A stretch of DNA of 64,000 nucleotides. Origin: Moniliella sp. 'wahieum' (Eukaryota). How positions within the stretch are numbered: the first letter of the stretch is position 1; each line of letters begins with the position of its first letter. This document shows, in pieces, positions 1 to 64,000 of this stretch. The notes beneath the pieces are model-generated. The model worked only from the letters and a program-made list of their open reading frames with translations. It was not told where the DNA came from and ran no database searches. A program made the position numbers and the translations under genes. The DNA lies in assembly GCA_003971905.1 (NCBI GenBank), contig RSEE01000067.1, positions 186,001 to 250,000 on the forward strand, read 5' to 3'.

Positions 1-1
1 T

Positions 2-1955
2 ATGGCCCGTCGCGCCGTGCACGGCCTACCCAACCACGCCGGGCACCGCGAGGGAACGTACAGTGCACCCGAGCAATCCCCCTGGCTCACCGCCGCTGCC
101 GGTGCTGTACGTGCACAAGCGCGGAGGGGAGGTGCTGGAGGATCCAATCACCAATTACGGTGCAGCCCACAGCCAAAAGGAGCGTGACCTGTTGGGTCTC
201 TCACCCTTTTTGCCTAGCAGCGTCCACTCCCTTGCTACCCAGGTGGAGCGTGCCTACACTCAATTTATGCTGCGGCAGCGGATTGCCGTCTCAAGCGACG
301 AAGACGATGGCGAGCTGATGCAGTATACCTTTCTCCGCTCCCTCAAGGACCAAAATTCCGTCTTGTACTATGCTTTGTTGCAGCGCAACCTAAAGGAGAC
401 GTTACGGATCATCTATACGCCTGTTGTGGGCACCGCGATCCAAAACTACTCGCGCATCTTCCGTCGGCCCGATGGTACTTTCCTCTCCTATCCTGCATAC
501 AAGGCAGCCATCGATGCCGCTCGTGGTGATCGCCAGGCTGGGCGGCGATACATCCGTGACGCCATCAGCCACTACGGTCATTTGGATCAGGAAGATGTGG
601 ACTTGCTCACATGTACTGATTCCGAAGGTATCCTCGGCATTGGTGACCAAGGTATGTCTTCCTTCCATCCCCCCCCCTTTTCTCCCTTACAAGCATTTTC
701 TGACGCGCTTTCTTCAGGTGTGGGCGGGATCAACATTGCGATTGGCAAGAACACGATCTATGCGGTTGGGGGTGGGTTTGACCCACAGCGCGCCCTGAGC
801 ATCGGATTAGATGTCGGAACCAACAATGCGTCGCTACTGGCCGACCCAATGTACCTTGGTTGGCGCCACCCGCGCCTGCGCGGGGAAGAGTACGACGCAT
901 TTATGGACGACTATGTGAGTGTGGCCAGTCAAACGTTCCCCCCCCTTCTGCACTTTGAGGACTTTGGCACGCACAATGCCCATCGTCTCATGGAGCGGTA
1001 CCACCAGCAGGGCCGCCGTGCGTTTTGGGACGATGCTGAGGGCACCGCTGCCGTCACCCTGGCTGCGGTCCTTTCGGCCGTCAAGGTGACCCGCTCTACG
1101 CTGCTGGACCAACGGTACGTGATCTTTGGTGCAGGCACCGCCGGCGTTGGGATTGCCACCCAAATCCGGGACGCCATTGCCATTCGTCAAGGGGTCAGCC
1201 AGGAGGAGGCTAGCAAACGGCTCTACCTCATCGATCGTGAGGGTCTCCTGGTTGAGGGTGCACAGGAGCTGCGTGCGGCGCAAGAACCGTTTGCCCGCAC
1301 TCATGAGGAGGTAGCGTCGTGGGCACCAGCTAAGCGGGGCAAGGTTTCTCCCTCCTGGACGTTGTCCGGAACGTGAAGCCTACCGTACTCATTGGCGTAT
1401 CGGGGCAAGGTGCGCGTTTACTGAAGAGGTGGTGAAGGAGATGAGTCGTCATTGCTCAGCCAGCCATCTTCCCCCTGTCCAATCCATCCCGCCTTGCCGA
1501 AGCGCGACCGGACGACATCAATCGTTGGACTGAAGGCAAAGCACTGATCGCCACGGGATCCCCATTCCCGGCCGTACGTCTGCCCAACTCGGACGAGACT
1601 ACCCCATTGCCGAATCGAACAATGCGCTCGCTTTCCCCGGCTTGGCCGGCGGTGTGATCCTCCCCGTTCGCCTCGCTTGAGCAAGAAGATGATTGTGGCT
1701 GGTGTGGATGCGATTGCCTCGCTCTCGCCGGCGTTGGAGAACCCTCGGGCGGCACTCTTGCCTGACCTGGTGGCCGTACGAGACATCAGTATGAAGGTAT
1801 CTGCTGCGGTGGCCCTAGCAGCCAAACACGAAGGCTTGGCCACCGCTCCGCTTCCCGATACCTTGGAAGAAATGGAGAAACTGGCGAGGCATCGGGCATG
1901 GGAACCACTGTATCGCGAGCTCGCCCAGCCGAGGGGGCAGAGCAATGGTCGTGAT
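2..1955 (+). CDS. Malic enzyme (NAD(P)-dependent malate dehydrogenase, decarboxylating); frameshifted, 5' and 3' limits approximate
   Basis: Motifs [74 protein letters not shown] intron 652-717 (66 nt, in frame). Several 1-nt frameshifts after ~1340. Confidence 0.9.
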
Positions 1956-2501
1956 TCAGGTCGGATGCCTAGTTCAGTCCCTGCAGTGGCCGCGCCTCCT
2001 AACTCTCGCCTGGCCCACCGTTTGCCAGGTTATCCAAAATGTACCATACCCTCATTTCCCGTTATGCGCGTTAAGCTTCCAGACCATATCTATAGGCACT
2101 CGATGCTAGGTCACCCGGTGCGTAACACCTTGTCCAGAGTTGAAACAGTCCCCTGATTGCGACCGACCCTTCTTATGCCATTTGAGACCGTGGGCTCGGT
2201 TTGCTCCGGGAACGATATCATGTCTCTCAGTTCAACGTTCAGTTCCTCCATCCTATAGAGGCAACCACTTTGATGCGTCAACGTCATCTCCTCGTCTGCA
2301 GCCCCACCAACTCCAGCTGACGTGGCTCTCTGGCGCTTGTCCTTAGTATAGTTCAAGGCCGCCCTGCCATGGAGCGACCTTTGCACCTGTGCGCTATACC
2401 GTCGTTCAATCTTGTTAAGGCAACCGTGGATTCTTAGATTCCTGGATTCCTGGTTATTTTTGGGGGGGCATGGCAGGGAAGGGCGGTGAAGGTTCGGTTG
2501 C

Positions 2502-3460
2502 TCACATGTACCCAGCCATCACATCTTCGAACGTGGGCTTGGGTGGCGACGGTTTGGATACCGAAGAGGCCGGTTCGGACGCGGGCTTTGGCGGTGCAAC
2601 CGACTTGTGATTCGCATCGACCAAGCCACCAATAATGAGGGTGCGCAGGGCAGTGCCGGACAACTGGATGGGATCCTCTAGTATCAGTATCTACTCTTCC
2701 ATTTGATAGCGAAGGGAGGACGTACAGGTTCAGCAGTTTTGGAGGGGGCAGCCTTTGTGGGTGCAGGGATCTTCTTTTCTGAAGGAGGAGGGCCGTAAAG
2801 TGTGGCCACGCCACCCTGCGGGGGCTTGTACGTGCCCGTCGGGGACGACGCTTCGCCCAAAAATGCCAGCACGTCGCCCTTGGTCAGAATGCCATGGATC
2901 CCAGTGCCCTTGATCTGCGAGGGGTCCGAGATGTTTTTCTCCACCAAGAGACGGGCGACAGAGGGGAGGTACGGCCGAGGAGGAGGGGGCTGGTGTGTCG
3001 CGGCCTCGTGCGCCACGGACGGTGGCCCTGCTGGGGCAGAAGCAGGTACAGAAGCCGAGGCCGGGGCTGAGGCAGAGGCAGAGGCAGAGGCAGGCGGGTT
3101 TTCGTCTTTGGGCATCTCGATCTTGGTTAAATCGTCCCCTTCCTCGGCGAGCAGCGCAATGATTTGGCCCACAGGAACGTCCTTGGTCCCGTTGGGAACC
3201 AGGATCTTGGCCAGCACACCATCCTCGGGCGCTTCTACGTCCATCGCTGCCTTGTCCGTCTCGATGTCCAGCAACACATCGCCCTGCGCAAATGCCTGAC
3301 CCTCCTTGACCTTCCATTCGGCCAGACCGCCTTCGGTCATGGTGGGACTCATAGCGGGCATGGCCATCTTGGTAATGGCCAGGGGGGCAGGTGTGGTGGA
3401 GAGGGGGCGGGTGAGGCGCGGAGCCAGCCGCAGAACACGGACAGAGAGGATGCTAGCCAT
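2502..3460 (-). CDS. PDX1: Pyruvate dehydrogenase complex protein X (E3-binding protein): mitochondrial presequence, lipoyl domain, E3-binding domain, short C-terminus
   Basis: MPAMSPTMTEGG...IETDKAAMDVEA lipoyl domain; LPSVARLL...IKGTGIHGILTKGDVLAFL PSBD; intron ~2678-2725 (GTACGT..CTAG); no acyltransferase catalytic domain. Confidence 0.85.
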
Positions 3461-3936
3461 GGCGGCGGAGAGGGAGGTGAGGCGCGCCGGAAGGAGGGGC
3501 AGGAGGAAGGCGAGGAGGTCCCATCCAATATCCCTTGGGCGGCCCCCGAAGATGATCGATGCGATTGGGCATCTAACACACGCGACAAACTTGGACCGGC
3601 CGGCTGGGGCAGCTGGCCGTCCCAACCGAAGCACCGCGCCAGTCTGCCCCGTTCCTCCTGTGCCCACGCACTTCCGCCGCGGTGTTTGTCAGACACGGCA
3701 CGGGCGGAACCAGCGGCCTAGGTTTCAATCTTTTAGGGTAGGAACCCCGCTCGGGCGCTCAGGCGCTCAGGCACGGCGCCGCATCCTCCTCAACAATACC
3801 CACTCGACGGAGCAGATAGCAGAGGGAGCTAGCCTCCAACTAGTAACTATACTTGGACGTTGGAGCCCCCGTCCCATCCCACCCTGAGCGGCCTGTCCGT
3901 CTGGGTGCATTTCCAAAAAGAGGTTGTGCAACCAAG

Positions 3937-4152
3937 TGTTGGGACCCGTGGTCCCGTACTTAGGCCAAGGCGCCTCATCACCCTTCACCCCTGATTTGTC
4001 CTCCGAAGCCTCCACGTGTATACTCAGGCTTGTCTGAACCCCTGTCTCTAGGTGTGGCACAAGGCTTAGACCTAACCACCACCATCGCGATTGCATTGCT
4101 CTACATTTCCAGAGGTTCTTCACCCAATCCCTTGGGTTCCTCCGGTCTTACA
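3937..4152 (+). repeat. 5' LTR (216 bp)
   Basis: TGTTGGGACC...GGTCTTACA; identical by eye to 9595-9810. Confidence 0.97.
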
Positions 4153-4222
4153 GAGTTACAATCCTCTTGACGCTCAGCCCTGAGCCTTCCACTCTTACAC
4201 TCTTCCAATCTTCCACCCACCC

Positions 4223-5772
4223 ATGTCTTGGGTCAACACCTACCTCCCCCCTGTGGGCGCAGCAGCGCCCAACGCCGACGCTGCCGCCCAACTGCTGTCG
4301 GATTACCAGCAAGTCTACAACATTCTACTTCGCAATGCCACTCCCACCCAGAGAGATCCGAATTCCGAATACATGGCCCAGCTCACCGTGTGCAACAACC
4401 ACATGGACTCCCTCACCAAGTTACTACTCCGCTACCGCAACGATGCCTCCGCTGCCGGCCCTATCCACAAGCGCTTGCTCGAACTGCGTAAGCTAATGGC
4501 AAGCATCATGAGCTCTCAGACTCAGGAGTCTTGGTTCAACTCCTCAACCCCTACTTCACCAACTGCCGCCGCAGAAGAAGCACCACTCCCGTCGGAGTTG
4601 ACCACGCCTCCCCGCCGCTGACACCATCGCGTGAATCTACCCCTACACCTCAACCCACCCCCGTGGGCCCCGACAACACCGCGAACGACGTCGCCACCCT
4701 CGCCGACCGCATTCGCAACATGTTCAAATTGTTTCCCGAACACATCACCCTCAAACAGCTACAGGACACTGGTATCAAGCTTGGGTACAGCGAAAAGACG
4801 ACCACAGAAGCCATTGTCATGTTATCATGTGAGAATCCACCCAATGCTAGCAAGAACGAAGGTGCCTTATCGTCAACTCCGGCCGTCGACGACAACCCGT
4901 GGGCTTTGACTCCCGACAAGCTCCTCCGTAGTGCCACTCGCACCAACGTGCCGTACCACGAGCGTTTCCACAACAACAGCTCGTTTTGGTTATGGACCCG
5001 GATCTTCCTCCCTCGTATCCAGATTATCCCTGGAGCGCGTGAGCATCTGGAACAGGGCAAGGCCCTGGACGGGTATAACGCAGAACTGGACGCTCACTTG
5101 GCCAACATTCTACTCCCGTGGATAGACTCCGACGTCGTCCAGCAGATCACCGGCGATGGCACGCCGGCTCTAGGGTCTGCATACTATCATGCTCTGCGTG
5201 ATTTGTACGGCACCGTTTCAGACACTGAGATCTGTGATATCCTCATAAAGGTTCTCACTCTCAAAATGGGCACCAAGTCGGGCCGCCAATACCTGAATGA
5301 GTTCACTGTGGCGGTAACCCAGTACGAGATGACGTCCAAGTCCAAGCTGGACGAGATTGGTCTAGCACAGATGCTACGGAAAGGCGTTACTGATCAGGGG
5401 TGGTTGCACCTCCATCGTAACAGCAGCTACGCCGAATTGCGCCGAGCAGTGAGCGAACTCAAAGGCTCCAACTACGGCAGTACCTCCAGTTCAAGCCCAG
5501 CTCCCTCCAGTACGGCCCCTTCGGAAGCCACGTCGCACAGCCAAACAAGCAGTACGGTGACAGGCCGCGGACGAGGCCGAGGTGGCAGCGGGTACAGAGG
5601 AAGTCACCGTGGTGGCCAACGTGGCGGCCACTTTAGCCGGCCGGCTACGACAGCCCAGACCACCTCATCTGCCCATGCAGTAACCCCTATGGCAGCCACT
5701 ACACCACCCGAGTCAGCCACATCGACTGAAACGGAGTCTGTCGTGTCCACAATCCCTCCTCACCCCTACTAG
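4223..5772 (+). CDS. gag: Copia gag-like protein, ending at UAG 5770-5772
   Basis: ORF 4223-4621 joins ORF 4531-5772 if one C is missing in the C-run near 4610 (gives TTPPPPLTP). Capsid-like helical region, then an RGG-rich segment (GRGRGRGGSGYRGSHRGGQRGG). Confidence 0.75.
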
Positions 5773-8700
5773 GACAGCGCGGGAGGCCCTAAGCCAGCCA
5801 ACCTCCCTGCGCAACACGATTCAGGTGCGAGACCATCCGTATTCAATGAACGAAGTGCGTTTATCAATCTTCGTCCACACCGCGAGCCCATAGCAGTGGC
5901 AAACGGACAGATCGCATACACTGAAGGCATTGGCACCATCTCTATGTACATTCAAACCCAGAACGGAGCCCCTATCCGCATCCACCTACCCGGCAGCTTG
6001 TACTGCCCCACCTTCCCGACCAACCTGCTCAGCGCTTACCATCTATCTGTCGCAGGCATTGGCAGCTGGATCCCTCCAGGTGGCCATGGTCTCTATCTCG
6101 GACGACACGGCGAACCTTTTCGTCTCGCCGCCGACTCAAGCTATTCCCTTACTCTGGCGCCCAATACGACAGCCACAGCCAACAGCGCCACTTCGCTACT
6201 CAACCTTGATGCAACCCTGGTCAAGGTGAAAAACGCCCACATCCGATGGAATCATGCACCTCTAGATCAACTTTCATCCCTCACGTCGGATGACCCAGCA
6301 TTCGAACGGGTCAACAGTGGCGACATCGCTTTAGTCCGGTCCTCGTGGCACTGTGCACCATGCGCATTAAGCAGAGCCACTGCCCCACCTCACGCCACGA
6401 CTGGACGCCCAATCCGAACCATTCGCCCTTTCTCTCTCCTCCACCTCGACGTCCTTGACATATCCCGCCAAGGCGGCGGGGGTCATACTTACGCCCTTAT
6501 CATTGTCGACGACTTTACGCGGTATACCTGGACGCTACCCCTGGTGTCCAAGGGTGATGCCACAGCCGAACTTCAAGCCTTCATCCGGCGCGAGCATCGC
6601 CAACATCCCGACCGCCCCCTTCAGACGGTCCGCTCTGACAATGCGCCTGAACTCACCACCGCAATGGACGAGTTTTACTGCGAGCTGGGAGTAGTGAGCG
6701 AGCGCACCAATCCTGGCGAAAGTGCGTCCAATGGGGTCGCCGAACGCGCCATAAGATCGATTACGGATCGCGCTCGACTCATGGTAATCGCCAACAGATT
6801 GACTCCCGACGAGTGGTGGGAACACAGCTTGTTGGCGGCCACATATGCACACAACCAGTCGCCGCCGAAAGCACTGGGTGGGGACAGCCGATTTGTCCGG
6901 TACCATGGCTTTAAACCCTCCCTTCGCATGCGCGGTTTTGGCACTCTTGCCTACCTGCACCTATTGCCCAACCAACGCGAGGGCGGCAAACTTGGTCCGC
7001 GGGCCGTCCCAGCAATGTTGGTGGGTTACGGGCACGGCCGCGGTTCGAAGGGGTGGCTCTTTGCCATCCACCAGGACGACGGCCAAGTTGGATTCCGTTG
7101 GAAAAAGCCGTCCACCTGGACACATGTCCCGTACACCACCGAATATCCCACGCACTTTCATCTGGACCCCCTTGTCCCTGCTGGTGGCGGAGAGGTGCGG
7201 GGGGGCGGAGAAATGGGTGCTGGTGGGAAGTCAGACAGCTCCCCACCCCGGCGTGTGCGTTTTGCGATAGATGAACTGACCCGCGATACTAATGGTAAGA
7301 AAGACAATGCCCCCCATGGAAAAAGAAAATTAAAAGAACGAAAAACAGAGGCACATCGCCCGGCTCAAGCCAACGAAAATGAGAATTCAGAGCCTGGCCC
7401 CACTCCCACCAACTCCAACCCCCCACATGTATCCCCCCAACCTGTTGCATCTGACCCCGCAGGCATGGCACAACGCGCAGGCAAAGCAAGCCGAAGAAAA
7501 TGAAACTATCACAGAAGATGCCGTTGACACTGGCCACCAAGTCCTGTTTTCCCCTCCCTCTTCCACTTCCCCTTCCTCTCCCGCCCTATCCCCCTCCCCT
7601 CTCTCCCCCACCGACACGCTCGCCCCCGTGACCGTGCCCCTGACCGATACAGCCGTCCCCGCACTCGTGCGTCGCAATCCCGTTCGCCAAGCGCGTATCA
7701 ACGCTCCACCCCTCGACTGTCCATTCCAGCCAACGACAATTTGCGCGATGGCACCTTTTCCCTGCTCGTCAACAAGGCCCCTAGCATCTTTGGCAACCCG
7801 GCCGCCCTCTCCGCCCTAGGAATGCAGGCTTTGGTGAGTATTTTCGGACCACGCCGGACACATCCATGCTACCTGCTTCGGAGCCAAGCTCGCCCCCCAT
7901 CGCACTCGCAATCGAATCCGCGGCAAGTGACACCGAGGTCATACTGACCACCGATGGGGTCCCGGTGGCCCCCAAGAACATCAAGAAGTTGGTGGGTCAC
8001 CCTGCCTTTGATGGCGTACTCGAGGCAATGCGCCTCGAGCTTCGGCGTTTTGACGAGCGTGACGTGAAGGAAGTTGTACCCATCCCCCCAGGGATCAAAC
8101 CCCTTCCCGGCATGTGGGTCATAGGTACTAAGACGGATGCGGATGCTAACTTCCTCAAGTACCGTGCCCGCTACGTTGTGGGAGGGCACCGGCAAGTTCC
8201 TGGCACATGGGCGAAATCTTTTGCTCCTGCCGTTCGTACTGCTGCCGTCAACACGCTAATTGCGTTGGCCGAAGCTGATGGCCTCCACTTATTTTCTGCC
8301 GATGTGGAAGCTGCCTACCTCTATGCCGATATCAACGAGCTCGTCTATGTTCGACCACCCCCCTTCTTACCAGAAGCGCCCGGTCATTGCTGGAGACTCA
8401 AGAAAAGTCTCTATGGCCTGCACCAGAGCGGGGCCAACTTTGGAGATTGGCTCCGCACTTTCCTTTGCGACCGACTCCACTTCACTAGCCTAAAATCAGA
8501 GCCTTGCCTGTTCATACGTCGCACCGAACCTCTTGGCCTGATCCTAATCGCCGTCCACACTGACGACTTTTTGGTCGCGTGTCGGTCCCAAGAAGCGTAT
8601 GATGAATTCTTAGTGGAATTAAGGCGCAGCATCCAAATTAAGTCCAACGGCCCCCTACGTTTCCATCTCGGCTGCCAATACGACCGTATCGATGGACGAC

Positions 8701-9530
8701 TGTACATCAGCCAACCCAAATTCATCGCTGAGACGCTTGCCGCGCATGACATATCACCTCACCGGCCCCGCTACCTTCCAATCGGCCACCAACTTCCGCC
8801 TCCCAAGCGACCCGAACACGAAAAGCGTGCCACTCGAGACGAGCACCGTGCCTACCGTTCTATTGTCGGATCCAGCTTGTGGGCGGCTCGTATGTCCCGG
8901 CCTGATGCCCTCTTTGCGGCTACCTTTTTAGCGCGGTTTATGGACGACCCGTCCGCCGCCCACCGACGCGCAGCGGAGGACCTATTACGTTTCTTCGCCG
9001 GTACGTCTGACTACTCTTTGTGCCTCACACCCAACCGATCTCGCCCTCTACTCGAGCTGCACACCGATGCCTCCTTTGCATCAGACAAGAGCAACTCTCA
9101 CTCCGTTTCGGGCCATGTTGTTTTTGTTTTCGGTGTGCCTGTATCCTGGGGCTCCAAGTCCCAAAATCAAGGTGTGAGCAACACAGCAGCATCTGAATAC
9201 CTAGCCATGGGAGATGGCCTTCGAGATGCTCTATTCATTCGCAACATACTGTTTGAACTTGGTGTCTGCAAGGCTAATCACCCGATTGAGCTCTTTGTTG
9301 ACAACACCGCTGCCAAAGCGTTGGCCGAAAAGCTCGGAAGCCTAGGCAAAATACGGGAGATTGACGTCTCGTACCACGAGGTGCGGGAACGCATCCACCG
9401 AGGCGAAATTAAAGTCCACTACACTCCAGGTGCACACCATCTCCCTGACTGGTTCACCAAACCTCTTTCTCTTCCCAAGATCATTTCTGCGCGTAACAAT
9501 TTCGATTTGGCTTCTCTTTCCTCGCGCTGA
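5773..9530 (+). CDS. pol: Copia pol (protease-integrase-reverse transcriptase-RNase H), in frame with gag; indels in the IN-RT linker
   Basis: PR HDSGA (D at 5818) ...VANG...GIGT; IN HIRWNH..CAPC, LHLD, VDDFTRY, RSDNAPE, NGVAER, GSKGW; RT YRARYVVGG, DVEAAYL, LKKSLYGLHQSG, HTDD; RH HTDASFA, SEYLA, VDN, PDWFTKPL. Confidence 0.93.
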
Positions 9531-9594
9531 TCCCCTTTCTACTTTTCTTTTGTTGATGGCCAACGGGCTTCTTTCGTTCCCTTGGCCCGGGGGG

Positions 9595-9810
9595 TGTTGG
9601 GACCCGTGGTCCCGTACTTAGGCCAAGGCGCCTCATCACCCTTCACCCCTGATTTGTCCTCCGAAGCCTCCACGTGTATACTCAGGCTTGTCTGAACCCC
9701 TGTCTCTAGGTGTGGCACAAGGCTTAGACCTAACCACCACCATCGCGATTGCATTGCTCTACATTTCCAGAGGTTCTTCACCCAATCCCTTGGGTTCCTC
9801 CGGTCTTACA
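9595..9810 (+). repeat. 3' LTR (216 bp)
   Basis: Identical by eye to the 5' LTR; followed by TSD CCAAG. Confidence 0.97.
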
Positions 9811-9932
9811 CCAAGGGCTGTTGGAGATTGGTGATACATATGGGTGTGTATGCTGAGCGCGGGAGAAACAGGAGGAAGAAACCCGCCATTGAGGTAGCTG
9901 CGATAGTTCAGGTGGAGAAACATGGGTCGTGC

Positions 9933-10720
9933 CTACTCGTAGGTCACATGCATAAGATGATCCGGTTCTGGAGGAAGAACGTTTAGCTGCAGCTCTGGGC
10001 TAGGGAGCGGGTGGTACGTACTGCGTGCCAGGCAAAGCGGGCAGCCCGGGACAAAGCCAAGGGTGACCTTGGGTGTGCCGCGGGTGTGGACGGCCGAGCA
10101 GGTTGAGAGAGGAGGATGCGCGGCAGGCGGTACACTGGCACCCAAGACAGGCGACGAAGCAGGAGCTGGAGGTACACTCTGCTCCAGCTCCAGCATGGTC
10201 TCATCCCCTTCTCGTCGTGAGAACCTCAATTCCCCCTGATCCGCGGGGGGAAACGGACAGCCCGAGACGAATTGCAGTCCGAGCTCAGGGGGGACGAGAG
10301 AGGGAGAGGGAGAAGGGGCAGGTGTCCTGAAGGCCAAGGTGGACAGCGCAAAGTGATCAGAGGTCGGCTTGCTTGGGTTGGGCTGGGAAAGGCGGGGGAA
10401 ATTGGGGACGGGTGCGAGGCTGGATGGGAGAGGGGGGAAGGTAGGCGAGTGAAGGGGGTGGGCGCACAGAGGGGCGGAGGGTGAAAACGTTTATTGGAGG
10501 TGGTGGCGTCGCCCAGGTCCATGCCTTCGTCATCCACCTCAGCAAAAGCACGTTTGGCACGGCGCGCCCATCGGCATCGCCGCTTGCATCATTGTGAGAG
10601 ATAGAGGAGAGGGGAGGGGACGGGTTGGCGGCAGGGGTAAAGCCAGAGTCGAGGTGGATGATAGAACCGATGGAAGCCGATGTAGATGAAGCTAGAAAAG
10701 TGCAGAGCAACCACGCCCCC
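9933..10720 (-). CDS. Hypothetical Pro/Ser-rich protein with a C-terminal CxxC..H motif (frameshifted; limits approximate)
   Basis: Chained ORFs 10357-10722, 10226-10537 and 9933-10337, ending in KVTLGFVPGCPLCLARSTYH. Confidence 0.35.
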
Positions 10721-10830
10721 ACTCAAACCCCGAGCGCCTCAAATAAACCACAGGGCATGCTAGGGTTAATCTTAAAAGAGCTAATGCACCCAACCCTACT
10801 TCATTCCATGGGTGATCATCGATGGGTACC

Positions 10831-12716
10831 TCAATATTCAGTTCGAATAGTCAGTTCTTCACATGTTGTAACTATGTTGGGGACTATTCTGCTCTCGGCC
10901 GATTTGTTCTTATGCACCCTACTCCCTGTTAGCGCCGTACTGCTGTAACGCCATGTGCATGGACCAATTGATTCACGACGAAGGCCTCGCCGATCCAAAA
11001 CCGGAGCTAAACCCATCCAACCCACCGTAGCCAGGCGACTCAACGAGCTCGTCAGAAAAGCGCAGCTTCGAAGCACTGTCTCGGTCTGGCGTGCGGCCAT
11101 AGCGATCGGGTTGGTTGGCTCGTTTGGGTTTGAAGGTAGGAGTGGGACGAAGAAAGTGGGCACGAGGGAGGTAAACCAAGCATGGACAGCGTCCCCGGTA
11201 TCCGTAGGGCTGAGACGCAGGAGTGACGCAACAAAGGTATGATGCTGGTAGAGGTCATTGTACATTGTCTGCACCAGCTCTTGGCCCAACGATTCCACCA
11301 CCGTTGGTACGACCTCGGCCCACTCGTCCTGCTTTCGGAGGTTGAGACCAGCGTTCCTTTCCACACAGATTCCGAAGGGACCAGCTCTAGCTGAGGGGGG
11401 AGGAGGAAGTCAACGCTCACCGACTCAAACGGGGCAAGCACGGTGTCTACCTTCCCATCCCCTTGTAGGTAGGAGAGGGAAGTAGTATACTTTTCGACAC
11501 AGTCGGGAGTGCCAAAGTGAATGACGCGGGTCGCGTCGACTCCGTTAAGAGAGAGTTCATTGATCTCGTTTGTTACTAGTATACCACTCTTGGCTTGGCG
11601 GAACTGGTTTAGCGCCCAGGTTCGAGGACGGAACGAACCTTCGGAAGGCTTGTAGAACACCGATGTTCCCAGATCCATCGACTGAAGCACGCGGCTGATC
11701 AGCTCCGCGAGGGTGTCGGTAGGACAGAGAACAAGGATCTTGGTCCGCTCGCCGACGGCAAGGTCCTGTGCAATTAGACTTCCAAGCACGGGAAACGTTT
11801 CGGAAGGCGTTGCACACATGATTGCCCGTTCTTCGCGTTTGCCCTCATCCCTCGGTGCAGGGGGCACGATGGTATCATAGTTGGAACTAAGTACGCCTTG
11901 GGCCATCTCCATCACAGCTGGAGAAAAGTGGGAGAAAAATACCATGTTCAGGCGCTCGTTGGCGCCAGGTAGGCGGGCCACAAGTTCTTCCAGCTCGTCC
12001 TTTTGTCCAAACTCCAACATGGTGTCCAGGGCATTGAGTACGACAGTCTCGGCGTACACAGCGGCGCGAGCCAGCTCCGAACGGGTGGCAAAGAGGCTGT
12101 TGAGCATGCCGGGGGTGCCTAAAACGAGGTCCAGTGGGAACTTGGGCAGCGACGCTTTGTGCTTTCGTAAGGGCATGTGTGGGGCGAGAGGTGGATACCC
12201 AGGGTGGACCCGGCCAGGACTCGTGCTTGCTTCCGCACTCGCATTGCCAGGTCAGGCGTGGGACAGACGACCAACGCTCCGATGGCAGACTTGCGGTACT
12301 GATCAGCGACATGCTCAGCAGAGGCAGTGTCGGGCAGGCACGTGGCAGCGCGCACTTGGTTGGAGATGTGGCCAGAACGGATGAGGCCGACGGTATTGAG
12401 GCGGCGCTGAAGGGCCGGAAGGAGGAAGGAGAGGGTGCGTCCGGAGCAGGGGGGCGTGTGGAGGAGCAAGTCGACGGTCTCGGACCCACGGCGGTCGGAG
12501 CCGCCAGGGTGGGCGAGGGCGGGCAGGCGGGCCAGGACCTCGGCCTGGAGAGGTGAGGGGGCCGAGGTCGGCTTGGGCGAGGGCGTGGACGAAGCTTGGG
12601 GCGAGGCTGCCCTGCAGATGGGCAGCGTCGGTGAGGGCGCGGGCGGGGGCGGAGGAGAAGAGGCGCACCGCGGGGCGGATGCGTATCCTGGCGGCCGGCG
12701 GTGGCAGGGGCGGCAT
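10831..12716 (-). CDS. MSS116/CYT-19-like mitochondrial DEAD-box protein with degenerate catalytic motifs (frameshifted)
   Basis: Arg-rich presequence (RIRIRPAVRLFSS); PPCSGRTLSFLLPA, ALVVCPTPDLA, DLVLGTPGML, VVLNALDTMLEFG, KILVLCPT, FRQAKSGILVT, VIHFGTP; helical C-terminal extension. Confidence 0.75.
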
Positions 12717-13095
12717 GTGGTGGCTGGGCGACGCTGGGACGAAAGAGGGGGCAGGCGGGGGAAGAAGGCAAAGCGGGGGTCACGCGGTCACGTGCGCTGG
12801 GTGAAACTTGAACAGGGCGGTGGCTGCCGGCTGAAAGGTTGAAACGACAGGTGCGAGTGACTATGCGGCTTGGCCTGGAGCATCCAGACGAGGTGCTCGC
12901 TGGGTGAGTGCGTCGTGGTGCCCACGGAGCGCACTGATACGCTGCCCTCAGCTGAGCAGCCCACAGCCGCCGCGCCCGCACAGCACCAGTGCCGCCCCCG
13001 CTTCGCCCGCCACCCCGGCCCACTTTTGCCCACACCGCCGCCCACCACCTCCCCCACCCTCCCACCCCCGTCTCCACCCCCGTCTCCACCCCGCC

Positions 13096-16085
13096 ATGGG
13101 CCAGGCCAATGCCGCGAGGCCACCGATGCTGCCACCCCCCCCCCTTGCCTCCGCAGGCGCACAGCGCACTCACAACAGCGCCTCCCACGCAGCCCGTGCC
13201 CCGGCCACCAGCGATGGCGAGCACGCGTCCGCGTCCGCCGCCGCTCATGGTCGCCAGCGCCGCCCCTCCCGGCCCGCCTGGCCCGCGACCTCGACTCGGG
13301 AGCCTTGGTTCCGACAGGTGTGTACGCCAGCACGCCACAGGACTATGCCCACGACATTGTCAAGACGCTCATCTGCACCCGCCGCCTCGCCCCCTTTTAT
13401 CGCGTGTCGACGACGAGGACGAGCTACAGGCTGCTTTGGCGGCCGAGTGAACCCAACCGAGTGCCCCATCTGCCTTTTGGCCTACCCGTCTCCGCTCAAC
13501 CGCACCCGATGCTGTGCCCAACCCATCTGCACCGAATGCTTTGTCCAGTCCCGCCGTCCTGACCCGCTTCTGTCCAACCCCCCCGAGCCCGCCAGTGACG
13601 TGCCCCTTTTGCATGACGGTCGACTTTGGGATCGTATACAATGTACCCCCCGCGCGCTGCTGGATAACGTCCCAATCGATGCGCCTCCCTCTGCCTCGCC
13701 CGAAGCATCTGGTGCCGAACCCGATACCCTGCAACGTGGCGTCGATACGGCGAATCCGCATGTAGTTACCGTGGACGAGATCCGTCCCGGTTGGGAAGCG
13801 TTGCTCGATGCCGCCAAGGCCATCCAAGCTCGCAGGCCAATAGAGGATCATCATGCGCAATGTCGGTGGTCGTCTGGTACCTGTCGGCGTCAGCTCCTCC
13901 GCGTCGGCGCCTCTCTTTCCCAGTTCCGGGTCGGGTAGTGCAATCGTCCTGCCTGGCTCCTCCTCTCGAAGTCGGGGAAGGACTGAAGCACAAGGTTCGG
14001 TGATGCAAAACGGTCAACTGGAACAAGCCATGCTCATGGAAGCCATTCGCCAGTCCTTGGCGAGCACGAACAGGAAGAACGCAGGAGGGCCGAGGAGCAC
14101 AGTCAAGATCAGCGAGTCGATCCGCCTGCCCAGAACCAGAGCCACATCCAAGACGGGATGAGGCCGTGCCCGTCCCGCCTGCCTTTGCCGATGAACAGGA
14201 AAATTCCTCCCCTATTCCTTTGGTTTTGTGGCGCCGCAGGGAGCTCTGCAGCCACTCCCGTCACGGAAAAAGATGGTTTCACCCACGTCAACCTCCCCTC
14301 ACCCGTGTCTCCGAACACGGGAGCCCCCTCTCCTCCTCTCGCCTCAGACGAACCCAAGCCTGAGCCCATTTCGCAACCCACCGGGCGCTCCCAAGCTGCT
14401 GACCCTCTTCAAGCCAGTCTTCCACCTCAGGCCAGCACATCTCTTCAAGCCGCAGTGCCCCCTCAAGGGCTCCGTGCTACTGATACGACGGCAGTTGACT
14501 TGCCCCTGCCAGAGCCTGTTCACTTCCAACCTGGTCCTTCTACCCAGACTGAGACAATCAAGCCGGCCACTCCCCCGATACGACAGCGAAGACTCGCAGC
14601 CCGAGCCGTCTGGTTATGTTAAAATCGCCCAGCACAGGTTCAGGAACAACTGTTGAGGAAACAATTCAACTCCCCACACCTGCCCAAGCCTTCCCATTGC
14701 TGCCACACCAAATCATGTGGTGGAACAGGATGATTCCATCCCTCCCAAAGTCGGATCCCTTGATGCTCCCACCCAAGCCGCCAACGTTCCCTCGGCCCCG
14801 ACTATGACCAATTCTGGAAAGCGCTGTCGCGCCTGGTGAGGTAAGGCGGGACTCCAACCAGCACGCGACGATGAGTTGCCTGGCGAGGCAATGATCTCCC
14901 CAACTCCGGAGGCGGTGGTGGAGGAGACCCCGGGTTTGGCTACGGATCTGTTCCAACGCCCTCCCCCCGAAACACTAGAGAGGAATCTGAGGCCGTATCC
15001 TCTACCAATTTGGCGCCCTCGATGATGGACACTCAGCCGTCGGATGTCATGCCGAATTCGATGAGGGACCTTCTACCACGCCATCCCGAGGCATATACTC
15101 ACCCTACTGAGAGCAGCATGCCTGGAGCCCCCCTGGCGTTGGCTGCCACTGATCAGGCTCAAGAAACGGCTCCTTCCCCACATTTTGGCGCCCACGCTCG
15201 TTTCAATTGCAGGAGGCGAAAAGTCGTCCTTCGCCCCCCGAGGCGGTAAAAGAACAAGTGATTGATCCGTTCGCTTCGCTTTCTCTTGGGGTGATGCGCC
15301 CTCCACGGAATCCAGGGAAGAGGTTACGACACGGAGGAGCCCGTTGTGGCGCCCGCGCCTTACCACCACCGCTGTGCCCATGACTTCAATCCAGTGAGGC
15401 GGGCCATGAGTCCCGCAGCGACACACCTTCGTCGAGCATGGGGACCAACACAGCTTCGCGGTTTGGGGAGCACGTTTTCCCTACGCTTCGCCTCCTGCGG
15501 CGGAGCGAGGCGTTCCTTCCTCCGCCCAGTGGAGGACGGACCCAGCAACGTTCTCATGTCGCTAGGGAACATTGCATCTGGATCTTCGTACCCCTCGTTC
15601 CCGCCATCGCCGTTGCACTCGGAAACGACTCCCACTACCCCTCCTTCCGGCGCCTTCACAACTTCCCACAGTCGGGACGGATCCGGGGCTTCCACACCAG
15701 GAAAGAGGGACACCAATCCATTCCGTCGTGGCCTCGGCCCCACTACACCAATCCGCTCACCTTCGCCCCCCTCCACGCTGGCCCCGCTTATGGGAAACAT
15801 GGTCACCTACCCGATGCAGGGCACCACCTCCTTGTCGCCGGCACAAACACGACCGCCTGTGCAGAAGGCCACTTCGACCGGCGCGTTGCTCTTTGGCCAA
15901 GCCAACACTCAAGCATGGAAGACGGCTACGATGTACCCCCCCGTCTCAGGGCACGCAACTCTTTTCCAGCTTGGCTTATGCTGATCCCCTTCCCCTCGCT
16001 GGGACCATCTTCGGGGACCGGCACCCCCAGTACGGGTCAACAAACCTTCCATTCGTACTTGAATCCCTCGCGGGGTGCATTCTAG
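13096..16085 (+). CDS. SIP5: SIP5-like protein (Snf1/Reg1-interacting, Cys-rich domain) with a long low-complexity C-terminus; multiple frameshifts, 3' end approximate
   Basis: MGQ start; [77 protein letters not shown]. Confidence 0.85.
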
Positions 16086-17006
16086 GTACCTCCTCTTACC
16101 TTGCTCTGTCTCTGTACCCTTTCTCTTCCGTACGATCACGTGAATCGTGCACCTGGCATTCGCTTCATTTTTCTTTGCTTTTGCTCTTTGCTCTTGGACT
16201 TGGACTTGATTGGCGAAACAGGTTGTACCTGCCTGGTGTCACTCATTGGTTTGCCTTATGACCTCGTCGTCCCCCTAATTTGGTTTGACCCATTACTTTT
16301 TTTTCTTTGTAATAGTTGGTTCAACAGCGACAGCTATCGTTGGTCCCTCGCTTCCTTATACAGAAGATGCATTGATCCCTTGGGAGCAAACGCGGGGGAA
16401 GAGATGCCGCACCCACCGGGGCCCACCTCGTTCACGGTAAAAGGCCACAACATGCCAGCCCATCGAAGACCAGAGAGGGAGAGATATATCTATTGGGAAC
16501 GCTATGTCAATCAAAAACCACGCTGAGAGGATTCTTTCTCCTCCTTTTTCCCTTCCTTTTCGGTGCTCTCGACATAAGAATTGCCTTCGACCAACTCTCG
16601 CTTGCCCTCGGTGGTGCCACACTGGTTAGTGGCGCCGATAGCCCAAGAAGCCCGGATCGTTACGGGTCATTCCTTCCAATATTCCTTCCTGCCAGAAAGC
16701 AGGAATGTTCCTCTCTATAGCCTTTTCTTATTTTCTGTTGCTCATGTGCAATGCAATACACACCATCAACTGCTTGCTCTCTGATCTTCTACACCTCCTT
16801 GCCCATCGCAATGATCCAGGCGTACGCGTTATTGCCTTCCCCTAACATTCCACCTCTATTTCGGCCGCTGTGTCAGGCTCTGCCCCACATGACCATCATC
16901 AGCAAGGCTCCCTCATCAACATCTGGTGACGACGAAGACCATCACCCGGCATTGCACGCCAGTGTTCCTTGGGTTTTGGATGTGAAAGGCGTTCGGTCTG
17001 TCGTCA

Positions 17007-19384
17007 TGTAACGCGTAACGCGTAATGCGTATAACGCTGCATGTAATAACTTGATGGGAATGGAAGGTATGTATTAGCACACCCTTCCAGAGGTGAATAT
17101 CCTTAGTATCCACATAGACTGAGAGAGAGTCGTATAATGTGGCAGGTGACATGTGACATTGCCGTGTATATGCGCAGATTATGATTTGGTGCCGTTATAT
17201 CGCAACCCAGACAGGTGCGAGGTAGATGTAATGCAAGACATGTGCATGTGAGGACTTGGCGATTAGGTGACTAGCGGCTCTGCTAGTGACTAATGAGTAC
17301 TGAGTAGTGATTATAGTGATTAGTGACTAGGACAGTAGCGATTTCTCTGTCGAAAGTGAGACGCCATGACATGTGACGTGTAACAGATCATCGTGATCGC
17401 TGTGTGGGTGGCAGCAGCACAAAGGTCGATAAGACAGTAGGAAAGGTGTGGCGGCTATTACTATGGCATGACGTACTTGAGAGCTTGAGGCTTGAAGCTT
17501 AAAATTTGGCATGTTGTACTGTCTGACAGCGAAGGAGAAGAAGAGAAGAGAGAGAGCGAAATAGGTGAGGGAATAAGGACATTGGTTGTCCTTTTTGCCG
17601 TTCCATGGCTCCGCTACTTCTGTATCCACAACCTCCTTGCAGCAAGTGGCGTGAAATCCTATTGTGTTGGATCAGAGGATGAGTTGCGATAAACGAGAAG
17701 GGGGAGACGTCCGTCGGCCGGGAGACGGAGATTGAACTCACCTTCGAGAGGTCATTATGTGAAAAGTGGCTATCTCTTCTCAGCTTAAGCTTCATTCGAG
17801 AACCGTATAAAGCTTGAAAAGGCTCCTGATGGAAGAGAGATCTACTCCTACATCCCGTAGAGAGAGGGAGTAGGATACATGTGAGTGTGGTATGATGGCG
17901 GTGTACATGGTACACCGACAATGCGTAGGAGCTACAGTCCTCAAGCTGCAGGCTACTATAAACCAACGGGAGATGACATGGATGACTCTACACACAAAAA
18001 TGGGGGCCATGGTGCGTGACGTAACGGGATGGTGGATTGAAGCGCACCTCCAAGCCCCCAAGTCTCGCATTCTCCGTTCTCGATTTTTTAGAGGGTGACA
18101 TGTGACAGTGACATGCGGCACACAGTACTTCTCCTAAGGCCTAAGGCCTAAGGCCTAACCGGTAACCTGATATACAGTCACATGCACAAAACAGAATTGG
18201 GCGTGATGTGACGACATCTGACATTTGTTCCGCAACATGTACATGATGTGTACGTTGCTGTTATTATACCGAACCTGATAGTAGCTGTGTGTGCTGTAAC
18301 CACGAAAAGTCACTAGTCACATGTCACATGTCACAGCTGCTCGTAATCTGGAAGTCTGACAATGACCTCACACCTGTTGTAGTATAGCCGACAAACGTTA
18401 CGCAAGAGAGGTCTACTGTTTTGGGCCGCGCCAAAATAAGGGGAGGAACCGCTATATTCCTGGCTGTACATTTGGGGTGGTTTTGTTCCGTCGGGAGCAA
18501 TTTATTCAACACCATGTTGGGGTCGCGAGACTCGAGACGTTTCCCCGACTGCTAACTTGAGGTGATGCCGTGAGATGGAATGGACGAACAGGCCACATAT
18601 TAAGTTGGGCCTTGAAGCTTGAAGCTTGGAGCTTGATCTTTAACATTGACGTGTGTACTGTGTGAGATGGACGCCATTTCACCTGCATAGTAGCAGATCT
18701 CAGGGATCTCAGTCTCATATACACCTGTCACAGGTGTCACATGCCAGGTCCTGAGGCCTCAGGGCTCCACCTGCAGATGTATGCCGGTGAGACTTCTGAT
18801 CTCATCTAAAGATCTAAATCCTTTTCCTCAGGGTGATGGCACTGAGACCTCCAGCCACAGACGTATATCTTCCGACAAATGAGATCTTCGATGGAGGGAG
18901 AGGAAGGATCTTAATGGAGATCACACACATTTTCTCGGCCCCTACATTCATTGTATCAGAGGATGCGCTTGGCGCTGATGCATGATGAGGTTGATGTGAT
19001 GAGAGGCCGCCGCAATGGGGCTCAAGCTTCAAGCTTCAAGGAACCCCCACCAAATTTCGTCAATGCATTGTCATATTATTTCTTCTCCCCAGAGATTCTC
19101 AACTTATATCTTTATGACTCGTGACCTTCCGGTGGTCTATGCACGAGTCACGTATTCTAGAAGGCGATGCTGTGGTGTAGATCAATAAGTACTGAGTTTC
19201 CCATCGTTAGAGGTGTGATCCTTTTACAACTTATACACAGTCATATGTTCTACTATGTCATATCCCATTTCTTATTGTCATACTCACACACTCACACGAT
19301 CATCGTGCTCACCCTGAGCGATGGTTGTGAACGAATGATGTGTATGGCTCCCTGAACGCGTAACGTGTAACATGTAAGGCCTCA
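17007..19384. repeat. Cluster of TNA-[4-bp palindrome]-TNA heptamer arrays
   Basis: Examples: 17007-17027 TAA/CGCG; 18133-18167 TAA/GGCC x3 then CCGG; 18308-18335 TCA/CTAG, CATG; 18613-18636 TGA/AGCT; 19022-19040 TCA/AGCT; 19354-19384. Confidence 0.85.
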
Positions 19385-20319
19385 ACCTTTCCGTTTCACC
19401 GCGTGCGGAGCCTATGATATAACTGTGCCAGCCTCCGTTGATCTACGTTCTCATACGTCACGGTTTGGGTCTCTCTTGGGTAATAGCCGCCGATGGTTCC
19501 CCGGTCCATATGGTCCACTGTGTTTCATGAAAATTTATGTGGTGAGACGAAGTAAGCCGGTGGTGGCTGGTGTGGTGGGCCGACGAGATGGACCATGCAC
19601 GTTGGGCGTAGCATCACTGGGGATGAAAGACGAAACTGGGAATGGAAGGTGTCATCGGGAGGGTCACTAATGCGGCGAACCTTTTGATCCGGTGGGCGCC
19701 GTGGCAATGCAGCGGCTTGTGCTGTTGCTACCCGCCCGCGTGCATGTGTTTTGCATATGCTCAACCGGAACCCCCAACCGTGGGCTTTAGCGTTGCCTCC
19801 ATCCGTTGTTCTTGAAGTGCTGATGGAAACTGCGGGGATGCCTGCCGCGCCCCCATCCCGCTCACACAAAAGAGTGTGTAAGAGGGAGCACTGTCCATAC
19901 ATGGGTTCGAACAGTTGGATGCCAATTCCTGCAGAGACTGACCCTGCAGCTTCGCAGGTAGAGTTGGAGGCTTCCGACACGGCTGAGTGAACTACATATG
20001 TTCGGTAGGCTGATGTCGCTTGTTCACGATCTGGAGGCCCCAATTAGGTCGCCACAATGGGCACACGGAAGCAAGAGCATCGGCTGTGGAGGGCGATGGA
20101 CCCACGAAGTGGCCCTCAAGCTCTTTCTCCATCCGTCATCAAAGAAAGGTCAGGTGGATGGAACAAGAAGTGATAGGACTCAATAAAGGAGCATATCTGG
20201 TTGATCAGGTTCGGGTACACCAGGGAATCCGTCCTTGGTTCGTCCCAAAAGGTTAGTGAGGAAACTGCAACGCTTCTGCGGAACAGAAAGAGAAAGAACT
20301 GATGCGACGGTTGGAGCAA

Positions 20320-20640
20320 AGGGAATGCTACAAGAATGCCAAGTACCAGTAACGCACTTAAGGGCCATTCTGCCTCTTGCGGTGGTTCTGACAAGGCATG
20401 GACACTTGTATATCACCAAAACGGCCAACAAGAAGTAGTTTGACCACCCTGGAAAAGGGTTACTGTTGAGCTGTATCATCGCAGATGGTTCACTGCTTTC
20501 AAACACACGTATACAACGCTCATTAATCATTCGTATATCCTCGTGCTATCCATATCTGCTTTCCGCGGAGCCAGCGGGGCCTGAAGACCTTTTCTCTGAT
20601 GGCCACTCCATTTAATGGTATCGTCCTAATTGGGTTGGCA
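20320..20640 (+). mobile_element. Decayed 3' fragment of an RLE-type non-LTR retrotransposon (copy C; may extend upstream to ~19900)
   Basis: gaatgctacaagaatgccaagtaccag...accaaaacggccaacaag aligns with copies at 21225 (+) and 41354-41725 (-). Confidence 0.55.
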
Positions 20641-21224
20641 CGAACAACTGCAGTTAGTATACCCGAGAGATAAGAAGCAGGTATATAATAGGCGCAACGT
20701 TTCTTGGTCCTTGTTCAAGTTCCTCTGCAAATGCTAATGCAACAGGCTGAGTTTCTTCACGGGCCTCTTAGCTGATCAGGTATACCATCTCAATGCTCTT
20801 CACTGTTGATCCTGTTCTCCTTCCCTCTACCAGTGCATTTTTTGCTTACTTCCCTCCGTACTTGATTTCACACACGCATCGCCCGACCTTTACAATGAAC
20901 ACACTCATTCTAGTAGGACTGTGGAAAGTGTAGAAGAAGAGTCGACGCTCAACGTTCAACCAATATAGTGAATCCGTGGGGGGATGGACAAAATGCATCC
21001 GTGTATGGGGTTTCATGGATTTTACTAGAGGATCACCGGGGCTACGGCCCGGCGTGTGTTCTAGGCCCCACCGTTCCTCCTTTCACTTTTCCCCCGTAGC
21101 CACCGTTCCACACCATGTCCTGATTTATCGGCCATGTAGCCCCTGGCAGCGCTGACGCGGCACTTGAAGTGGGTAATGCGCCGAAGAATGGAACCCACAT
21201 ACATCCCTCTCTATATCTTTATTC

Positions 21225-21590
21225 AGAATGCGACAAGCCAAGTACCAGGGACGCACTCAAGAGCCGTTTCCCCCCCTGGTTTTGACGACGCGAGGATACT
21301 ACGGCACCAAGACGGCGAGCAAGTTGTTTGCGCATTGGAAGGAGTTGGCTACTATGTCTCAGTGGAAATGGTTCCTCGCTCGGATGTCAACCACGTTCCT
21401 CCGTGTCCACACGCGCTTCCTAGGGTACGGGACCGGATGGCGTGAGCCGGAGGGTCCTGATATCCTGGCGATCCCCCTGGTTCCTTGACCCTGGTGGCGC
21501 CCCCAAGTATAACTCCCGCAAGATGAACGGTTAATAGGTTTAGACGTAGCGTTCCCCCTGTCCCAGCCTTAAGCTCTGCCAATGAAATGG
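21225..21590 (+). mobile_element. Decayed 3' fragment of an RLE-type non-LTR retrotransposon (copy A)
   Basis: Clear nucleotide homology to the reverse complement of 41354-41725, including the 3' UTR; translates KYQGRTQEPFPPLVLTTRGYYGTKTASKLFAHWKE..WFLARMS. Confidence 0.7.
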
Positions 21591-22349
21591 ACGTGTTCTA
21601 GGTTCCTTCGCCCTGGTGACTATATACACTTTTTCTCATTCTCATATATATATACTTACCCGCATTCAAAAGTATAGGTCTTCCACCTTGTCCATTGGTT
21701 TTGCTCTATTGGTTGCTTCATTGGTTATGTGATCGATCGGAAGCTGACGGATATCTTATCCACCCCCACTGTACTTGCTCGGACTCCGACTCATAAAGCA
21801 ATGGGGTCTTCATCTCCTATGTCCGCCTAAGACAATCGATACTTGTTATACTGCGTAACAAGTCGCCACAGGATGTATAGATCCAATTACAGGGCATGTA
21901 TTGCCTACACACTGACTGATGTGCTCATTGATGAAAGTACGGTGCTACGGCAACCCCAGAGACTCGCTCAACCGTGGTGTGTGAAATGCATGATACATGT
22001 CCATGGCTCTCTCCCCGCAGAGGCAAATCTCTTTTCGTGGTCAGGGCCTCCATTGAGGAATGCTTTAGAATGTGGTTCGAGCTGCGTGCGCTTCAACGTC
22101 ATGCAGGGACTAGCGTTGAGCCGCATACTATGTTGGACATTGGTGGCGGCGTTTTGAAGGGGTGTGTGTATGTGATGGGTATGACCATCGCATCTCCCAC
22201 CGGCCCATCAACTGGTGAGGCTGAGGCCCTCAGGGCCACTGTTTTGTAACTTGAAGTCCACCGGCTGCCGGCTCCTTATAAATCCCAAACATCGTCTCAC
22301 GGGGTGGATCGCTCGGTTTTATCGCAGGCAAAAAAAATCATTTGTTCAC

Positions 22350-25345
22350 AAAACGTCTTAGGCCTTAGGTCTCTGTAATACACGATTTTTGACCAACCGG
22401 CGTTGCCCCCAATGCGGTGGTCTACCCAGTACGGTGGACTATAATCGGTTTTGCTGAAGACTTCAAGTAACCAACTGCTTTGCCATATATCCCATCCTCG
22501 AATCTGAGTTGGGGCGAAGCCCACAACGATATAATTATGTACAGTGTGATTAGTAGTGACTAATAGTCACTAACGACCACCAAGTAGTGGTCACTGGTCA
22601 AGGACTGAAGACGATTGGGGCTACCGGTTTAGAATTCGCGTATCTCCTCCTTCGTTAGGCTAGTGTAAAGACGTTGGGACAGGCACAATAATATACATCC
22701 CCTTGTCCTTCATGTTATTGTATCTTCATCCCCTTCGAAATGTCTCTCCCCCAACCATCTGCCGGCAGAGATTGGCAATTGTGCATTCGATAAGCAACTC
22801 AATAAGCCGAATAGGCCATGCAGTTCCACTCTCAAGGGCTGGCAGGGCTTTTGTGTGGGGGGTAAGTTCTGCTCCACAGAAGAGGTACCTGGGGTACCTG
22901 AGGGCTGCCACACTGACCACACCAACCGCGCACTGAAGAGATCCACAGCTTCCAAGCTTCAGCTCCCCCAGGCCTCCTATTCAGTGTGCAAACATGCCTG
23001 CGGGTATGCACAGTATATATGCCAGTTGCAGGCCAATGATTAATGATCGCTCACTGTACGGCCACTGCCTGGATCGCAAGTTGGTCGTCACAGTCACTGG
23101 CTACTTCGAAGTCAGTAGAAGCGTTTACATGTTCAAGCGTTAATGCATAATGCCGGACTCGAGATCTGCTCGACCACTGGGGTCCTAACCTAATGCTAGC
23201 CATCTGTTCCGCCTCTGTTTCCCCTGACTGCATCCCCCCACTTGCCCCCACAACTTGGTGCTACTGGCATTAGCACTTGGCGCGTAGCGCTCATTAGCGC
23301 TTTCTTTTCGTGTGTCGCACTTACTATTCTGGGCAGCACAACCCACAACCACGTGCCGAAAGCTCCTAAGGCCTAAAGATCATGCATGGCCCTTATGACG
23401 TACGCGTTTCCGATCGACCACTCGGTCATGCATCCTGCCCCAGGCACTAGGCACCATAGATCATCGATCACCGACCATTAATCATTGCAGGATACGCGTC
23501 ACATCGCCGGCGGGATTCCAGGTATCACTGACAGACACGCTGAGTACTGATCGCAGGACAAGCACGTCACGTGTGTGATGCATGTGATGGCACAGGCCAC
23601 GCGCTGTTGCTCGCCACCACCCAACATGCAATCGATGTGGCAATCTATGACATGCTGTGTGCACAGAGTGCCAAGTAGTAAGTACTCAACAACTGAGTAC
23701 TGAAGGTACTGAAGCTTGAAATTGAATAAACTGAAGTTGAAGTTGAAGCTTGAAGCCGTACCATAGCTATACTGAAGCTTGAAGATGGTACCCGCTAAAA
23801 ACCGAGCGCCTCCACAAATCTTGGATCAATCCTTGACACACCTGGGTGATCGACGGTACCGCAGAGAGTCTGGCCAGGGCAGCGATCCGGCCGTCTCAGA
23901 ACTTATAAAATACGTGCATGCTCAGTGCGCTCAGCTCAAGTTGAGCCTCAACGCTCGACGTCACGCGTCAGTAATCGATAATCATTCTTTTGGTCCGCCT
24001 GTGCATGTCGTCCATACGGCGTTTCAAGCGCCTCTTCAGGAGCTTTTGGAGCTTGGAGAGCTGTGGCGCATTGCAAGTGACATGCATGTGACGCGCGTGA
24101 CATATGATGGCATCCATGTGATCTGGACGCGAATAGCAGGCGTTTTTTTAGGTACGAGACCCGAGAGATTGTGACGTTTTGTAGGTGTGATTTGGGGATT
24201 ATGCATGGGTGTAACATGTAAACGTTAACGTGTTACATGTTAACGTTTAACGTTTAACGTTCAACCCGCCCAATGTTGGTTGGCGCGCGGTTGAGACGCG
24301 TTGACGGGCTGATGTTGAAGGGGTAAAGCTGTAAATTTAAAGGTGTTGAACGTCGACGTTTTTTTATACGCGGTTAACACGCCGGTTACACCAGTTACAT
24401 GTTACACCAGTTGTACATATGGCATGGTTGCCGATTCCAGTTGCACGACTCCGGTGGCGTTTTGAACGTTGAACGTGTTGGACGTGTTGATCGAACGTTG
24501 AACGTTGAATATATTCATCGTTGATGCATTGATGCATGATGGCGACGAAGGGGGCGGATATATGATGCATGGCGTCCATGGTGTGCATGGTGGCGGAGTT
24601 CGGAGAGTTGTGAGAATGTGAGATCTGGGAGGAAAGCGCACAGGTACGGTGGCGACTGGGAGAAAAGTATCGAGCCTCGATTGAGTGGCCATCGATCAGG
24701 TCCAGGCCTCAGGCCTCAGGCCTCGTAACGCGTAACCGGTAACCAGTAACTAGTAATAGTAACCAGCAACCCTCAGACTGGGGCTCTAACGGGTAAATCT
24801 TAAGCCAACAACAACGGGCACAACCAAGTACATCTAAACACAAACTGGCTTCAAGCTTAACATAGCTTAACTAAGCGATTAACCAGCATGGGCAATCGGC
24901 ACGCGTCATGCGTTAGCGCACTGTGTCACACGTAGCGTCACCGAATCATTAATCACCGAGCCACCGGGTCACCGGTCACCGGTCATCGGTCTTCGGCCAC
25001 CGGGCACCGGTCAGGCCGGTCACCGGTCACCAAAGCCAATCTATTCAGTCACAACTTGTGGTCACCGTCCACCGTTGCCACTGATGGCGGGATGGGATCA
25101 ATTCGATCCATGTCAGTACGTCACGCGTCAGTACTCCGTACACTCAGGATCCATTTCGCAATGGCACGTTAGAGCGGTGCTGGGCGGTGCACGCGGTGCT
25201 CTGGGGTGCTGCGAGCTTCGAGACAAAGGAAAGTACGTAGCGCAGATAATCGATGCTGCATACTGCAGACGCAGTCTTAGGACTTAGGACTTAGTACTTA
25301 GTGCTGGTGCATGACATGCATGACATGTGATGCACAATGCATGAT
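22350..25345. repeat. Dense cluster of TNA-[4-bp palindrome]-TNA heptamer arrays upstream of the cyclin gene
   Basis: 24212-24263 has 8 TNA in perfect 7-nt phase; also 24689-24762, 24944-25030, 25277-25345, 23367, 23461 and 23694-23782. Confidence 0.88.
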
Positions 25346-26063
25346 GCCCGCCGCAGGGCTCTGTCTCAGGCCGCACGACAGGAGACCGAAGCAGTGCGGC
25401 GAGTCTCGCGCACTCAACATATATCGGTCGCTTCCCCCCGCCACCGTCTTCTTCCATCTGTCTTCTTCTGCCCCCCGCCCTGGGGCCGCCAGCACCGATC
25501 CACGCCCACTTGAACCTTCTGTCCGTCCCCAGCCTCTCACCATCACCATCGCCATCGCCATCACCATCACCATCCTCCCCCCCCCGCTCCGTTTTTCCCT
25601 GCTCCCACCGCTCGCGCAGCCTGAGCGTTACTGGCCTGCCACCGCGCCCAACGGTTCCAGCTCAAGTACTGCTCGGACCCTACTCCCTTCCCTGCGGGCC
25701 AACGTTCCGTGCTACTGCCAGCCCCTGTTGAACGTTAACTGCGTGCCCTATCCGTGCCACTCCGGCCTGCTCTCTGGCCACTTTGCACCACACCCACTCC
25801 ACCCCCTCCACCCCAACTCCATCATCCCGACCTCACCCCGGCCAACTATGTCCCCCACACCCACACCCACGCCCATGCCCATGCCCTGATTATCACCATG
25901 ACAATTCCTATGCACACGGCACCGGCCCAGTTTTCCTACCTGCCGATGCCTTCAGGCCACGCGCCGCATCCGTCTTGCCTCCGTCCTTGCCACCGGCCCC
26001 CACCCGGGCCGAGGTGCCACCTGCCCTGAGCCCCCGTTTATGTCGCGCCAGTCTCAGGCCGTG

Positions 26064-27319
26064 ATGGAGGTCGATGCCAACTTCGAGGAGCGCGCGGTGC
26101 CCATCCAGGTTGATGGCTCCTCACCTCGCTGGGTATGCCACCCGCCTCCAACCCCCTATGACGAACACCCTCCAGGCGGGATTGAGCAACTGTATGGCTT
26201 CCGCGCCCTGTCGGAGCTGTGTGAAGCCGTCATCACCGTCCTCTTCTCCTGCCCCCCCGTCGTTAGCCCTCCAGAAGGGGCATCCCGTCCACGATCGAGG
26301 ACGAACCCTTCGGGCGAAACACCTCGGTTGGTGGAGTTGTGGCATATGCGTTGAATCGTACCCGTCTGCCCACCCTGGTCGTTTACCAAGCCCTCTACCT
26401 TTCAAGCGCCTTAAACAACGCTTTCCGTCGTCACGTGGCCCAGCGGCCAACCGGCTCTTCATCTCCGCTTGATGCTTTCGAGCAAGGCGATTTGCGACGA
26501 CACATACTCCAACAAGTCCTGGACGATTGTCGGGCAGGGCTGTTCAGCCTAAAGACATCAACACTATGGAGCAGGAGCTGTTTAATTTCTGGGGCACCGG
26601 GTCAACGTCTGCGGAACAGCTTCTCGGTTTCGCCGATCTGTTGGAACGAGGGTGTCTTGATGAGGCACTCTACATCCCTCCTCGCACTGCCGCACCCAGT
26701 TCGGCTGCGCCCCCACCTATGGCCCACCTTGCTCCTGACTCAGGCACCACCACCTTCACCCCCGAACCGTCGCCTACTAAGCTAACCTGGCCCTTCTCCA
26801 CCCGCTCCACCCGCTCTTACTCTTCGCCCCTTCGACCTTTGGGAGCTAAATCTACCTTGGCCAACTCACTAGCGAACCCACCTTTCTCCCGTCGTCAACG
26901 CTCTAGAATCTACCACCACCGCCTCCCCTTCCATGTCTTGGACTCAGACCGGACCAGCAACCAACCCCTTTGTCCAACTGCATGCGCCTCGTCTGGAGTC
27001 ACCCTGGAACCACCCCCTCCTCGCCTCGTGTGTTGCCCAGCCCGACAAGCTACTGTCCTCCGAAAACACGTTTCCCCCCTTTTGTCGGCCGAAGTTCGGG
27101 CGATTCCTCTTCAGGTTCACTTGGTATGCCCGTAGGGCGATCCCGTGCCTCGTCCGCTTCCACCCCCATTGTGGAGGTGGGTTGATTCGTACCCCTTCGT
27201 CGGTCGTGATGGAACATGATTATCATTGGTTCCACCACCGTGGAAAAGCCCCCCCACCTCCACCTTTGCCGTTGACCTTGCCCCTTTCCTTTGATCCACA
27301 GGCCAACCCTTTGGCCTAG
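26064..27319 (+). CDS. Pho80/Pcl-family cyclin (Pcl12-like); start may lie further upstream (~25900); frameshifted
   Basis: VAYALNRTRLPTLVVYQALYL..KRLKQRFPSSRG..NRLFISA..SKAICDDTYSNKSWTIVGQGLFSLKDINTMEQELF cyclin box. Confidence 0.85.
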
Positions 27320-29403
27320 GTTTCGGCACCTACCACGTACTTTCTCTCCTCCCACCTCTTCCCTAGCCTCTTTTCCAACAACCTCCTTCGGGTTTGGGCC
27401 CGCCAGCTCCAGTTTTGTTTTTTTCTCATGGGCCGGCTGGTGCCCGTACCCAGGGGCCATCGATCATCCGGGATCGGTAGCGCATTTTGGGGCTCTTTAC
27501 CTGCCACTGTCACAGAACAATCGCGTTTTCCTCTTTTCTCTTGTCGGCTTACCGGCGCGGCACCGTTTTGGCCTTCGTTTTACTTTCCTTTTTGACACGG
27601 TGATTTGCAGTTTCTTTTTGTTTGTTTTGAGAGCGTGCCCCAGTTCCCCCCCCTTCATCCTCCCGCCCCCATTCCCACCCACTTTTCCTTGTCTCTCTTT
27701 TCTCCTCCCCCCCCTCCCCTCTCTCCTTCTCTCCCCCTACACACGACGTGCGAATCCAAAGCGCACGTCATACCCTCCTGTACCCAACTCCTCATTTCTG
27801 TCTAGTTGTCCCCGTCCTGCTTCATTCTATTCATGTTTGTCCCATCGTAGTCGACTTGTGTTCAGCTGGAGAGCTGGAAAGCTGCAGGGCTGGAGGGCTG
27901 GAGGACTGGAGACCTGGAAACGTGGTAGGTGTCGTGCGCTGGCTTCTTGATGTTCCTGTTACACCTGTACCTGTTACCAGTACCCTCTTCGCTTGGCGAT
28001 GCGTCGCGAGTACTAAGTGAGTATTAAGTGAGTCCTGAGTATGCTCAGCTTCTCGTAAGCGATGCGACGGATGAGATTTAGGTTGTGCTAACAATGAACC
28101 GATGGGTGGACTGTAGCTTTGGGAGATTTGGGCTAGAGAAAACGTTGTAGATCGCAGCATGGAATTGATAGATAGATATGTGACCTCCGTCTGCCAAAGC
28201 AGGAGACCGCTTTTTTGACAGTGGTTTATCGTCTGACGTGGCAGAGTGAGTAGGCCAGCCTTGGGAGGCTCATTAAGTTCATTACTTCTACAAGCTCTCC
28301 TAAATCGTGTCAGGCATGCCTGTGGATATAGGGGCTTATGCGCTTATACATGGCCACATTATGCAATTAGGCTTCTCTATGATATTGTCCTCGCGGTTCG
28401 ATCGATTCCCCCCTCTCATCGTGGCGAACGCAGTGCATATGTTGTGCGGCCAAAAACTCGAGTTAAATCCGCCGTTACTAGTTGGTATAGTTACAGGTAC
28501 TCGAGTTGCTTAATAGGAGAAGGCACCCTCGTTTATTTTGCTCACGCGCTCGCGTCGATCCGCCACGTCGGCTGGTGTACACGTCATACATAAAGTTCGT
28601 AAAACCTTCAATACCCCCTGGAAATTCAGTCGCCCACATTGTTGGACCGCCACTTGATCGTTCCTTGCCGTTCAGGCAGAATCAGCACTGCTATTACAGC
28701 CAGAAGTGTGGATCGACCTGACCGCCTGGCCGCCTGCCTGATCGCTGACCACCGAACGCTGTATTGGGTTCACTGGTTCGCTGGTCACCGGGTTTAACGT
28801 TGATTCAATGTGCAATCCCTCCTGCGTCTCGATACATACCTTGTCCTCAAGCTTCTTGCGTTTAGCTTAAGCTTCTGGCCTTAAGCTTCTTGCTCCCCCT
28901 CACATGCACACAAGGCCAATACAGGGGTTTTTTTTATATGTTGACGCTCGCCACGTTCTCCGGAAGCTCCTATACAATGCGAATTGCTTTGCCTACGAGA
29001 GCTGTTCGCTTCTGGGCTCCTGTACCTGGGACCTGGTTGTCTTTCCTGTCTAGTCCATCGCACTGCCTCCTCCCTCCGATCTCATACTTATCCCCCATCA
29101 GGCTTCAGGGACATCTGGATCTCACCGCCTCATCTCCATGTGGTGCCAGAGGAGGGCCCCCGGTTGGTTCATTTGCAAAAACAACTCCGGGGCTTCCAAA
29201 TCGTGAGGTCCACGCCTCCTTTTCTGTCGTCTGGCGCAGGACGCCTGATCCGCCACTCCACAATACCCAACGCACAGAGACTCATGGAACGATGGACCTT
29301 GCCAGGCCCAACCAGTAAGCAGCCCTAGATTTGGATTTCCGTGTCACTAGAAGAGAGATTGACATACATGACCAGGAACGGGATAAGAACATTGAGAGTA
29401 AGA

Positions 29404-30743
29404 TCAGAACTCGGGAAGAGGTAGCCATAAGGATCCGGCCGTTCCGGGTGGTTGTACTCGCTAATGTCCACTTCTTCGTACCGCTCAAACCTGTCGTGTT
29501 CACGTGGATTAGTATGCGAGTCGCCATGGACAGAGCAGAGGAAGATACATACTGGCTGCCATCGCCGTCGATGCCAATGGCAGGGATGTAAGGCGCATGG
29601 ATCTCCCGTCGTGCGAGCTTGGCCCAGTCCACCTCGGCAAACCAGAGGTGGGAAAAAATATCGTGCGATCCACGTGCCAGATTACCATACCGTTTGTCAA
29701 ATCGGGGGTGAGCAAGTTCTTGAGCAAGTCCTTGGCACCCGTTTCGAAAAACGGCGGGAAACGGACTTTGCACGCCACGATCTTCTCGTACAGTTTGATG
29801 GGGTTCTTATCGTCGGTGTAAAACGGCGGATGACCCGCCAACATCTCGTACAGCAGGACCCCAACGACCACCAGTCCACCGCCTTGTTGTACGGCTTGGC
29901 ACTTACAATTTCCGGCGCAAGGTAATCTGGTGTACCACACAGCGTCCACGTCACATCTGGCACGTACTTGGCAAATCCAAAGTCGGTCACTTTCAAATGA
30001 CCATCGGCGGCAATCAAGATGTTCTCGGGCTTGAGGTCGCGGTAAATGTACCCATGGAATGAAGGTAGTCCAGCGAGCGCAACCTCGGCCGCGTAGAATT
30101 TTGCCACGGGGGCAGGGAACCGTTGACTCTTGCGTAGCAACGTGAACAGTTCTCCTCCCGGAACAAAGTCCATCACCATGTACAAAAATGTGGGGTCTTG
30201 CATGGTACCCCACAAGTTGACCAGAACGGGTGCCGTACCGCAGCCAACACGGCACGTTCGGAATTGGTGTGCTCCACCTGCTTCATTCGTACCACCTTCT
30301 CCTTACGTAGCACCTTGATCGCATACGGTCGCCCATTGTGACGCGACCGGACTAGGTGCACGCCCCAAAGGAACCGGTTCCCAGTGTCTTTTGGATGGTA
30401 AAGTCACTGAGAGTAGCGGCCACTGAGCTTGCGCTTTGCGGCTGGGCATGGGGTTGGGCTTGGGCTTGTTGCGCTTGCATTGCGGCTGCGGTTGTACTTG
30501 CGCGGGAGTGTGGGTCTGGGGCTGGGCTGAGTCTGGGTCTGAGTCGGATTCTGGATCTGAGACTGAACTTGAGTGAGCCGGGGCCTGGCCGGGGTCTGAG
30601 CCGGGTCTGATCCGGGATGGGAGACGAAGGTGAGCCTGGTGCAGCGCAGGTGCCGTCACACCGGGCACAGCTGGCTCTGCCGGCACAGTGGGGGCCGTGG
30701 CAGGGACAACGTCAGGGGTGCGCAGCTCAGCAGGCTGGGCCAT
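29404..30743 (-). CDS. PKA1: cAMP-dependent protein kinase catalytic subunit
   Basis: [65 protein letters not shown]-terminal FPEF* after one indel; intron 29491-29552. Confidence 0.95.
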
Positions 30744-31920
30744 GGGAGCAGGCGACGGGGGCAGTGGGGGCAGGAGTTGTGGTGGTGGTGGTGGCGATGG
30801 CGATGGTGGTAGCGATGGTGGTGGTGCGGGACCAAGGAGGATGGGATGATGGAAGGAGGCTGTGCAGCCAACGCCTGCGAACGCACAGTCGAACGGGTGG
30901 GCTGCGCCTGGCGAGGACCGAGTGAGTCGTGAACCAGCCAGGGACATGATGCATGACAGCCCCCGTGACGCGTGACTGGCTTGCTGGCTGCCTTCCGCCG
31001 GTGGAACGTCAACACGGAAATCCCACCTCGCCAGGTCACGTGCACCCGCCGTGGCTCCTGACCTGAGACTGCCCACCACCCCGCGTCCGTGCACCGCCGA
31101 CGCCAGACGCATAGACTCGGTCCTGAGCTGAGCGCTCGCAGCTGGTCTTGCTCTGGATCCTGCCCGTGCCCCGATCGGCCCCCCTCACCCATTTCGTTTC
31201 GGATGGCACTGACCCATCTACCATGCCTCCTTCCTCCTGAGCGAGGCGCAGCGGCCTGTTCTAGCCCTTCGTCACCTTGGGCACCATGCCTTTCCACCCC
31301 ACCGTCCGGTCCGGGTGGCTCACCACATTCTTGTCCTGGACCAACGTGTTTGCTTTCCACAGCTACTTTCCAGGGACGCCCAATCCGCAGGTGAAGAAGA
31401 AAGCGCTGGTTGGGCTTGTACCATTCCCCACTCCACACCGCGTTCTACACTTCGCTCACCCACCCCCCTTCCCACCGTTCCTAATCTGAACGTAGTCCCT
31501 CTTTGCTTGGAAACTTAACAGCACCGTCCCCGTCTCCATAAACACGACTGACACATACGGCTCGTGCTCAGGGAGCTCTCGGTCTGTAACTGACTTGGCC
31601 CAATGCGTCCTCACGCACCCGCCGTGCGTGCTGGAGCGGAGCACTAGGCCTGGCGCGCAACGGGACCAGTTCGACACAGTAGTAGGTGCGGACCAGGAAG
31701 AAGAGGGACGTTCGGGGCGGGCGAAGCCCCAAACGTACTACGGGCATATGCTACCCCAGACGCGAGCGGCGCCAATAGGAAATGCCAGAAGAAGTACTGC
31801 ATTGCGTAGTCTCAGTAGGTACAAGACAACCGGGGGAGCAGGTCCATCTTCATCCAAAGGTAGGTGGGTAGAAGGGGTGCGGCAAGACGCCCTCCCCTCA
31901 CATTAGCGCGTTTAGCGCAG

Positions 31921-32116
31921 CTAGGCTTGGTCCTCCTCTTGCGCACGTACGTTAACCGCCAGCAGCTGGGTCATCCAGGGAGTCAGCAGGGCACACAGCA
32001 AGGAGGAGAGGAGGAGAGATGAACAGGAGGAGACGTACGTGGTAACCGACAATCAGCACCATGGCCAGCCCACCAAGGTAGTTGGACAACGCGGCCAGAC
32101 CAACGTCCGAAATCAT
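31921..32116 (-). CDS. OST4: Oligosaccharyltransferase 4-kDa subunit
   Basis: MISDVGLAALSNYLGGLAMVLIVGYH|LLAVNVRAQEEDQA*; intron 31966-32038 (GTACGT..CTGAC..CAG). Confidence 0.85.
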
Positions 32117-32989
32117 TCTGTCGTGGGTGGTGGTCAGAGGCCCGAGGCACGAGTGCAACGTGGCGCCGCCCCACTTTGGCCACTTGGGCGTGGCATGGGC
32201 TCACTGGGCCATTCAGGGGCGGAACAGAGGAGCGGAACACGATGATCACAGGTGACCGGTGACCCTGGGGCAGGGCAGGGAAAGGGGAACTCAATATTGA
32301 TATTGCCAAGAGGCCAATTATTTAATTCCTAACCTCTTTCTGTCGCCACGACGGCTGCCGGCTCTTACTGTCTTTCCTTGGTCAGGCCACCACTCGAGAG
32401 AGGCTGTCAAAGATTGCCAAGGAACGATTGCTTCCGCTTGCCACATGAGTCTCGTTGGCAGCGACAAGATCTATATGTTTTGCGGGCTCCGCATGTAGTG
32501 ACTATAGTGGCCTCTACCTTCCAGCTTCAAGCTTTACACCAAGCTCACCATTCACCTTTGCAGCTAAGGCTGCGAGCTCACCTTGATTGTCTTTGTGGCT
32601 CAACCATCGTTCAGTGCAACGTTCAGCTCAGTCTCTATCTCGCCCCGTCTTTATCTCGAGCCAGGGCCACCCCGCACCGACACGCCAGGGACAACCTGAG
32701 ATCCATCCTTCCCCGACATTTAGCTGTGTACAGGATAGCACACCACATTCCATAACAGCCCCCCAGGAGCGAGAAGAGGGTTTACACGACGATGAGAATG
32801 GAACAAGGAGACATATAACAATGACTTTTCCTCCCTCTTTCGTCATCAAACAGGACCGGATTGAGTAGGGAGGGGGGAGTGTGAAGGAAAGAGGGAGAGA
32901 GGGGGAAGGAAAGAAGGAAGCAAGGAAGCGAGGAAGCAAGGAAGGACAGGAAGGTCAGGGCAGGACAGGATGATGCGGAGAGAGCACGA

Positions 32990-34972
32990 CTAGCGTCGTC
33001 GCAGGGAGTATATGCACACATCAAACTCGATCCGTGGTAGGGATTCTTGGGGGATGTCATCGATGCGGCTCTGGATCACGTCGTAGAGCGCATCGAGAGT
33101 ATAGGCTACTGCGCCCTTACTCAGGCGCCCGCGTCCAGAAAGGAGGGCACGCCAATGCGCTTCATACAAGTTCTTGATGAGCAGAACCAAATGCTCGGCA
33201 TAGCCGTCGCGAGCGAGGTAGCCGGCGCAGTAGGAGCTCCAAGCGGGATGGGGAATGCGCAATGGATGGGGCTGAGACTCGGGGGGCGAAGGGCAAGGTA
33301 GTCGCCTAGACCACAGGCCCATTCCACTTGCCATAACGCCTCCTGTTCCTGGAGCGCGTGGAGACTTTGTTTCTGCGTACGTGGGAACAGGGCAGACTCA
33401 TCATCGCACGCGCTACATCGGCCTTGAGCATTCCACAGAAACCAAGCGCTGGATCGAAGGTCCGAGCAAAGAGTTGAGCACCGTCCACACTTCGTCCTTG
33501 TCGGATCGATGCGAAGAAGAGGAATGGTCCGTTGGCACCCTCTCATCCCGTGCAATGTAGGCCACCACCAATTGCCCTCCCGGTCGCAGTTCCCGTGCTC
33601 GACTTAGGAGGAATCGGCTCAGTTCCCCCGCATGCTCAGAGGCAGCGAGAGGGGTGACAGAGAAAGCGGAAGCAGAAGACCGACGTAGGGGGAAGGAAGG
33701 GGCGGTGGGATCCGTTGGTGGTGGATGCGCCCAATGAAGGTCCATCAATGAGATGCCAAGGTCCACGCTTTGACGAGGACAGACAGGCGTACCAAAGGGA
33801 TGCGTGGTAAAGTAGGGAAACACATGGGCGGAAGGGTAGGCACGCGAAAACCCCTCGGAAAGGTAGGATGTTGGATCGGTGTGAAGCGCAGCCATGACAC
33901 CGCGAAAGTCTGTCCCTTCCGTATCAACATGGATGATGATCATGTCGGTCCCCTCCTCTCGGGCGGGGCGGAAGTGGACAAGGCCTCGGCCAATGTGCCA
34001 ATCAAGTGGGACAACAGGGGGAACGCACGCCACGTACCGATCCGTATTCTACTACTCTCACGGGCCGACCGGGGGAAGGAAGCGAACCGTCCCGTACCCG
34101 CTTTTGAAGCGAAGAGAAGACCTTTGCGCGTGCAGGATCGGGTTCCAGTTGCTGGTCCATGGGAGGCAAGCCAGCTTGGTTGTGCGAAGGTGCCTCGCCA
34201 CCAAACAAGGATCCGAGCACAGGCTTGGTATCTAACCATCCGGACGAAGTGGCATACAGACTTTCCGCTGAGGAACGGGTGGCCGAGACGGGGCTGCGCG
34301 CACTATCGCGGGAAGGGGACTTGTTGTTGTAGGAGGGACGGCGATTGGGATCGCCGGTGGGCGTGGATGTGGCGGTAGTGTACCCAAACTCGCCCCTCAT
34401 GGGCTGCACGGCCGGGCCAAGGTAGGGTCCGCGGAGAGGAGGTCCAAATAGATGGCCCATATCTTCCGACCGCGGACGCGGTCGGGGCGAGGGCGGGGTA
34501 CCTCTGTGCGAGGCGGGGGGAGAGAAAAGGGTGCTGGGCAGGACGGCGGTGCGAGAAGCAGCATGTTGGGCCAATGAGGCCAGAGTGCTTGGGTCCACAG
34601 CGTTGGGACGGAAAAACTTAAGGTCGCCTTGGCTGGAAGGGTGGCCGAGGCCCAGCTCCAAGCCCGTGCTCACAGTGGGCGAGACCTTGCCGAGAGAAAA
34701 GTAATCATTGGCCAGGTGGGAGGGGCCAGGGGAGGGACGAGGGGGGGGGGAATCTTCTTCGTCCACCACCTTGCTGAGATCGACGAGACGCGTGCGCGGG
34801 ACTGGACCCGCCCAGGGCTGGACAGAATGGGGGCGGTGGCAATGCCTTGCACACGCGGCTTGCCCCGCACAGGCGGCGGCAGTTTGATTTGATGAGGGGG
34901 TCCGCGGGCCTACGCTGTCGCCTTGGGCGCCCGCAGCGGGGGGGGGGCATCAGATCGGGAAGGGAAGGCCAT
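32990..34972 (-). CDS. SAM-dependent methyltransferase-like protein (SABATH/Methyltransf_7-like fold) with a long disordered N-terminus; frameshifted, start uncertain
   Basis: VRVVEYG, IIIHVD..TDF, SVDLGISLMDLHW, ELSRFLLSRARELRPGGQLVV motifs across ORFs 34002-34769, 33413-34033 and 32990-33334. Confidence 0.65.
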
Positions 34973-36190
34973 GGTGTACCATCTCCCTGCAGGGCGCCGA
35001 CACTAGAGGGGACGGGGTAGAGGGTGCAGGGGCGGTGGGGAGGTGGAGGTGGAGGCGGAGGTGGAGGCGGAGATGGAAGGGGAAGCAGCAAGAAACGGAA
35101 ACGAGCAAGAGAAAGAGAAAGGGGGCTGGCGGCGGCTAGCCTGCGACGGTGGAACGGGCAAAGGCAAGTGAGAGGCCGGCGCCAGCGCCTCGCCTCAAAT
35201 TTTCAAACGTCGTCTGGGATCTGAGATCATCGATCAGAACGATCTGAGATCTGACGAACAACCACCCGAGTCACGTGACGCCCAGCACAGACACTGGGCA
35301 GAAGAGGCTTGGACCCTGGATAGGAGCCAGCGGACAAGGCGCGAATAACAGCAAAGCGCTAATAAACACTGCCCAGCGCCCAAGGCCTAAACGCCTAGCA
35401 GGGACGCGTCACCATGACGTCACTGACGAATCCAGGCAACAGAAGAGACGGGCAGAGCGAGAACAGCCAGGAGCCCCACCCAGCGCCTTCGGCCTTTCGG
35501 CGGCTTCAGGTCGTGCAGGTCACGCCTGATCGCGCTCGCGGCCAACAGATGCCCACCCCAAAGATGGCATTGCGTTTTGCGTCATTACTAGTTCGCTCCT
35601 CCTTCCGAACGTTGTCTGCCCCATCAGCTGCTACACAGCCCCCAGAGCAGTCCTCGTCCCGAACAACCATACTTAGCACTCGAACCGTAGAATTACTTAG
35701 AATTCAATATTCACACCTGCCATGACTTGTCGTCCTACCGGCAAGTCGGGGAATGCCCTTCTCGAATGGAGTGGTGGACTGCTTGCTGCACAGTGCAATG
35801 GGTTAATTGATCTTTGCAGCCTGAGGGGGCGGAATCGGACACTGGGGCGGAAGAGGGGGCCGTTGGATAGATGAGATGAGTGAAACCCGCTCAGTGGCAA
35901 CGGCAAAAGGCCGAAGACGCGATGACTCTCTGGTGAGATTTTGGTCTTGTGTGGTCGAGCCACACGTTCTACTTCCTAAGCAAACTGGTCAGAAGGCTAT
36001 ATCTTATAGACAGGCTGCTAGAAGGAAAGACAGCCAGGCGGCAAAACATGATGGGAGTCGACAGCTAAGTTGGAAAATGAGGGCAGAGATGGTGTTGCTG
36101 GGATACAGGTCTGGTAAGTGACAACGATGGTCCCAGCAGCGGGTATCGTGGAGGGAAAACGGGAGCCGCACAAGGTAAGGGGAAGATAAC

Positions 36191-36575
36191 CTAGTTTTCC
36201 CTCCATTGATGTTCGCATTGGGTGCACTTGTAGAACGTGGTCACTGGTAGTTGCAGGTCAGTGGACCGCGCATCTTTCGCTTCAGTAAAGGGCTCACTTA
36301 CTTGGCTCATCAGCAGAGCGGATCTGGATCTGCATGTAGTACGCCACATCGTGTTCACACTTGGGGCAGATGACAACAGCTGTGTCGACGTTGGCCCAAG
36401 ACTCGGCGCCGCCCATTACATCGTCGACCTGTTTGCGCGGCAGGTAACGGCGGTGGATGAGAGGAGTGTCGATGGGGTACTCGTATGGACACGTAGCACA
36501 GGCCCACTTGTTCTCCATAGTGTCACCCTTGGCAACAGAGAGGGTGTTGGCACAGTTGGGGCAAAAGAGGAGCAT
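36191..36575 (-). CDS. RPC11: RNA polymerase III subunit C11
   Basis: MLLFCPNCAN..WACATCPY..CPKC..YYMQIQIRSADEP|MTTFYKCTQCEHQWREN*; intron 36244-36301. Confidence 0.95.
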
Positions 36576-36846
36576 GGTGGATGGATGAAGGAAGGTGAAG
36601 CAAGACGAGCTATCGACCAGGTCATCCCATTCGTACTTGGCTCGTCTGCGCATCGAAACAAGCGGGGGCATTTTTCAGGGCCGGGCGGAACGGCGGAACG
36701 ACAGCTGAAATGTTGCACGTGCCTGCTCCACACGTCCTCGCTCCCGAAGGGTAGGGTTCTGTCTGATTCAATTTCCATGGGCCTCCACGCAGCGGGGTGG
36801 TCTCAGTGCCGCTCCACCTCACTTCCTCCACCCCGCCTGCCCCCCA

Positions 36847-38399
36847 TGGCTGCTGCTGCTTCCGAGCCATGGCCCGCTGCTGAGGCGGTGGCCCACCTCC
36901 CTTTACTGTACTGGAGCGTCTGTTTGCGCATCTTCTTTCGGCTCCTCCTGCGCTCGCCCGCACTCTTGCTGCCCAGTGTGCTGCCGCCATTGCTGAGCTC
37001 GAACCACCCGCCGCCCGCGCAACTTTGATGACCTACTCCATGTGGCCCGCTACTGCGTCGACGACGATCCCGGTTGGGCGGTGGGAGAAACGGCAATTGA
37101 TTTATGCACAGCCTCGAATTGGGGCCAACGCAGACTCGGCCATATGTTCCGCCGCCACGGCCGCGCGGCTTGAAAGGCTCAACCAGCTCTATGAGCACCG
37201 CTATCCCGGCCAGGCATTTGTCACTGTCGTGCACACCCGCCCCCTTGCGGCTGTGGCAGACGAATTGCAGGATCATCTCGGTCCTGCAGCGGCGGTGGAG
37301 GCAGCCGCTTTCCCTCCCTCTTTGGTCCTCTCGGATGCATCCCCCGACTGGGCAGCCGAGCTAAAACGTAACCTTGAAGCTGTATGGAGTATTGCCATGC
37401 GCGTATACCCAGCTTATCCAATGGCAGTCCTTTGCCCTCCGCCGACACCCCGCCCAGTGTGGACCCAGACCTTGAGGAGGAACCATTCATCTCCCTTGCC
37501 ACTTTCCGCATGCTTGCCCTCTCCTCCCCCGTTCTCGAATCCTTCTTCGAGTCGGACCTGCAAGCCTCCTTTCTCCTCTCCCACCCGAGCGCAGCGAAAG
37601 CGGCGGTGCATTTTCTTGGCACGCTTCTCCTACCGGCGCACCAACGACTCCAATGCGTCTTACAGCAAGGACGTGACTCCCGGCGCGCGAGGCAAAGTCG
37701 TGGGCCTACTCGGTGGCTTTGGGGGAAGAAGGCAAGGCACGCATGGACCAGTTGGCCGATAGTGTGGGCCAAACATTGCAAACCCATACCGTTACCGGTC
37801 CCGTTCCTTCCTTTGGGCGGGACACGACATTGGATGGGACAGCAATGGACCAGGCTTCGCTCAAGGCAGCGGAGGATGCCGCCGCCAAGCCGAGGGCGAA
37901 ACCAAGGCGCCCGCTGTTTCCCTCGGCTCTCGCCTGGCAGGTATGGTCCGCTTGCCCACGGGTTTCCGGAGGAGGTGGGAATACAAGTGGGACCAGACTC
38001 TTGGGCATGCGGGTGTTCCTGCTCGTACTCTGGCGCATACCCTGTCCGCTCCCCGTCCGATCTCCTGCCCCGAAATCCTCTCATCTCCCTCCGCCTGCAC
38101 CTTCTGGGAGGAGGCAAGCTCGCCCCGTCTCGCTGCGGCCGGATGATATTGCGCTCCTGGGTCCCGAGGTGGCGGTGGAAGCATTGCGTGCAGCTGCAAC
38201 GCAGGAGCGCTCCCACTTTACGATTGATGAGGTGGACGCGGTGGGCGCGGGTGAAGAAGAGCCAGATGGCGGGGACGCAGGCGACGCAGGCGAGTGGGAT
38301 GACATGCCGGACGATAAGGCCGGAGTTGAACATGGCCGATTGGAGGGCCAGGCGGCTGAGCTAGCCAAAGATCTTCGCTCGGCCCCGGCAACGCGATGA
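36847..38399 (+). CDS. OHCU-decarboxylase-like protein with a long C-terminal extension (frameshifted)
   Basis: QLIYAQPRIG..LERLNQLYEHRYPGQAFVTVV..WAAELKRNLEAVWSIA, then FISLATFRMLALSSPVLESFFESDLQASF and an acidic tail. Confidence 0.65.
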
Positions 38400-39551
38400 A
38401 TGGATTTGCCCCTAAGTGCGTCGAGTTGGTTGCGTGTGGCCGGCCCGATCGTGGCTGCGCCGATGGGACCCAGAGGATATGCAAGTGCGTACGCCTCGGA
38501 GACAAGCGGAGGAGACGGACGAGGGCATCTAGCTGCGCGACCCTCCTCACAGACCCGTTCTATGTGACTGATAGCCCCACAGGGGAGAGGACACTCCGGG
38601 TGAGTGACCCCTAGGCCGGCGCATACAGCGGAAGTGGCAGCATGGGCATCCATACGAAGAGTGCATCGAGTGGGCTTCTCGTCCCACCCGCTTGGCCTAC
38701 ACCAGGCTGGGCCCCGTGCAAACAATATGAGCCAGGAGGAAAGGGGAAAAGCGTAGCTATCCAAGCAGGCATGGCGGCGCCTCCCTCGACGCCGGTAAGA
38801 TTAACGAGGCGAGGCAAGGCGGGGCGGGGCAGGCGGGGCGCCTGTTCGGAATTAATTGTATTCCGCCCTCGCCTCAGCCTCCACGCCAAAACTGAATGCT
38901 GGTGGGATGCGGAAGGCGGCCGCAGACTCGCGCGGCAGTCTTGCACTGGCTCTATCACCCAGCTGTCGCCGTCACTAGCGTCACTACTGCTGCCGATGCG
39001 CTGTCTCTCTTGCGCCAAACGTTCAGTCTGCCTGGCCCTGGAGTGGGGTGGGAAGGAAAAGGACACGAGACGAAGGCGTGGGTGAGGTGGAGGACGAGGG
39101 CGAGGGCGAAGGCGAGGGGGCGCGGGAACAAGAGGAGATGCATGGAGGCAAGCTGGCAGCAGGTGGCTGCGTGGCTGCGTGGCTGCGTGGCGGGCGGGCG
39201 GCCACGCTGGAGGGCTACCGCCACCGCCACCAACAGCAGGGTTACGCGTCGCGAGTGGGAGCGCACAGCTGGGCTGCAGCAGCAGGGCAGTGCTCGCCAC
39301 GCGCTCGTCGAATTACTGTCCCGGCGGGGCCATCGACGCGTCACACCGCCCGTCTGGCCGCGCGATAAGGCAGACCGCCCCCCTGCGGGCAGGCAAGCCT
39401 CAAAGCAAAATGAGTGCCACACTGGCGCTGTGCGGGAGTGTAGATCATTGATACGCTGGTAAACACTGGCTCTGTGCTCCTGGTGCAAATTTTCTCCTGG
39501 TCACGCGCAATCATCCGTCAAATCTCTGCTGACCGGTGAAGCGGCTGCGCG

Positions 39552-39558
39552 TATAAAA
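39552..39558 (+). promoter_or_regulatory. TATA box upstream of the TBP gene
   Basis: TATAAAA about 180 bp upstream of ATG 39733, in GC-rich context. Confidence 0.5.
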
Positions 39559-39732
39559 GCAACCCACTTCCGCTCGCTGCAAGCCCCATCCATCGGCTCG
39601 CCCCCCCCTCGCACCTGGGTGTTGAAATTGCAAGGCTTGCAGTGTGCTTGTGCCCTTGCCACGTGACCAGCTCCACCAGTTCAGCCTGTGCGTCAAGCAC
39701 CCTACGCCTCCCACCGCCACCCTCTGCCCACC

Positions 39733-40450
39733 ATGGCCAGCCTTGCCCTGCCGGGGCCACTGCACCTGCCCCGGCCCCGGCCCCGGCCAAGCAGCTTGTG
39801 CCCCCTACCCCTGCTGTCGTGGCCACCCCGGCCACGCCGGGCAGCCCAGCACGAGGTGTTGCCCACTTTGCAGTACGTCTGTCTCATCGTATCTTGAGCA
39901 CCCTAGCTCAACCGGTTCTTGCTGTGCAGAAACATTGTTGCAACGGTGAACCTCGAGGTGCGTTTGGACCTCAAGACGATTGCCCTTCGCGCCCGCAATG
40001 CCGAGTACAACCCCAAGCGTTTTGCTGCGGTTATGCGCATTCGGGAGCCACGGACGACGGCTTTGCTGTTTGCCTCGGGTAAGATGGTGGTGACGGGTGC
40101 CAAGTCGGAGGATGACAGCCGTCTGGCCAGCCGCAAGTATGCGCGCATTGTTCAAAAGCTTGGGTTTGAAGCCAAGTTCTCCGAGTTTAAGATCCAGAAC
40201 ATTGTGGGTTCATGCGATGTCGGCTTCCCCATTCGTCTGGAGGGTCTAGCGTACTCGCACGGCCCTTTCACCTACGAACCCGAGCTCTTCCCAGGTCTTA
40301 TTTACCGCATGGTGAAGCCCAAAGTGGTCCTTCTGTCTTTGTCTCGGGCAAGATTGTGCTCACAGGCGCTAAGCACCGCGATGAGATTTACGACGCGTTC
40401 CGGTTGATCAAGCCTGTGCTTGCCGAGTTCCAGGCCGCCCCAAGACCTGA
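39733..40450 (+). CDS. SPT15: TATA-box-binding protein (3' end approximate, frameshifted)
   Basis: [87 protein letters not shown]; intron 39873-39929. Confidence 0.97.
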
Positions 40451-41353
40451 TTTGATGGGCTTGTCATCCCAACTACCTCTTTTTCAAAAAGCAATACCCG
40501 CCCTGCGGCGCGATATTTCTGGTCGACACTTGCGACCTCTCTGTCCCTTGCTTACGGGGGGCAAGTAGCACAGGAGGGGACGACCGCACGTTCCATACCG
40601 TACCTCTCTTCCTTTCCAAGCATGTCGCAGCCCCCTTTCATGCCCCCCGTCACCCCTTTCAGCACTTCACTGTACAACATGTAAAACAGGTCAATCTCAT
40701 CCACATCAAAGTGATTCTCTATTGGGCCTTTTGTCGTTTTCTTGTGCTCTCTATACATAACCACGGCAGTCTTGGGAGAGAATCGTTTTCATGGAAGATA
40801 GGCAAATCAACTTCAGCTTATGAGCGCTGCACAACTTGGTGCTGCACGTATATTTGTTCAGTCAGTATAAACTTCTCACATGATCGAATGGCTGTGTTAA
40901 CGGTCCCCTCAGGGCGTCACACCCCGAGACTTCATCCTCTTCCTTGCCGTCATCATGTCGACCCTTATCAGGATCATGGTAGGCAGCTCATTACCAAAGA
41001 CTGAACTTCCCTATACGATTATCTGCACCGTGTGTCATATTGCCATTGGTGTCTTCCGCCGAAAATGTATGGTAAAGAAGAGCAAGGTCCCTAGCATGGT
41101 CAGCCATGGCCAGGACTAATCGGATTCTTCTTGGTGCAAGTCGGAAGCACCTCAAGTGCAGTGCATGACGTACGTCGGACCCGCGCTACTATACACAGCA
41201 GGTGGCGGGGATGGACCCGATGCTGAGGTGGCACACACGTCCTGCGGTCTGCTTGTCCAATGGGTTTGGTCTGTGGCCTTTGAGACAACCACTTTAGCTC
41301 AATGTTGAACGAACGATGCTCTGCTTCTGGCTCGCATGATCTTTACACTGCAA

Positions 41354-42200
41354 CCATATCATTGACAGATCGTAAGACTGTGGGACAAAGAAACGCTGCG
41401 CCTAAACTGATCCGTTCATCCACAGCGCGTGCTGCCTACAAACGCCAACCCCATTTATGGAACCAGGGGAATCGCCAGGATATCAGGACTCTCTGGTGCC
41501 CGCTATCCGTTCCAGTACCCGAGGAAAAGCGTGTGGATAAGGAACGTGATAGACATCCGAGCGGTGAACGATCTCCATTGGGTGTCAAGCAGTCAAATAT
41601 ACTTCCAATTCCCAAGCATCTTGTTCGCTGTCTTGGTGGTATAGTATCCTCCCGTCGTCGAAACCAAGGGGAAAACGGTTCTTGGGTGCGTCTCTGGTAG
41701 TTGGTGTAGTTCTTGTCGCATTCTGCTTGCTCCAGCACCCGAAGCAGCTCCTTCTCCTGGCGTTCCAAAGTCGTCGCGGTGCTCTCATGTACCACCTTCC
41801 GGTACACGGCCTGCGCCTCTTGCTTTCCCGTGTCGCATAGCGTGTGGTACACCTCCATTCCTGATCCTCCCATTGCTCCAGGCCCCATCACGCGGTAGTC
41901 AGCGCGCATTACCTTCCTCCTGCGCCTCGTCCCATCCTCTTCCTCCACAATGGGCGCATTGTGGACGTGAGTGTCGGGGATGGAGCGCACGAGCTGCAGA
42001 ATGGGCACCCGCACTTCCTTATGCAATGCAACGCACCAAACTTGGCCTGGGTGCGGGTGCAAGCCATGATGTGCTCAAGCAAGGACACGACGCCGCACTT
42101 GCACATACTGCGCGTGGAGCGGCATAGCGTGCGGAGATGGAGCAGGCACGGTGCGGATGGAAGGCAGGAGAGCCAAGTGTGGCATAGCGGGTTGCTGTGC
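41354..42200 (-). mobile_element. 5'-truncated, decayed RLE-type (CRE-like) non-LTR retrotransposon fragment (copy B)
   Basis: WLSCLP..HLRTL..CKCGVVSLLEHIMAC (CCHC knuckle), HKEVR, RADYRVMGPGAMGGS (RLE R(P/A)D motif), EPF.PLV.TTGG..W; homologous to 21225-21590. Confidence 0.7.
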
Positions 42201-42816
42201 TCGACCTATACGAGTAAAGTGGGTCGCGCATCCTCTCATCCGAAGAGGCGGGCTCATGAGCATGAAGAAATGATCGTCCTTGGCACCTTGGGGGTCCTAA
42301 ATTACAACAATCCGTGGAGCTCCGATAGCAGGAGTGAAGGGGTCAAACTCGTGACGCGTTTCGAAATAGTTGTTGGAAGTGGCTGAGACGCGGGGGATCC
42401 CCTCTCCCAACCTTCTGGACGGAAACGGACGCATCGGCTGCTCAAAAATGCTTCCGGAAGGGTACGAACTAAAACCTGAGCTCCGATAGAACTCGGTTTC
42501 CTTTCTTTATGCTATCCCTCCCACATCATGACGCTTCCGCATGAAGCCAAATAGGCCCCTAGGAAATCTTCCAACCGGATGGATGTCTCTCCATGCCCTT
42601 AAACATCGCTACAAGAGAGTGTGGTACCAAAGGCGTGTAGGCTCCCGCGCTAACGCGCTACGAGACCCAGCGCCCTGTCCCTCTCCCCTGGCGGTCCCGC
42701 CTCTTCTATTTCTCCCATCTTCGATTGTCCCACCACGCCAGCCAGGTGCATGCGCATGGATGCAGGTTGCATTGGAGTCGCAGACAAGCCACACAGGACG
42801 CTCCTTAGTCAGCGGC

Positions 42817-43319
42817 TTAGTGCTCCGCATGGAACTCAATGGGCTTGGCAGCCTCTTTGAGGTACTCCGAAATGGACAGGCCAGCATCGGTCGCGCCCTC
42901 CGTCTTGGGCGGCTCGGCGTGGTCGGGCTCAGCAGCAGCGTACGCGTCCAGCTCGCTTGCCAGCGCCGAGGACGACGGCGTCTCCGGCGCCGTAGGTGCC
43001 TTGGGCGCCGCAAATTCCCGAACGATCCCCACGTGCGCGTCGGGGGCCTGAAGGGATCAAGAGGTCAGTATACCGCAGCGAGGCGAAGCAAGCCACTGCA
43101 GACAAGGCCAGGCAGGGCACGGCGCGGCGCGGCGCGGCGCGGCAAGAAGAAAGAGGGGAAGACAGGCAAGAAAAAAAAACGCACCTTGGGAGCCGGCTTG
43201 AAGCTCTTGAGGTTGGTCAGGTAGAGGTCCTGGACAACGCGGCGGGGCGCCGAGGTGGCCAAGGTACGCGATCCCCGGACGGCAGGTGCGGCAGCACGGA
43301 CAAGCAGACGGGCAGACAT
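42817..43319 (-). CDS. ATP14: Mitochondrial ATP synthase subunit h
   Basis: Presequence plus VVQDLYLTNLKSFKPAPK|APDAHVGIVREFAAPKAPTAPE..LASELDAY; intron 43048-43184. Confidence 0.9.
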
Positions 43320-44079
43320 GGCGGCAACAAGACAGGTCGAGGAGCAGAACAGCAAGCAAGCAGCACACTCACTGGCTCTGCCAGCCCCATCCCAGCTACG
43401 CCAGCCGGCCCACGCCCACTCTCACTCGCCCACTCGCCCACTCGCCCACCCGCTTGCTTATTACCCAGCTCCCCCCGGCGCAGCCCGACTGCGCCCCATG
43501 CGCGGCTGCCCAGACGGGCGCTGCCAGCTGGCGCCCGGTCGCAGGGGGGCAGCCCCACCGTGCGTTACCTAACCCAGCGCAACCCTAGTGCTTCTGCGTG
43601 CAGCCCTAGTCGCATTAGTAGTCCGTGACTTGTGAGCGTGAGCGCTGTGCTGGGCCGGTGATCGATGATCCTGGCGTGGCCTGTGCACATATGCCCCACC
43701 CTCTCTTGCAACAAAAACGACACGGACACAAGCAGGTTGCTAACCACGGGTGCGCTCAGCACCGCTCCTCACGCCGGCTCCGCCCCAATGGGTTTCCCTC
43801 CCTTGGCCACAATGCCCTTTCATCGATCATCCGCTCTCCGTCGCCGCGTTGCAATGGCACTGTACCGTTTCCTCCCCCCTCTCTCGGGTCCCATGTCCCA
43901 TGTATTACCTGTGGTGCAACGGTTAGTGTAGTAGCGAGAGGGGTTAGCTAACAAATTCTACAGTATTCCCCTTTGGGAATGAGTTGGGGCGGTCCCCATC
44001 GCTCGGATTGACAAAACATACCCAATCCCCGGCTGTCGATAAAGAGAAAAGATCGAAGGCACACTAGAACACGGCGAAG

Positions 44080-44240
44080 GTGCTGCAGAAGACCAAAGAG
44101 CACAGGCAGTTGACGGTGTGTAGTTGTGCATTGCACAACAGAGGTTAGAGAAAATCTTGCCCTCCAGGAGGGAATGTCCGACGGAATGCGCCCAAGGGAA
44201 GAACCGGGGTTAGGCCACCGAGCGTGGCACCATCCATGTA
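44080..44240 (+). repeat. Diverged dispersed repeat, partner of 55945-56120; possibly the CCHC region of a non-LTR relic
   Basis: gaagaccaaagagcac..gcagttga..gcattgcac..acagagg..agagaa..tgccctccagga.ggaat..taggccac shared by both copies. Confidence 0.6.
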
Positions 44241-45089
44241 CTCGTTCGCGTTTGCCACACTGTGATGACACTAATGGGGGACGATTACGGGGTATACGCG
44301 ATGAACGGATACGAGAGACGGTTGAGAGTTTCTGCAATGAACATCCTGAAGTTGGGGAGAGATGTGAGTATGAGGAACGTCGCGCGCGTTAAGTGGCACA
44401 TCACAAGCTTCAAGGGACCTGTAAGTCTCATCACCATTGGCGTATGGTCTGGTGTGGTCTTGGGCGTTGCACCATGCGCCAGCCCCGTCGTCCATGTGTT
44501 CCGAAGGCCGAATGGAACAGGAACTTTCCATTCACCGCGGCGAAGGCAATTCCCCCTTTTGGCACGTACACAGATTTAGGTACGCAGCACAGCCGTTCAT
44601 TTGAAGTAGGGGAGGATACTGGGCTGTGTACACGGGTTGATGACGTTGCTGAAGCCCTGCTTCCACTCCCATCATGAATCATGAGAAGGCCAACTTGCCG
44701 GATTTTCAAAAACACGTAACTAGTCCCGGCCGGACGCTCCTCTGCAGAATCGGATTAGGATCTCAAGGATTAGTTTCGGGTGGAGAACCTCTGGAGCTGT
44801 AAAATGCAATGGGGGTGATGGTGGTTGCGATCTAAGCTTTGCCCATCCGGCTCCCTGCGCCAACAGCCTACGTACTACGGAGTGACCGGGACCACGGTGA
44901 GGTTCCAACATCCTCCAACTGAGAAGTGGGCATGATAGTAGGAGAGAAGTATCCCACGCATTCTACTGCGACCTTCACAATAGCTCATTAATAGCCATCA
45001 TGTAATAGTACTACTACCGACGGCAGTTATTAACCGGCAAAAAAGGGAGGGCAAAAAGAGAGTAGGGGTTTAAAGGGCGTTCTGACCTT

Positions 45090-47070
45090 TCTCTCGTAAC
45101 GCGTAACGCGTAACCATGTTAGCATCTGAGATCTGATGAAAGACTGGATGAACCTGCCAGTGCAGAAAGGAAATCGCCGGATGCACCTCACTACGGCCTC
45201 ACGCGCACGGAAGAGCTGGCCAGGGCTGACCGATAACATGTAGCACCCCATATGCAGGGCCTCAGTAGTACTTGATGCCAATAATTAATGAGGCCTGAGG
45301 GCCTGAGGAGACGTTAATGATGTTCCTTAGTATTGCGGGCGGGCAATATAATGATCGACAACAATTAGTAACCTAGTAACCAACTAGTAATGTAGCAGCG
45401 AGTGTGGCTCCAGTGGCTCCATCATATTGCGTGCAGCATATGCCGTGTGTGGAGCAGAATCCCTGTATAGTCACTAGTTACATGTCAAGCGTTGCGCTTT
45501 ACGCGCGTTACGCGTTACGCGTTATGGAGACAGCTGCATCACATATCGCGGTGGCGCCGTAGTGGTGTTAAATTGTTGGAGTGTGGTGGCATGTGGCACC
45601 ACTTGGTGTGATGGCTTGATGGGCCATATCACTGCCAAGCGGACCTGGCTATAGAGTTCCGCGACTCGCCCACTCCGGATTGGGTACCGTTCGCCCTCGT
45701 TCCCCTCCTTCCTCTTCTCCTGTTGCATGAAGGTTGGACTAGCGTCAGTACCGTCAGTAGCTTGCGCGAATCTGACTGTTCCAACCCTGCACAGTGCAAT
45801 CGTCCTTAGCTTGGTAGCGTAGCTACTTCTCAGTTAAACGTTAACGGACAACCGCGGTTCTGGGCTCTCCCTAGCACTTCCCTAGCACCGGTGAAACCGC
45901 GATTTATCGCGCTCACCCATTGATCGCCTACAGTCTAGTGCTTCGCCTAGCCCTCATTCTTTCATGGTAGCTACCGAGCATCTTGGCCGGCTTCAAGATT
46001 GAAGCGCTTCACGCTTCTCTTTGTCGGTATCTTTTTCTGCTTTTCTTTTCAAATGCGATCAGGAATGTTGAACGTTGAACATGGTGAAGTCGGGGGGAGC
46101 TGAGACGCTGAAGAGACAACTGACGTGGGGGAAGGAGATGGACGGGGAAGGAGCTTTTGGGCCAGCTCAATCGGCTGTGACATGTGTGACATGTGACTGA
46201 TCGCACAGGTGATATCTATACTGGACGAGACGTCCACACGGCCGATAACATGGGGACCGGTGAAATGGCATGTGCCCCAATCCACAGACTGGGGTTGACG
46301 CGTGACGTTGATGTTGTGCATGACGGCCTCGGCCAGCGATGTAATAGATCTGCAAGAAGTCCATTTCGGGGGCTCGATTTGTTGCTGGGCAGGAAACGCA
46401 GCGCGCGCGTTACCTTGAGCTATCGACTATCCTTCTACCCCTGGCCTTATTGTCCAGCAAAGCGCACTGGAACACTGTGCAGCCACCACACAGGCGCCCT
46501 GCCGCTGCGCGGCCGGATGCAGTAGGGTTGCTCAGTGATCGTCACCCCTGGCACGGGCGCAGTGCATGGGGGCTCCTCTTCAACACGGCTACTGCCCCAT
46601 CGATGATGCGTGGTGGCCATGACGTGCATGACTATGCGTGGGCGAGGGGAGGCAGACGCAGACAGCAGCGCCGCCGCCCCCACATGTGCCCGCATGGGCC
46701 CGCTCCCACTGAGTCCTGACGACGTACCGAAGAGAGGAGCAGCTCAGGCTGCGGAGCCGCTGAGGCGTGGAGCTTGAGGAGCACTCGGGAGCACCGCGCA
46801 CCTGAGCACTCGCTCGCACCCCGCCTTGGCCTGCCTTGGCGGCATGCGTTGTTGTCCCGCTGCCCCCGCCCACCCGCCATGCACCACTTGCCCCGTGCAG
46901 CCTGGCATGGGCGCTCAGCAAGGGTCCAGTGTGGGTGTCTTCGGCACCCTGCATGCGGCGCCCTGCCTCCTGGCGCAGCACCTGCCCCATCCCCGCCGCC
47001 CGCGCATGAGACAGGCGCCATGCTGGCGTGGCTGCCGCTGGATTCCTGGTTGATCGATGATCACATTGAC
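45090..47070. repeat. Cluster of TNA-[4-bp palindrome]-TNA heptamer arrays upstream of the sedolisin gene
   Basis: 45097-45113 TAA/CGCG; 45280-45300; 45471-45524; 45835; 46069; 46178; 46296; 47051. Confidence 0.85.
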
Positions 47071-47206
47071 CGATCACGACGATCGGTGACCAGGGCCGGT
47101 GATCGGCGTGCGGCATGCACACTGCCCCATTCAGCGGCGGCCGGCAGCCTTAAATAGGACAGGCCGCCGGCCACCGCCGCTGCTCGGCTTCGTCTCCTGC
47201 CGCCAC

Positions 47207-48918
47207 ATGCTCTTCCCCTCCCTGCCACGTCCGCCGTCCTCGGCGCCAGCTGGCCGCCGCGCGCGCGCGTCCACTACGCCCCGGCCAGCGCCTCGGTCAA
47301 GAAGATCCCCGCCGCCCGCGGCGAAGCACCCACCGAGCCCTACCGGCTGACGCTCCACCTTGCTTCAGACCGCATCGACGCGCTCGACGACAAGGTCACC
47401 CAGCTGGCTGCCGACCCGGAGGGCCAATGGCTCACCCCCGACGAGATCAAGGCGTACCTGTCCCCTCGTCCTGCCCATAAGGACGCTGTCACTGCCTGGC
47501 TCGCTGCCAACGACATCACAGATGTCGAGTGGAGTCCGTTGGGTGACCGAGTATCGTTCAACAGCAGTCACAAGGATGTGGCCACCAGGTTCCACGCCCC
47601 GCTCGGCCTCTACTCTCTGGCCGGAAACGTGCGCGTCTACCGCTCCGAGTCCTACACGGTCCCGGACGCGTTGGAGGATGCTGTGGAGAGCATCACGCCT
47701 CTCACCTCTTTCTTGGTTCCCGCCCCGCGCCACCGTCTTCGTCATCGCTACACTCCGGACGAGCTAGAGAGGGCAGAGGCTTCGGCCAAGAAGAACCCGC
47801 AGGATGCTCCGACACGTTTGTCACCCTGTCTTGCATCCGCAACCATTATGGTTCGGCCAACTTTAAGCCCGTTCCCAGCAACGAGACGGATCTGCTGATC
47901 ATTGGGTTTGGCTCGGATCAGCAATTCCTTCCCTCGGACCTGACTTCGTACTTGCAGCAGTACCGTCCCGACCAGGCCAACTATCAGGTTGCTACCTCCA
48001 CATGGGCATCGATTCGGCCACCGGCCCAACAAGTGGGGATGAGACCATGCTGGACCTGGAGTTGGCCGTAGGCATTGCCGCTCCTCTCAAGGTGGACTTT
48101 CTCTTGAGCGGGGTGACCGGTGACGATCTGTTCCTCAAGCCCCTGGAGAAGGTACTGGACAGCGGAGCGAAGCCGGGGGTGATTAGTGTTTCCTACGGCC
48201 CGGCCGAGTCCGACTTGACCAAGGATGATGCGCGGCGGTGGTACAAGACAGCGTTGGCACTGGCGGCACAAGGCACCACGACCGTCTTTGCCAGTGGAGA
48301 TTCCGGTGTGGACGAAACAAACGAGAGCTGCAAGAATGGTATCAAGCCTCCCTGGCCTACCTCTTCTTCCATCCTTGTCGTCGGCAGCACCACTGGCACC
48401 AACCCCGAACACGCCACCAACCCGCTCACCGCGCCCGAAGAGAACATTGCTGTCTGGTCCGGTGCGGGCTGGAGCAACCTCAACGAGGTACCCAGCTGGC
48501 AAGCCAACATCTCTTCTGCCTACTTGAACGCTCTCCGCACAACCTGACCAAGTATGTCAATCAAAGCGGACGCGGGATCACCGACGTCTCTGCCTTTGGC
48601 GAGGCGATTGCTGTGGTGGTGAACAACGCCACCGAGACGGTTGCTGGTACCTCGGCCTCGGCGCCCATCTGGGCCGCGCATCTGGCGCTGGTCAACTCGG
48701 CTCTACGCCAAAAGGGACGCAAGACGGTTGGCTTTGTTCACCCTCGCCTCTACCGCGATGGCCAGCAGCAAGGCGCGGTTCGGGATATCGTCCAGGGCAC
48801 CACCTGTGGCTGCCCGGACCTGAACCTGTGCTTCCCTTCCGGAAAAGGGTGGGACCCCGCGACAGGTTTGGGCGTGCCCGACTTCAAGGGTATGCTTGCC
48901 TTTTGGGGCGCGGCTTGA
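47207..48918 (+). CDS. Secreted S53 sedolisin / tripeptidyl-peptidase with pro-domain (frameshifted)
   Basis: Signal-like start; pro-domain WLTPDEIKAYLSP; catalytic ETMLD, SGDSG, GTSASAP; Ca-binding GWDPATGLGVP. Confidence 0.9.
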
Positions 48919-49449
48919 GCGGGCCAAAGCGGGTAGGTGAAGAAGCATGAAAGGGGAATAGGGAGATCGGTCTCTAATCTATCCATCATCCGTCGCCTTG
49001 ACCGTGGGTGGGCAGCTTGCTAGACTTTCCACGCCGTTTCTGGCCACTACCCAACTTCTATTATTCTCCCCCGAGCTTCGTTCTCTCCTTCACATGGACA
49101 GTCGTATTTGTACTTTTGTGGGTGCATGAATATGCTCTGCAGGGTTGAACGTTGATTATGTTTGGTATCGTATGATTACTGCTCGTACAACTCTCTCTGG
49201 GAGACCGAATGTACACCCCGTCGGTCTATACTGTGCTCCGGCCATCCCTGGCACACAACCAAAATAATAGAGGATACCAACGAAAGAGATTATGATTGGT
49301 TGGGTTGGCCAATTCGTGTGAGGTATGTGCAGGACTGAGAGAATGGTGGTAGTGAAGTGTGAAACCCGTGTATGCAAGTGACCCAAGAAGAATTGGTGAG
49401 ACCACGCCAGTGTATACCCATAGCAAAGTGCCGTATGCGACGGCGTCCA

Positions 49450-51500
49450 AATGATGAAAACGTTTCCAGAGAGTGTGTGTGAGGCAACGGAAAGGCGTTA
49501 CAGCATCTCAGCTGATTGCACCCGACCCGCACCCTGCTCCCTTCGGTCCCAGGAGGGGCCCCAGTTGAACTGCAGAAGCAAGTTTCTCTGTTCCGGAAGC
49601 GGGAGTGGCTCCCCCTCTTCCACCTCCTTGCGGGAAGGCGTGTCAAACGTAGTGACCAAAAGCGACGCGCGACAGGCCGTGTAGGGCAACAAGCGGACCT
49701 GGTACATGGTTAACGCAACTCCTGCCAACAGAGGTGGGTCCCCGGTACGGTCCGTCTCCAAGTCTGGTGCAATAGGGGGAAGCATAGTGCCCTTCTCCTT
49801 CCCTTGCTCGTCTTCCAGACGCACAGGGCCAATTGGTAGGCAACTGGCCCGCAACTCTGCAGGCGAGCGCGCATGCTTCCAATCGAGAATGATGGGACAC
49901 AAGTACCTGCTTCGAAACCAAGGTGGTACGAGCTGCGGGAGCGGTTGGCTGGTTTGCGCTGGTACCTCTTCCCGTCGTACCTCCACCGAGGTAACAATAC
50001 TGGCAACCAGGCCCGGCCTTGACATACGCACCACTTACTGTCCAAGTTGAGTGTGCTGTCCATCCCGGGTACCAGGCGAACCGACGCGAGCCAAGCAGGA
50101 CCACGGTGCACGTGTCCGGTAAACGCATGAAGGTAATTTTTCAACACCCAGACGTGCGGCTCTTTCTTTTGGCCTCTCCACCAGCGGTCTCCAACAGAAG
50201 CGTCTCACTGGACGGATCGAGGTAGAAGGAAAGGAGCTGATGTGAGGCGAGGTCGCAAAACGTCTGGACAAGTGCAGGTTGCTCGCCCGGATGGGAGAGG
50301 GTAAGGTCCCACCCAGACGAGGGAGGAATTGGGCCCTTCCCCCGTCCATCCATCATCTCGCTAAAAGACCAACAAGGTTCCCCGTTCCGGTCCAGGGCTA
50401 CCACGTCCCGCTGCCCGGCATGATCAGTACAAACTTGTCGTCAAACCGAATTGGAACGGGGACGTTTTCCAGGAACAAAATCTCTCGGGTGCCTGGACAA
50501 TAGGTCTCAGTATTGTGCTTGCTAGGCAAATAATTGGTACGTACCAACCAAGGGGGCGACGGACGTCGTACTGGAGTCCCATCTTAGCTCTAGGTCAACG
50601 TGGCCCGTAGTGAGATTGTGCCCTACTAGGAGAGCACGATCTGGATCCCTGTGCGACTGGGTTAGTGTTCCCCCCACGGAAAGTAAGACGGTTACGTACA
50701 TGAAGAAGAGCCATGGGTAGTGGAGCTGAGCCGGTGGGGACTCAAGGGAGATGGTATTGGCCAACGGGACATCGCGCACCCATTCAAACCCAAGGCAGGA
50801 CTCCACTTGGCCAGGGTGAAACGTAGATTTGTGTACGGAAGCCCACACGCGTTTTGTGTACCCAGTAGAGATTTCCCTTGGAAGAAGAGGCGCGTTAGCT
50901 ACTCCATACCATACCTGCATTGAAGATTGATCCCCCGGAGGACGGAAGACGTACAGCACCATTCGATTGCCAACCAATCACCACTCAGCACAGCGCCACA
51001 GGCGGTCACTTGACCTGGACCGGGCTGGTGGAAGGACTGTAGGACCACATGGGAAATTCAGTTCGTGCGTCAATCAAGTGCACCGTGGGCATTTGGGACG
51101 AATGGGAAGGGTGTTGGGCACCAGAAAAGCTTCTTGCTCTGGAACCATGAGCCACGTCCGATCCCACCCTTTGCTGGTCAGGACGCGGACTTGAGGAACA
51201 GTGCGCGCCAAAGGAGCGCCCTTCTCAGAGCAGAAAGTAGACGGTCTCCAACGAAGGTGTATCCGAACGGTCGCTCAAGTTGCAGCATGGTTGATCAGCT
51301 GGAACCAAGATGCCGGGGGCCGTTCCAGGCCGGCCGCTTTGGCTGCTTGGTCTAGGGTGTGTGGAAAGAAGGAAGATGGAGGATTCGAACGGCTAATGCG
51401 TGCCAGAATATTCCTCCCTTAGTAGTGCATTCCATTCTGTCATTCAGGGTCAGAGCTCTCCTTCCACAGGAAAGCACGAAAACGCAAGGGACGCACCTCG
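49450..51500 (-). CDS. Hypothetical protein, possibly with an F-box-like N-terminus (fragmented; limits approximate)
   Basis: Long protein-like ORFs 50522-50977 and 49498-50034; EWNALLREE..FWHALAVRIL near 51430. Confidence 0.3.
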
Positions 51501-52164
51501 GCACGTTGCAGCGAGACGAAGCAGATCGAGCGGGCTTAGCACACCCGACGTGGCTATCTGCAGCGCCACCTCAACCGGGAGGTGGGCCAAAAGCCCAGGG
51601 AAGTTGGGGTTGGGGCGTAGGACAGGGCTTCTATCGTAGTTGTTGGAGCATCAAGTGGCGGCGGGGGCTGGGAGACAGTGATGGTGATGGTGAAGGATGG
51701 AAGGCAAGAAGGCAGTTTACTCACAGTATAGGTATGCACGGATACGAATCCAGTTCAAACCGCTTAACCAACGCGTCCAACGCCTCGATCGACAAAATAC
51801 AGGTGATATCAGCTCAGCACTCGCGACTCACAACCCACATGTCACAGTTGTATAGTGCCGCCGCGCGTTGAGTTCGGCTTTCCCAGCACCGTTGTCGTCT
51901 CAGCCTCAGGAAAGTATACTTTGTCGAGCCTAGCGCCTCGCGCTTAGCCTCCGCTGCGGCACTCAGTCGGGGCGCCAGACGGGAGGTAATTAAACCCTGC
52001 CCAGCTGTGAGGCATGGCGGTGGCGCAGCTGGGCGTAAGCTGGCTCACGGGGAGCGCGGGAAACAAGTGGCCCGAGGCGGACGACAGGTGGTGGGTGGCA
52101 CTTGACGCACTTTTTGTTGCTGCGCGGCTTTGGCGGCTGCGGGCTGTTCAAATTAAACCGAAAC

Positions 52165-52325
52165 CGGACTGAGTACTGACGGTACTGACGTACTGACGCG
52201 GTAATCTAATCGATGATCTCGATCCTTGCTGCAATTTGAACGCTGAAATCAGCGCTGAGGCGCTCAGCTGAAGCTATAATTGAAATCTGCAGCTACCCAC
52301 TAGCCACTTTAAGCTTTAAGCTTTA
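52165..52325. repeat. TNA-[4-bp palindrome]-TNA array cluster
   Basis: TGA GTAC TGA; TAA TCGA TGA; TCA GCGC TGA; CT TTA AGCT TTA AGCT TTA (52307-52325). Confidence 0.85.
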
Positions 52326-52799
52326 CTCCACACTGCCGGACTTTGAAATTTGAGCGGGCAAACGGGGCGCGCAAGCAATCAATTTTGAATGTTTGGCATG
52401 CCAGCCGTGCCCACCGGAACCCGCCGTGCCCACCGGACCCCACCGGAGCACCTTTCTATGTGAGCAGAGTGGGATAGGTACAGTTGCCAGAGTGCGACTT
52501 GGGAGCACTCGCGAACCTATGGATCAGCTGCAAAGCAGCCTTCAGATCTCAGACAAGGCGTGAAGGCATAGTGGTGAAGTGGTGAGCCACAAGTCTTCAA
52601 GCAACGTCTGAAGGGAAGGAGAAAGGAGAGAAGGGAGATGTGGTGGAGCGCGGAGCAGGGCGTGAGCGGCCTGCGAGCGGAACGCTTCCGCTCGCCTAGG
52701 CGAGCGTCACCGATCCATTGAGGGCCCGCGCAGGAGAACCCTAGCAGTACCCTCTAACAACAGTCGGGTTAGGGCGAAGACAATTGGGCTAAGCTGGGG

Positions 52800-53500
52800 A
52801 TTTTGGGGTGGACCGGGAGAGAGGGTGTTCTTGTTGCGAGAGCACAGTGCGGCATGTTGTGTATCATAGTCACGGCAACTTGCATTCGACACCACATGAG
52901 CTTATTACGAGCTGGCTATGAAGGAAGAGGACGATACCCCGTCTGGAAGGAAGCCTGGGCGGACAGACGACAGGATTATAAAACCAGGAGCCTTCCGAGG
53001 TTACTAGCAATGTGCAGAGGTGGACCGTACGTTAAAAAAAGAGGCAATAGATTCGGGCACAGAGTAGGTAATATGAGGATTGCGCGCCGGAAGGTGGCAC
53101 ACACGTAGTAACCGCAAAGCGAGTAGAATGCTGCTAGAAGGGGCGGCTTCGACGGTTGGAGGAAGGTACTAATGCCGAGAAAGTATACCAGAGACGCCCT
53201 CAAGAGCCGTTCTTCCGCTGGCCATAAAGGACGCGGGGGTATCATGCCCCCAAAAGGGTCAACAAGGCATTTAAGCACGGAAAAGCCTTGAGGACCTTCA
53301 TTGGAGATAGCTCATCGCTCGCCTGTCGACACTAATGGCATACACGATTTGGGGAAGGACATATTAGCGGAGCCAGAGGGCCCTGACCTCTCTGCTCTGG
53401 ATTCTCTTGAGGTCCTCAAATTGGGTCGATTCACAAGACATAGGAGAGAGCCAGTCTGATATAGAGATGCAGCATTATGTGTCCCTGCCTTCATATGCTT
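52800..53500 (-). mobile_element. Possible decayed non-LTR reverse transcriptase relic
   Basis: LLAAFYSL..RRAILILPTLCPNLLPLFLTYGPP followed by SSVR(P/Q)G resembles the non-LTR RT NAFNS..P.L...YG.P..GVRQG region. Confidence 0.35.
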
Positions 53501-54070
53501 CTGAATGATATGAATGCAACCGTAATAGGATGCACGACAATTGAAATTAGGGATATCAGGGGCCCTCTCCGAGCTTTTTACTTTGGGACTATAGCTCATG
53601 GAAGGGAAAAATGAGCTTATTGACGGGTAAAATGACGGAATGAGATGTTCCGAAAAGGGCTACACGATAACGTGTTACACAAAATCCACTATTATATTGT
53701 CTGTGTTTCTCTCGCCACAATGCTGCCACACAAGTATAGAAAGAGTGTAAAAGTGTACGTGCGCACGCATAGGCGCACTGATGACTTTTTAGAGGAAAAC
53801 CATGACCACCACAGGCGGACGGTAGTATACAGGAGGGAGAGAGGCAGCGCGGAGCATTGCCTTCAAAAAAGGAAGCCAAAATGACGGGAGTCACCAAGAA
53901 GAGAACCCAAAAGCAAAAGGCTGTAGGCGTCAAACACCATACCAGCTCTCAGCCACATCAAGAGCTCATCCTCCTGAGTGGGAAGAAGAAGTAAAAAGCA
54001 AGGAAAGAATGGAAGTGAGTGATGGGAGGCACCATTCAACTGAAGGAGGACATGCACTGCAGGCAGCCGC

Positions 54071-54627
54071 TTAGTTGAACGAGACGATGTGCACACCGTA
54101 GATCTCCCTGGTCCAGAGGGGCAAGAGCAGAGAGACGGCCTTGGTCGCGTCAATGTGCTGCAGAAGATGAAAGAGAGAGGTCAGAATGTGTGTCTTCCCA
54201 AAAAGCAATAGAGAAAATTGATACTCACGTGAGCGTCGCACCCGCGCGCACTGGTCAACGACGGTGGCGGCAACCATCTTGCCGTTGCTGCAGAGAAAAA
54301 AGAGGGTAAGTATCATGTTCGGAAATGCTGTTGGACCAGCAGTCAGGATATTGGTCGGACGGAAATACGTACGGTGCAGGTGAACCGTGGACCCGCAAGG
54401 GTAGGGAGAGTCGGCCGCAACGGCGACGACCATGTCCCAGTCGTTAGGGGTAGGGCCACCGCAGGCGGGAGCGTCAAGCGACGAGCCGGCGTACAAGTCA
54501 GCATTACCATCGAGGTAGTCCTGGTACCCGCGCTTGCGGGGGCCTCAGCCTCCATCTTGGGGATGGCAGCGGCCGAAGCGACGGCGGCGGCAGCGGCAAT
54601 GGTGGCAAAGATAGTCGAGAACTGCAT
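54071..54627 (-). CDS. Small secreted RlpA-like/expansin-like (DPBB) protein; two introns
   Basis: Signal MQFSTIFATIAAAAAVASA, Kex2 KR, PACG..DMVVAV..CGSTV..NGKMVAATVVDQC..HIDATKA. Confidence 0.8.
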
Positions 54628-55259
54628 GGTAAAGAAGAAAGCAGAAGCGAAGAAGCTTGAAGAGGCGAAGAGAAGCTGTGTGGTGAGGAAATAGGAATGG
54701 TATTCAAAACGAGAGGGGTTATATACCGTTTTCGTCGAGCTCTCGTTGAACAAAGAAGGAAGGTGCACCCCCCCCACCCCCAATACAGAAGAAGAGCTAT
54801 CCACTAGTGTGTTTCCCGCCGGTATGGCTTGTTCTGCTTGACGCAGGTGTAGCGGTCCCAGCGAAATCGAGTTGTTGTATGGTTAGTATAGCCAACAGCC
54901 AAAATTTACACTCCCCCCCCTCCTCTCCCCCCCCCTCCCCCCCTCTCGCTTCAAATGAGGGGGGGAAGGGGGGGGGTGGACCCTATGAAAATCACTGGAT
55001 TTGTGACCGCGGCACCAGGGGAGAGGCACGGAGATATATAACGCCAAGATCTGCGAATTGGGGCGTCCGGCTCCCACCGGCCACACCCAGGCACATCAAA
55101 TAGAGCTGCAATCGTCTCCCCCCCGATGCGGCAAGTATACAGACGGCAGATGGCATCGCACGGCTTCTGTGTTTCCAGGAACTATGACCCCCCCCCTCAT
55201 TTCGCATGGATGGCAACAAGGCGGCTACTAAACCATCACACTCATCGAAGGCGTTGACC

Positions 55260-57385
55260 TCGTTGAGCGCTCAGGCGTCAACTTGAACGTTCAGACGTTT
55301 GAACACTGGCCCAGTTCGCGAGATGATCGATGATCTGGCAGCCACGGCGTGCTCGTATGTTTGGTTTTCGGTTGGCTATTCAGGTTATTCCGGTTACCGG
55401 TTATTGGGGTTCTCCCTATGTTCTTCCTGGCTCTCCCCTTGCCGAGCCTCAGGCCTCAGGAACAGCCATCTGCGGCAGGGGGACACGTGCCGGATAGGTA
55501 TTGTGGCTTTCCCTGCCTTTCCACATGTGGATAGGAACGGATACTAACCGAGTGTCCCCTTTTCTATGCCGAACACACCACGAGACACCCTGAGATGTGG
55601 CACCCTGACACACCTCGCGTTCCCTGCAACGGGTGCAGTGCCTGCCAAGTAGCTGTTTTATGCATGTCACACACGAGGGTGCCTCATGTGGTGCATGATG
55701 CACGATGCATGATCCTGATACACACGTGGCAGGAACTGGAAGTTGCATTGGGTAATCCACGGTTAGGTAACCGGTTGTGCAGTCATGCATCAGGTATCAG
55801 GCGCTACGCCAGCCAAGAATCCTCATCGACCATCGACCATCCACGTGCGTTTCCAACCATGTCGACCTTGCCTGGGTGGATATCGCCACCCCCCCAATTT
55901 CTCCCTCGTGTCGGCATATATAGGCCCCTTCGATGGTGAGTGTGTCGGCGTAGAAGACCAAGAGCACGCAGTTGATGCTGTATTGCATTGCACATGAGCT
56001 ACAGAGGCCAGAGAAGATTTCTGCCCTCCAGGAAGGAATATTGGAAGGAAAATGACCCGGCTTGCTACCGGCGCCACTACACCAGTGTAGGCCACAGCTG
56101 GACAAAACTGTGGCGCGATGGCGGCAACCGCCGAGTTCAGCGTTAGGTGACCGACCGGTCGCCGTTGATGCTGATGCTGATCGATGGTCGATGGTCGATG
56201 GTCGATGAAAAGGTGTGCACAACACTTCTTTCCGCATCACATACTTCAGCGAACGAGCGATGAGGTGACGAAGGTGTCGACCACCGAATTCATTGCAGGC
56301 CTATAACACACACATTCAGCCGAAGACGTTCTAAACGTTGAGAATGTTTGCTGGGCATACTGAACTGCCGTGTACAACTACAATTCGGGGTTGCCCTGCT
56401 GATAAGATCGTTCATTTCGACGGCGTCGGGGACATGGTTGTGAAAAGGGATTGTTTGTTTGTGTGGGCTCGTGAAATTGAGATACAGATGTTGTTGAGGC
56501 ACAAATGTCGACGCCTGCTGAACATGTGGAACAGGTTGAACGTTGCATGTGATAATGGCACTGACGTTGATGTTCACGCGCTCATCACGTTGACCACGTT
56601 GACTGTCGTTGACCACGCCGTACACACGCGTATCCCCTTCAATGTTTTTGTTACCTCACATCACATGGCGCTTGTGGCTCACAATGCTCACGCAGGCTTA
56701 CGCTCACAACCCATTTTTGCCGAACAACTGAGTATATCGTCGCTCGCCGAGTCTCCTCCTTTGCGGCTGGTTGCAACAAGTTAATGACTTTTACACACGG
56801 AGCTAACTCGGTCCGCACCCCCCCGGTTGCGGATTTGCCGAGGGAAGGGGGCTTAGTACAGAGGAAGCGGGTGGCCATATGGCAGAAGATGGTGGCTCTA
56901 TGCCATCTGGTCGTATCGATCCCAAGGCCTGATGCGACGCGACAGCCTCCCCTGAACGTTGAACATCAGACCTTGCATCTCAGGCTGAGAATCGTAGTCG
57001 GCCTCTCCCTGGTTTTTTCGCCACATTTCAAAATGAGCAGGTGCCAGCAGGTGCATCACACGTGCCACATGTCAGCACTGTCAGCAGGCTGTACGAAGTC
57101 CCCTGGTTCGGATGCGTTGCAATTGAAAGTTTGCATATGTCGGCGTTTCCAAGGGCAGCAAAGGATCATAGCACAGGGTTATATGCAGACGGCGTTACTA
57201 TAGACACGAAGAGGCCACCCCCCCCCCTGTGTCGAAGTGGGTCTCGTTGTAAGGAGGCCATGGTGCCACCAGCACAAGAATTATGGACGCTCTTCCCACT
57301 GGTATTCAGCTGGATATAGCTGGGGTGGCTGTGAGGCCGAGGATGAAGAGTGTGTAGGCCATTGATGAGACATAACGCGTAACGC
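55260..57385. repeat. TNA-[4-bp palindrome]-TNA array cluster
   Basis: 55264, 55284, 55324, 55394, 55449, 55692, 56178-56208, 56953, 57373. Confidence 0.8.
55945..56120 (+). repeat. Diverged dispersed repeat, partner of 44080-44240
   Basis: See 44080; shared blocks in the same order. Confidence 0.6.
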
Positions 57386-59707
57386 CGAGAGAAGAGAGAG
57401 GCAAAGCTCAAAACACATATCGTCAGCCTCCCTCTGCGCCCGACTCGCTTTCAAAAAAGCTGAACGGCTGAGAATGATTGATCCTTGTGAAACTGAGAGC
57501 TCTGAGCCTTGATTGATAATCAAATTCCAAGCCAAGGGAAGGTCGCCACAAGCGGCTGAGTGTGGGCTGTCCTGGCGAAAAGAAGCGGGAAACCTGCCAC
57601 GTCTACTTCCATCGCCGGCATCACCCAGTGGAGTATCTCGACTCAAGGTCTGAGCAATGGGTTTCCGATTGCCCCCCCCCTATTTCCCATCAATTTCTAT
57701 CCCCTACATGCCCACACGCGGTTGACAACAGACGTTTGAACCCCCCCCCCCCCCCCCCCCCCCCCGCCGCCGCGAACACCCCCCCATTTGATATAGTGCC
57801 ATGCACCCCCTTCTTGTTAGCCTGAAATGTGTGCCTTTTGTTTCAATCAACACATTCAGCCATAGAGGCATGCCCAGCCTGAAGATGGCTTAGGTACCCT
57901 CAGGCTTCAGGACGAAACCACCCACGTGCATAGTATGTTGAGTGGTTGTCGCCTTCCAGCTGACTGCGAGGCTTCCGGTCACTTTTGTTTTGTCGGTTTT
58001 TCAACAAATGTCTCTTCCCCCTTATATACCCCCCTTTCCATAGGGCCGGAGATGTGTAAAGCAAAGAGAACGCGGTGTAGTATCCTGGACTTTTTTGCAA
58101 TGAGTTCACTGGCCGAGCTTTTCCAGTGCCTCTGATCAATTTGCAAGGGATTGAGAGTGTGCCAATATCTCCTTGTTAATGCGTCACTACTATGCACATC
58201 GTCCATTCAAGTTGCATGTTTCTGGCATTTCCCGTAGACTATGCCATGCCCCGCTGTACATCTGGCCTTTTAGTTCTTTTACTGCACGCAATTTCATTGC
58301 GATGTTATTGCTCGTTGCGTTAAGGACGTTCATTGGTTTCGGGTTTCTTTTCTTGTTTTGATACCATAACCGTGGTGAGAATCCCAGGCGTGCTCAAAGC
58401 CTGGAAGCGTCCTTACCATGTCCACCGCTTCTGTTTCAACCGTCTCTTGGATTGTATCCCCCTTTCGGTTCCATCACCCAGCCTTCCATGACGTCTTATT
58501 GGCTTATCCAACCACCTTGGCTTATCCACGCTCAGCTCATTTTCTCACCATGTTGTATCTATGCTTTTCCTCTTTTCTTCACTTTCTTCTCTCGACAGAC
58601 CTTATACACAATCCGTCTCATTATTTGTAACGCTGTGGCCGGAATGATGGGGCATCGCTTCATCTCCCACCAGTAAGCCGGCCATCTGACGTTTACTGCA
58701 GGAAGCCCAATCCCACCCAAGTCGGAGGCCAATGCCAATGACCAACGTGAAGTTATCTTCCTTCCTGACAGAAAAGTATTGTTATAATGTTACACTAGCA
58801 CTCTCTTCCTCCGGCACAACCCATATGTGCGATGACATGGTGGGCTATGCGCAGGAGATCCTGGTTTTCTCGCGGTTGGCGGTGGGGCTGTTACCGAGCT
58901 TGAATGGCACTATCATTGTGCTTTTTCTGAGTCTTTGATGCGAGGTCACCGCTGTGCTCGATACACGGCTTCCTGAAAAAAGGGAATTGTCCGGACGATG
59001 ACGGCTGCTCTTCCCTATACTTAACCCCCAAACAAACACAGCTCCCGTTTTGTCGCCTCGAGTATGTTAGACTATACATCCTCGCTGCTTTGAAGGTGGC
59101 CCACACCTGCTGCTGTTTGTACGTGACCTTCTTGGTGCTTTTCTATACAGGCGAGTGCGGCATAGCCGATCGGCTGTTGTGTTCACACTGTTAATACATC
59201 CTAGGCGGACTCCTTGTCCCGTGGGTGTGCTGTCACCGAATGACTAAGCTCGCTCCAATTTCCAATTCCGCATCCTGTGTCTCTCGCTCTTTCCCTTCCC
59301 TTTTGCTTCTGTTCTCTGCCTGATGCCTTCTGTTTCCCCCCCACGAACGATCTTGCCTTTCCCCCCGCCTCTGACAGGACCTTGGTCTCCCTCGTTTAGC
59401 CCCGACTGTTACATGTGCCACCGGCAGAGCGGCGGATGAGAACGACGGCCACATCCCGCATTAACCCTAGGTGGCCATTGGATAGGGTTGGAGAGCACGG
59501 CGCCTGTGCGCGCTTCTGGCAGGTTGCGTTCGCCGCGTCGACAGCGCACTGCCCCCGCGCGTTCACATGACGCCATGGGGCACTGGCCCCGTGCTAGCAC
59601 CTTCCCGTGTGAGCACGTGGCCGCCGACACATTCAGGGTCGCTTCCGCTTCGAAGCTGCCCGCCGTCTACTCCCACCACCACCACTACCACCACCTCCGC
59701 TCTCACC

Positions 59708-61133
59708 ATGGACTCGGCCCTGCAGGCTGCCATCAAGAACGGGCGCACCCTCAAGAAGACCCAGACCAACGACCGCTCGGGCCCCAACACTGGCGGCGGT
59801 GGCGTCGTCTCAAGTGGAGGCGGCGGCGGCGGCGGACGTCCTGCGCTGGGCAAGCCCCCACGCCCCCCTGGCGGTGGCGCCCCGCCTGTCCCGGGCGCTG
59901 CGGCTGCGGCCAGGCCCATGGCATCCGTCGCTGAGGACGATGCTCCTGCCCCCCAGCCGCTTGCGGGTCTCTTGCCGCCGGCGGCCCAAGCTCCGTGCCA
60001 CGGGCCGCCCCGGTGCGTCCACCATGATTGCTCACCGCGATGAAGGTTCGTCCCTCTCCGGCCCGCGCGCCCCCGAAGCCCTTTGGGCTGCCCCCAAGCC
60101 CCGGGAGCTCCCAAGCCGCCTTTTGGTCGTCCTGCCCCCCTGCAGCCCGTCAGCTCCGCCACCCCCGCCGCGCGCCTGCCCCTCCCGCACCCCCGGCCCG
60201 GCCCGCGCCCGCCGATTCCCGGCCGCGCTCCTCCTGCCCCAGGAAGAGCTCCTCCTCCTCCGGCTCCAACGCCTCCTCACCGTCTCCGGTTGCCCCTCCG
60301 CGGCCTTCGGCACTGAATCGCCCTCCGCCTCCAAAGCCAGCAGGCAAGCCATCGGCCCCGCCTCCGCCGCCCCCCGTTCGGCCAGGTGCACGCTCGGGCT
60401 CACCCGCTGTGCCTCCGGCGCCACCTCGCCCCTCCTCCACCCCGGTACGACCAGGTGTTCCTGCGCGCCCTCCTGCACCTCCTGGACGGTCAAGCCCTGC
60501 GGCTCCTCCCCCTCCCCCTCCTCCTCCTGGACGCGCAAGCCCCGCCGCTCCTCCTCCTCCAGCGGCTCCTGCCCCGCCCCCTCCGCCGGCGGCCCCTCGT
60601 CGTCCCCCCCCCGGCGAACACGGCTCCTCCTCCACCGATGATGCGCACGACACCGGCACCTCCTTCGCGTATGGCACCGCACGGGCACCCGCCTCGCCCG
60701 CGCACCGCCTCCTCCCTCCTCCTCCTTCGGGCTCGGCGCGCCCACACCCTCCTCCGCTGCTCGCAAGCGTCTTGACCAACAACGCTTCATCGCGCCGAGT
60801 CGCATCTGATTCGTCGCCTTCTCCACTTCGACCCGCGCCCGCCTACTCGCACTGCAGCCAGTGTACGCTCTACGCCGTCGCGGGCCAGCCCCGACGGCCC
60901 TCGCGCCTCTAGCCCGTCGCTCCCCCCCCAACCCACGTGCACTCGTCTACCAATTCGTCTACCAACTCGCACGCTCATGCGCCCGAGCCACGGCCCATTC
61001 GGGCAACTGGACCTTCCACCTTCGTTCAGACTTCCCCCCGCCGCGCGCACGTTTGATCGTGGCGTGGCCAGTCGACACATCTACCCCTCTGGCGCAACCC
61101 AGGGCGCAGTCACTCGCTTCTTTCGCTCGTTGA
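59708..61133 (+). CDS. VRP1: Verprolin/WIP actin regulator (frameshifted)
   Basis: N-terminal WH2 ALQAAIKNGRTLKKTQTNDRSGP, poly-Pro body, C-terminal WTFH..DFPPPR..IYPSG WASP-binding motif. Confidence 0.85.
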
Positions 61134-61284
61134 GGTCCGAGCACGTCATGGCTAGAGTACAACTTGACGCTTTTCTCCCACAGCCATTCGGTTTCGTTTA
61201 CAATCATTTGTTTGTGGCTCTCCTCCCCCTGTGTCTAGTCTGTATAGCCAGCCACCCCCTTTTGCCAGTTGGACGCTTCCATGA

Positions 61285-62286
61285 TTAATGGGGTGCGGTA
61301 GCAAGTTCAGGGAGAAGGGTCAGTGCGGTACTTGCGGACAATGGCGTCGACGCCCAATTTGCGCCAGACAGGCAACGCAAGGGAAGCCAAAGTGCCTTGG
61401 CTGGATCGGCTACATTGTTGTTGCCCGGCTGAATGCGGCGGCGGCGAGCGCGCGGAACAAGTCGGTTTGCAATCGGACGTGATGAAAAGTGGCCGGCGCG
61501 CAACCCTTGCAACAGGCGCGCGGCGCACACTGCTGGTGTCAAGGGCGAATCCGCCTGCTCAATCTCCCGCAGCACAGCGGGCTTGGTCTTCTCCTCCTGC
61601 TCAAACCCGGGACTGAGAATGGTGGCTGGAAAGTAGCAGTGGACGGAAATGTCATACAGCAGGAACTCACTCCGTAACGTCTCTGCCAAGCCTGGGGCTC
61701 CCTCCCGCACGTCAGCGTCAGCGTCAGCGTCAGAAGGAAGAAGGAAGAAAGACGCAGGAACGGTACGCACCCCGTACCGCAGCTTTCATCGGCTGGTACT
61801 GCGCGTAGCCTACCAGACCACAAAATGCGACCATCGAGGAAACCAGGACGATGGTGCCGTGGACCTGCTCCTGGCGCATCCGGATCGCGCTGGCATGCAC
61901 AGTGGCCAAGGTGGTAAGGTAGTTGGTCTGAATGCCCTGGTGAAAATCAGTAGCGTCCATATCGAGAACAAGCCGGGCTTGGCACCGCCCGCGGCACAGA
62001 TCACTGTATCGGGCGCGCGGGGCAGGGCGGCAACTACGCGCGCAGCCCCCTCGAACGACGATACGTCCCCTACCACCAGTAGTGGCGGCGGGCCCGTAGC
62101 GACGGAGCGGACGTGTTCCCATGCTGCCTCGAGTTGCGCGGGCCGGCGGGCGACGAGGACGACCTGGGCGCCAGCCTGGGCCAGCTGCTCGGCCGTGGCG
62201 AGGCCGAGGCCCTGCGATGCGCCAGTGACAAGCACCAGTTGCGCGGCGGGGGTCCAGCGGCGGCGGCGCCACAGACAGCAAGGCAT
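61285..62286 (-). CDS. TSC10: 3-ketodihydrosphingosine reductase (SDR family)
   Basis: LVTGASQGLG, CAAGGAKPGLF, GYAQYQPMKAAVRG|LAETLRSEFLLYDISVHCYFPATILSPGFEQEEKTKP. Confidence 0.9.
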
Positions 62287-62532
62287 CAGCGAGTCGTCGG
62301 GACGAGGCGGAGCGCGGGCAGCAGCAGCGGGGAGAAGGCTTGTCTGTGCCCGGACGCGTATATGCGGAGCACGGCACGCGCAGGCCCGCCTGGGCAAGCG
62401 CCTGTAGTCTCCTACTCGCTGCCTTCATGCATTACCTATGGGTACCAAGGGCTTAACCTGCCCCTCCTCCCACCCGCCCTAGGGTTGCGTGCGGCGCGCG
62501 CCCCTGCGTTCGATCGCCTTGCTCTCGTGTGT

Positions 62533-62633
62533 GCCATTACCATTGCCATTGCCATTGCCATTGCCATTGCCATTGCCATTGCCATTGCCATTGCCATTGC
62601 CATTGCCATTGCCATTGCCATTGCCATTGCCAT
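62533..62633. repeat. (GCCATT)n hexanucleotide microsatellite, about 17 units
   Basis: Nearly perfect array starting 4 nt after the GCN5 stop codon. Confidence 0.95.
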
Positions 62634-62637
62634 GGCG

Positions 62638-63988
62638 CTACTCACCCATCCCCGCCGCCTGCTTCCACGCGGGCAGGTTGTCGCGCAGAAACTTCTCCAG
62701 CTTGTCGCCGACTTGGCGTACGGCGACGCAGGCGGGTTGTAGAAGCGGCAGTTGTCAAAGATCAGCTGCGTGTCGGCAAGGAACTGATCCAGCGTGGCGT
62801 ACTTGTTGTTCTCCAGGTTGGTCTCCAGCGTGGCCAGATCCATCGGGTTCTTGATCACCTGGTAGTAGTCCGGCACATCTTCCGCCGACACTGGGTTCTG
62901 GAACGGCCATGCCGACGCATGGTTGCCCAGCTCGGACAGCAGTTGCCGCATGACGCTATGGTGCGGTCCGCGTTTGGGCCGCCGCGCCAGCTCGTCCATC
63001 GCAGGCGTCCACCCTGCCTCTCTTAGCCCAGGCACATCTTCAGGTCGCACCCGCATCCCGCCTCTAGCCGCTCGCCATTGTCAGGGTGGCGGAACACGTC
63101 GAGGCCCGGATGCACAATGTGCGAGCGCGAAAATTGGGTCATCTTGTACCGCACCAACGCTTCCTGCCGCTGCAGCAGCTTGCGCACCTCCAAATACTCC
63201 ACCCGCGGGACCATTGTGCATTGCATCAACGTGCCCCCCTCGTAATCTTTGATGTACCCTGTCCAAACGGAGCGGGGGAGGGAGATGTCTTTGGTGAAGC
63301 CTTGCTTTTTAAAGTAACCAATCGCATAGTTGTCCGCATACGTCAGGAAATGGTCCACAGGACTCGTCTTGCGCACATAGGACTTGAGATGGTTCATTAG
63401 ATGCGACCCATATCCCTTCACTTGCTCCGTCCCTGTGATTGCACAAAACACAATCTCGGCAAACCGGCGCTGGGGGAACGGCTTGTAGGTAATGCCCCCC
63501 ACCACTTGTAGACCACGCTTGACAATCGCCAAACCCACATGCGTGCGGTCAAAGACGAGACGAGTAATGTACTCTCTCGGCATCTTGGGCAGCTGCCGCT
63601 GGAAAATATTTTTGAGCCCGGTGAGCAGGATGCCCGACTCGGGCGTCCCGTCGTTCCGCACGATCCGGAACTGAATCAACCCGGCACGCTCCTCGGTCTC
63701 CGCTGGCTTCTCTTGAATTGGAGGCAGCCTTTCCAGCATTGTCTCCCAGTCGGAATCGCCGCTTGAGGCGGTTGTGTCGGCGCCCTCGGATGCGGCGCGC
63801 GGTGGCGGCGGGGGCATGAGCTGTTGCTCCCGATTGGTCTCGCTGGGAACCGGGTCGACTGAGGCCCCCTGCGCCATTTGTTCGGCCTTGTATGTGTCCA
63901 GGGGCGGAGGAGGTGGATCCTCCTGCTTTGGCAGCGGGGGTGACGCAGAGTCACTAGAACCCGGGGTGGGAAGGGCGTGTGCGCCCAT
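62638..63988 (-). CDS. GCN5: Histone acetyltransferase GCN5 (GNAT domain plus bromodomain)
   Basis: [74 protein letters not shown]; bromodomain [27 protein letters not shown]. Confidence 0.97.
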
Positions 63989-64000
63989 GGAATGATGTTT

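What the first reader, a model, noticed from the sequence alone, without database searches (positions are those of the whole stretch)
18133..18335. Hybrid arrays show the palindromic filler is copied from the local flanks
Seen: CC-TAA GGCC TAA GGCC TAA GGCC TAA CCGG TAA-CC (18133-18167): left fillers derive from the left flank CC and the right filler from the right flank CC. AG-TCA CTAG TCA CATG TCA CATG TCA-CA (18308-18335): CTAG comes from left AG and CATG from right CA. The same holds at 45280 (AA-TAA TTAA TGA GGCC TGA-GG) and 24231 (TG-TTA CATG TTA ACGT..TCA-AC). The ancestral sites collapse to CC-TAA-CC and AG-TCA-CA. This argues against fixed transposon termini as the filler source and against pure slippage, and it implies several independent events at one site.
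Basis: seen in the sequence. Interest (0 to 1): 0.75.

Follow-up and report, generated by a model that had tools for sequence, protein, structure and literature searches.

The report
Transposon excision scars, with their transposon
The small palindromic 7-base repeats between the genes of this smut-related fungus are most likely scars left each time a CACTA-like jumping gene with an unusual 7-base target duplication landed and then cut itself out through DNA hairpins; the second chromosome copy shows sites before and after, including a scar where such an element still sits in the other copy.

Summary
The four cited arrays read as stated. The window holds 110 TNA-palindrome-TNA units against 8.4 in shuffles, and 91 have a filler copied from a flank. 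Mixed arrays run left-then-right 13 times, the reverse once, and 12 are unassignable.

The assembly holds a second haplotype. Of 40 clean 7-bp indels, 29 fit the rule and 19 of these are not tandem copies. The two predicted ancestral alleles are absent there.

Following a lead from earlier scan notes, I found a young family of about 4.9-kb elements with EnSpm-like remnants and CTCACTG ends. Five of 7 two-ended copies have a perfect 7-bp NN-TNA-NN duplication. At one insertion site the other haplotype carries the rule's scar.

Best model: insertion, excision through flush flank hairpins as in RAG/Transib, opening 2 nt past the tip, and end joining that keeps one 4-nt overhang. The chemistry is inferred. 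No intact transposase was proven, and the scars' flanks are broader than this family's targets.

The scan noted this pattern and such elements before on other pieces of this genome. I found no paper describing it.

The parts
18133..18167 (.). Hybrid array on target CC-TAA-CC: three left-derived fillers, one right-derived
   Evidence: other haplotype has one left unit and an irregular junction
18308..18335 (.). Hybrid array on target AG-TCA-CA: one left-derived, two right-derived fillers
   Evidence: other haplotype has one more 7-bp unit
24231..24265 (.). Hybrid array, one left and three right fillers; the other haplotype has the right-only intermediate
24724..24744 (.). Hybrid array whose left filler follows a flank difference between haplotypes (flank CG with CGCG here, flank CA with TGCA there)
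   Evidence: all three differences are CpG-type transitions, so decay is possible
24944..24957 (.). Single left-derived scar; the other haplotype has the single empty target
43657..43670 (.). Same target GG-TGA-TC in both haplotypes: right-derived filler here, left-derived filler in the other
45280..45300 (.). Hybrid array, one left and one right filler; first core is TGA in the other haplotype
23697..23712 (.). Example of the +9 class: full 7-bp direct repeat with 2 inverted bases between
   Evidence: 44 such junctions against 0.2 expected in 394,808 bases, both strands
16900..19400 (.). Scar-rich stretch holding the finding; no Pfam match in the two ORFs of it that were tested
   Evidence: density per 2 kb; Pfam
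22300..25330 (.). Densest scar cluster of the window

Best explanation
Each unit is the excision scar of a cut-and-paste DNA transposon of the CMCT (EnSpm/CACTA-Transib) clade that inserts at NN-TNA-NN and duplicates 7 bp (XY-TNA-ZW). Shown: the insertion rule, the before and after alleles, and elements with this duplication. Inferred: on excision the transposase seals each flank as a flush hairpin; a Pso2/Artemis-type nuclease opens it 2 nt 3' of the tip, giving two palindromic 4-nt 3' overhangs, one from ZW and one from XY; end joining aligns the two overhangs and one survives, giving +7 with a right- or left-derived filler at equal rates. Less overlap gives +8 or +9. Repeated visits, with some slippage, build arrays that must read left fillers first.
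For: Left and right fillers are symmetric: 73 and 70 of 342 fully informative junctions, 130 and 129 single-type loci. The +9 class keeps the whole 7-bp repeat: 44 against 0.2 expected. Even palindromes number 492 against 2.8, hAT-type odd ones 20 against 8.2 (both strands). Haplotype indels peak at 7 bp (40 clean, against 15 at 6 and 10 at 8); 29 of 40 fit the rule, against 180 of 20,000 random local inserts. One target shows both outcomes in the two haplotypes (43657). Five full-length copies are 99.2-99.75% identical, younger than the 3.1% haplotype split. 18 of 19 TIR ends abut NN-TNA-NN, against about 4% of positions (15,642 TNA in 394,808 bases). The other haplotype has the single 7-mer at C35 and C20, and a right-derived scar at the C29 site. 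The element has EnSpm-like remnants. An SNM1/Pso2-family match exists. Pso2 and Artemis cut 2 nt 3' of the apex (PMC3299998, passages).
Against: No element of the family lies in the window, and none turned up among the large indels of about 184 kb of paired haplotypes. Thousands of scars stand against about 6 long copies. No intact transposase was shown: the family's coding remnant is broken in all copies, has no Pfam match, and its Atlas recognition score is under the tool's threshold. The family's targets are narrower than the scars' flanks: TG, AC or TC at 12 of 14 half-sites against 27% (p 7e-6), so this family alone did not make them all. The C29 copy is too young to predate the haplotype split, so the scar there probably needs a second visit to the site. 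Two of 7 two-ended copies have unmatched flanks (C11, C38). 43 of 342 informative junctions are plain 7-bp tandem copies. I found no paper showing flank hairpins for EnSpm itself.
Confidence: 0.78

Rival explanations
1. Same scar chemistry but another agent: other 7-bp-TSD transposons (hAT7, Kyakuja), older extinct relatives, or a domesticated enzyme. The CTCACTG family shares the target but makes few of the scars.
For: Scar flanks are broader than the family's targets. hAT7 and Kyakuja make 7-bp duplications in basidiomycetes (PMC12730594, passages and section 3.1). Diverged ends with other flanks exist (C12, C15, C38).
Against: No match in this genome to the hAT, KDZ, Plavaka, PIF or MULE Pfam families (for the first three the control genomes did not ring either, so these are weak). 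hAT palindromes are centred on one base (PMC5873905, passages) and are rare here. The C29 site links the family to a scar.
Confidence: 0.13
2. Replication template switching or templated end-joining at T-N-A microhomology: the polymerase copies 2 nt from the opposite strand and restarts 5 nt back.
For: It yields the +7 product on paper and needs no element, which suits the scarcity of elements.
Against: It gives no reason for a fixed 2+5 geometry, for the +9 class with a full 7-bp repeat, or for elements with the same 7-bp target.
Confidence: 0.05
3. Ordinary slippage plus point mutation of 7-mer microsatellites, possibly kept as protein-binding sites.
For: 10 of 29 rule-fitting indels are tandem copies and 2 more tandem 7-mers lack a TNA core, so slippage occurs and probably extends arrays.
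Against: 19 polymorphisms insert inverted bases at sites with no prior repeat. All 16 possible palindromic fillers occur across the two samples. 157 of 277 unit records are private to one haplotype under the strict rule.
Confidence: 0.02
4. Mariner-type or PIF-type footprint: a 3-bp TNA duplication with 2 bp left from each element end.
For: It gives TNA-NNNN-TNA with a palindromic filler, because the ends are inverted repeats.
Against: The filler follows the flank in 91 of 110 units. The element found begins CT and ends AG, which would give only one filler, and it duplicates 7 bp. No PIF-family match.
Confidence: 0.02

Closest known systems
V(D)J coding joints and Transib excision (RAG1/Transib, CMCT clade)
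   Same: Hairpin on the flank, blunt element end, opening by Artemis or Pso2 2 nt past the tip, palindromic P nucleotides (PMC12337333, PMC3299998, PMC5499845; passages).
   Different: 7-bp target centred on TNA (5 bp for Transib, recalled); a very uniform +7 product; inherited and abundant.
EnSpm/CACTA of fungi (CNIRT6 of Cryptococcus with CACTG ends and 3-bp TSD; CNEST; rust EnSpm, ESTA, Plavaka)
   Same: CAC(TG) near the end, inverted ends with subterminal repeats, Tnp2/DUF4218-like remnants (PMC12810828 passages).
   Different: Ends carry two extra bases (CT-CACTG) and the duplication is 7 bp, whereas the clade is described with CA..TG ends and 2-5 bp (PMC12730594 section 3.1).
Ac/Ds and other hAT footprints, including hAT7 of rust fungi
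   Same: Target duplication with P nucleotides from flank hairpins; hAT7 has a 7-bp duplication.
   Different: hAT palindromes centre on one base and the footprints vary; here they are even and uniform. No hAT family match found (weak).
MULE (Muta1)
   Same: Flank hairpins on excision (PMC5499845, passages).
   Different: Over 90% precise excision in yeast (same paper); no MULE match in this genome.
Kyakuja (KDZ) of Laccaria
   Same: 7-bp duplication in a basidiomycete.
   Different: No TIRs there; no KDZ match here (weak).

Membership tests
Excision footprint of a flank-hairpin transposon | Duplicated target with palindromic bases copied from the flank | tested here: met
Excision footprint of a flank-hairpin transposon | Single empty target in an orthologous allele | tested here: met
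   19 non-tandem polymorphisms; not met at the two focal sites
Excision footprint of a flank-hairpin transposon | An element with the same duplication exists and its sites show the scar | tested here: met
   5 perfect 7-bp duplications; scar at 1 of 4 orthologous sites read; C34 has no partner found, C23's partner is deleted there
Excision footprint of a flank-hairpin transposon | Hairpin intermediate and excision observed | not testable with these tools
   no sequencing run was listed
EnSpm/CACTA (element G000:C34:500340-505284 and copies) | Terminal inverted repeats with subterminal repeats | tested here: met
   78-bp TIR at 90%; repeats
EnSpm/CACTA (element G000:C34:500340-505284 and copies) | Ends begin CAC or CA | tested here: not met
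   ends begin CT-CACTG, fixed by empty alleles
EnSpm/CACTA (element G000:C34:500340-505284 and copies) | 2-5 bp target duplication | tested here: not met
   7 bp against PMC12730594
EnSpm/CACTA (element G000:C34:500340-505284 and copies) | Tnp2-type DDE transposase with C(2)C and H(3-4)H motifs | tested here: inconclusive
   two weak profile segments, E about 4e-6 in a small set; Atlas first hit named DUF4218, 0.95; no Pfam match
hAT / hAT7 | hAT transposase | tested here: inconclusive
   PF05699: 0 matches, control did not ring
hAT / hAT7 | Palindrome centred on the base next to the element | tested here: not met
   20 odd against 492 even junctions
PIF/Harbinger or mariner-type footprint | Short duplication with a fixed filler from the element ends | tested here: not met
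   filler follows the flank
Slippage microsatellite | New units are tandem copies of adjacent sequence | tested here: not met
   19 of 29 are not

The most novel reading that the evidence does not exclude
An undescribed CMCT lineage cuts 2 nt further out than EnSpm on both donor (CT-CAC ends) and target (2+3+2 bp). A few non-autonomous copies hop almost without gain in number, driven in trans by a lone transposase gene without matching ends, such as G000:C34:513-517 kb if its frameshifts are assembly errors. They have left thousands of RAG-like coding-joint scars and so act as a standing mutator that writes new palindromic hexamers into intergenic DNA.
Probability: 0.2. Interest if true: 0.85.

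Novelty: new variant of a known kind. Interest (0 to 1): 0.66.

Why it matters
It would give sequence evidence that an EnSpm-like lineage excises with RAG-type flush hairpins, and would add a 7-bp target to a clade described with 2-5 bp. It turns an apparent repeat grammar into a countable record of transposition: at least one event per 200-300 substitutions, about 3,600-5,500 since the two haplotypes split (my extrapolation to a 35-Mb haploid genome). It shows that a few mobile copies can reshape intergenic DNA and seed tandem repeats while leaving almost no elements. It also offers a natural dataset on hairpin opening and on joining of mismatched overhangs in a fungus.

Tried and rejected
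Own-genome Pfam searches for hAT, PIF, KDZ, MULE and Plavaka found nothing; for hAT, KDZ and Plavaka the controls were silent too. Scans for TIRs with 7-bp TNA duplications in the window and early loci found only scar arrays or chance pairs. Two repeats in the window are not the source: the 21224-21596 family and the solo LTR at 55947-56088. The Tnp2-like locus on C17 is fixed in both haplotypes and decayed, with no TIR. A 5-bp off-centre duplication was rejected because the +9 class keeps 7 bp and inverted bases from the TNA side are 8 times rarer (32 against 264). My first test for hAT-type junctions was faulty by construction and was redone. The right half of the flank logo is shifted by two positions, and I did not use it. 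No sequencing run was listed, so no reads were laid. No relatives of the element's protein were found among longer proteins or in metagenome contigs. Of 98 matches to TNA-NN-CTCACTGA (72 for the reversed control), I read 30 as loci and 10 more by fetching; most were chance, and the rest were not read. The own genome could not be searched with a transposase profile, so diverged intact copies may be missed. Paper searches showed no description of this pattern or of a 7-bp EnSpm; the library lacks most subscription papers, and I read no supplements (those of PMC12730594 list termini and duplications and may bear on novelty).

Full report
Setting. The window is G000:C67:186001-250000 of a 69.5-Mb assembly in 223 contigs. 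It is eukaryotic, with malic enzyme, a copia element, a helicase and GCN5. The best named GCN5 hits are Malassezia and Meira, so I infer a smut-related basidiomycete. The species was not determined.

Observation. The four cited arrays and three exceptions are correct. There are 110 TNA-palindrome-TNA units against 8.4 in shuffles; 91 have a filler derived from a flank (42 left, 30 right, 19 both), and 19 match neither. TNA is the core in 96 of 135 junctions of this geometry. In 394,808 bases, mixed arrays read left-then-right 13 times, the reverse once, and 12 have an unassignable unit.

Grammar. Write the target as XY-TNA-ZW. The main product is +7, with a filler made of XY and its inverse or of ZW and its inverse. 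Among 342 junctions where the two can be told apart, 73 are all-left, 70 all-right, 43 plain tandem copies and 4 the reverse hybrid; the rest are partly or wholly unassignable. A +9 class keeps the whole 7-mer twice with 2 inverted bases between (44 against 0.2 expected). Even palindromes (492 against 2.8) far outnumber hAT-type odd ones (20 against 8.2) (both strands, array units counted singly). The unit of duplication is therefore 7 bp centred on TNA. After a left-type event the first copy is a palindromic target that can only repeat its filler, while the second is still the original target. Arrays must therefore read left fillers first. A hybrid needs two events; further copies may be re-insertions or slippage. 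Thirteen hybrids against 1.3 expected under uniform use of TNA sites show strong hot spots, part of which is simply exclusion from genes (inference).

The allele test. Contig C57 is colinear with C67 over the stretch compared: 184,393 aligned bases with 3.1% substitutions. I read it as a second haplotype. Clean indels number 10, 15, 40, 10 and 9 at 5 to 9 bp; 74 seven-base gaps were seen in all, and I kept the 40 with matching flanks. Of these, 29 fit the strict rule, 19 of them non-tandem (11 left, 8 right; 10 in one haplotype, 9 in the other), and 11 do not fit. At 43657 one target carries the right filler in one haplotype and the left filler in the other. At 24231 the other haplotype is the right-only intermediate. 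At 24724 the left filler follows a flank difference, although CpG decay could mimic this.

The element. None lies in the window or among the large indels of the paired region. Earlier scan notes mentioned 5-kb elements with CTCACTG ends and 7-bp duplications. Searching my loci for that end led to G000:C34:500340-505284: 4,945 bp, 78-bp TIRs at 90%, and the same NN-TNA-NN 7-mer on both sides. A TIR search gave 19 ends, and 18 abut NN-TNA-NN. Five of 7 two-ended copies have a perfect duplication (C34, C35, C29, C23 and a 378-bp copy on C20); C11 and a short copy on C38 have unmatched flanks. The five long copies are 99.2-99.75% identical. Their indels are mostly private, and 56 of 66 are 1-2 bases, which I read as assembly errors. 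The family is thus young and mobile in its ends, not simply dead as the earlier notes put it, though its coding remnant is broken in all copies. Partner alleles show the single 7-mer at C35 and C20, a different continuation at C11, and a right-derived +7 scar at the C29 site. With a background of at most 2.4% per site, one scar in four sites is supportive but is a single case. The C29 copy looks younger than the haplotype split, so a second visit to a favoured site is the likelier history (inference).

Affinity. The element has two weak segments of a profile built from 28 full-length EnSpm-like proteins, an Atlas first hit named DUF4218 at 0.95 with a recognition score below the tool's threshold, and no Pfam match. 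It works like a CMCT element but fails two EnSpm criteria, the ends and the duplication length, so I do not file it as EnSpm. A separate single-copy gene 8 kb away (C34:513-517 kb) follows the same profile from position 82 to 708 of 967 across three frames. It is a candidate enzyme source, but it is only distantly like the element's remnant (34% over 35 residues) and has no matching ends.

Mechanism. Insertion duplicates 7 bp (shown). Excision leaves flush hairpins on both flanks (inferred from even palindromes, by analogy with RAG: PMC12337333, passages; hAT, Transib and MULE flank hairpins: PMC5499845, passages). Opening 2 nt 3' of the tip, as measured for Pso2 and Artemis (PMC3299998, passages), gives two palindromic 4-nt 3' overhangs; a DRMBL match exists in the genome. 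Joining with full overlap, by ligation across mispairs (ligase IV tolerates them: PMC3547747, passages) or by trimming one overhang, leaves either filler at 1:1. Less overlap gives +8 or +9. Ac/Ds palindromes centre on one base (PMC5873905, passages), which does not fit.

Limits. The family's targets are narrower than the scars' flanks (12 of 14 half-sites against 27%), so older relatives or other agents made many scars. No excision was observed. Only about 0.4 Mb of 69.5 Mb was scored for scars.

Known or new. hAT7 and Kyakuja have 7-bp duplications, and the CMCT clade is given 2-5 bp (PMC12730594, passages and section 3.1). CNIRT6 has CACTG ends and 3 bp (PMC12810828, passages). Repbase also lists hAT families with 7-bp duplications (PMC4455052, passages). 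Ten paper searches showed no report of this pattern. This scan had noted both the pattern and the elements on other pieces of this genome and shows no look-alike stretch in other genomes. Added here are the haplotype test, the family census, its young age and the scar at an element's site. Verdict: a real feature and a new variant of a known kind, interest 0.66.

Noticed in passing
window 3936-9810: Copia-type retrotransposon with two identical 217-nt LTRs, absent from the other haplotype, so a very recent insertion.
   Followed up: partly
window 21224-21596 and 41354-42142: Abundant repeat (781 first-look candidates) with a shared 3' end near CTAG and variable 5' ends; the 21.2-kb copy is absent from the other haplotype. 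Class not settled.
   Followed up: partly
window 55947-56088, 16619-16795, 44087-44186: Short solo-LTR-like repeat with TG..CA ends; a 5-bp duplication is seen at one other copy.
   Followed up: partly
G000 C67 against C57; also C17/C62, C35/C46, C29/C53: The assembly holds two haplotypes about 3% apart; 782 clean 1-bp indels in 184 kb, 513 in homopolymers, suggest long-read errors that break ORFs.
   Followed up: yes
L121:542-5390 (C11:228241-233089) and L126 near 2883-3055 (C38): Elements whose two flanks are different NN-TNA-NN 7-mers, pointing to rearrangements at element ends.
   Followed up: partly
L087:3259-6872 (C34:513259-516872, minus strand): Single-copy EnSpm-like transposase gene, colinear with the profile and frameshifted; a possible CAC..GTG end pair with a 3-bp duplication at L087:1854-6747; no partner haplotype found nearby.
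   Followed up: partly
L099:4340-9284: Ends are CAC plus two extra bases and the target is TNA plus two bases each side, as if the cut register were shifted outward by 2 nt on donor and target (speculation). The C29 copy carries two rule-fitting units inside.
   Followed up: no
window 17009, 24726, 45097, 45508: The CGCG filler creates ACGCGT, which I recall as the yeast MCB cell-cycle box; scars could create binding sites. Recalled label, not tested.
   Followed up: no
L055 (C57:294689-294940): A 250-bp insertion in the other haplotype with a 7-bp duplication that is not NN-TNA-NN and an end in CTAG.
   Followed up: no
C67:142876-148034: A tandem duplication of about 3 kb present in C67 and single in C57.
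   Followed up: no

What the first reader, a model, noticed from the sequence alone, without database searches (positions are those of the whole stretch)
17007..57385. Intergenic DNA is pervaded by TNA-[4-bp palindrome]-TNA heptamer arrays: scars of a recurrent hairpin-type cut-and-repair process
Seen: dozens of 7-nt-period arrays in non-coding blocks (17-19k, 22-25k, 35.2k, 45-47k, 52.2k, 55-57k). The trinucleotide is essentially always TNA. The filler is one of at least 13 of the 16 possible 4-bp palindromes (AGCT, GGCC, CGCG, CATG, CCGG, ACGT, CTAG, TCGA, TGCA, GTAC, GATC, GCGC, TTAA). Ordinary slippage or one transcription-factor motif cannot give so many unit types under one grammar. In most cases I checked, a site XY-TNA-ZW has filler revcomp(XY)+XY or ZW+revcomp(ZW). 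Each event is therefore a 5-nt duplication plus 2 palindromic (P-like) nucleotides. Established: hAT/RAG-type transposases seal flanks as hairpins whose opening gives P nucleotides. Inference: a transposase or nuclease with an odd-length target centred on TNA repeatedly cuts or excises, regenerating its own target and adding 7 nt each time. I am not aware of a description of this signature; the responsible enzyme is not visible in this window.
Basis: partly seen in the sequence, partly recalled or inferred. Interest (0 to 1): 0.88.

Follow-up and report, generated by a model that had tools for sequence, protein, structure and literature searches.

The report
Transposon excision scars forming heptamer arrays
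The non-coding DNA of this smut-related fungus is peppered with 7-base insertions whose strict grammar fits the scars left each time a jumping gene with a 7-base target (nnTNAnn) hopped in and out through hairpin-sealed DNA ends, so the genome keeps a natural record of how such breaks were repaired.

Summary
T.A-[4-bp palindrome]-T.A occurs 110 times, against 8.1±2.8 in 100 dinucleotide shuffles. With the same trimer on both sides, TNA scores 87, against 3-10 for each other trimer class. The flank rule holds in 79 of 87 cases; shuffles give a mean of 0.27.

I tried every combination of duplication length, nick offset and hairpin-opening position. Only one symmetric model reproduces all 46 one-sided isolated events:
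- a 7-bp target-site duplication, nnTNAnn;
- cleavage exactly at the element/flank border;
- flank hairpins opened 2 (or 3) nt to the 3' side of the tip;
- direct ligation.

That model predicts a +9 class, which is present (7 of 10, p=4e-5). It also predicts that no palindromic nucleotides come from the TNA end (0 against 92). Canonical hAT, Harbinger and slippage models fail.

No element or DNA transposase lies in the window. The agent is therefore inferred, not seen. Basidiomycete lineages with 7-bp duplications are known: hAT7 and Kyakuja (PMC12730594). Genome-wide and between-strain tests could not be run. My searches found no description of such scar arrays.

The parts
16500..25600 (.). 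Main non-coding block carrying the scars. About 60 of the 110 motif hits fall in the bins covering 16-26 kb.
   Evidence: Bin counts. No Pfam family passing its curated cut-off in ORFs of 60 aa or more (one sub-threshold R3H match, E=0.003). Sequence read.
17009..17025 (.). TAA-CGCG-TAA-CGCG-TAA. First array of the finding.
18135..18165 (.). Two-sided array cc-TAA-(GGCC-TAA)x3-CCGG-TAA-cc. The left fillers derive from the left flank CC and the right filler from the right flank CC. The ancestral site was CCTAACC, which is not a palindrome.
   Evidence: This shows the palindromes are made de novo from either flank.
18310..18333 (.). ag-TCA-CTAG-TCA-CATG-TCA-CATG-TCA-ca. The left filler derives from AG and the right fillers from CA.
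18613..18636 (.). TGA-AGCT array of 4 units, one with TGG.
19022..19038 (.). TCA-AGCT-TCA-AGCT-TCA.
24233..24263 (.). TTA-CATG-TTA-(ACGT-TTA)x2-ACGT-TCA.
24703..24756 (.). Compound tract: (TCA-GGCC)x3, then TAA-CGCG-TAA-CCGG-TAA-CCAG-TAA-CTAG-TAA.
24953..25031 (.). Longest array: TCA-CCGG, about 10.7 units at 78% match. It is older and partly decayed.
23574..23592 (.). +9 scar: TGTGATG + CA + TGTGATG, a full 7-bp duplication plus 2 palindromic nucleotides. Others are at 23699, 25310, 45743, 46176, 52175 and 38970.
   Evidence: 7 of 10 cases fit (p=4e-5).
44400..47100 (.). Second non-coding block, including 45097-45113 (TAA-CGCG x2) and 45508-45524 (TTA-CGCG x2).
52168..52198 (.). One site (AC-TGA-CG) hit repeatedly, with three different outcomes side by side: +7 (filler GTAC), +9 (CG-GT-AC) and +8 (CG-T-AC).
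52309..52325 (.). TTA-AGCT-TTA-AGCT-TTA.
55200..57500 (.). Fourth block. It includes 56181-56207, where a variant unit TGG-TCGA is amplified three times between TGA units. It ends with 57373-57382 (TAA-CGCG-TAA).

Best explanation
The heptamer units are excision footprints of a cut-and-paste DNA transposon that is not itself in this window.

**Steps**
1. Inferred: the element inserts at nnTNAnn and makes a 7-bp target-site duplication, XYTNAZW.
2. Inferred from the scar geometry: on excision the transposase nicks exactly at the element/flank border and seals each flank as a perfect hairpin, as RAG and Transib do.
3. Inferred: each hairpin is opened 2 nt to the 3' side of its tip. Opening at 3 nt gives the same string, because the T and A of TNA are complementary. 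This leaves self-complementary 3' overhangs, ZWW'Z' on one flank and Y'X'XY on the other.
4. Inferred: the two ends are ligated strand by strand with no loss or gain of nucleotides. The result is a +7 heteroduplex, which resolves to XYTNA-ZWW'Z'-TNAZW or to XYTNA-Y'X'XY-TNAZW.

**What is shown directly.** Those two strings are exactly what the sequence contains, and in equal numbers. No plain 7-bp tandem duplication occurs. A minor +9 class appears, as expected when one hairpin is opened at its tip.

**How arrays grow.** Every scar doubles the TNA target and creates a perfect 7-bp palindrome whose overhangs are fully cohesive. Repeated visits therefore extend homogeneous 7-nt arrays. Some slippage probably adds to this.

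**Why only non-coding DNA.** Scars survive there because +7 breaks reading frames.
For: **Excess and specificity**
- 110 hits against 8.1±2.8 in shuffles.
- TNA scores 87 against 3-10 for other trimer classes.
- Repeats of TNA-containing 5-mers peak at distance 7: 57-59, against 3-24 at distances 5-14.

**Flank rule**
- 79 of 87 same-N cases obey it; shuffles give a mean of 0.27, maximum 2.
- Among 77 isolated events the period-7 match extends exactly 2 nt on one side only in 32, 18 to the left and 14 to the right. These are therefore not plain 7-nt tandem duplications.
- Plain duplications at TNA number 2, both register artefacts inside arrays. Other trimers average 8.9.

**Model enumeration.** Duplication length k=3-10, all offsets, nick offset o=0-2, hairpin-opening positions q,r=0-4.
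- Only k=7 starting 2 nt before T, with o=0 and q=r=2 (or 3), reproduces 46 of 46 one-sided isolated events.
- Asymmetric models give 24 or 22.

**Predictions met**
- Palindromic nucleotides never come from the TNA end: 0, against 92 from the other end.
- +9 scars (7-bp duplication plus Y'X' or W'Z') occur in 7 of 10 cases, against 12.5% by chance (p=4e-5). Other trimers average 0.5 and shuffles 0.05.
- Left and right outcomes are balanced, 24 against 22.
- In the 8 arrays with two filler types, the left filler matches the left flank in 8 of 8. Both fillers match their flanks in 5 of 8 (my reading).
- One site shows +7, +8 and +9 outcomes side by side, as expected of end joining.

**Literature**
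- hAT, Transib, RAG and the MULE Muta1 all form flank hairpins (PMC5499845, passages read).
- P-nucleotide footprints of Ac/Ds in a fungus (PMC5873905, passages read).
- 7-bp duplications exist in Basidiomycota: hAT7 and Kyakuja (PMC12730594, passages read).
Against: - No element was seen. Of 1760 pairs of identical nnTNAnn 7-mers, none flank inverted termini with at least 10 of 14 matches. CA..TG-bounded pairs are at chance: 8 of 2566, against 449 of 86318 for other 7-mers.
- No DNA-transposase domain was found in 246 ORFs scanned (12 + 138 of 110 aa or more, 96 of 60-109 aa).
- Hairpins, nick position and ligation are inferred from strings only.
- Ascertainment is biased. Only scars that keep the grammar can be seen; deletion-type footprints are invisible without an outgroup. 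The apparent tidiness of repair is therefore overstated.
- Variant units without TNA are amplified: TGG-TCGA three times at 56181-56207 and CCA-TCGA at 55824-55841. Slippage or a relaxed target must contribute to array growth.
- 8 of the 87 same-N cases break the flank rule. 5 neighbouring trimers carry complementary N, which the model does not predict.
- A strand-choice bias linked to the bases just outside the 7-mer is unexplained.
- No genome-wide count, read support or strain comparison was possible with the collections at hand.
Confidence: 0.7

Rival explanations
1. An element or nuclease makes a 5-bp duplication (TNAZW or XYTNA; Transib/RAG-like length), with 2 P nucleotides added on one flank.
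For: The string of 79 scars can be written as 5 + 2 + 5. Transib and RAG make 5-bp duplications and border hairpins (5-bp duplication recalled; hairpin pathway from PMC5499845 passages).
Against: - It needs two mirror-image models, each covering only 24 or 22 of the 46 events.
- It predicts P nucleotides from the TNA end as often as from the other end. Observed: 0 against 92.
- It does not explain +9 scars that duplicate all 7 nt (7 of 10).
- It places TNA off-centre, at one edge of the target.
Confidence: 0.08
2. No mobile element is involved. A host or domesticated nuclease or transposase repeatedly cuts nnTNAnn with a 7-nt stagger, the ends are filled in, capped as hairpins and rejoined.
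For: No element or transposase is in the window. Domesticated hAT transposases that make hairpin-capped breaks exist in yeasts (Kat1, PMC4763223; search listing and abstract only).
Against: - A 7-bp duplication followed by hairpin capping needs two separate reactions at the same site. The insertion-excision cycle of a transposon supplies both naturally.
- A staggered cut with fill-in alone gives plain 7-bp duplications, which are absent at TNA.
- No such enzyme is known to me (recalled).
Confidence: 0.08
3. Replication slippage or template switching at quasi-palindromes creates and expands the units.
For: - Once two units exist, slippage can expand them.
- Variant units without TNA are amplified (56181-56207).
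- Some arrays are long and decayed (24953-25031).
Against: - First events start from non-repetitive, non-palindromic sites, for example CCTAACC at 18135.
- They add a reverse-complement dinucleotide with no microhomology available for switching back. XY differs from W'Z' in all 46 one-sided events.
- The effect is restricted to TNA among 16 trimer classes.
- 15 different fillers obey one grammar.
Confidence: 0.05
4. The arrays are selected cis-regulatory or protein-binding sites, or an assembly or sequencing artefact.
For: They lie in intergenic DNA. ANNNNT hexamers are palindromes of the kind dimeric proteins bind (inference).
Against: - The filler is dictated by the neighbouring dinucleotide (79 of 87), not by a common motif.
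- Units carry ordinary point mutations and decayed copies, which an artefact would not produce.
- Read-level support could not be checked.
Confidence: 0.03

Closest known systems
Ac/Ds (hAT) excision footprints explained by the flank-hairpin model
   Same: The target-site duplication is retained. Short palindromic (P) nucleotides are copied from the flank. Repair is by end joining. Such footprints have been documented in fungi (PMC5873905, passages read).
   Different: Ac/Ds palindromes are centred on the complement of the single base next to the element, so they are odd, reflecting a nick 1 nt into the flank, and the duplication is 8 bp. Here the palindromes are even (ZW|W'Z'), the duplication is 7 bp, and no hAT-geometry model reproduces the events. 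Known footprints are scattered single scars, not pervasive arrays.
RAG / Transib coding-end hairpins and P nucleotides
   Same: The nick is exactly at the border. The flank hairpin is perfect. Opening about 2 nt to the 3' side of the tip gives 4-nt self-complementary overhangs. The border nick and the 2-nt opening rule are recalled; the hairpin pathway is in PMC5499845 passages.
   Different: They make a 5-bp duplication, not 7. The 5-bp models fail. No CAC..GTG-ended element was seen.
Kyakuja (KDZ) and hAT7 transposons of Basidiomycota
   Same: These are the fungal DNA-transposon lineages that the paper reports as making 7-bp target-site duplications. Kyakuja has 5'-CA..TG-3' termini and no inverted repeats (PMC12730594, passages read).
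   Different: They are reported from Agaricomycotina (Kyakuja) and Pucciniales (hAT7), not from Ustilaginomycotina; the word 'Ustilag' occurs 0 times in that paper. Their target consensus and excision chemistry are not given in the text I could read: Figure 1 is not held, and the supplement holds consensus sequences only. No such transposase is in the window.
PIF/Harbinger (3-bp TNA/TWA duplication) and Tc1/mariner canonical footprints
   Same: The TNA trimer recalls Harbinger targets. Tc1/mariner scars also add a fixed number of bases flanked by the duplicated target (recalled).
   Different: A 3-bp duplication gives +3. Extra bases would come from the element's ends and be the same everywhere. 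Here the filler is set by the local flank (79 of 87) and takes 15 forms.

Membership tests
Hairpin-type transposon excision footprint (general class) | Retained target-site duplication plus palindromic nucleotides complementary to the flank end | tested here: met
   79 of 87 same-N cases obey the flank rule. The +9 class fits in 7 of 10. The k=7 model reproduces 46 of 46 events.
Hairpin-type transposon excision footprint (general class) | A cognate element with the same duplication length and target exists in the genome | not testable with these tools
   None in the window. No eukaryotic genome collection was available.
hAT, canonical (Ac, Hermes) | 8-bp duplication, nTnnnnAn | tested here: not met
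   Only k=7 at nnTNAnn fits all 46 events. The k=8 models fit at most 24.
hAT, canonical (Ac, Hermes) | Nick 1 nt into the flank, giving odd palindromes centred on the complement of the adjacent base | tested here: not met
   No model with o=1 or 2 appears among the top-ranked fits. The palindromes are even. N is the same in 87 of 110 neighbouring trimers, whereas the hAT geometry predicts the complement. The feature itself is described in PMC5873905 passages.
hAT, canonical (Ac, Hermes) | hAT transposase and short inverted termini | tested here: not met
   Not found in the window. The rest of the genome is untested.
hAT7 (Basidiomycota) | 7-bp duplication | tested here: met
   (inferred from the scars). 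Family definition from PMC12730594 passages.
hAT7 (Basidiomycota) | Transposase clustering within hAT | not testable with these tools
   No transposase in the window.
Kyakuja (KDZ) | 7-bp duplication | tested here: met
   (inferred). PMC12730594 passages.
Kyakuja (KDZ) | 5'-CA..TG-3' termini and a KDZ transposase | tested here: inconclusive
   CA..TG-bounded nnTNAnn pairs are at chance: 8 of 2566, against 449 of 86318. No KDZ domain was found. The window is only 64 kb.
Transib / RAG | 5-bp duplication | tested here: not met
   k=5 models fit 24 or 22 of 46 events. P nucleotides from the TNA end: 0 against 92.
Transib / RAG | Border nick and perfect flank hairpin | tested here: met
   o=0 is required. 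This is inferred from strings, not from biochemistry.
MULE | 8-10 bp duplication and long inverted termini | tested here: not met
   k=7. No inverted termini found. Duplication lengths from PMC5499845 passages.
PIF/Harbinger | 3-bp duplication (TNA/TWA) | tested here: not met
   Net gain is +7. TNATNA (+3) is not enriched: 36, against a mean of 117 for other trimers. The k=3 models do not fit.
Slippage microsatellite or minisatellite | Expansion of a pre-existing repeat unit, with no dependence on the flank | tested here: not met
   First events arise at unique sites, and the filler is set by the flank. Slippage may still add copies later.

The most novel reading that the evidence does not exclude
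The scars may be the first in-vivo readout of the excision chemistry of a basidiomycete 7-bp-duplication transposon lineage whose mechanism has never been determined: Kyakuja/KDZ-like, hAT7-like, or an undescribed superfamily. On this reading it nicks at the exact element border like RAG/Transib. The process would also be self-propagating. Every excision doubles the target and turns it into a perfect palindrome with cohesive overhangs, so scars become runaway hotspots. That would be a transposon-driven route to the birth and growth of minisatellites, one that has remodelled about 6% of this intergenic DNA.
Probability: 0.3. Interest if true: 0.78.

Novelty: new variant of a known kind. Interest (0 to 1): 0.63.

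Why it matters
- **Inferring an unseen transposon.** If the reading is right, a single genome sequence carries thousands of natural 'experiments' on hairpin opening and end joining in a basidiomycete. They give the position of opening, the strand choice, and the proportions of +7, +8 and +9 outcomes. From these one can infer the duplication length, target and cleavage geometry of a transposon that has not been seen.
- **A way to detect past activity.** Counting scars would reveal past cut-and-paste activity in genomes where the elements themselves are rare or gone.
- **A source of tandem arrays.** It identifies a source of short palindromic tandem arrays in intergenic DNA other than slippage.
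- **Expected polymorphism.** Near-miss copies are few (10, against 79 perfect). The scars are therefore young, and the sites should differ between strains, which would make them useful markers.

Tried and rejected
**Searches for the agent, all negative**
- Elements flanked by identical nnTNAnn 7-mers with inverted termini: 0 of 1760 pairs.
- CA..TG-bounded pairs without inverted repeats: at chance.
- Inverted repeats in 16.5-25.6 kb: only pairs of the arrays themselves.
- Pfam on 12 + 138 ORFs of 110 aa or more and 96 ORFs of 60-109 aa in the non-coding blocks. I scanned 96 of the 191 such ORFs listed, covering mainly 16.5-29.6 kb, 44.1-46.7 kb and 51.8-52.8 kb. The only mobile-element domains were Ty1/copia rve and RVT_2.
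- tRNA and Rfam scans: nothing.

**Models rejected**
- 3-bp Harbinger-type duplication with element-derived filler: the filler follows the flank.
- Canonical hAT, 8 bp with a 1-nt offset: predicts odd palindromes and a complemented N.
- 5-bp duplication plus one-sided P nucleotides.
- Hairpin opening on the 5' side with fill-in: predicts +11, and none was seen.
- Template switching: no microhomology is available.

**Other checks**
- CpG decay as a source of filler diversity: only 1 of 10 near-miss fillers is a CpG transition, so it is not a main factor.
- The +8 class fits the rule in 6 of 7 cases, but chance is about 44%, so the evidence is weak (my reading).

**Calls that gave nothing useful**
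- A protein search for longer relatives of the helicase ORF returned nothing.
- Literature searches found no description of TNA-centred heptamer scar arrays. Searches were mostly off-target.
- The supplement of PMC12730594 holds consensus sequences but no list of target-site duplications, and its Figure 1 is not held. Whether hAT7 or Kyakuja targets are nnTNAnn therefore stayed unchecked.

**Collections**
- No relative, strain or whole-genome comparison was possible.

Full report
**What the window is.** The window is nuclear DNA of a basidiomycete of the Ustilaginomycotina.
- A malic-enzyme ORF is 60% identical to that of Tilletiaria anomala.
- A GCN5-type ORF has Malassezia (64-71%) and Meira (75%) as its best named relatives.
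- No named relative is close enough to fix a genus.
- Recognisable genes occupy 0-16 kb, 29-44 kb, 47-51 kb and 59-64 kb: malic enzyme, an E2 lipoyl protein, a helicase, a kinase, a methyltransferase, OHCU decarboxylase, TBP, a sedolisin, a short-chain dehydrogenase and GCN5.
- A Ty1/copia element with 217-nt LTRs that are 100% identical lies at 3936-9810.
- The arrays lie in GC-poorer non-coding blocks between the genes.

**Check of the observation.**
- T.A-[4-bp palindrome]-T.A occurs 110 times, against 8.1±2.8 (maximum 15) in 100 dinucleotide shuffles.
- With the same trimer on both sides, TNA scores 87. Each of the other 15 trimer classes scores 3-10.
- 15 of the 16 palindromic tetramers serve as filler.
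- 106 of the 110 hits are inside the stated coordinates, and 91 lie in 14.9 kb of non-coding blocks. There they involve roughly a tenth of the 898 TNA trimers and cover 5.7% of the bases.

**Check of the flank rule.**
- Among 77 isolated two-copy events, the period-7 identity extends beyond the core by exactly 2 nt on one side only in 32 cases: 18 left and 14 right.
- The unit event is therefore XYTNA → XYTNA·Y'X'·XYTNA or its mirror image. It is not a plain 7-nt tandem duplication, which would need at least 4 extra matching bases.
- Over all same-N hits the rule holds in 79 of 87: 62 one-sided and 17 where both flanks agree. Other central trimers average 1.9 and 0.3. Shuffles average 0.27, maximum 2.
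- Plain 7-bp duplications at TNA number 2, both register artefacts inside arrays; other trimers average 8.9.

**Working out the mechanism.** A new dinucleotide that is the reverse complement of its neighbour is the signature of a hairpin-capped end opened off-centre.

I wrote the general algebra for an element with the following parameters, followed by direct strand ligation:
- a duplication of k bp;
- a first nick o nt into the flank;
- hairpins opened q and r nt to the 3' side of the tip.

I then enumerated k=3-10, all placements, o=0-2 and q,r=0-4 against the 46 one-sided isolated events.
- Only k=7 (nnTNAnn), o=0, q=r=2 reproduces 46 of 46. q=r=3 gives the same string, because T and A are complementary.

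In this model nothing is lost or added.
- The two 4-nt self-complementary 3' overhangs (ZWW'Z' and Y'X'XY) overlap fully, and each strand is ligated.
- The resulting +7 heteroduplex segregates into one or the other observed product.
- This explains why the two orientations are balanced (24 against 22).
- It also explains why palindromic nucleotides never derive from the TNA end (0 against 92).

The model predicts a +9 scar when one hairpin is opened at its tip: XYTNAZW + Y'X' or W'Z' + XYTNAZW.
- 7 of 10 full 7-bp duplications spaced by 9 carry exactly that dinucleotide (p=4e-5).
- Other trimers average 0.5 and shuffles 0.05.

Two loci show the logic directly.
- At 52168-52198 a single site shows +7, +9 and +8 outcomes side by side, the scatter expected of end joining.
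- At 18135-18165 the ancestral site CCTAACC, not a palindrome, has grown GGCC units on its left and a CCGG unit on its right, each from its own flank.
- Of the 8 arrays with two filler types, the left filler matches the left flank in 8. Both fillers match in 5 (my reading).

**What the pattern is not.**
- *Harbinger-type 3-bp duplication.* It would add 3 nt, or a constant filler derived from the element. TNATNA is not enriched, and the filler follows the flank.
- *Canonical hAT.* Its geometry would give odd palindromes centred on the complement of the adjacent base and a complemented N. The 8-bp duplication and the 1-nt nick are recalled from work on Hermes; the resulting footprint pattern is described for Ac/Ds in PMC5873905 (passages read). 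No such model appears among the top-ranked fits, and N is unchanged in 87 of 110 neighbouring trimers.
- *Template switching.* It lacks the microhomology needed to return to the template.
- *A binding-site array.* It would not take its sequence from the neighbouring dinucleotide.

**What remains inferred.**
- No element and no DNA transposase is in the window. The agent is deduced from its scars.
- Hairpin-forming superfamilies are hAT, Transib/RAG and MULE (PMC5499845, passages read).
- Two basidiomycete lineages make 7-bp duplications: hAT7 in rusts and Kyakuja (KDZ) in Agaricomycotina. Kyakuja has CA..TG termini and no inverted repeats (PMC12730594, passages read).
- Whether their targets are nnTNAnn could not be checked. 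The figure is not held, and the supplement lists only consensus sequences.
- The rule that hairpins are opened 2 nt to the 3' side of the tip is recalled from work on Artemis. Which nuclease does this in this fungus is unknown.

**Points that do not fit neatly.**
- Variant units lacking TNA are amplified: TGG-TCGA three times at 56181-56207 and CCA-TCGA at 55824-55841. Slippage, or a relaxed target inside palindromic arrays, must add copies.
- Five neighbouring trimers carry the complementary N.
- Which flank's palindrome is retained correlates with the bases just outside the 7-mer. Oriented to the retained product, the outside bases are pyrimidine/pyrimidine in 21 events and purine/purine in 2 (p=7e-5). 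The 5' outside base is C in 23 of 46, against a background of 26% (p=4e-4). I found this after scanning 25 positions, so it is suggestive only. It hints at an oriented step, either asymmetric element ends or a sequence-dependent nuclease or ligation.
- Only scars that keep the grammar are visible, so the proportions of outcomes are biased.

**Age.** Only 10 fillers differ by one base from the flank-predicted palindrome, against 79 perfect ones. The scars are therefore young, and the process may be ongoing. This is a rough inference from four filler positions: a few per cent divergence at most.

**Novelty.**
- Hairpin footprints with P nucleotides are textbook knowledge.
- Intergenic DNA pervaded by iterated footprints forming heptamer arrays, with even palindromes and a 7-bp TNA-centred target, was not found in ten full-text searches. 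Subscription journals are largely outside that library.
- I rate it a new variant of a known kind.

Noticed in passing
window 3936-9810: Ty1/copia retrotransposon with 217-nt LTRs (3936-4152 and 9594-9810) that are 100% identical, so the insertion is very recent. Its coding region is split into three ORFs (4492-5769, 5773-7500, 7785-9527). It carries no flank-rule scar.
   Followed up: partly
window, 46 one-sided scars (list): Strand-choice bias. Oriented to the retained palindrome, the bases just outside the 7-mer are pyrimidine/pyrimidine in 21 events and purine/purine in 2. The 5' outside base is C in 23 of 46, against a background of 26%. This is unexplained, was found post hoc, and may point to an oriented step.
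   Followed up: partly
window 56181-56207 and 55824-55841: Arrays whose repeated unit has lost the TNA (TGG-TCGA three times; CCA-TCGA) and yet was amplified. This implies slippage or a relaxed target within palindromic arrays.
   Followed up: partly
window 18610-18628 and 19023-19041: Two AGCT-type arrays 394 nt apart form a 19-nt perfect inverted repeat. They probably arose independently with the same filler. I looked at the adjoining flank bases by eye and saw no duplicated target sequence.
   Followed up: partly
window 62532-62633: (TGCCAT)x17 at 97% identity, inside the minus-strand ORF that holds the GCN5 bromodomain and downstream of that domain. In that frame it would read as alternating Met-Ala. 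It may instead be 3' UTR or intron.
   Followed up: no
window 57741-57765 and 54913-54943: A pure C25 run and a C-rich 31-nt run in non-coding DNA.
   Followed up: no
window 60468-60571: A 45-nt proline-codon-rich tandem repeat (2.1-2.4 copies) in the gene region that also holds a WH2 motif.
   Followed up: no
window, all scars: The central base of the target is G or C more often than A or T. In the 46 reconstructed ancestral sites the counts are G 20, C 16, T 6, A 4. Among all 87 same-N hits, TGA+TCA give 57 and TAA+TTA give 30.
   Followed up: partly
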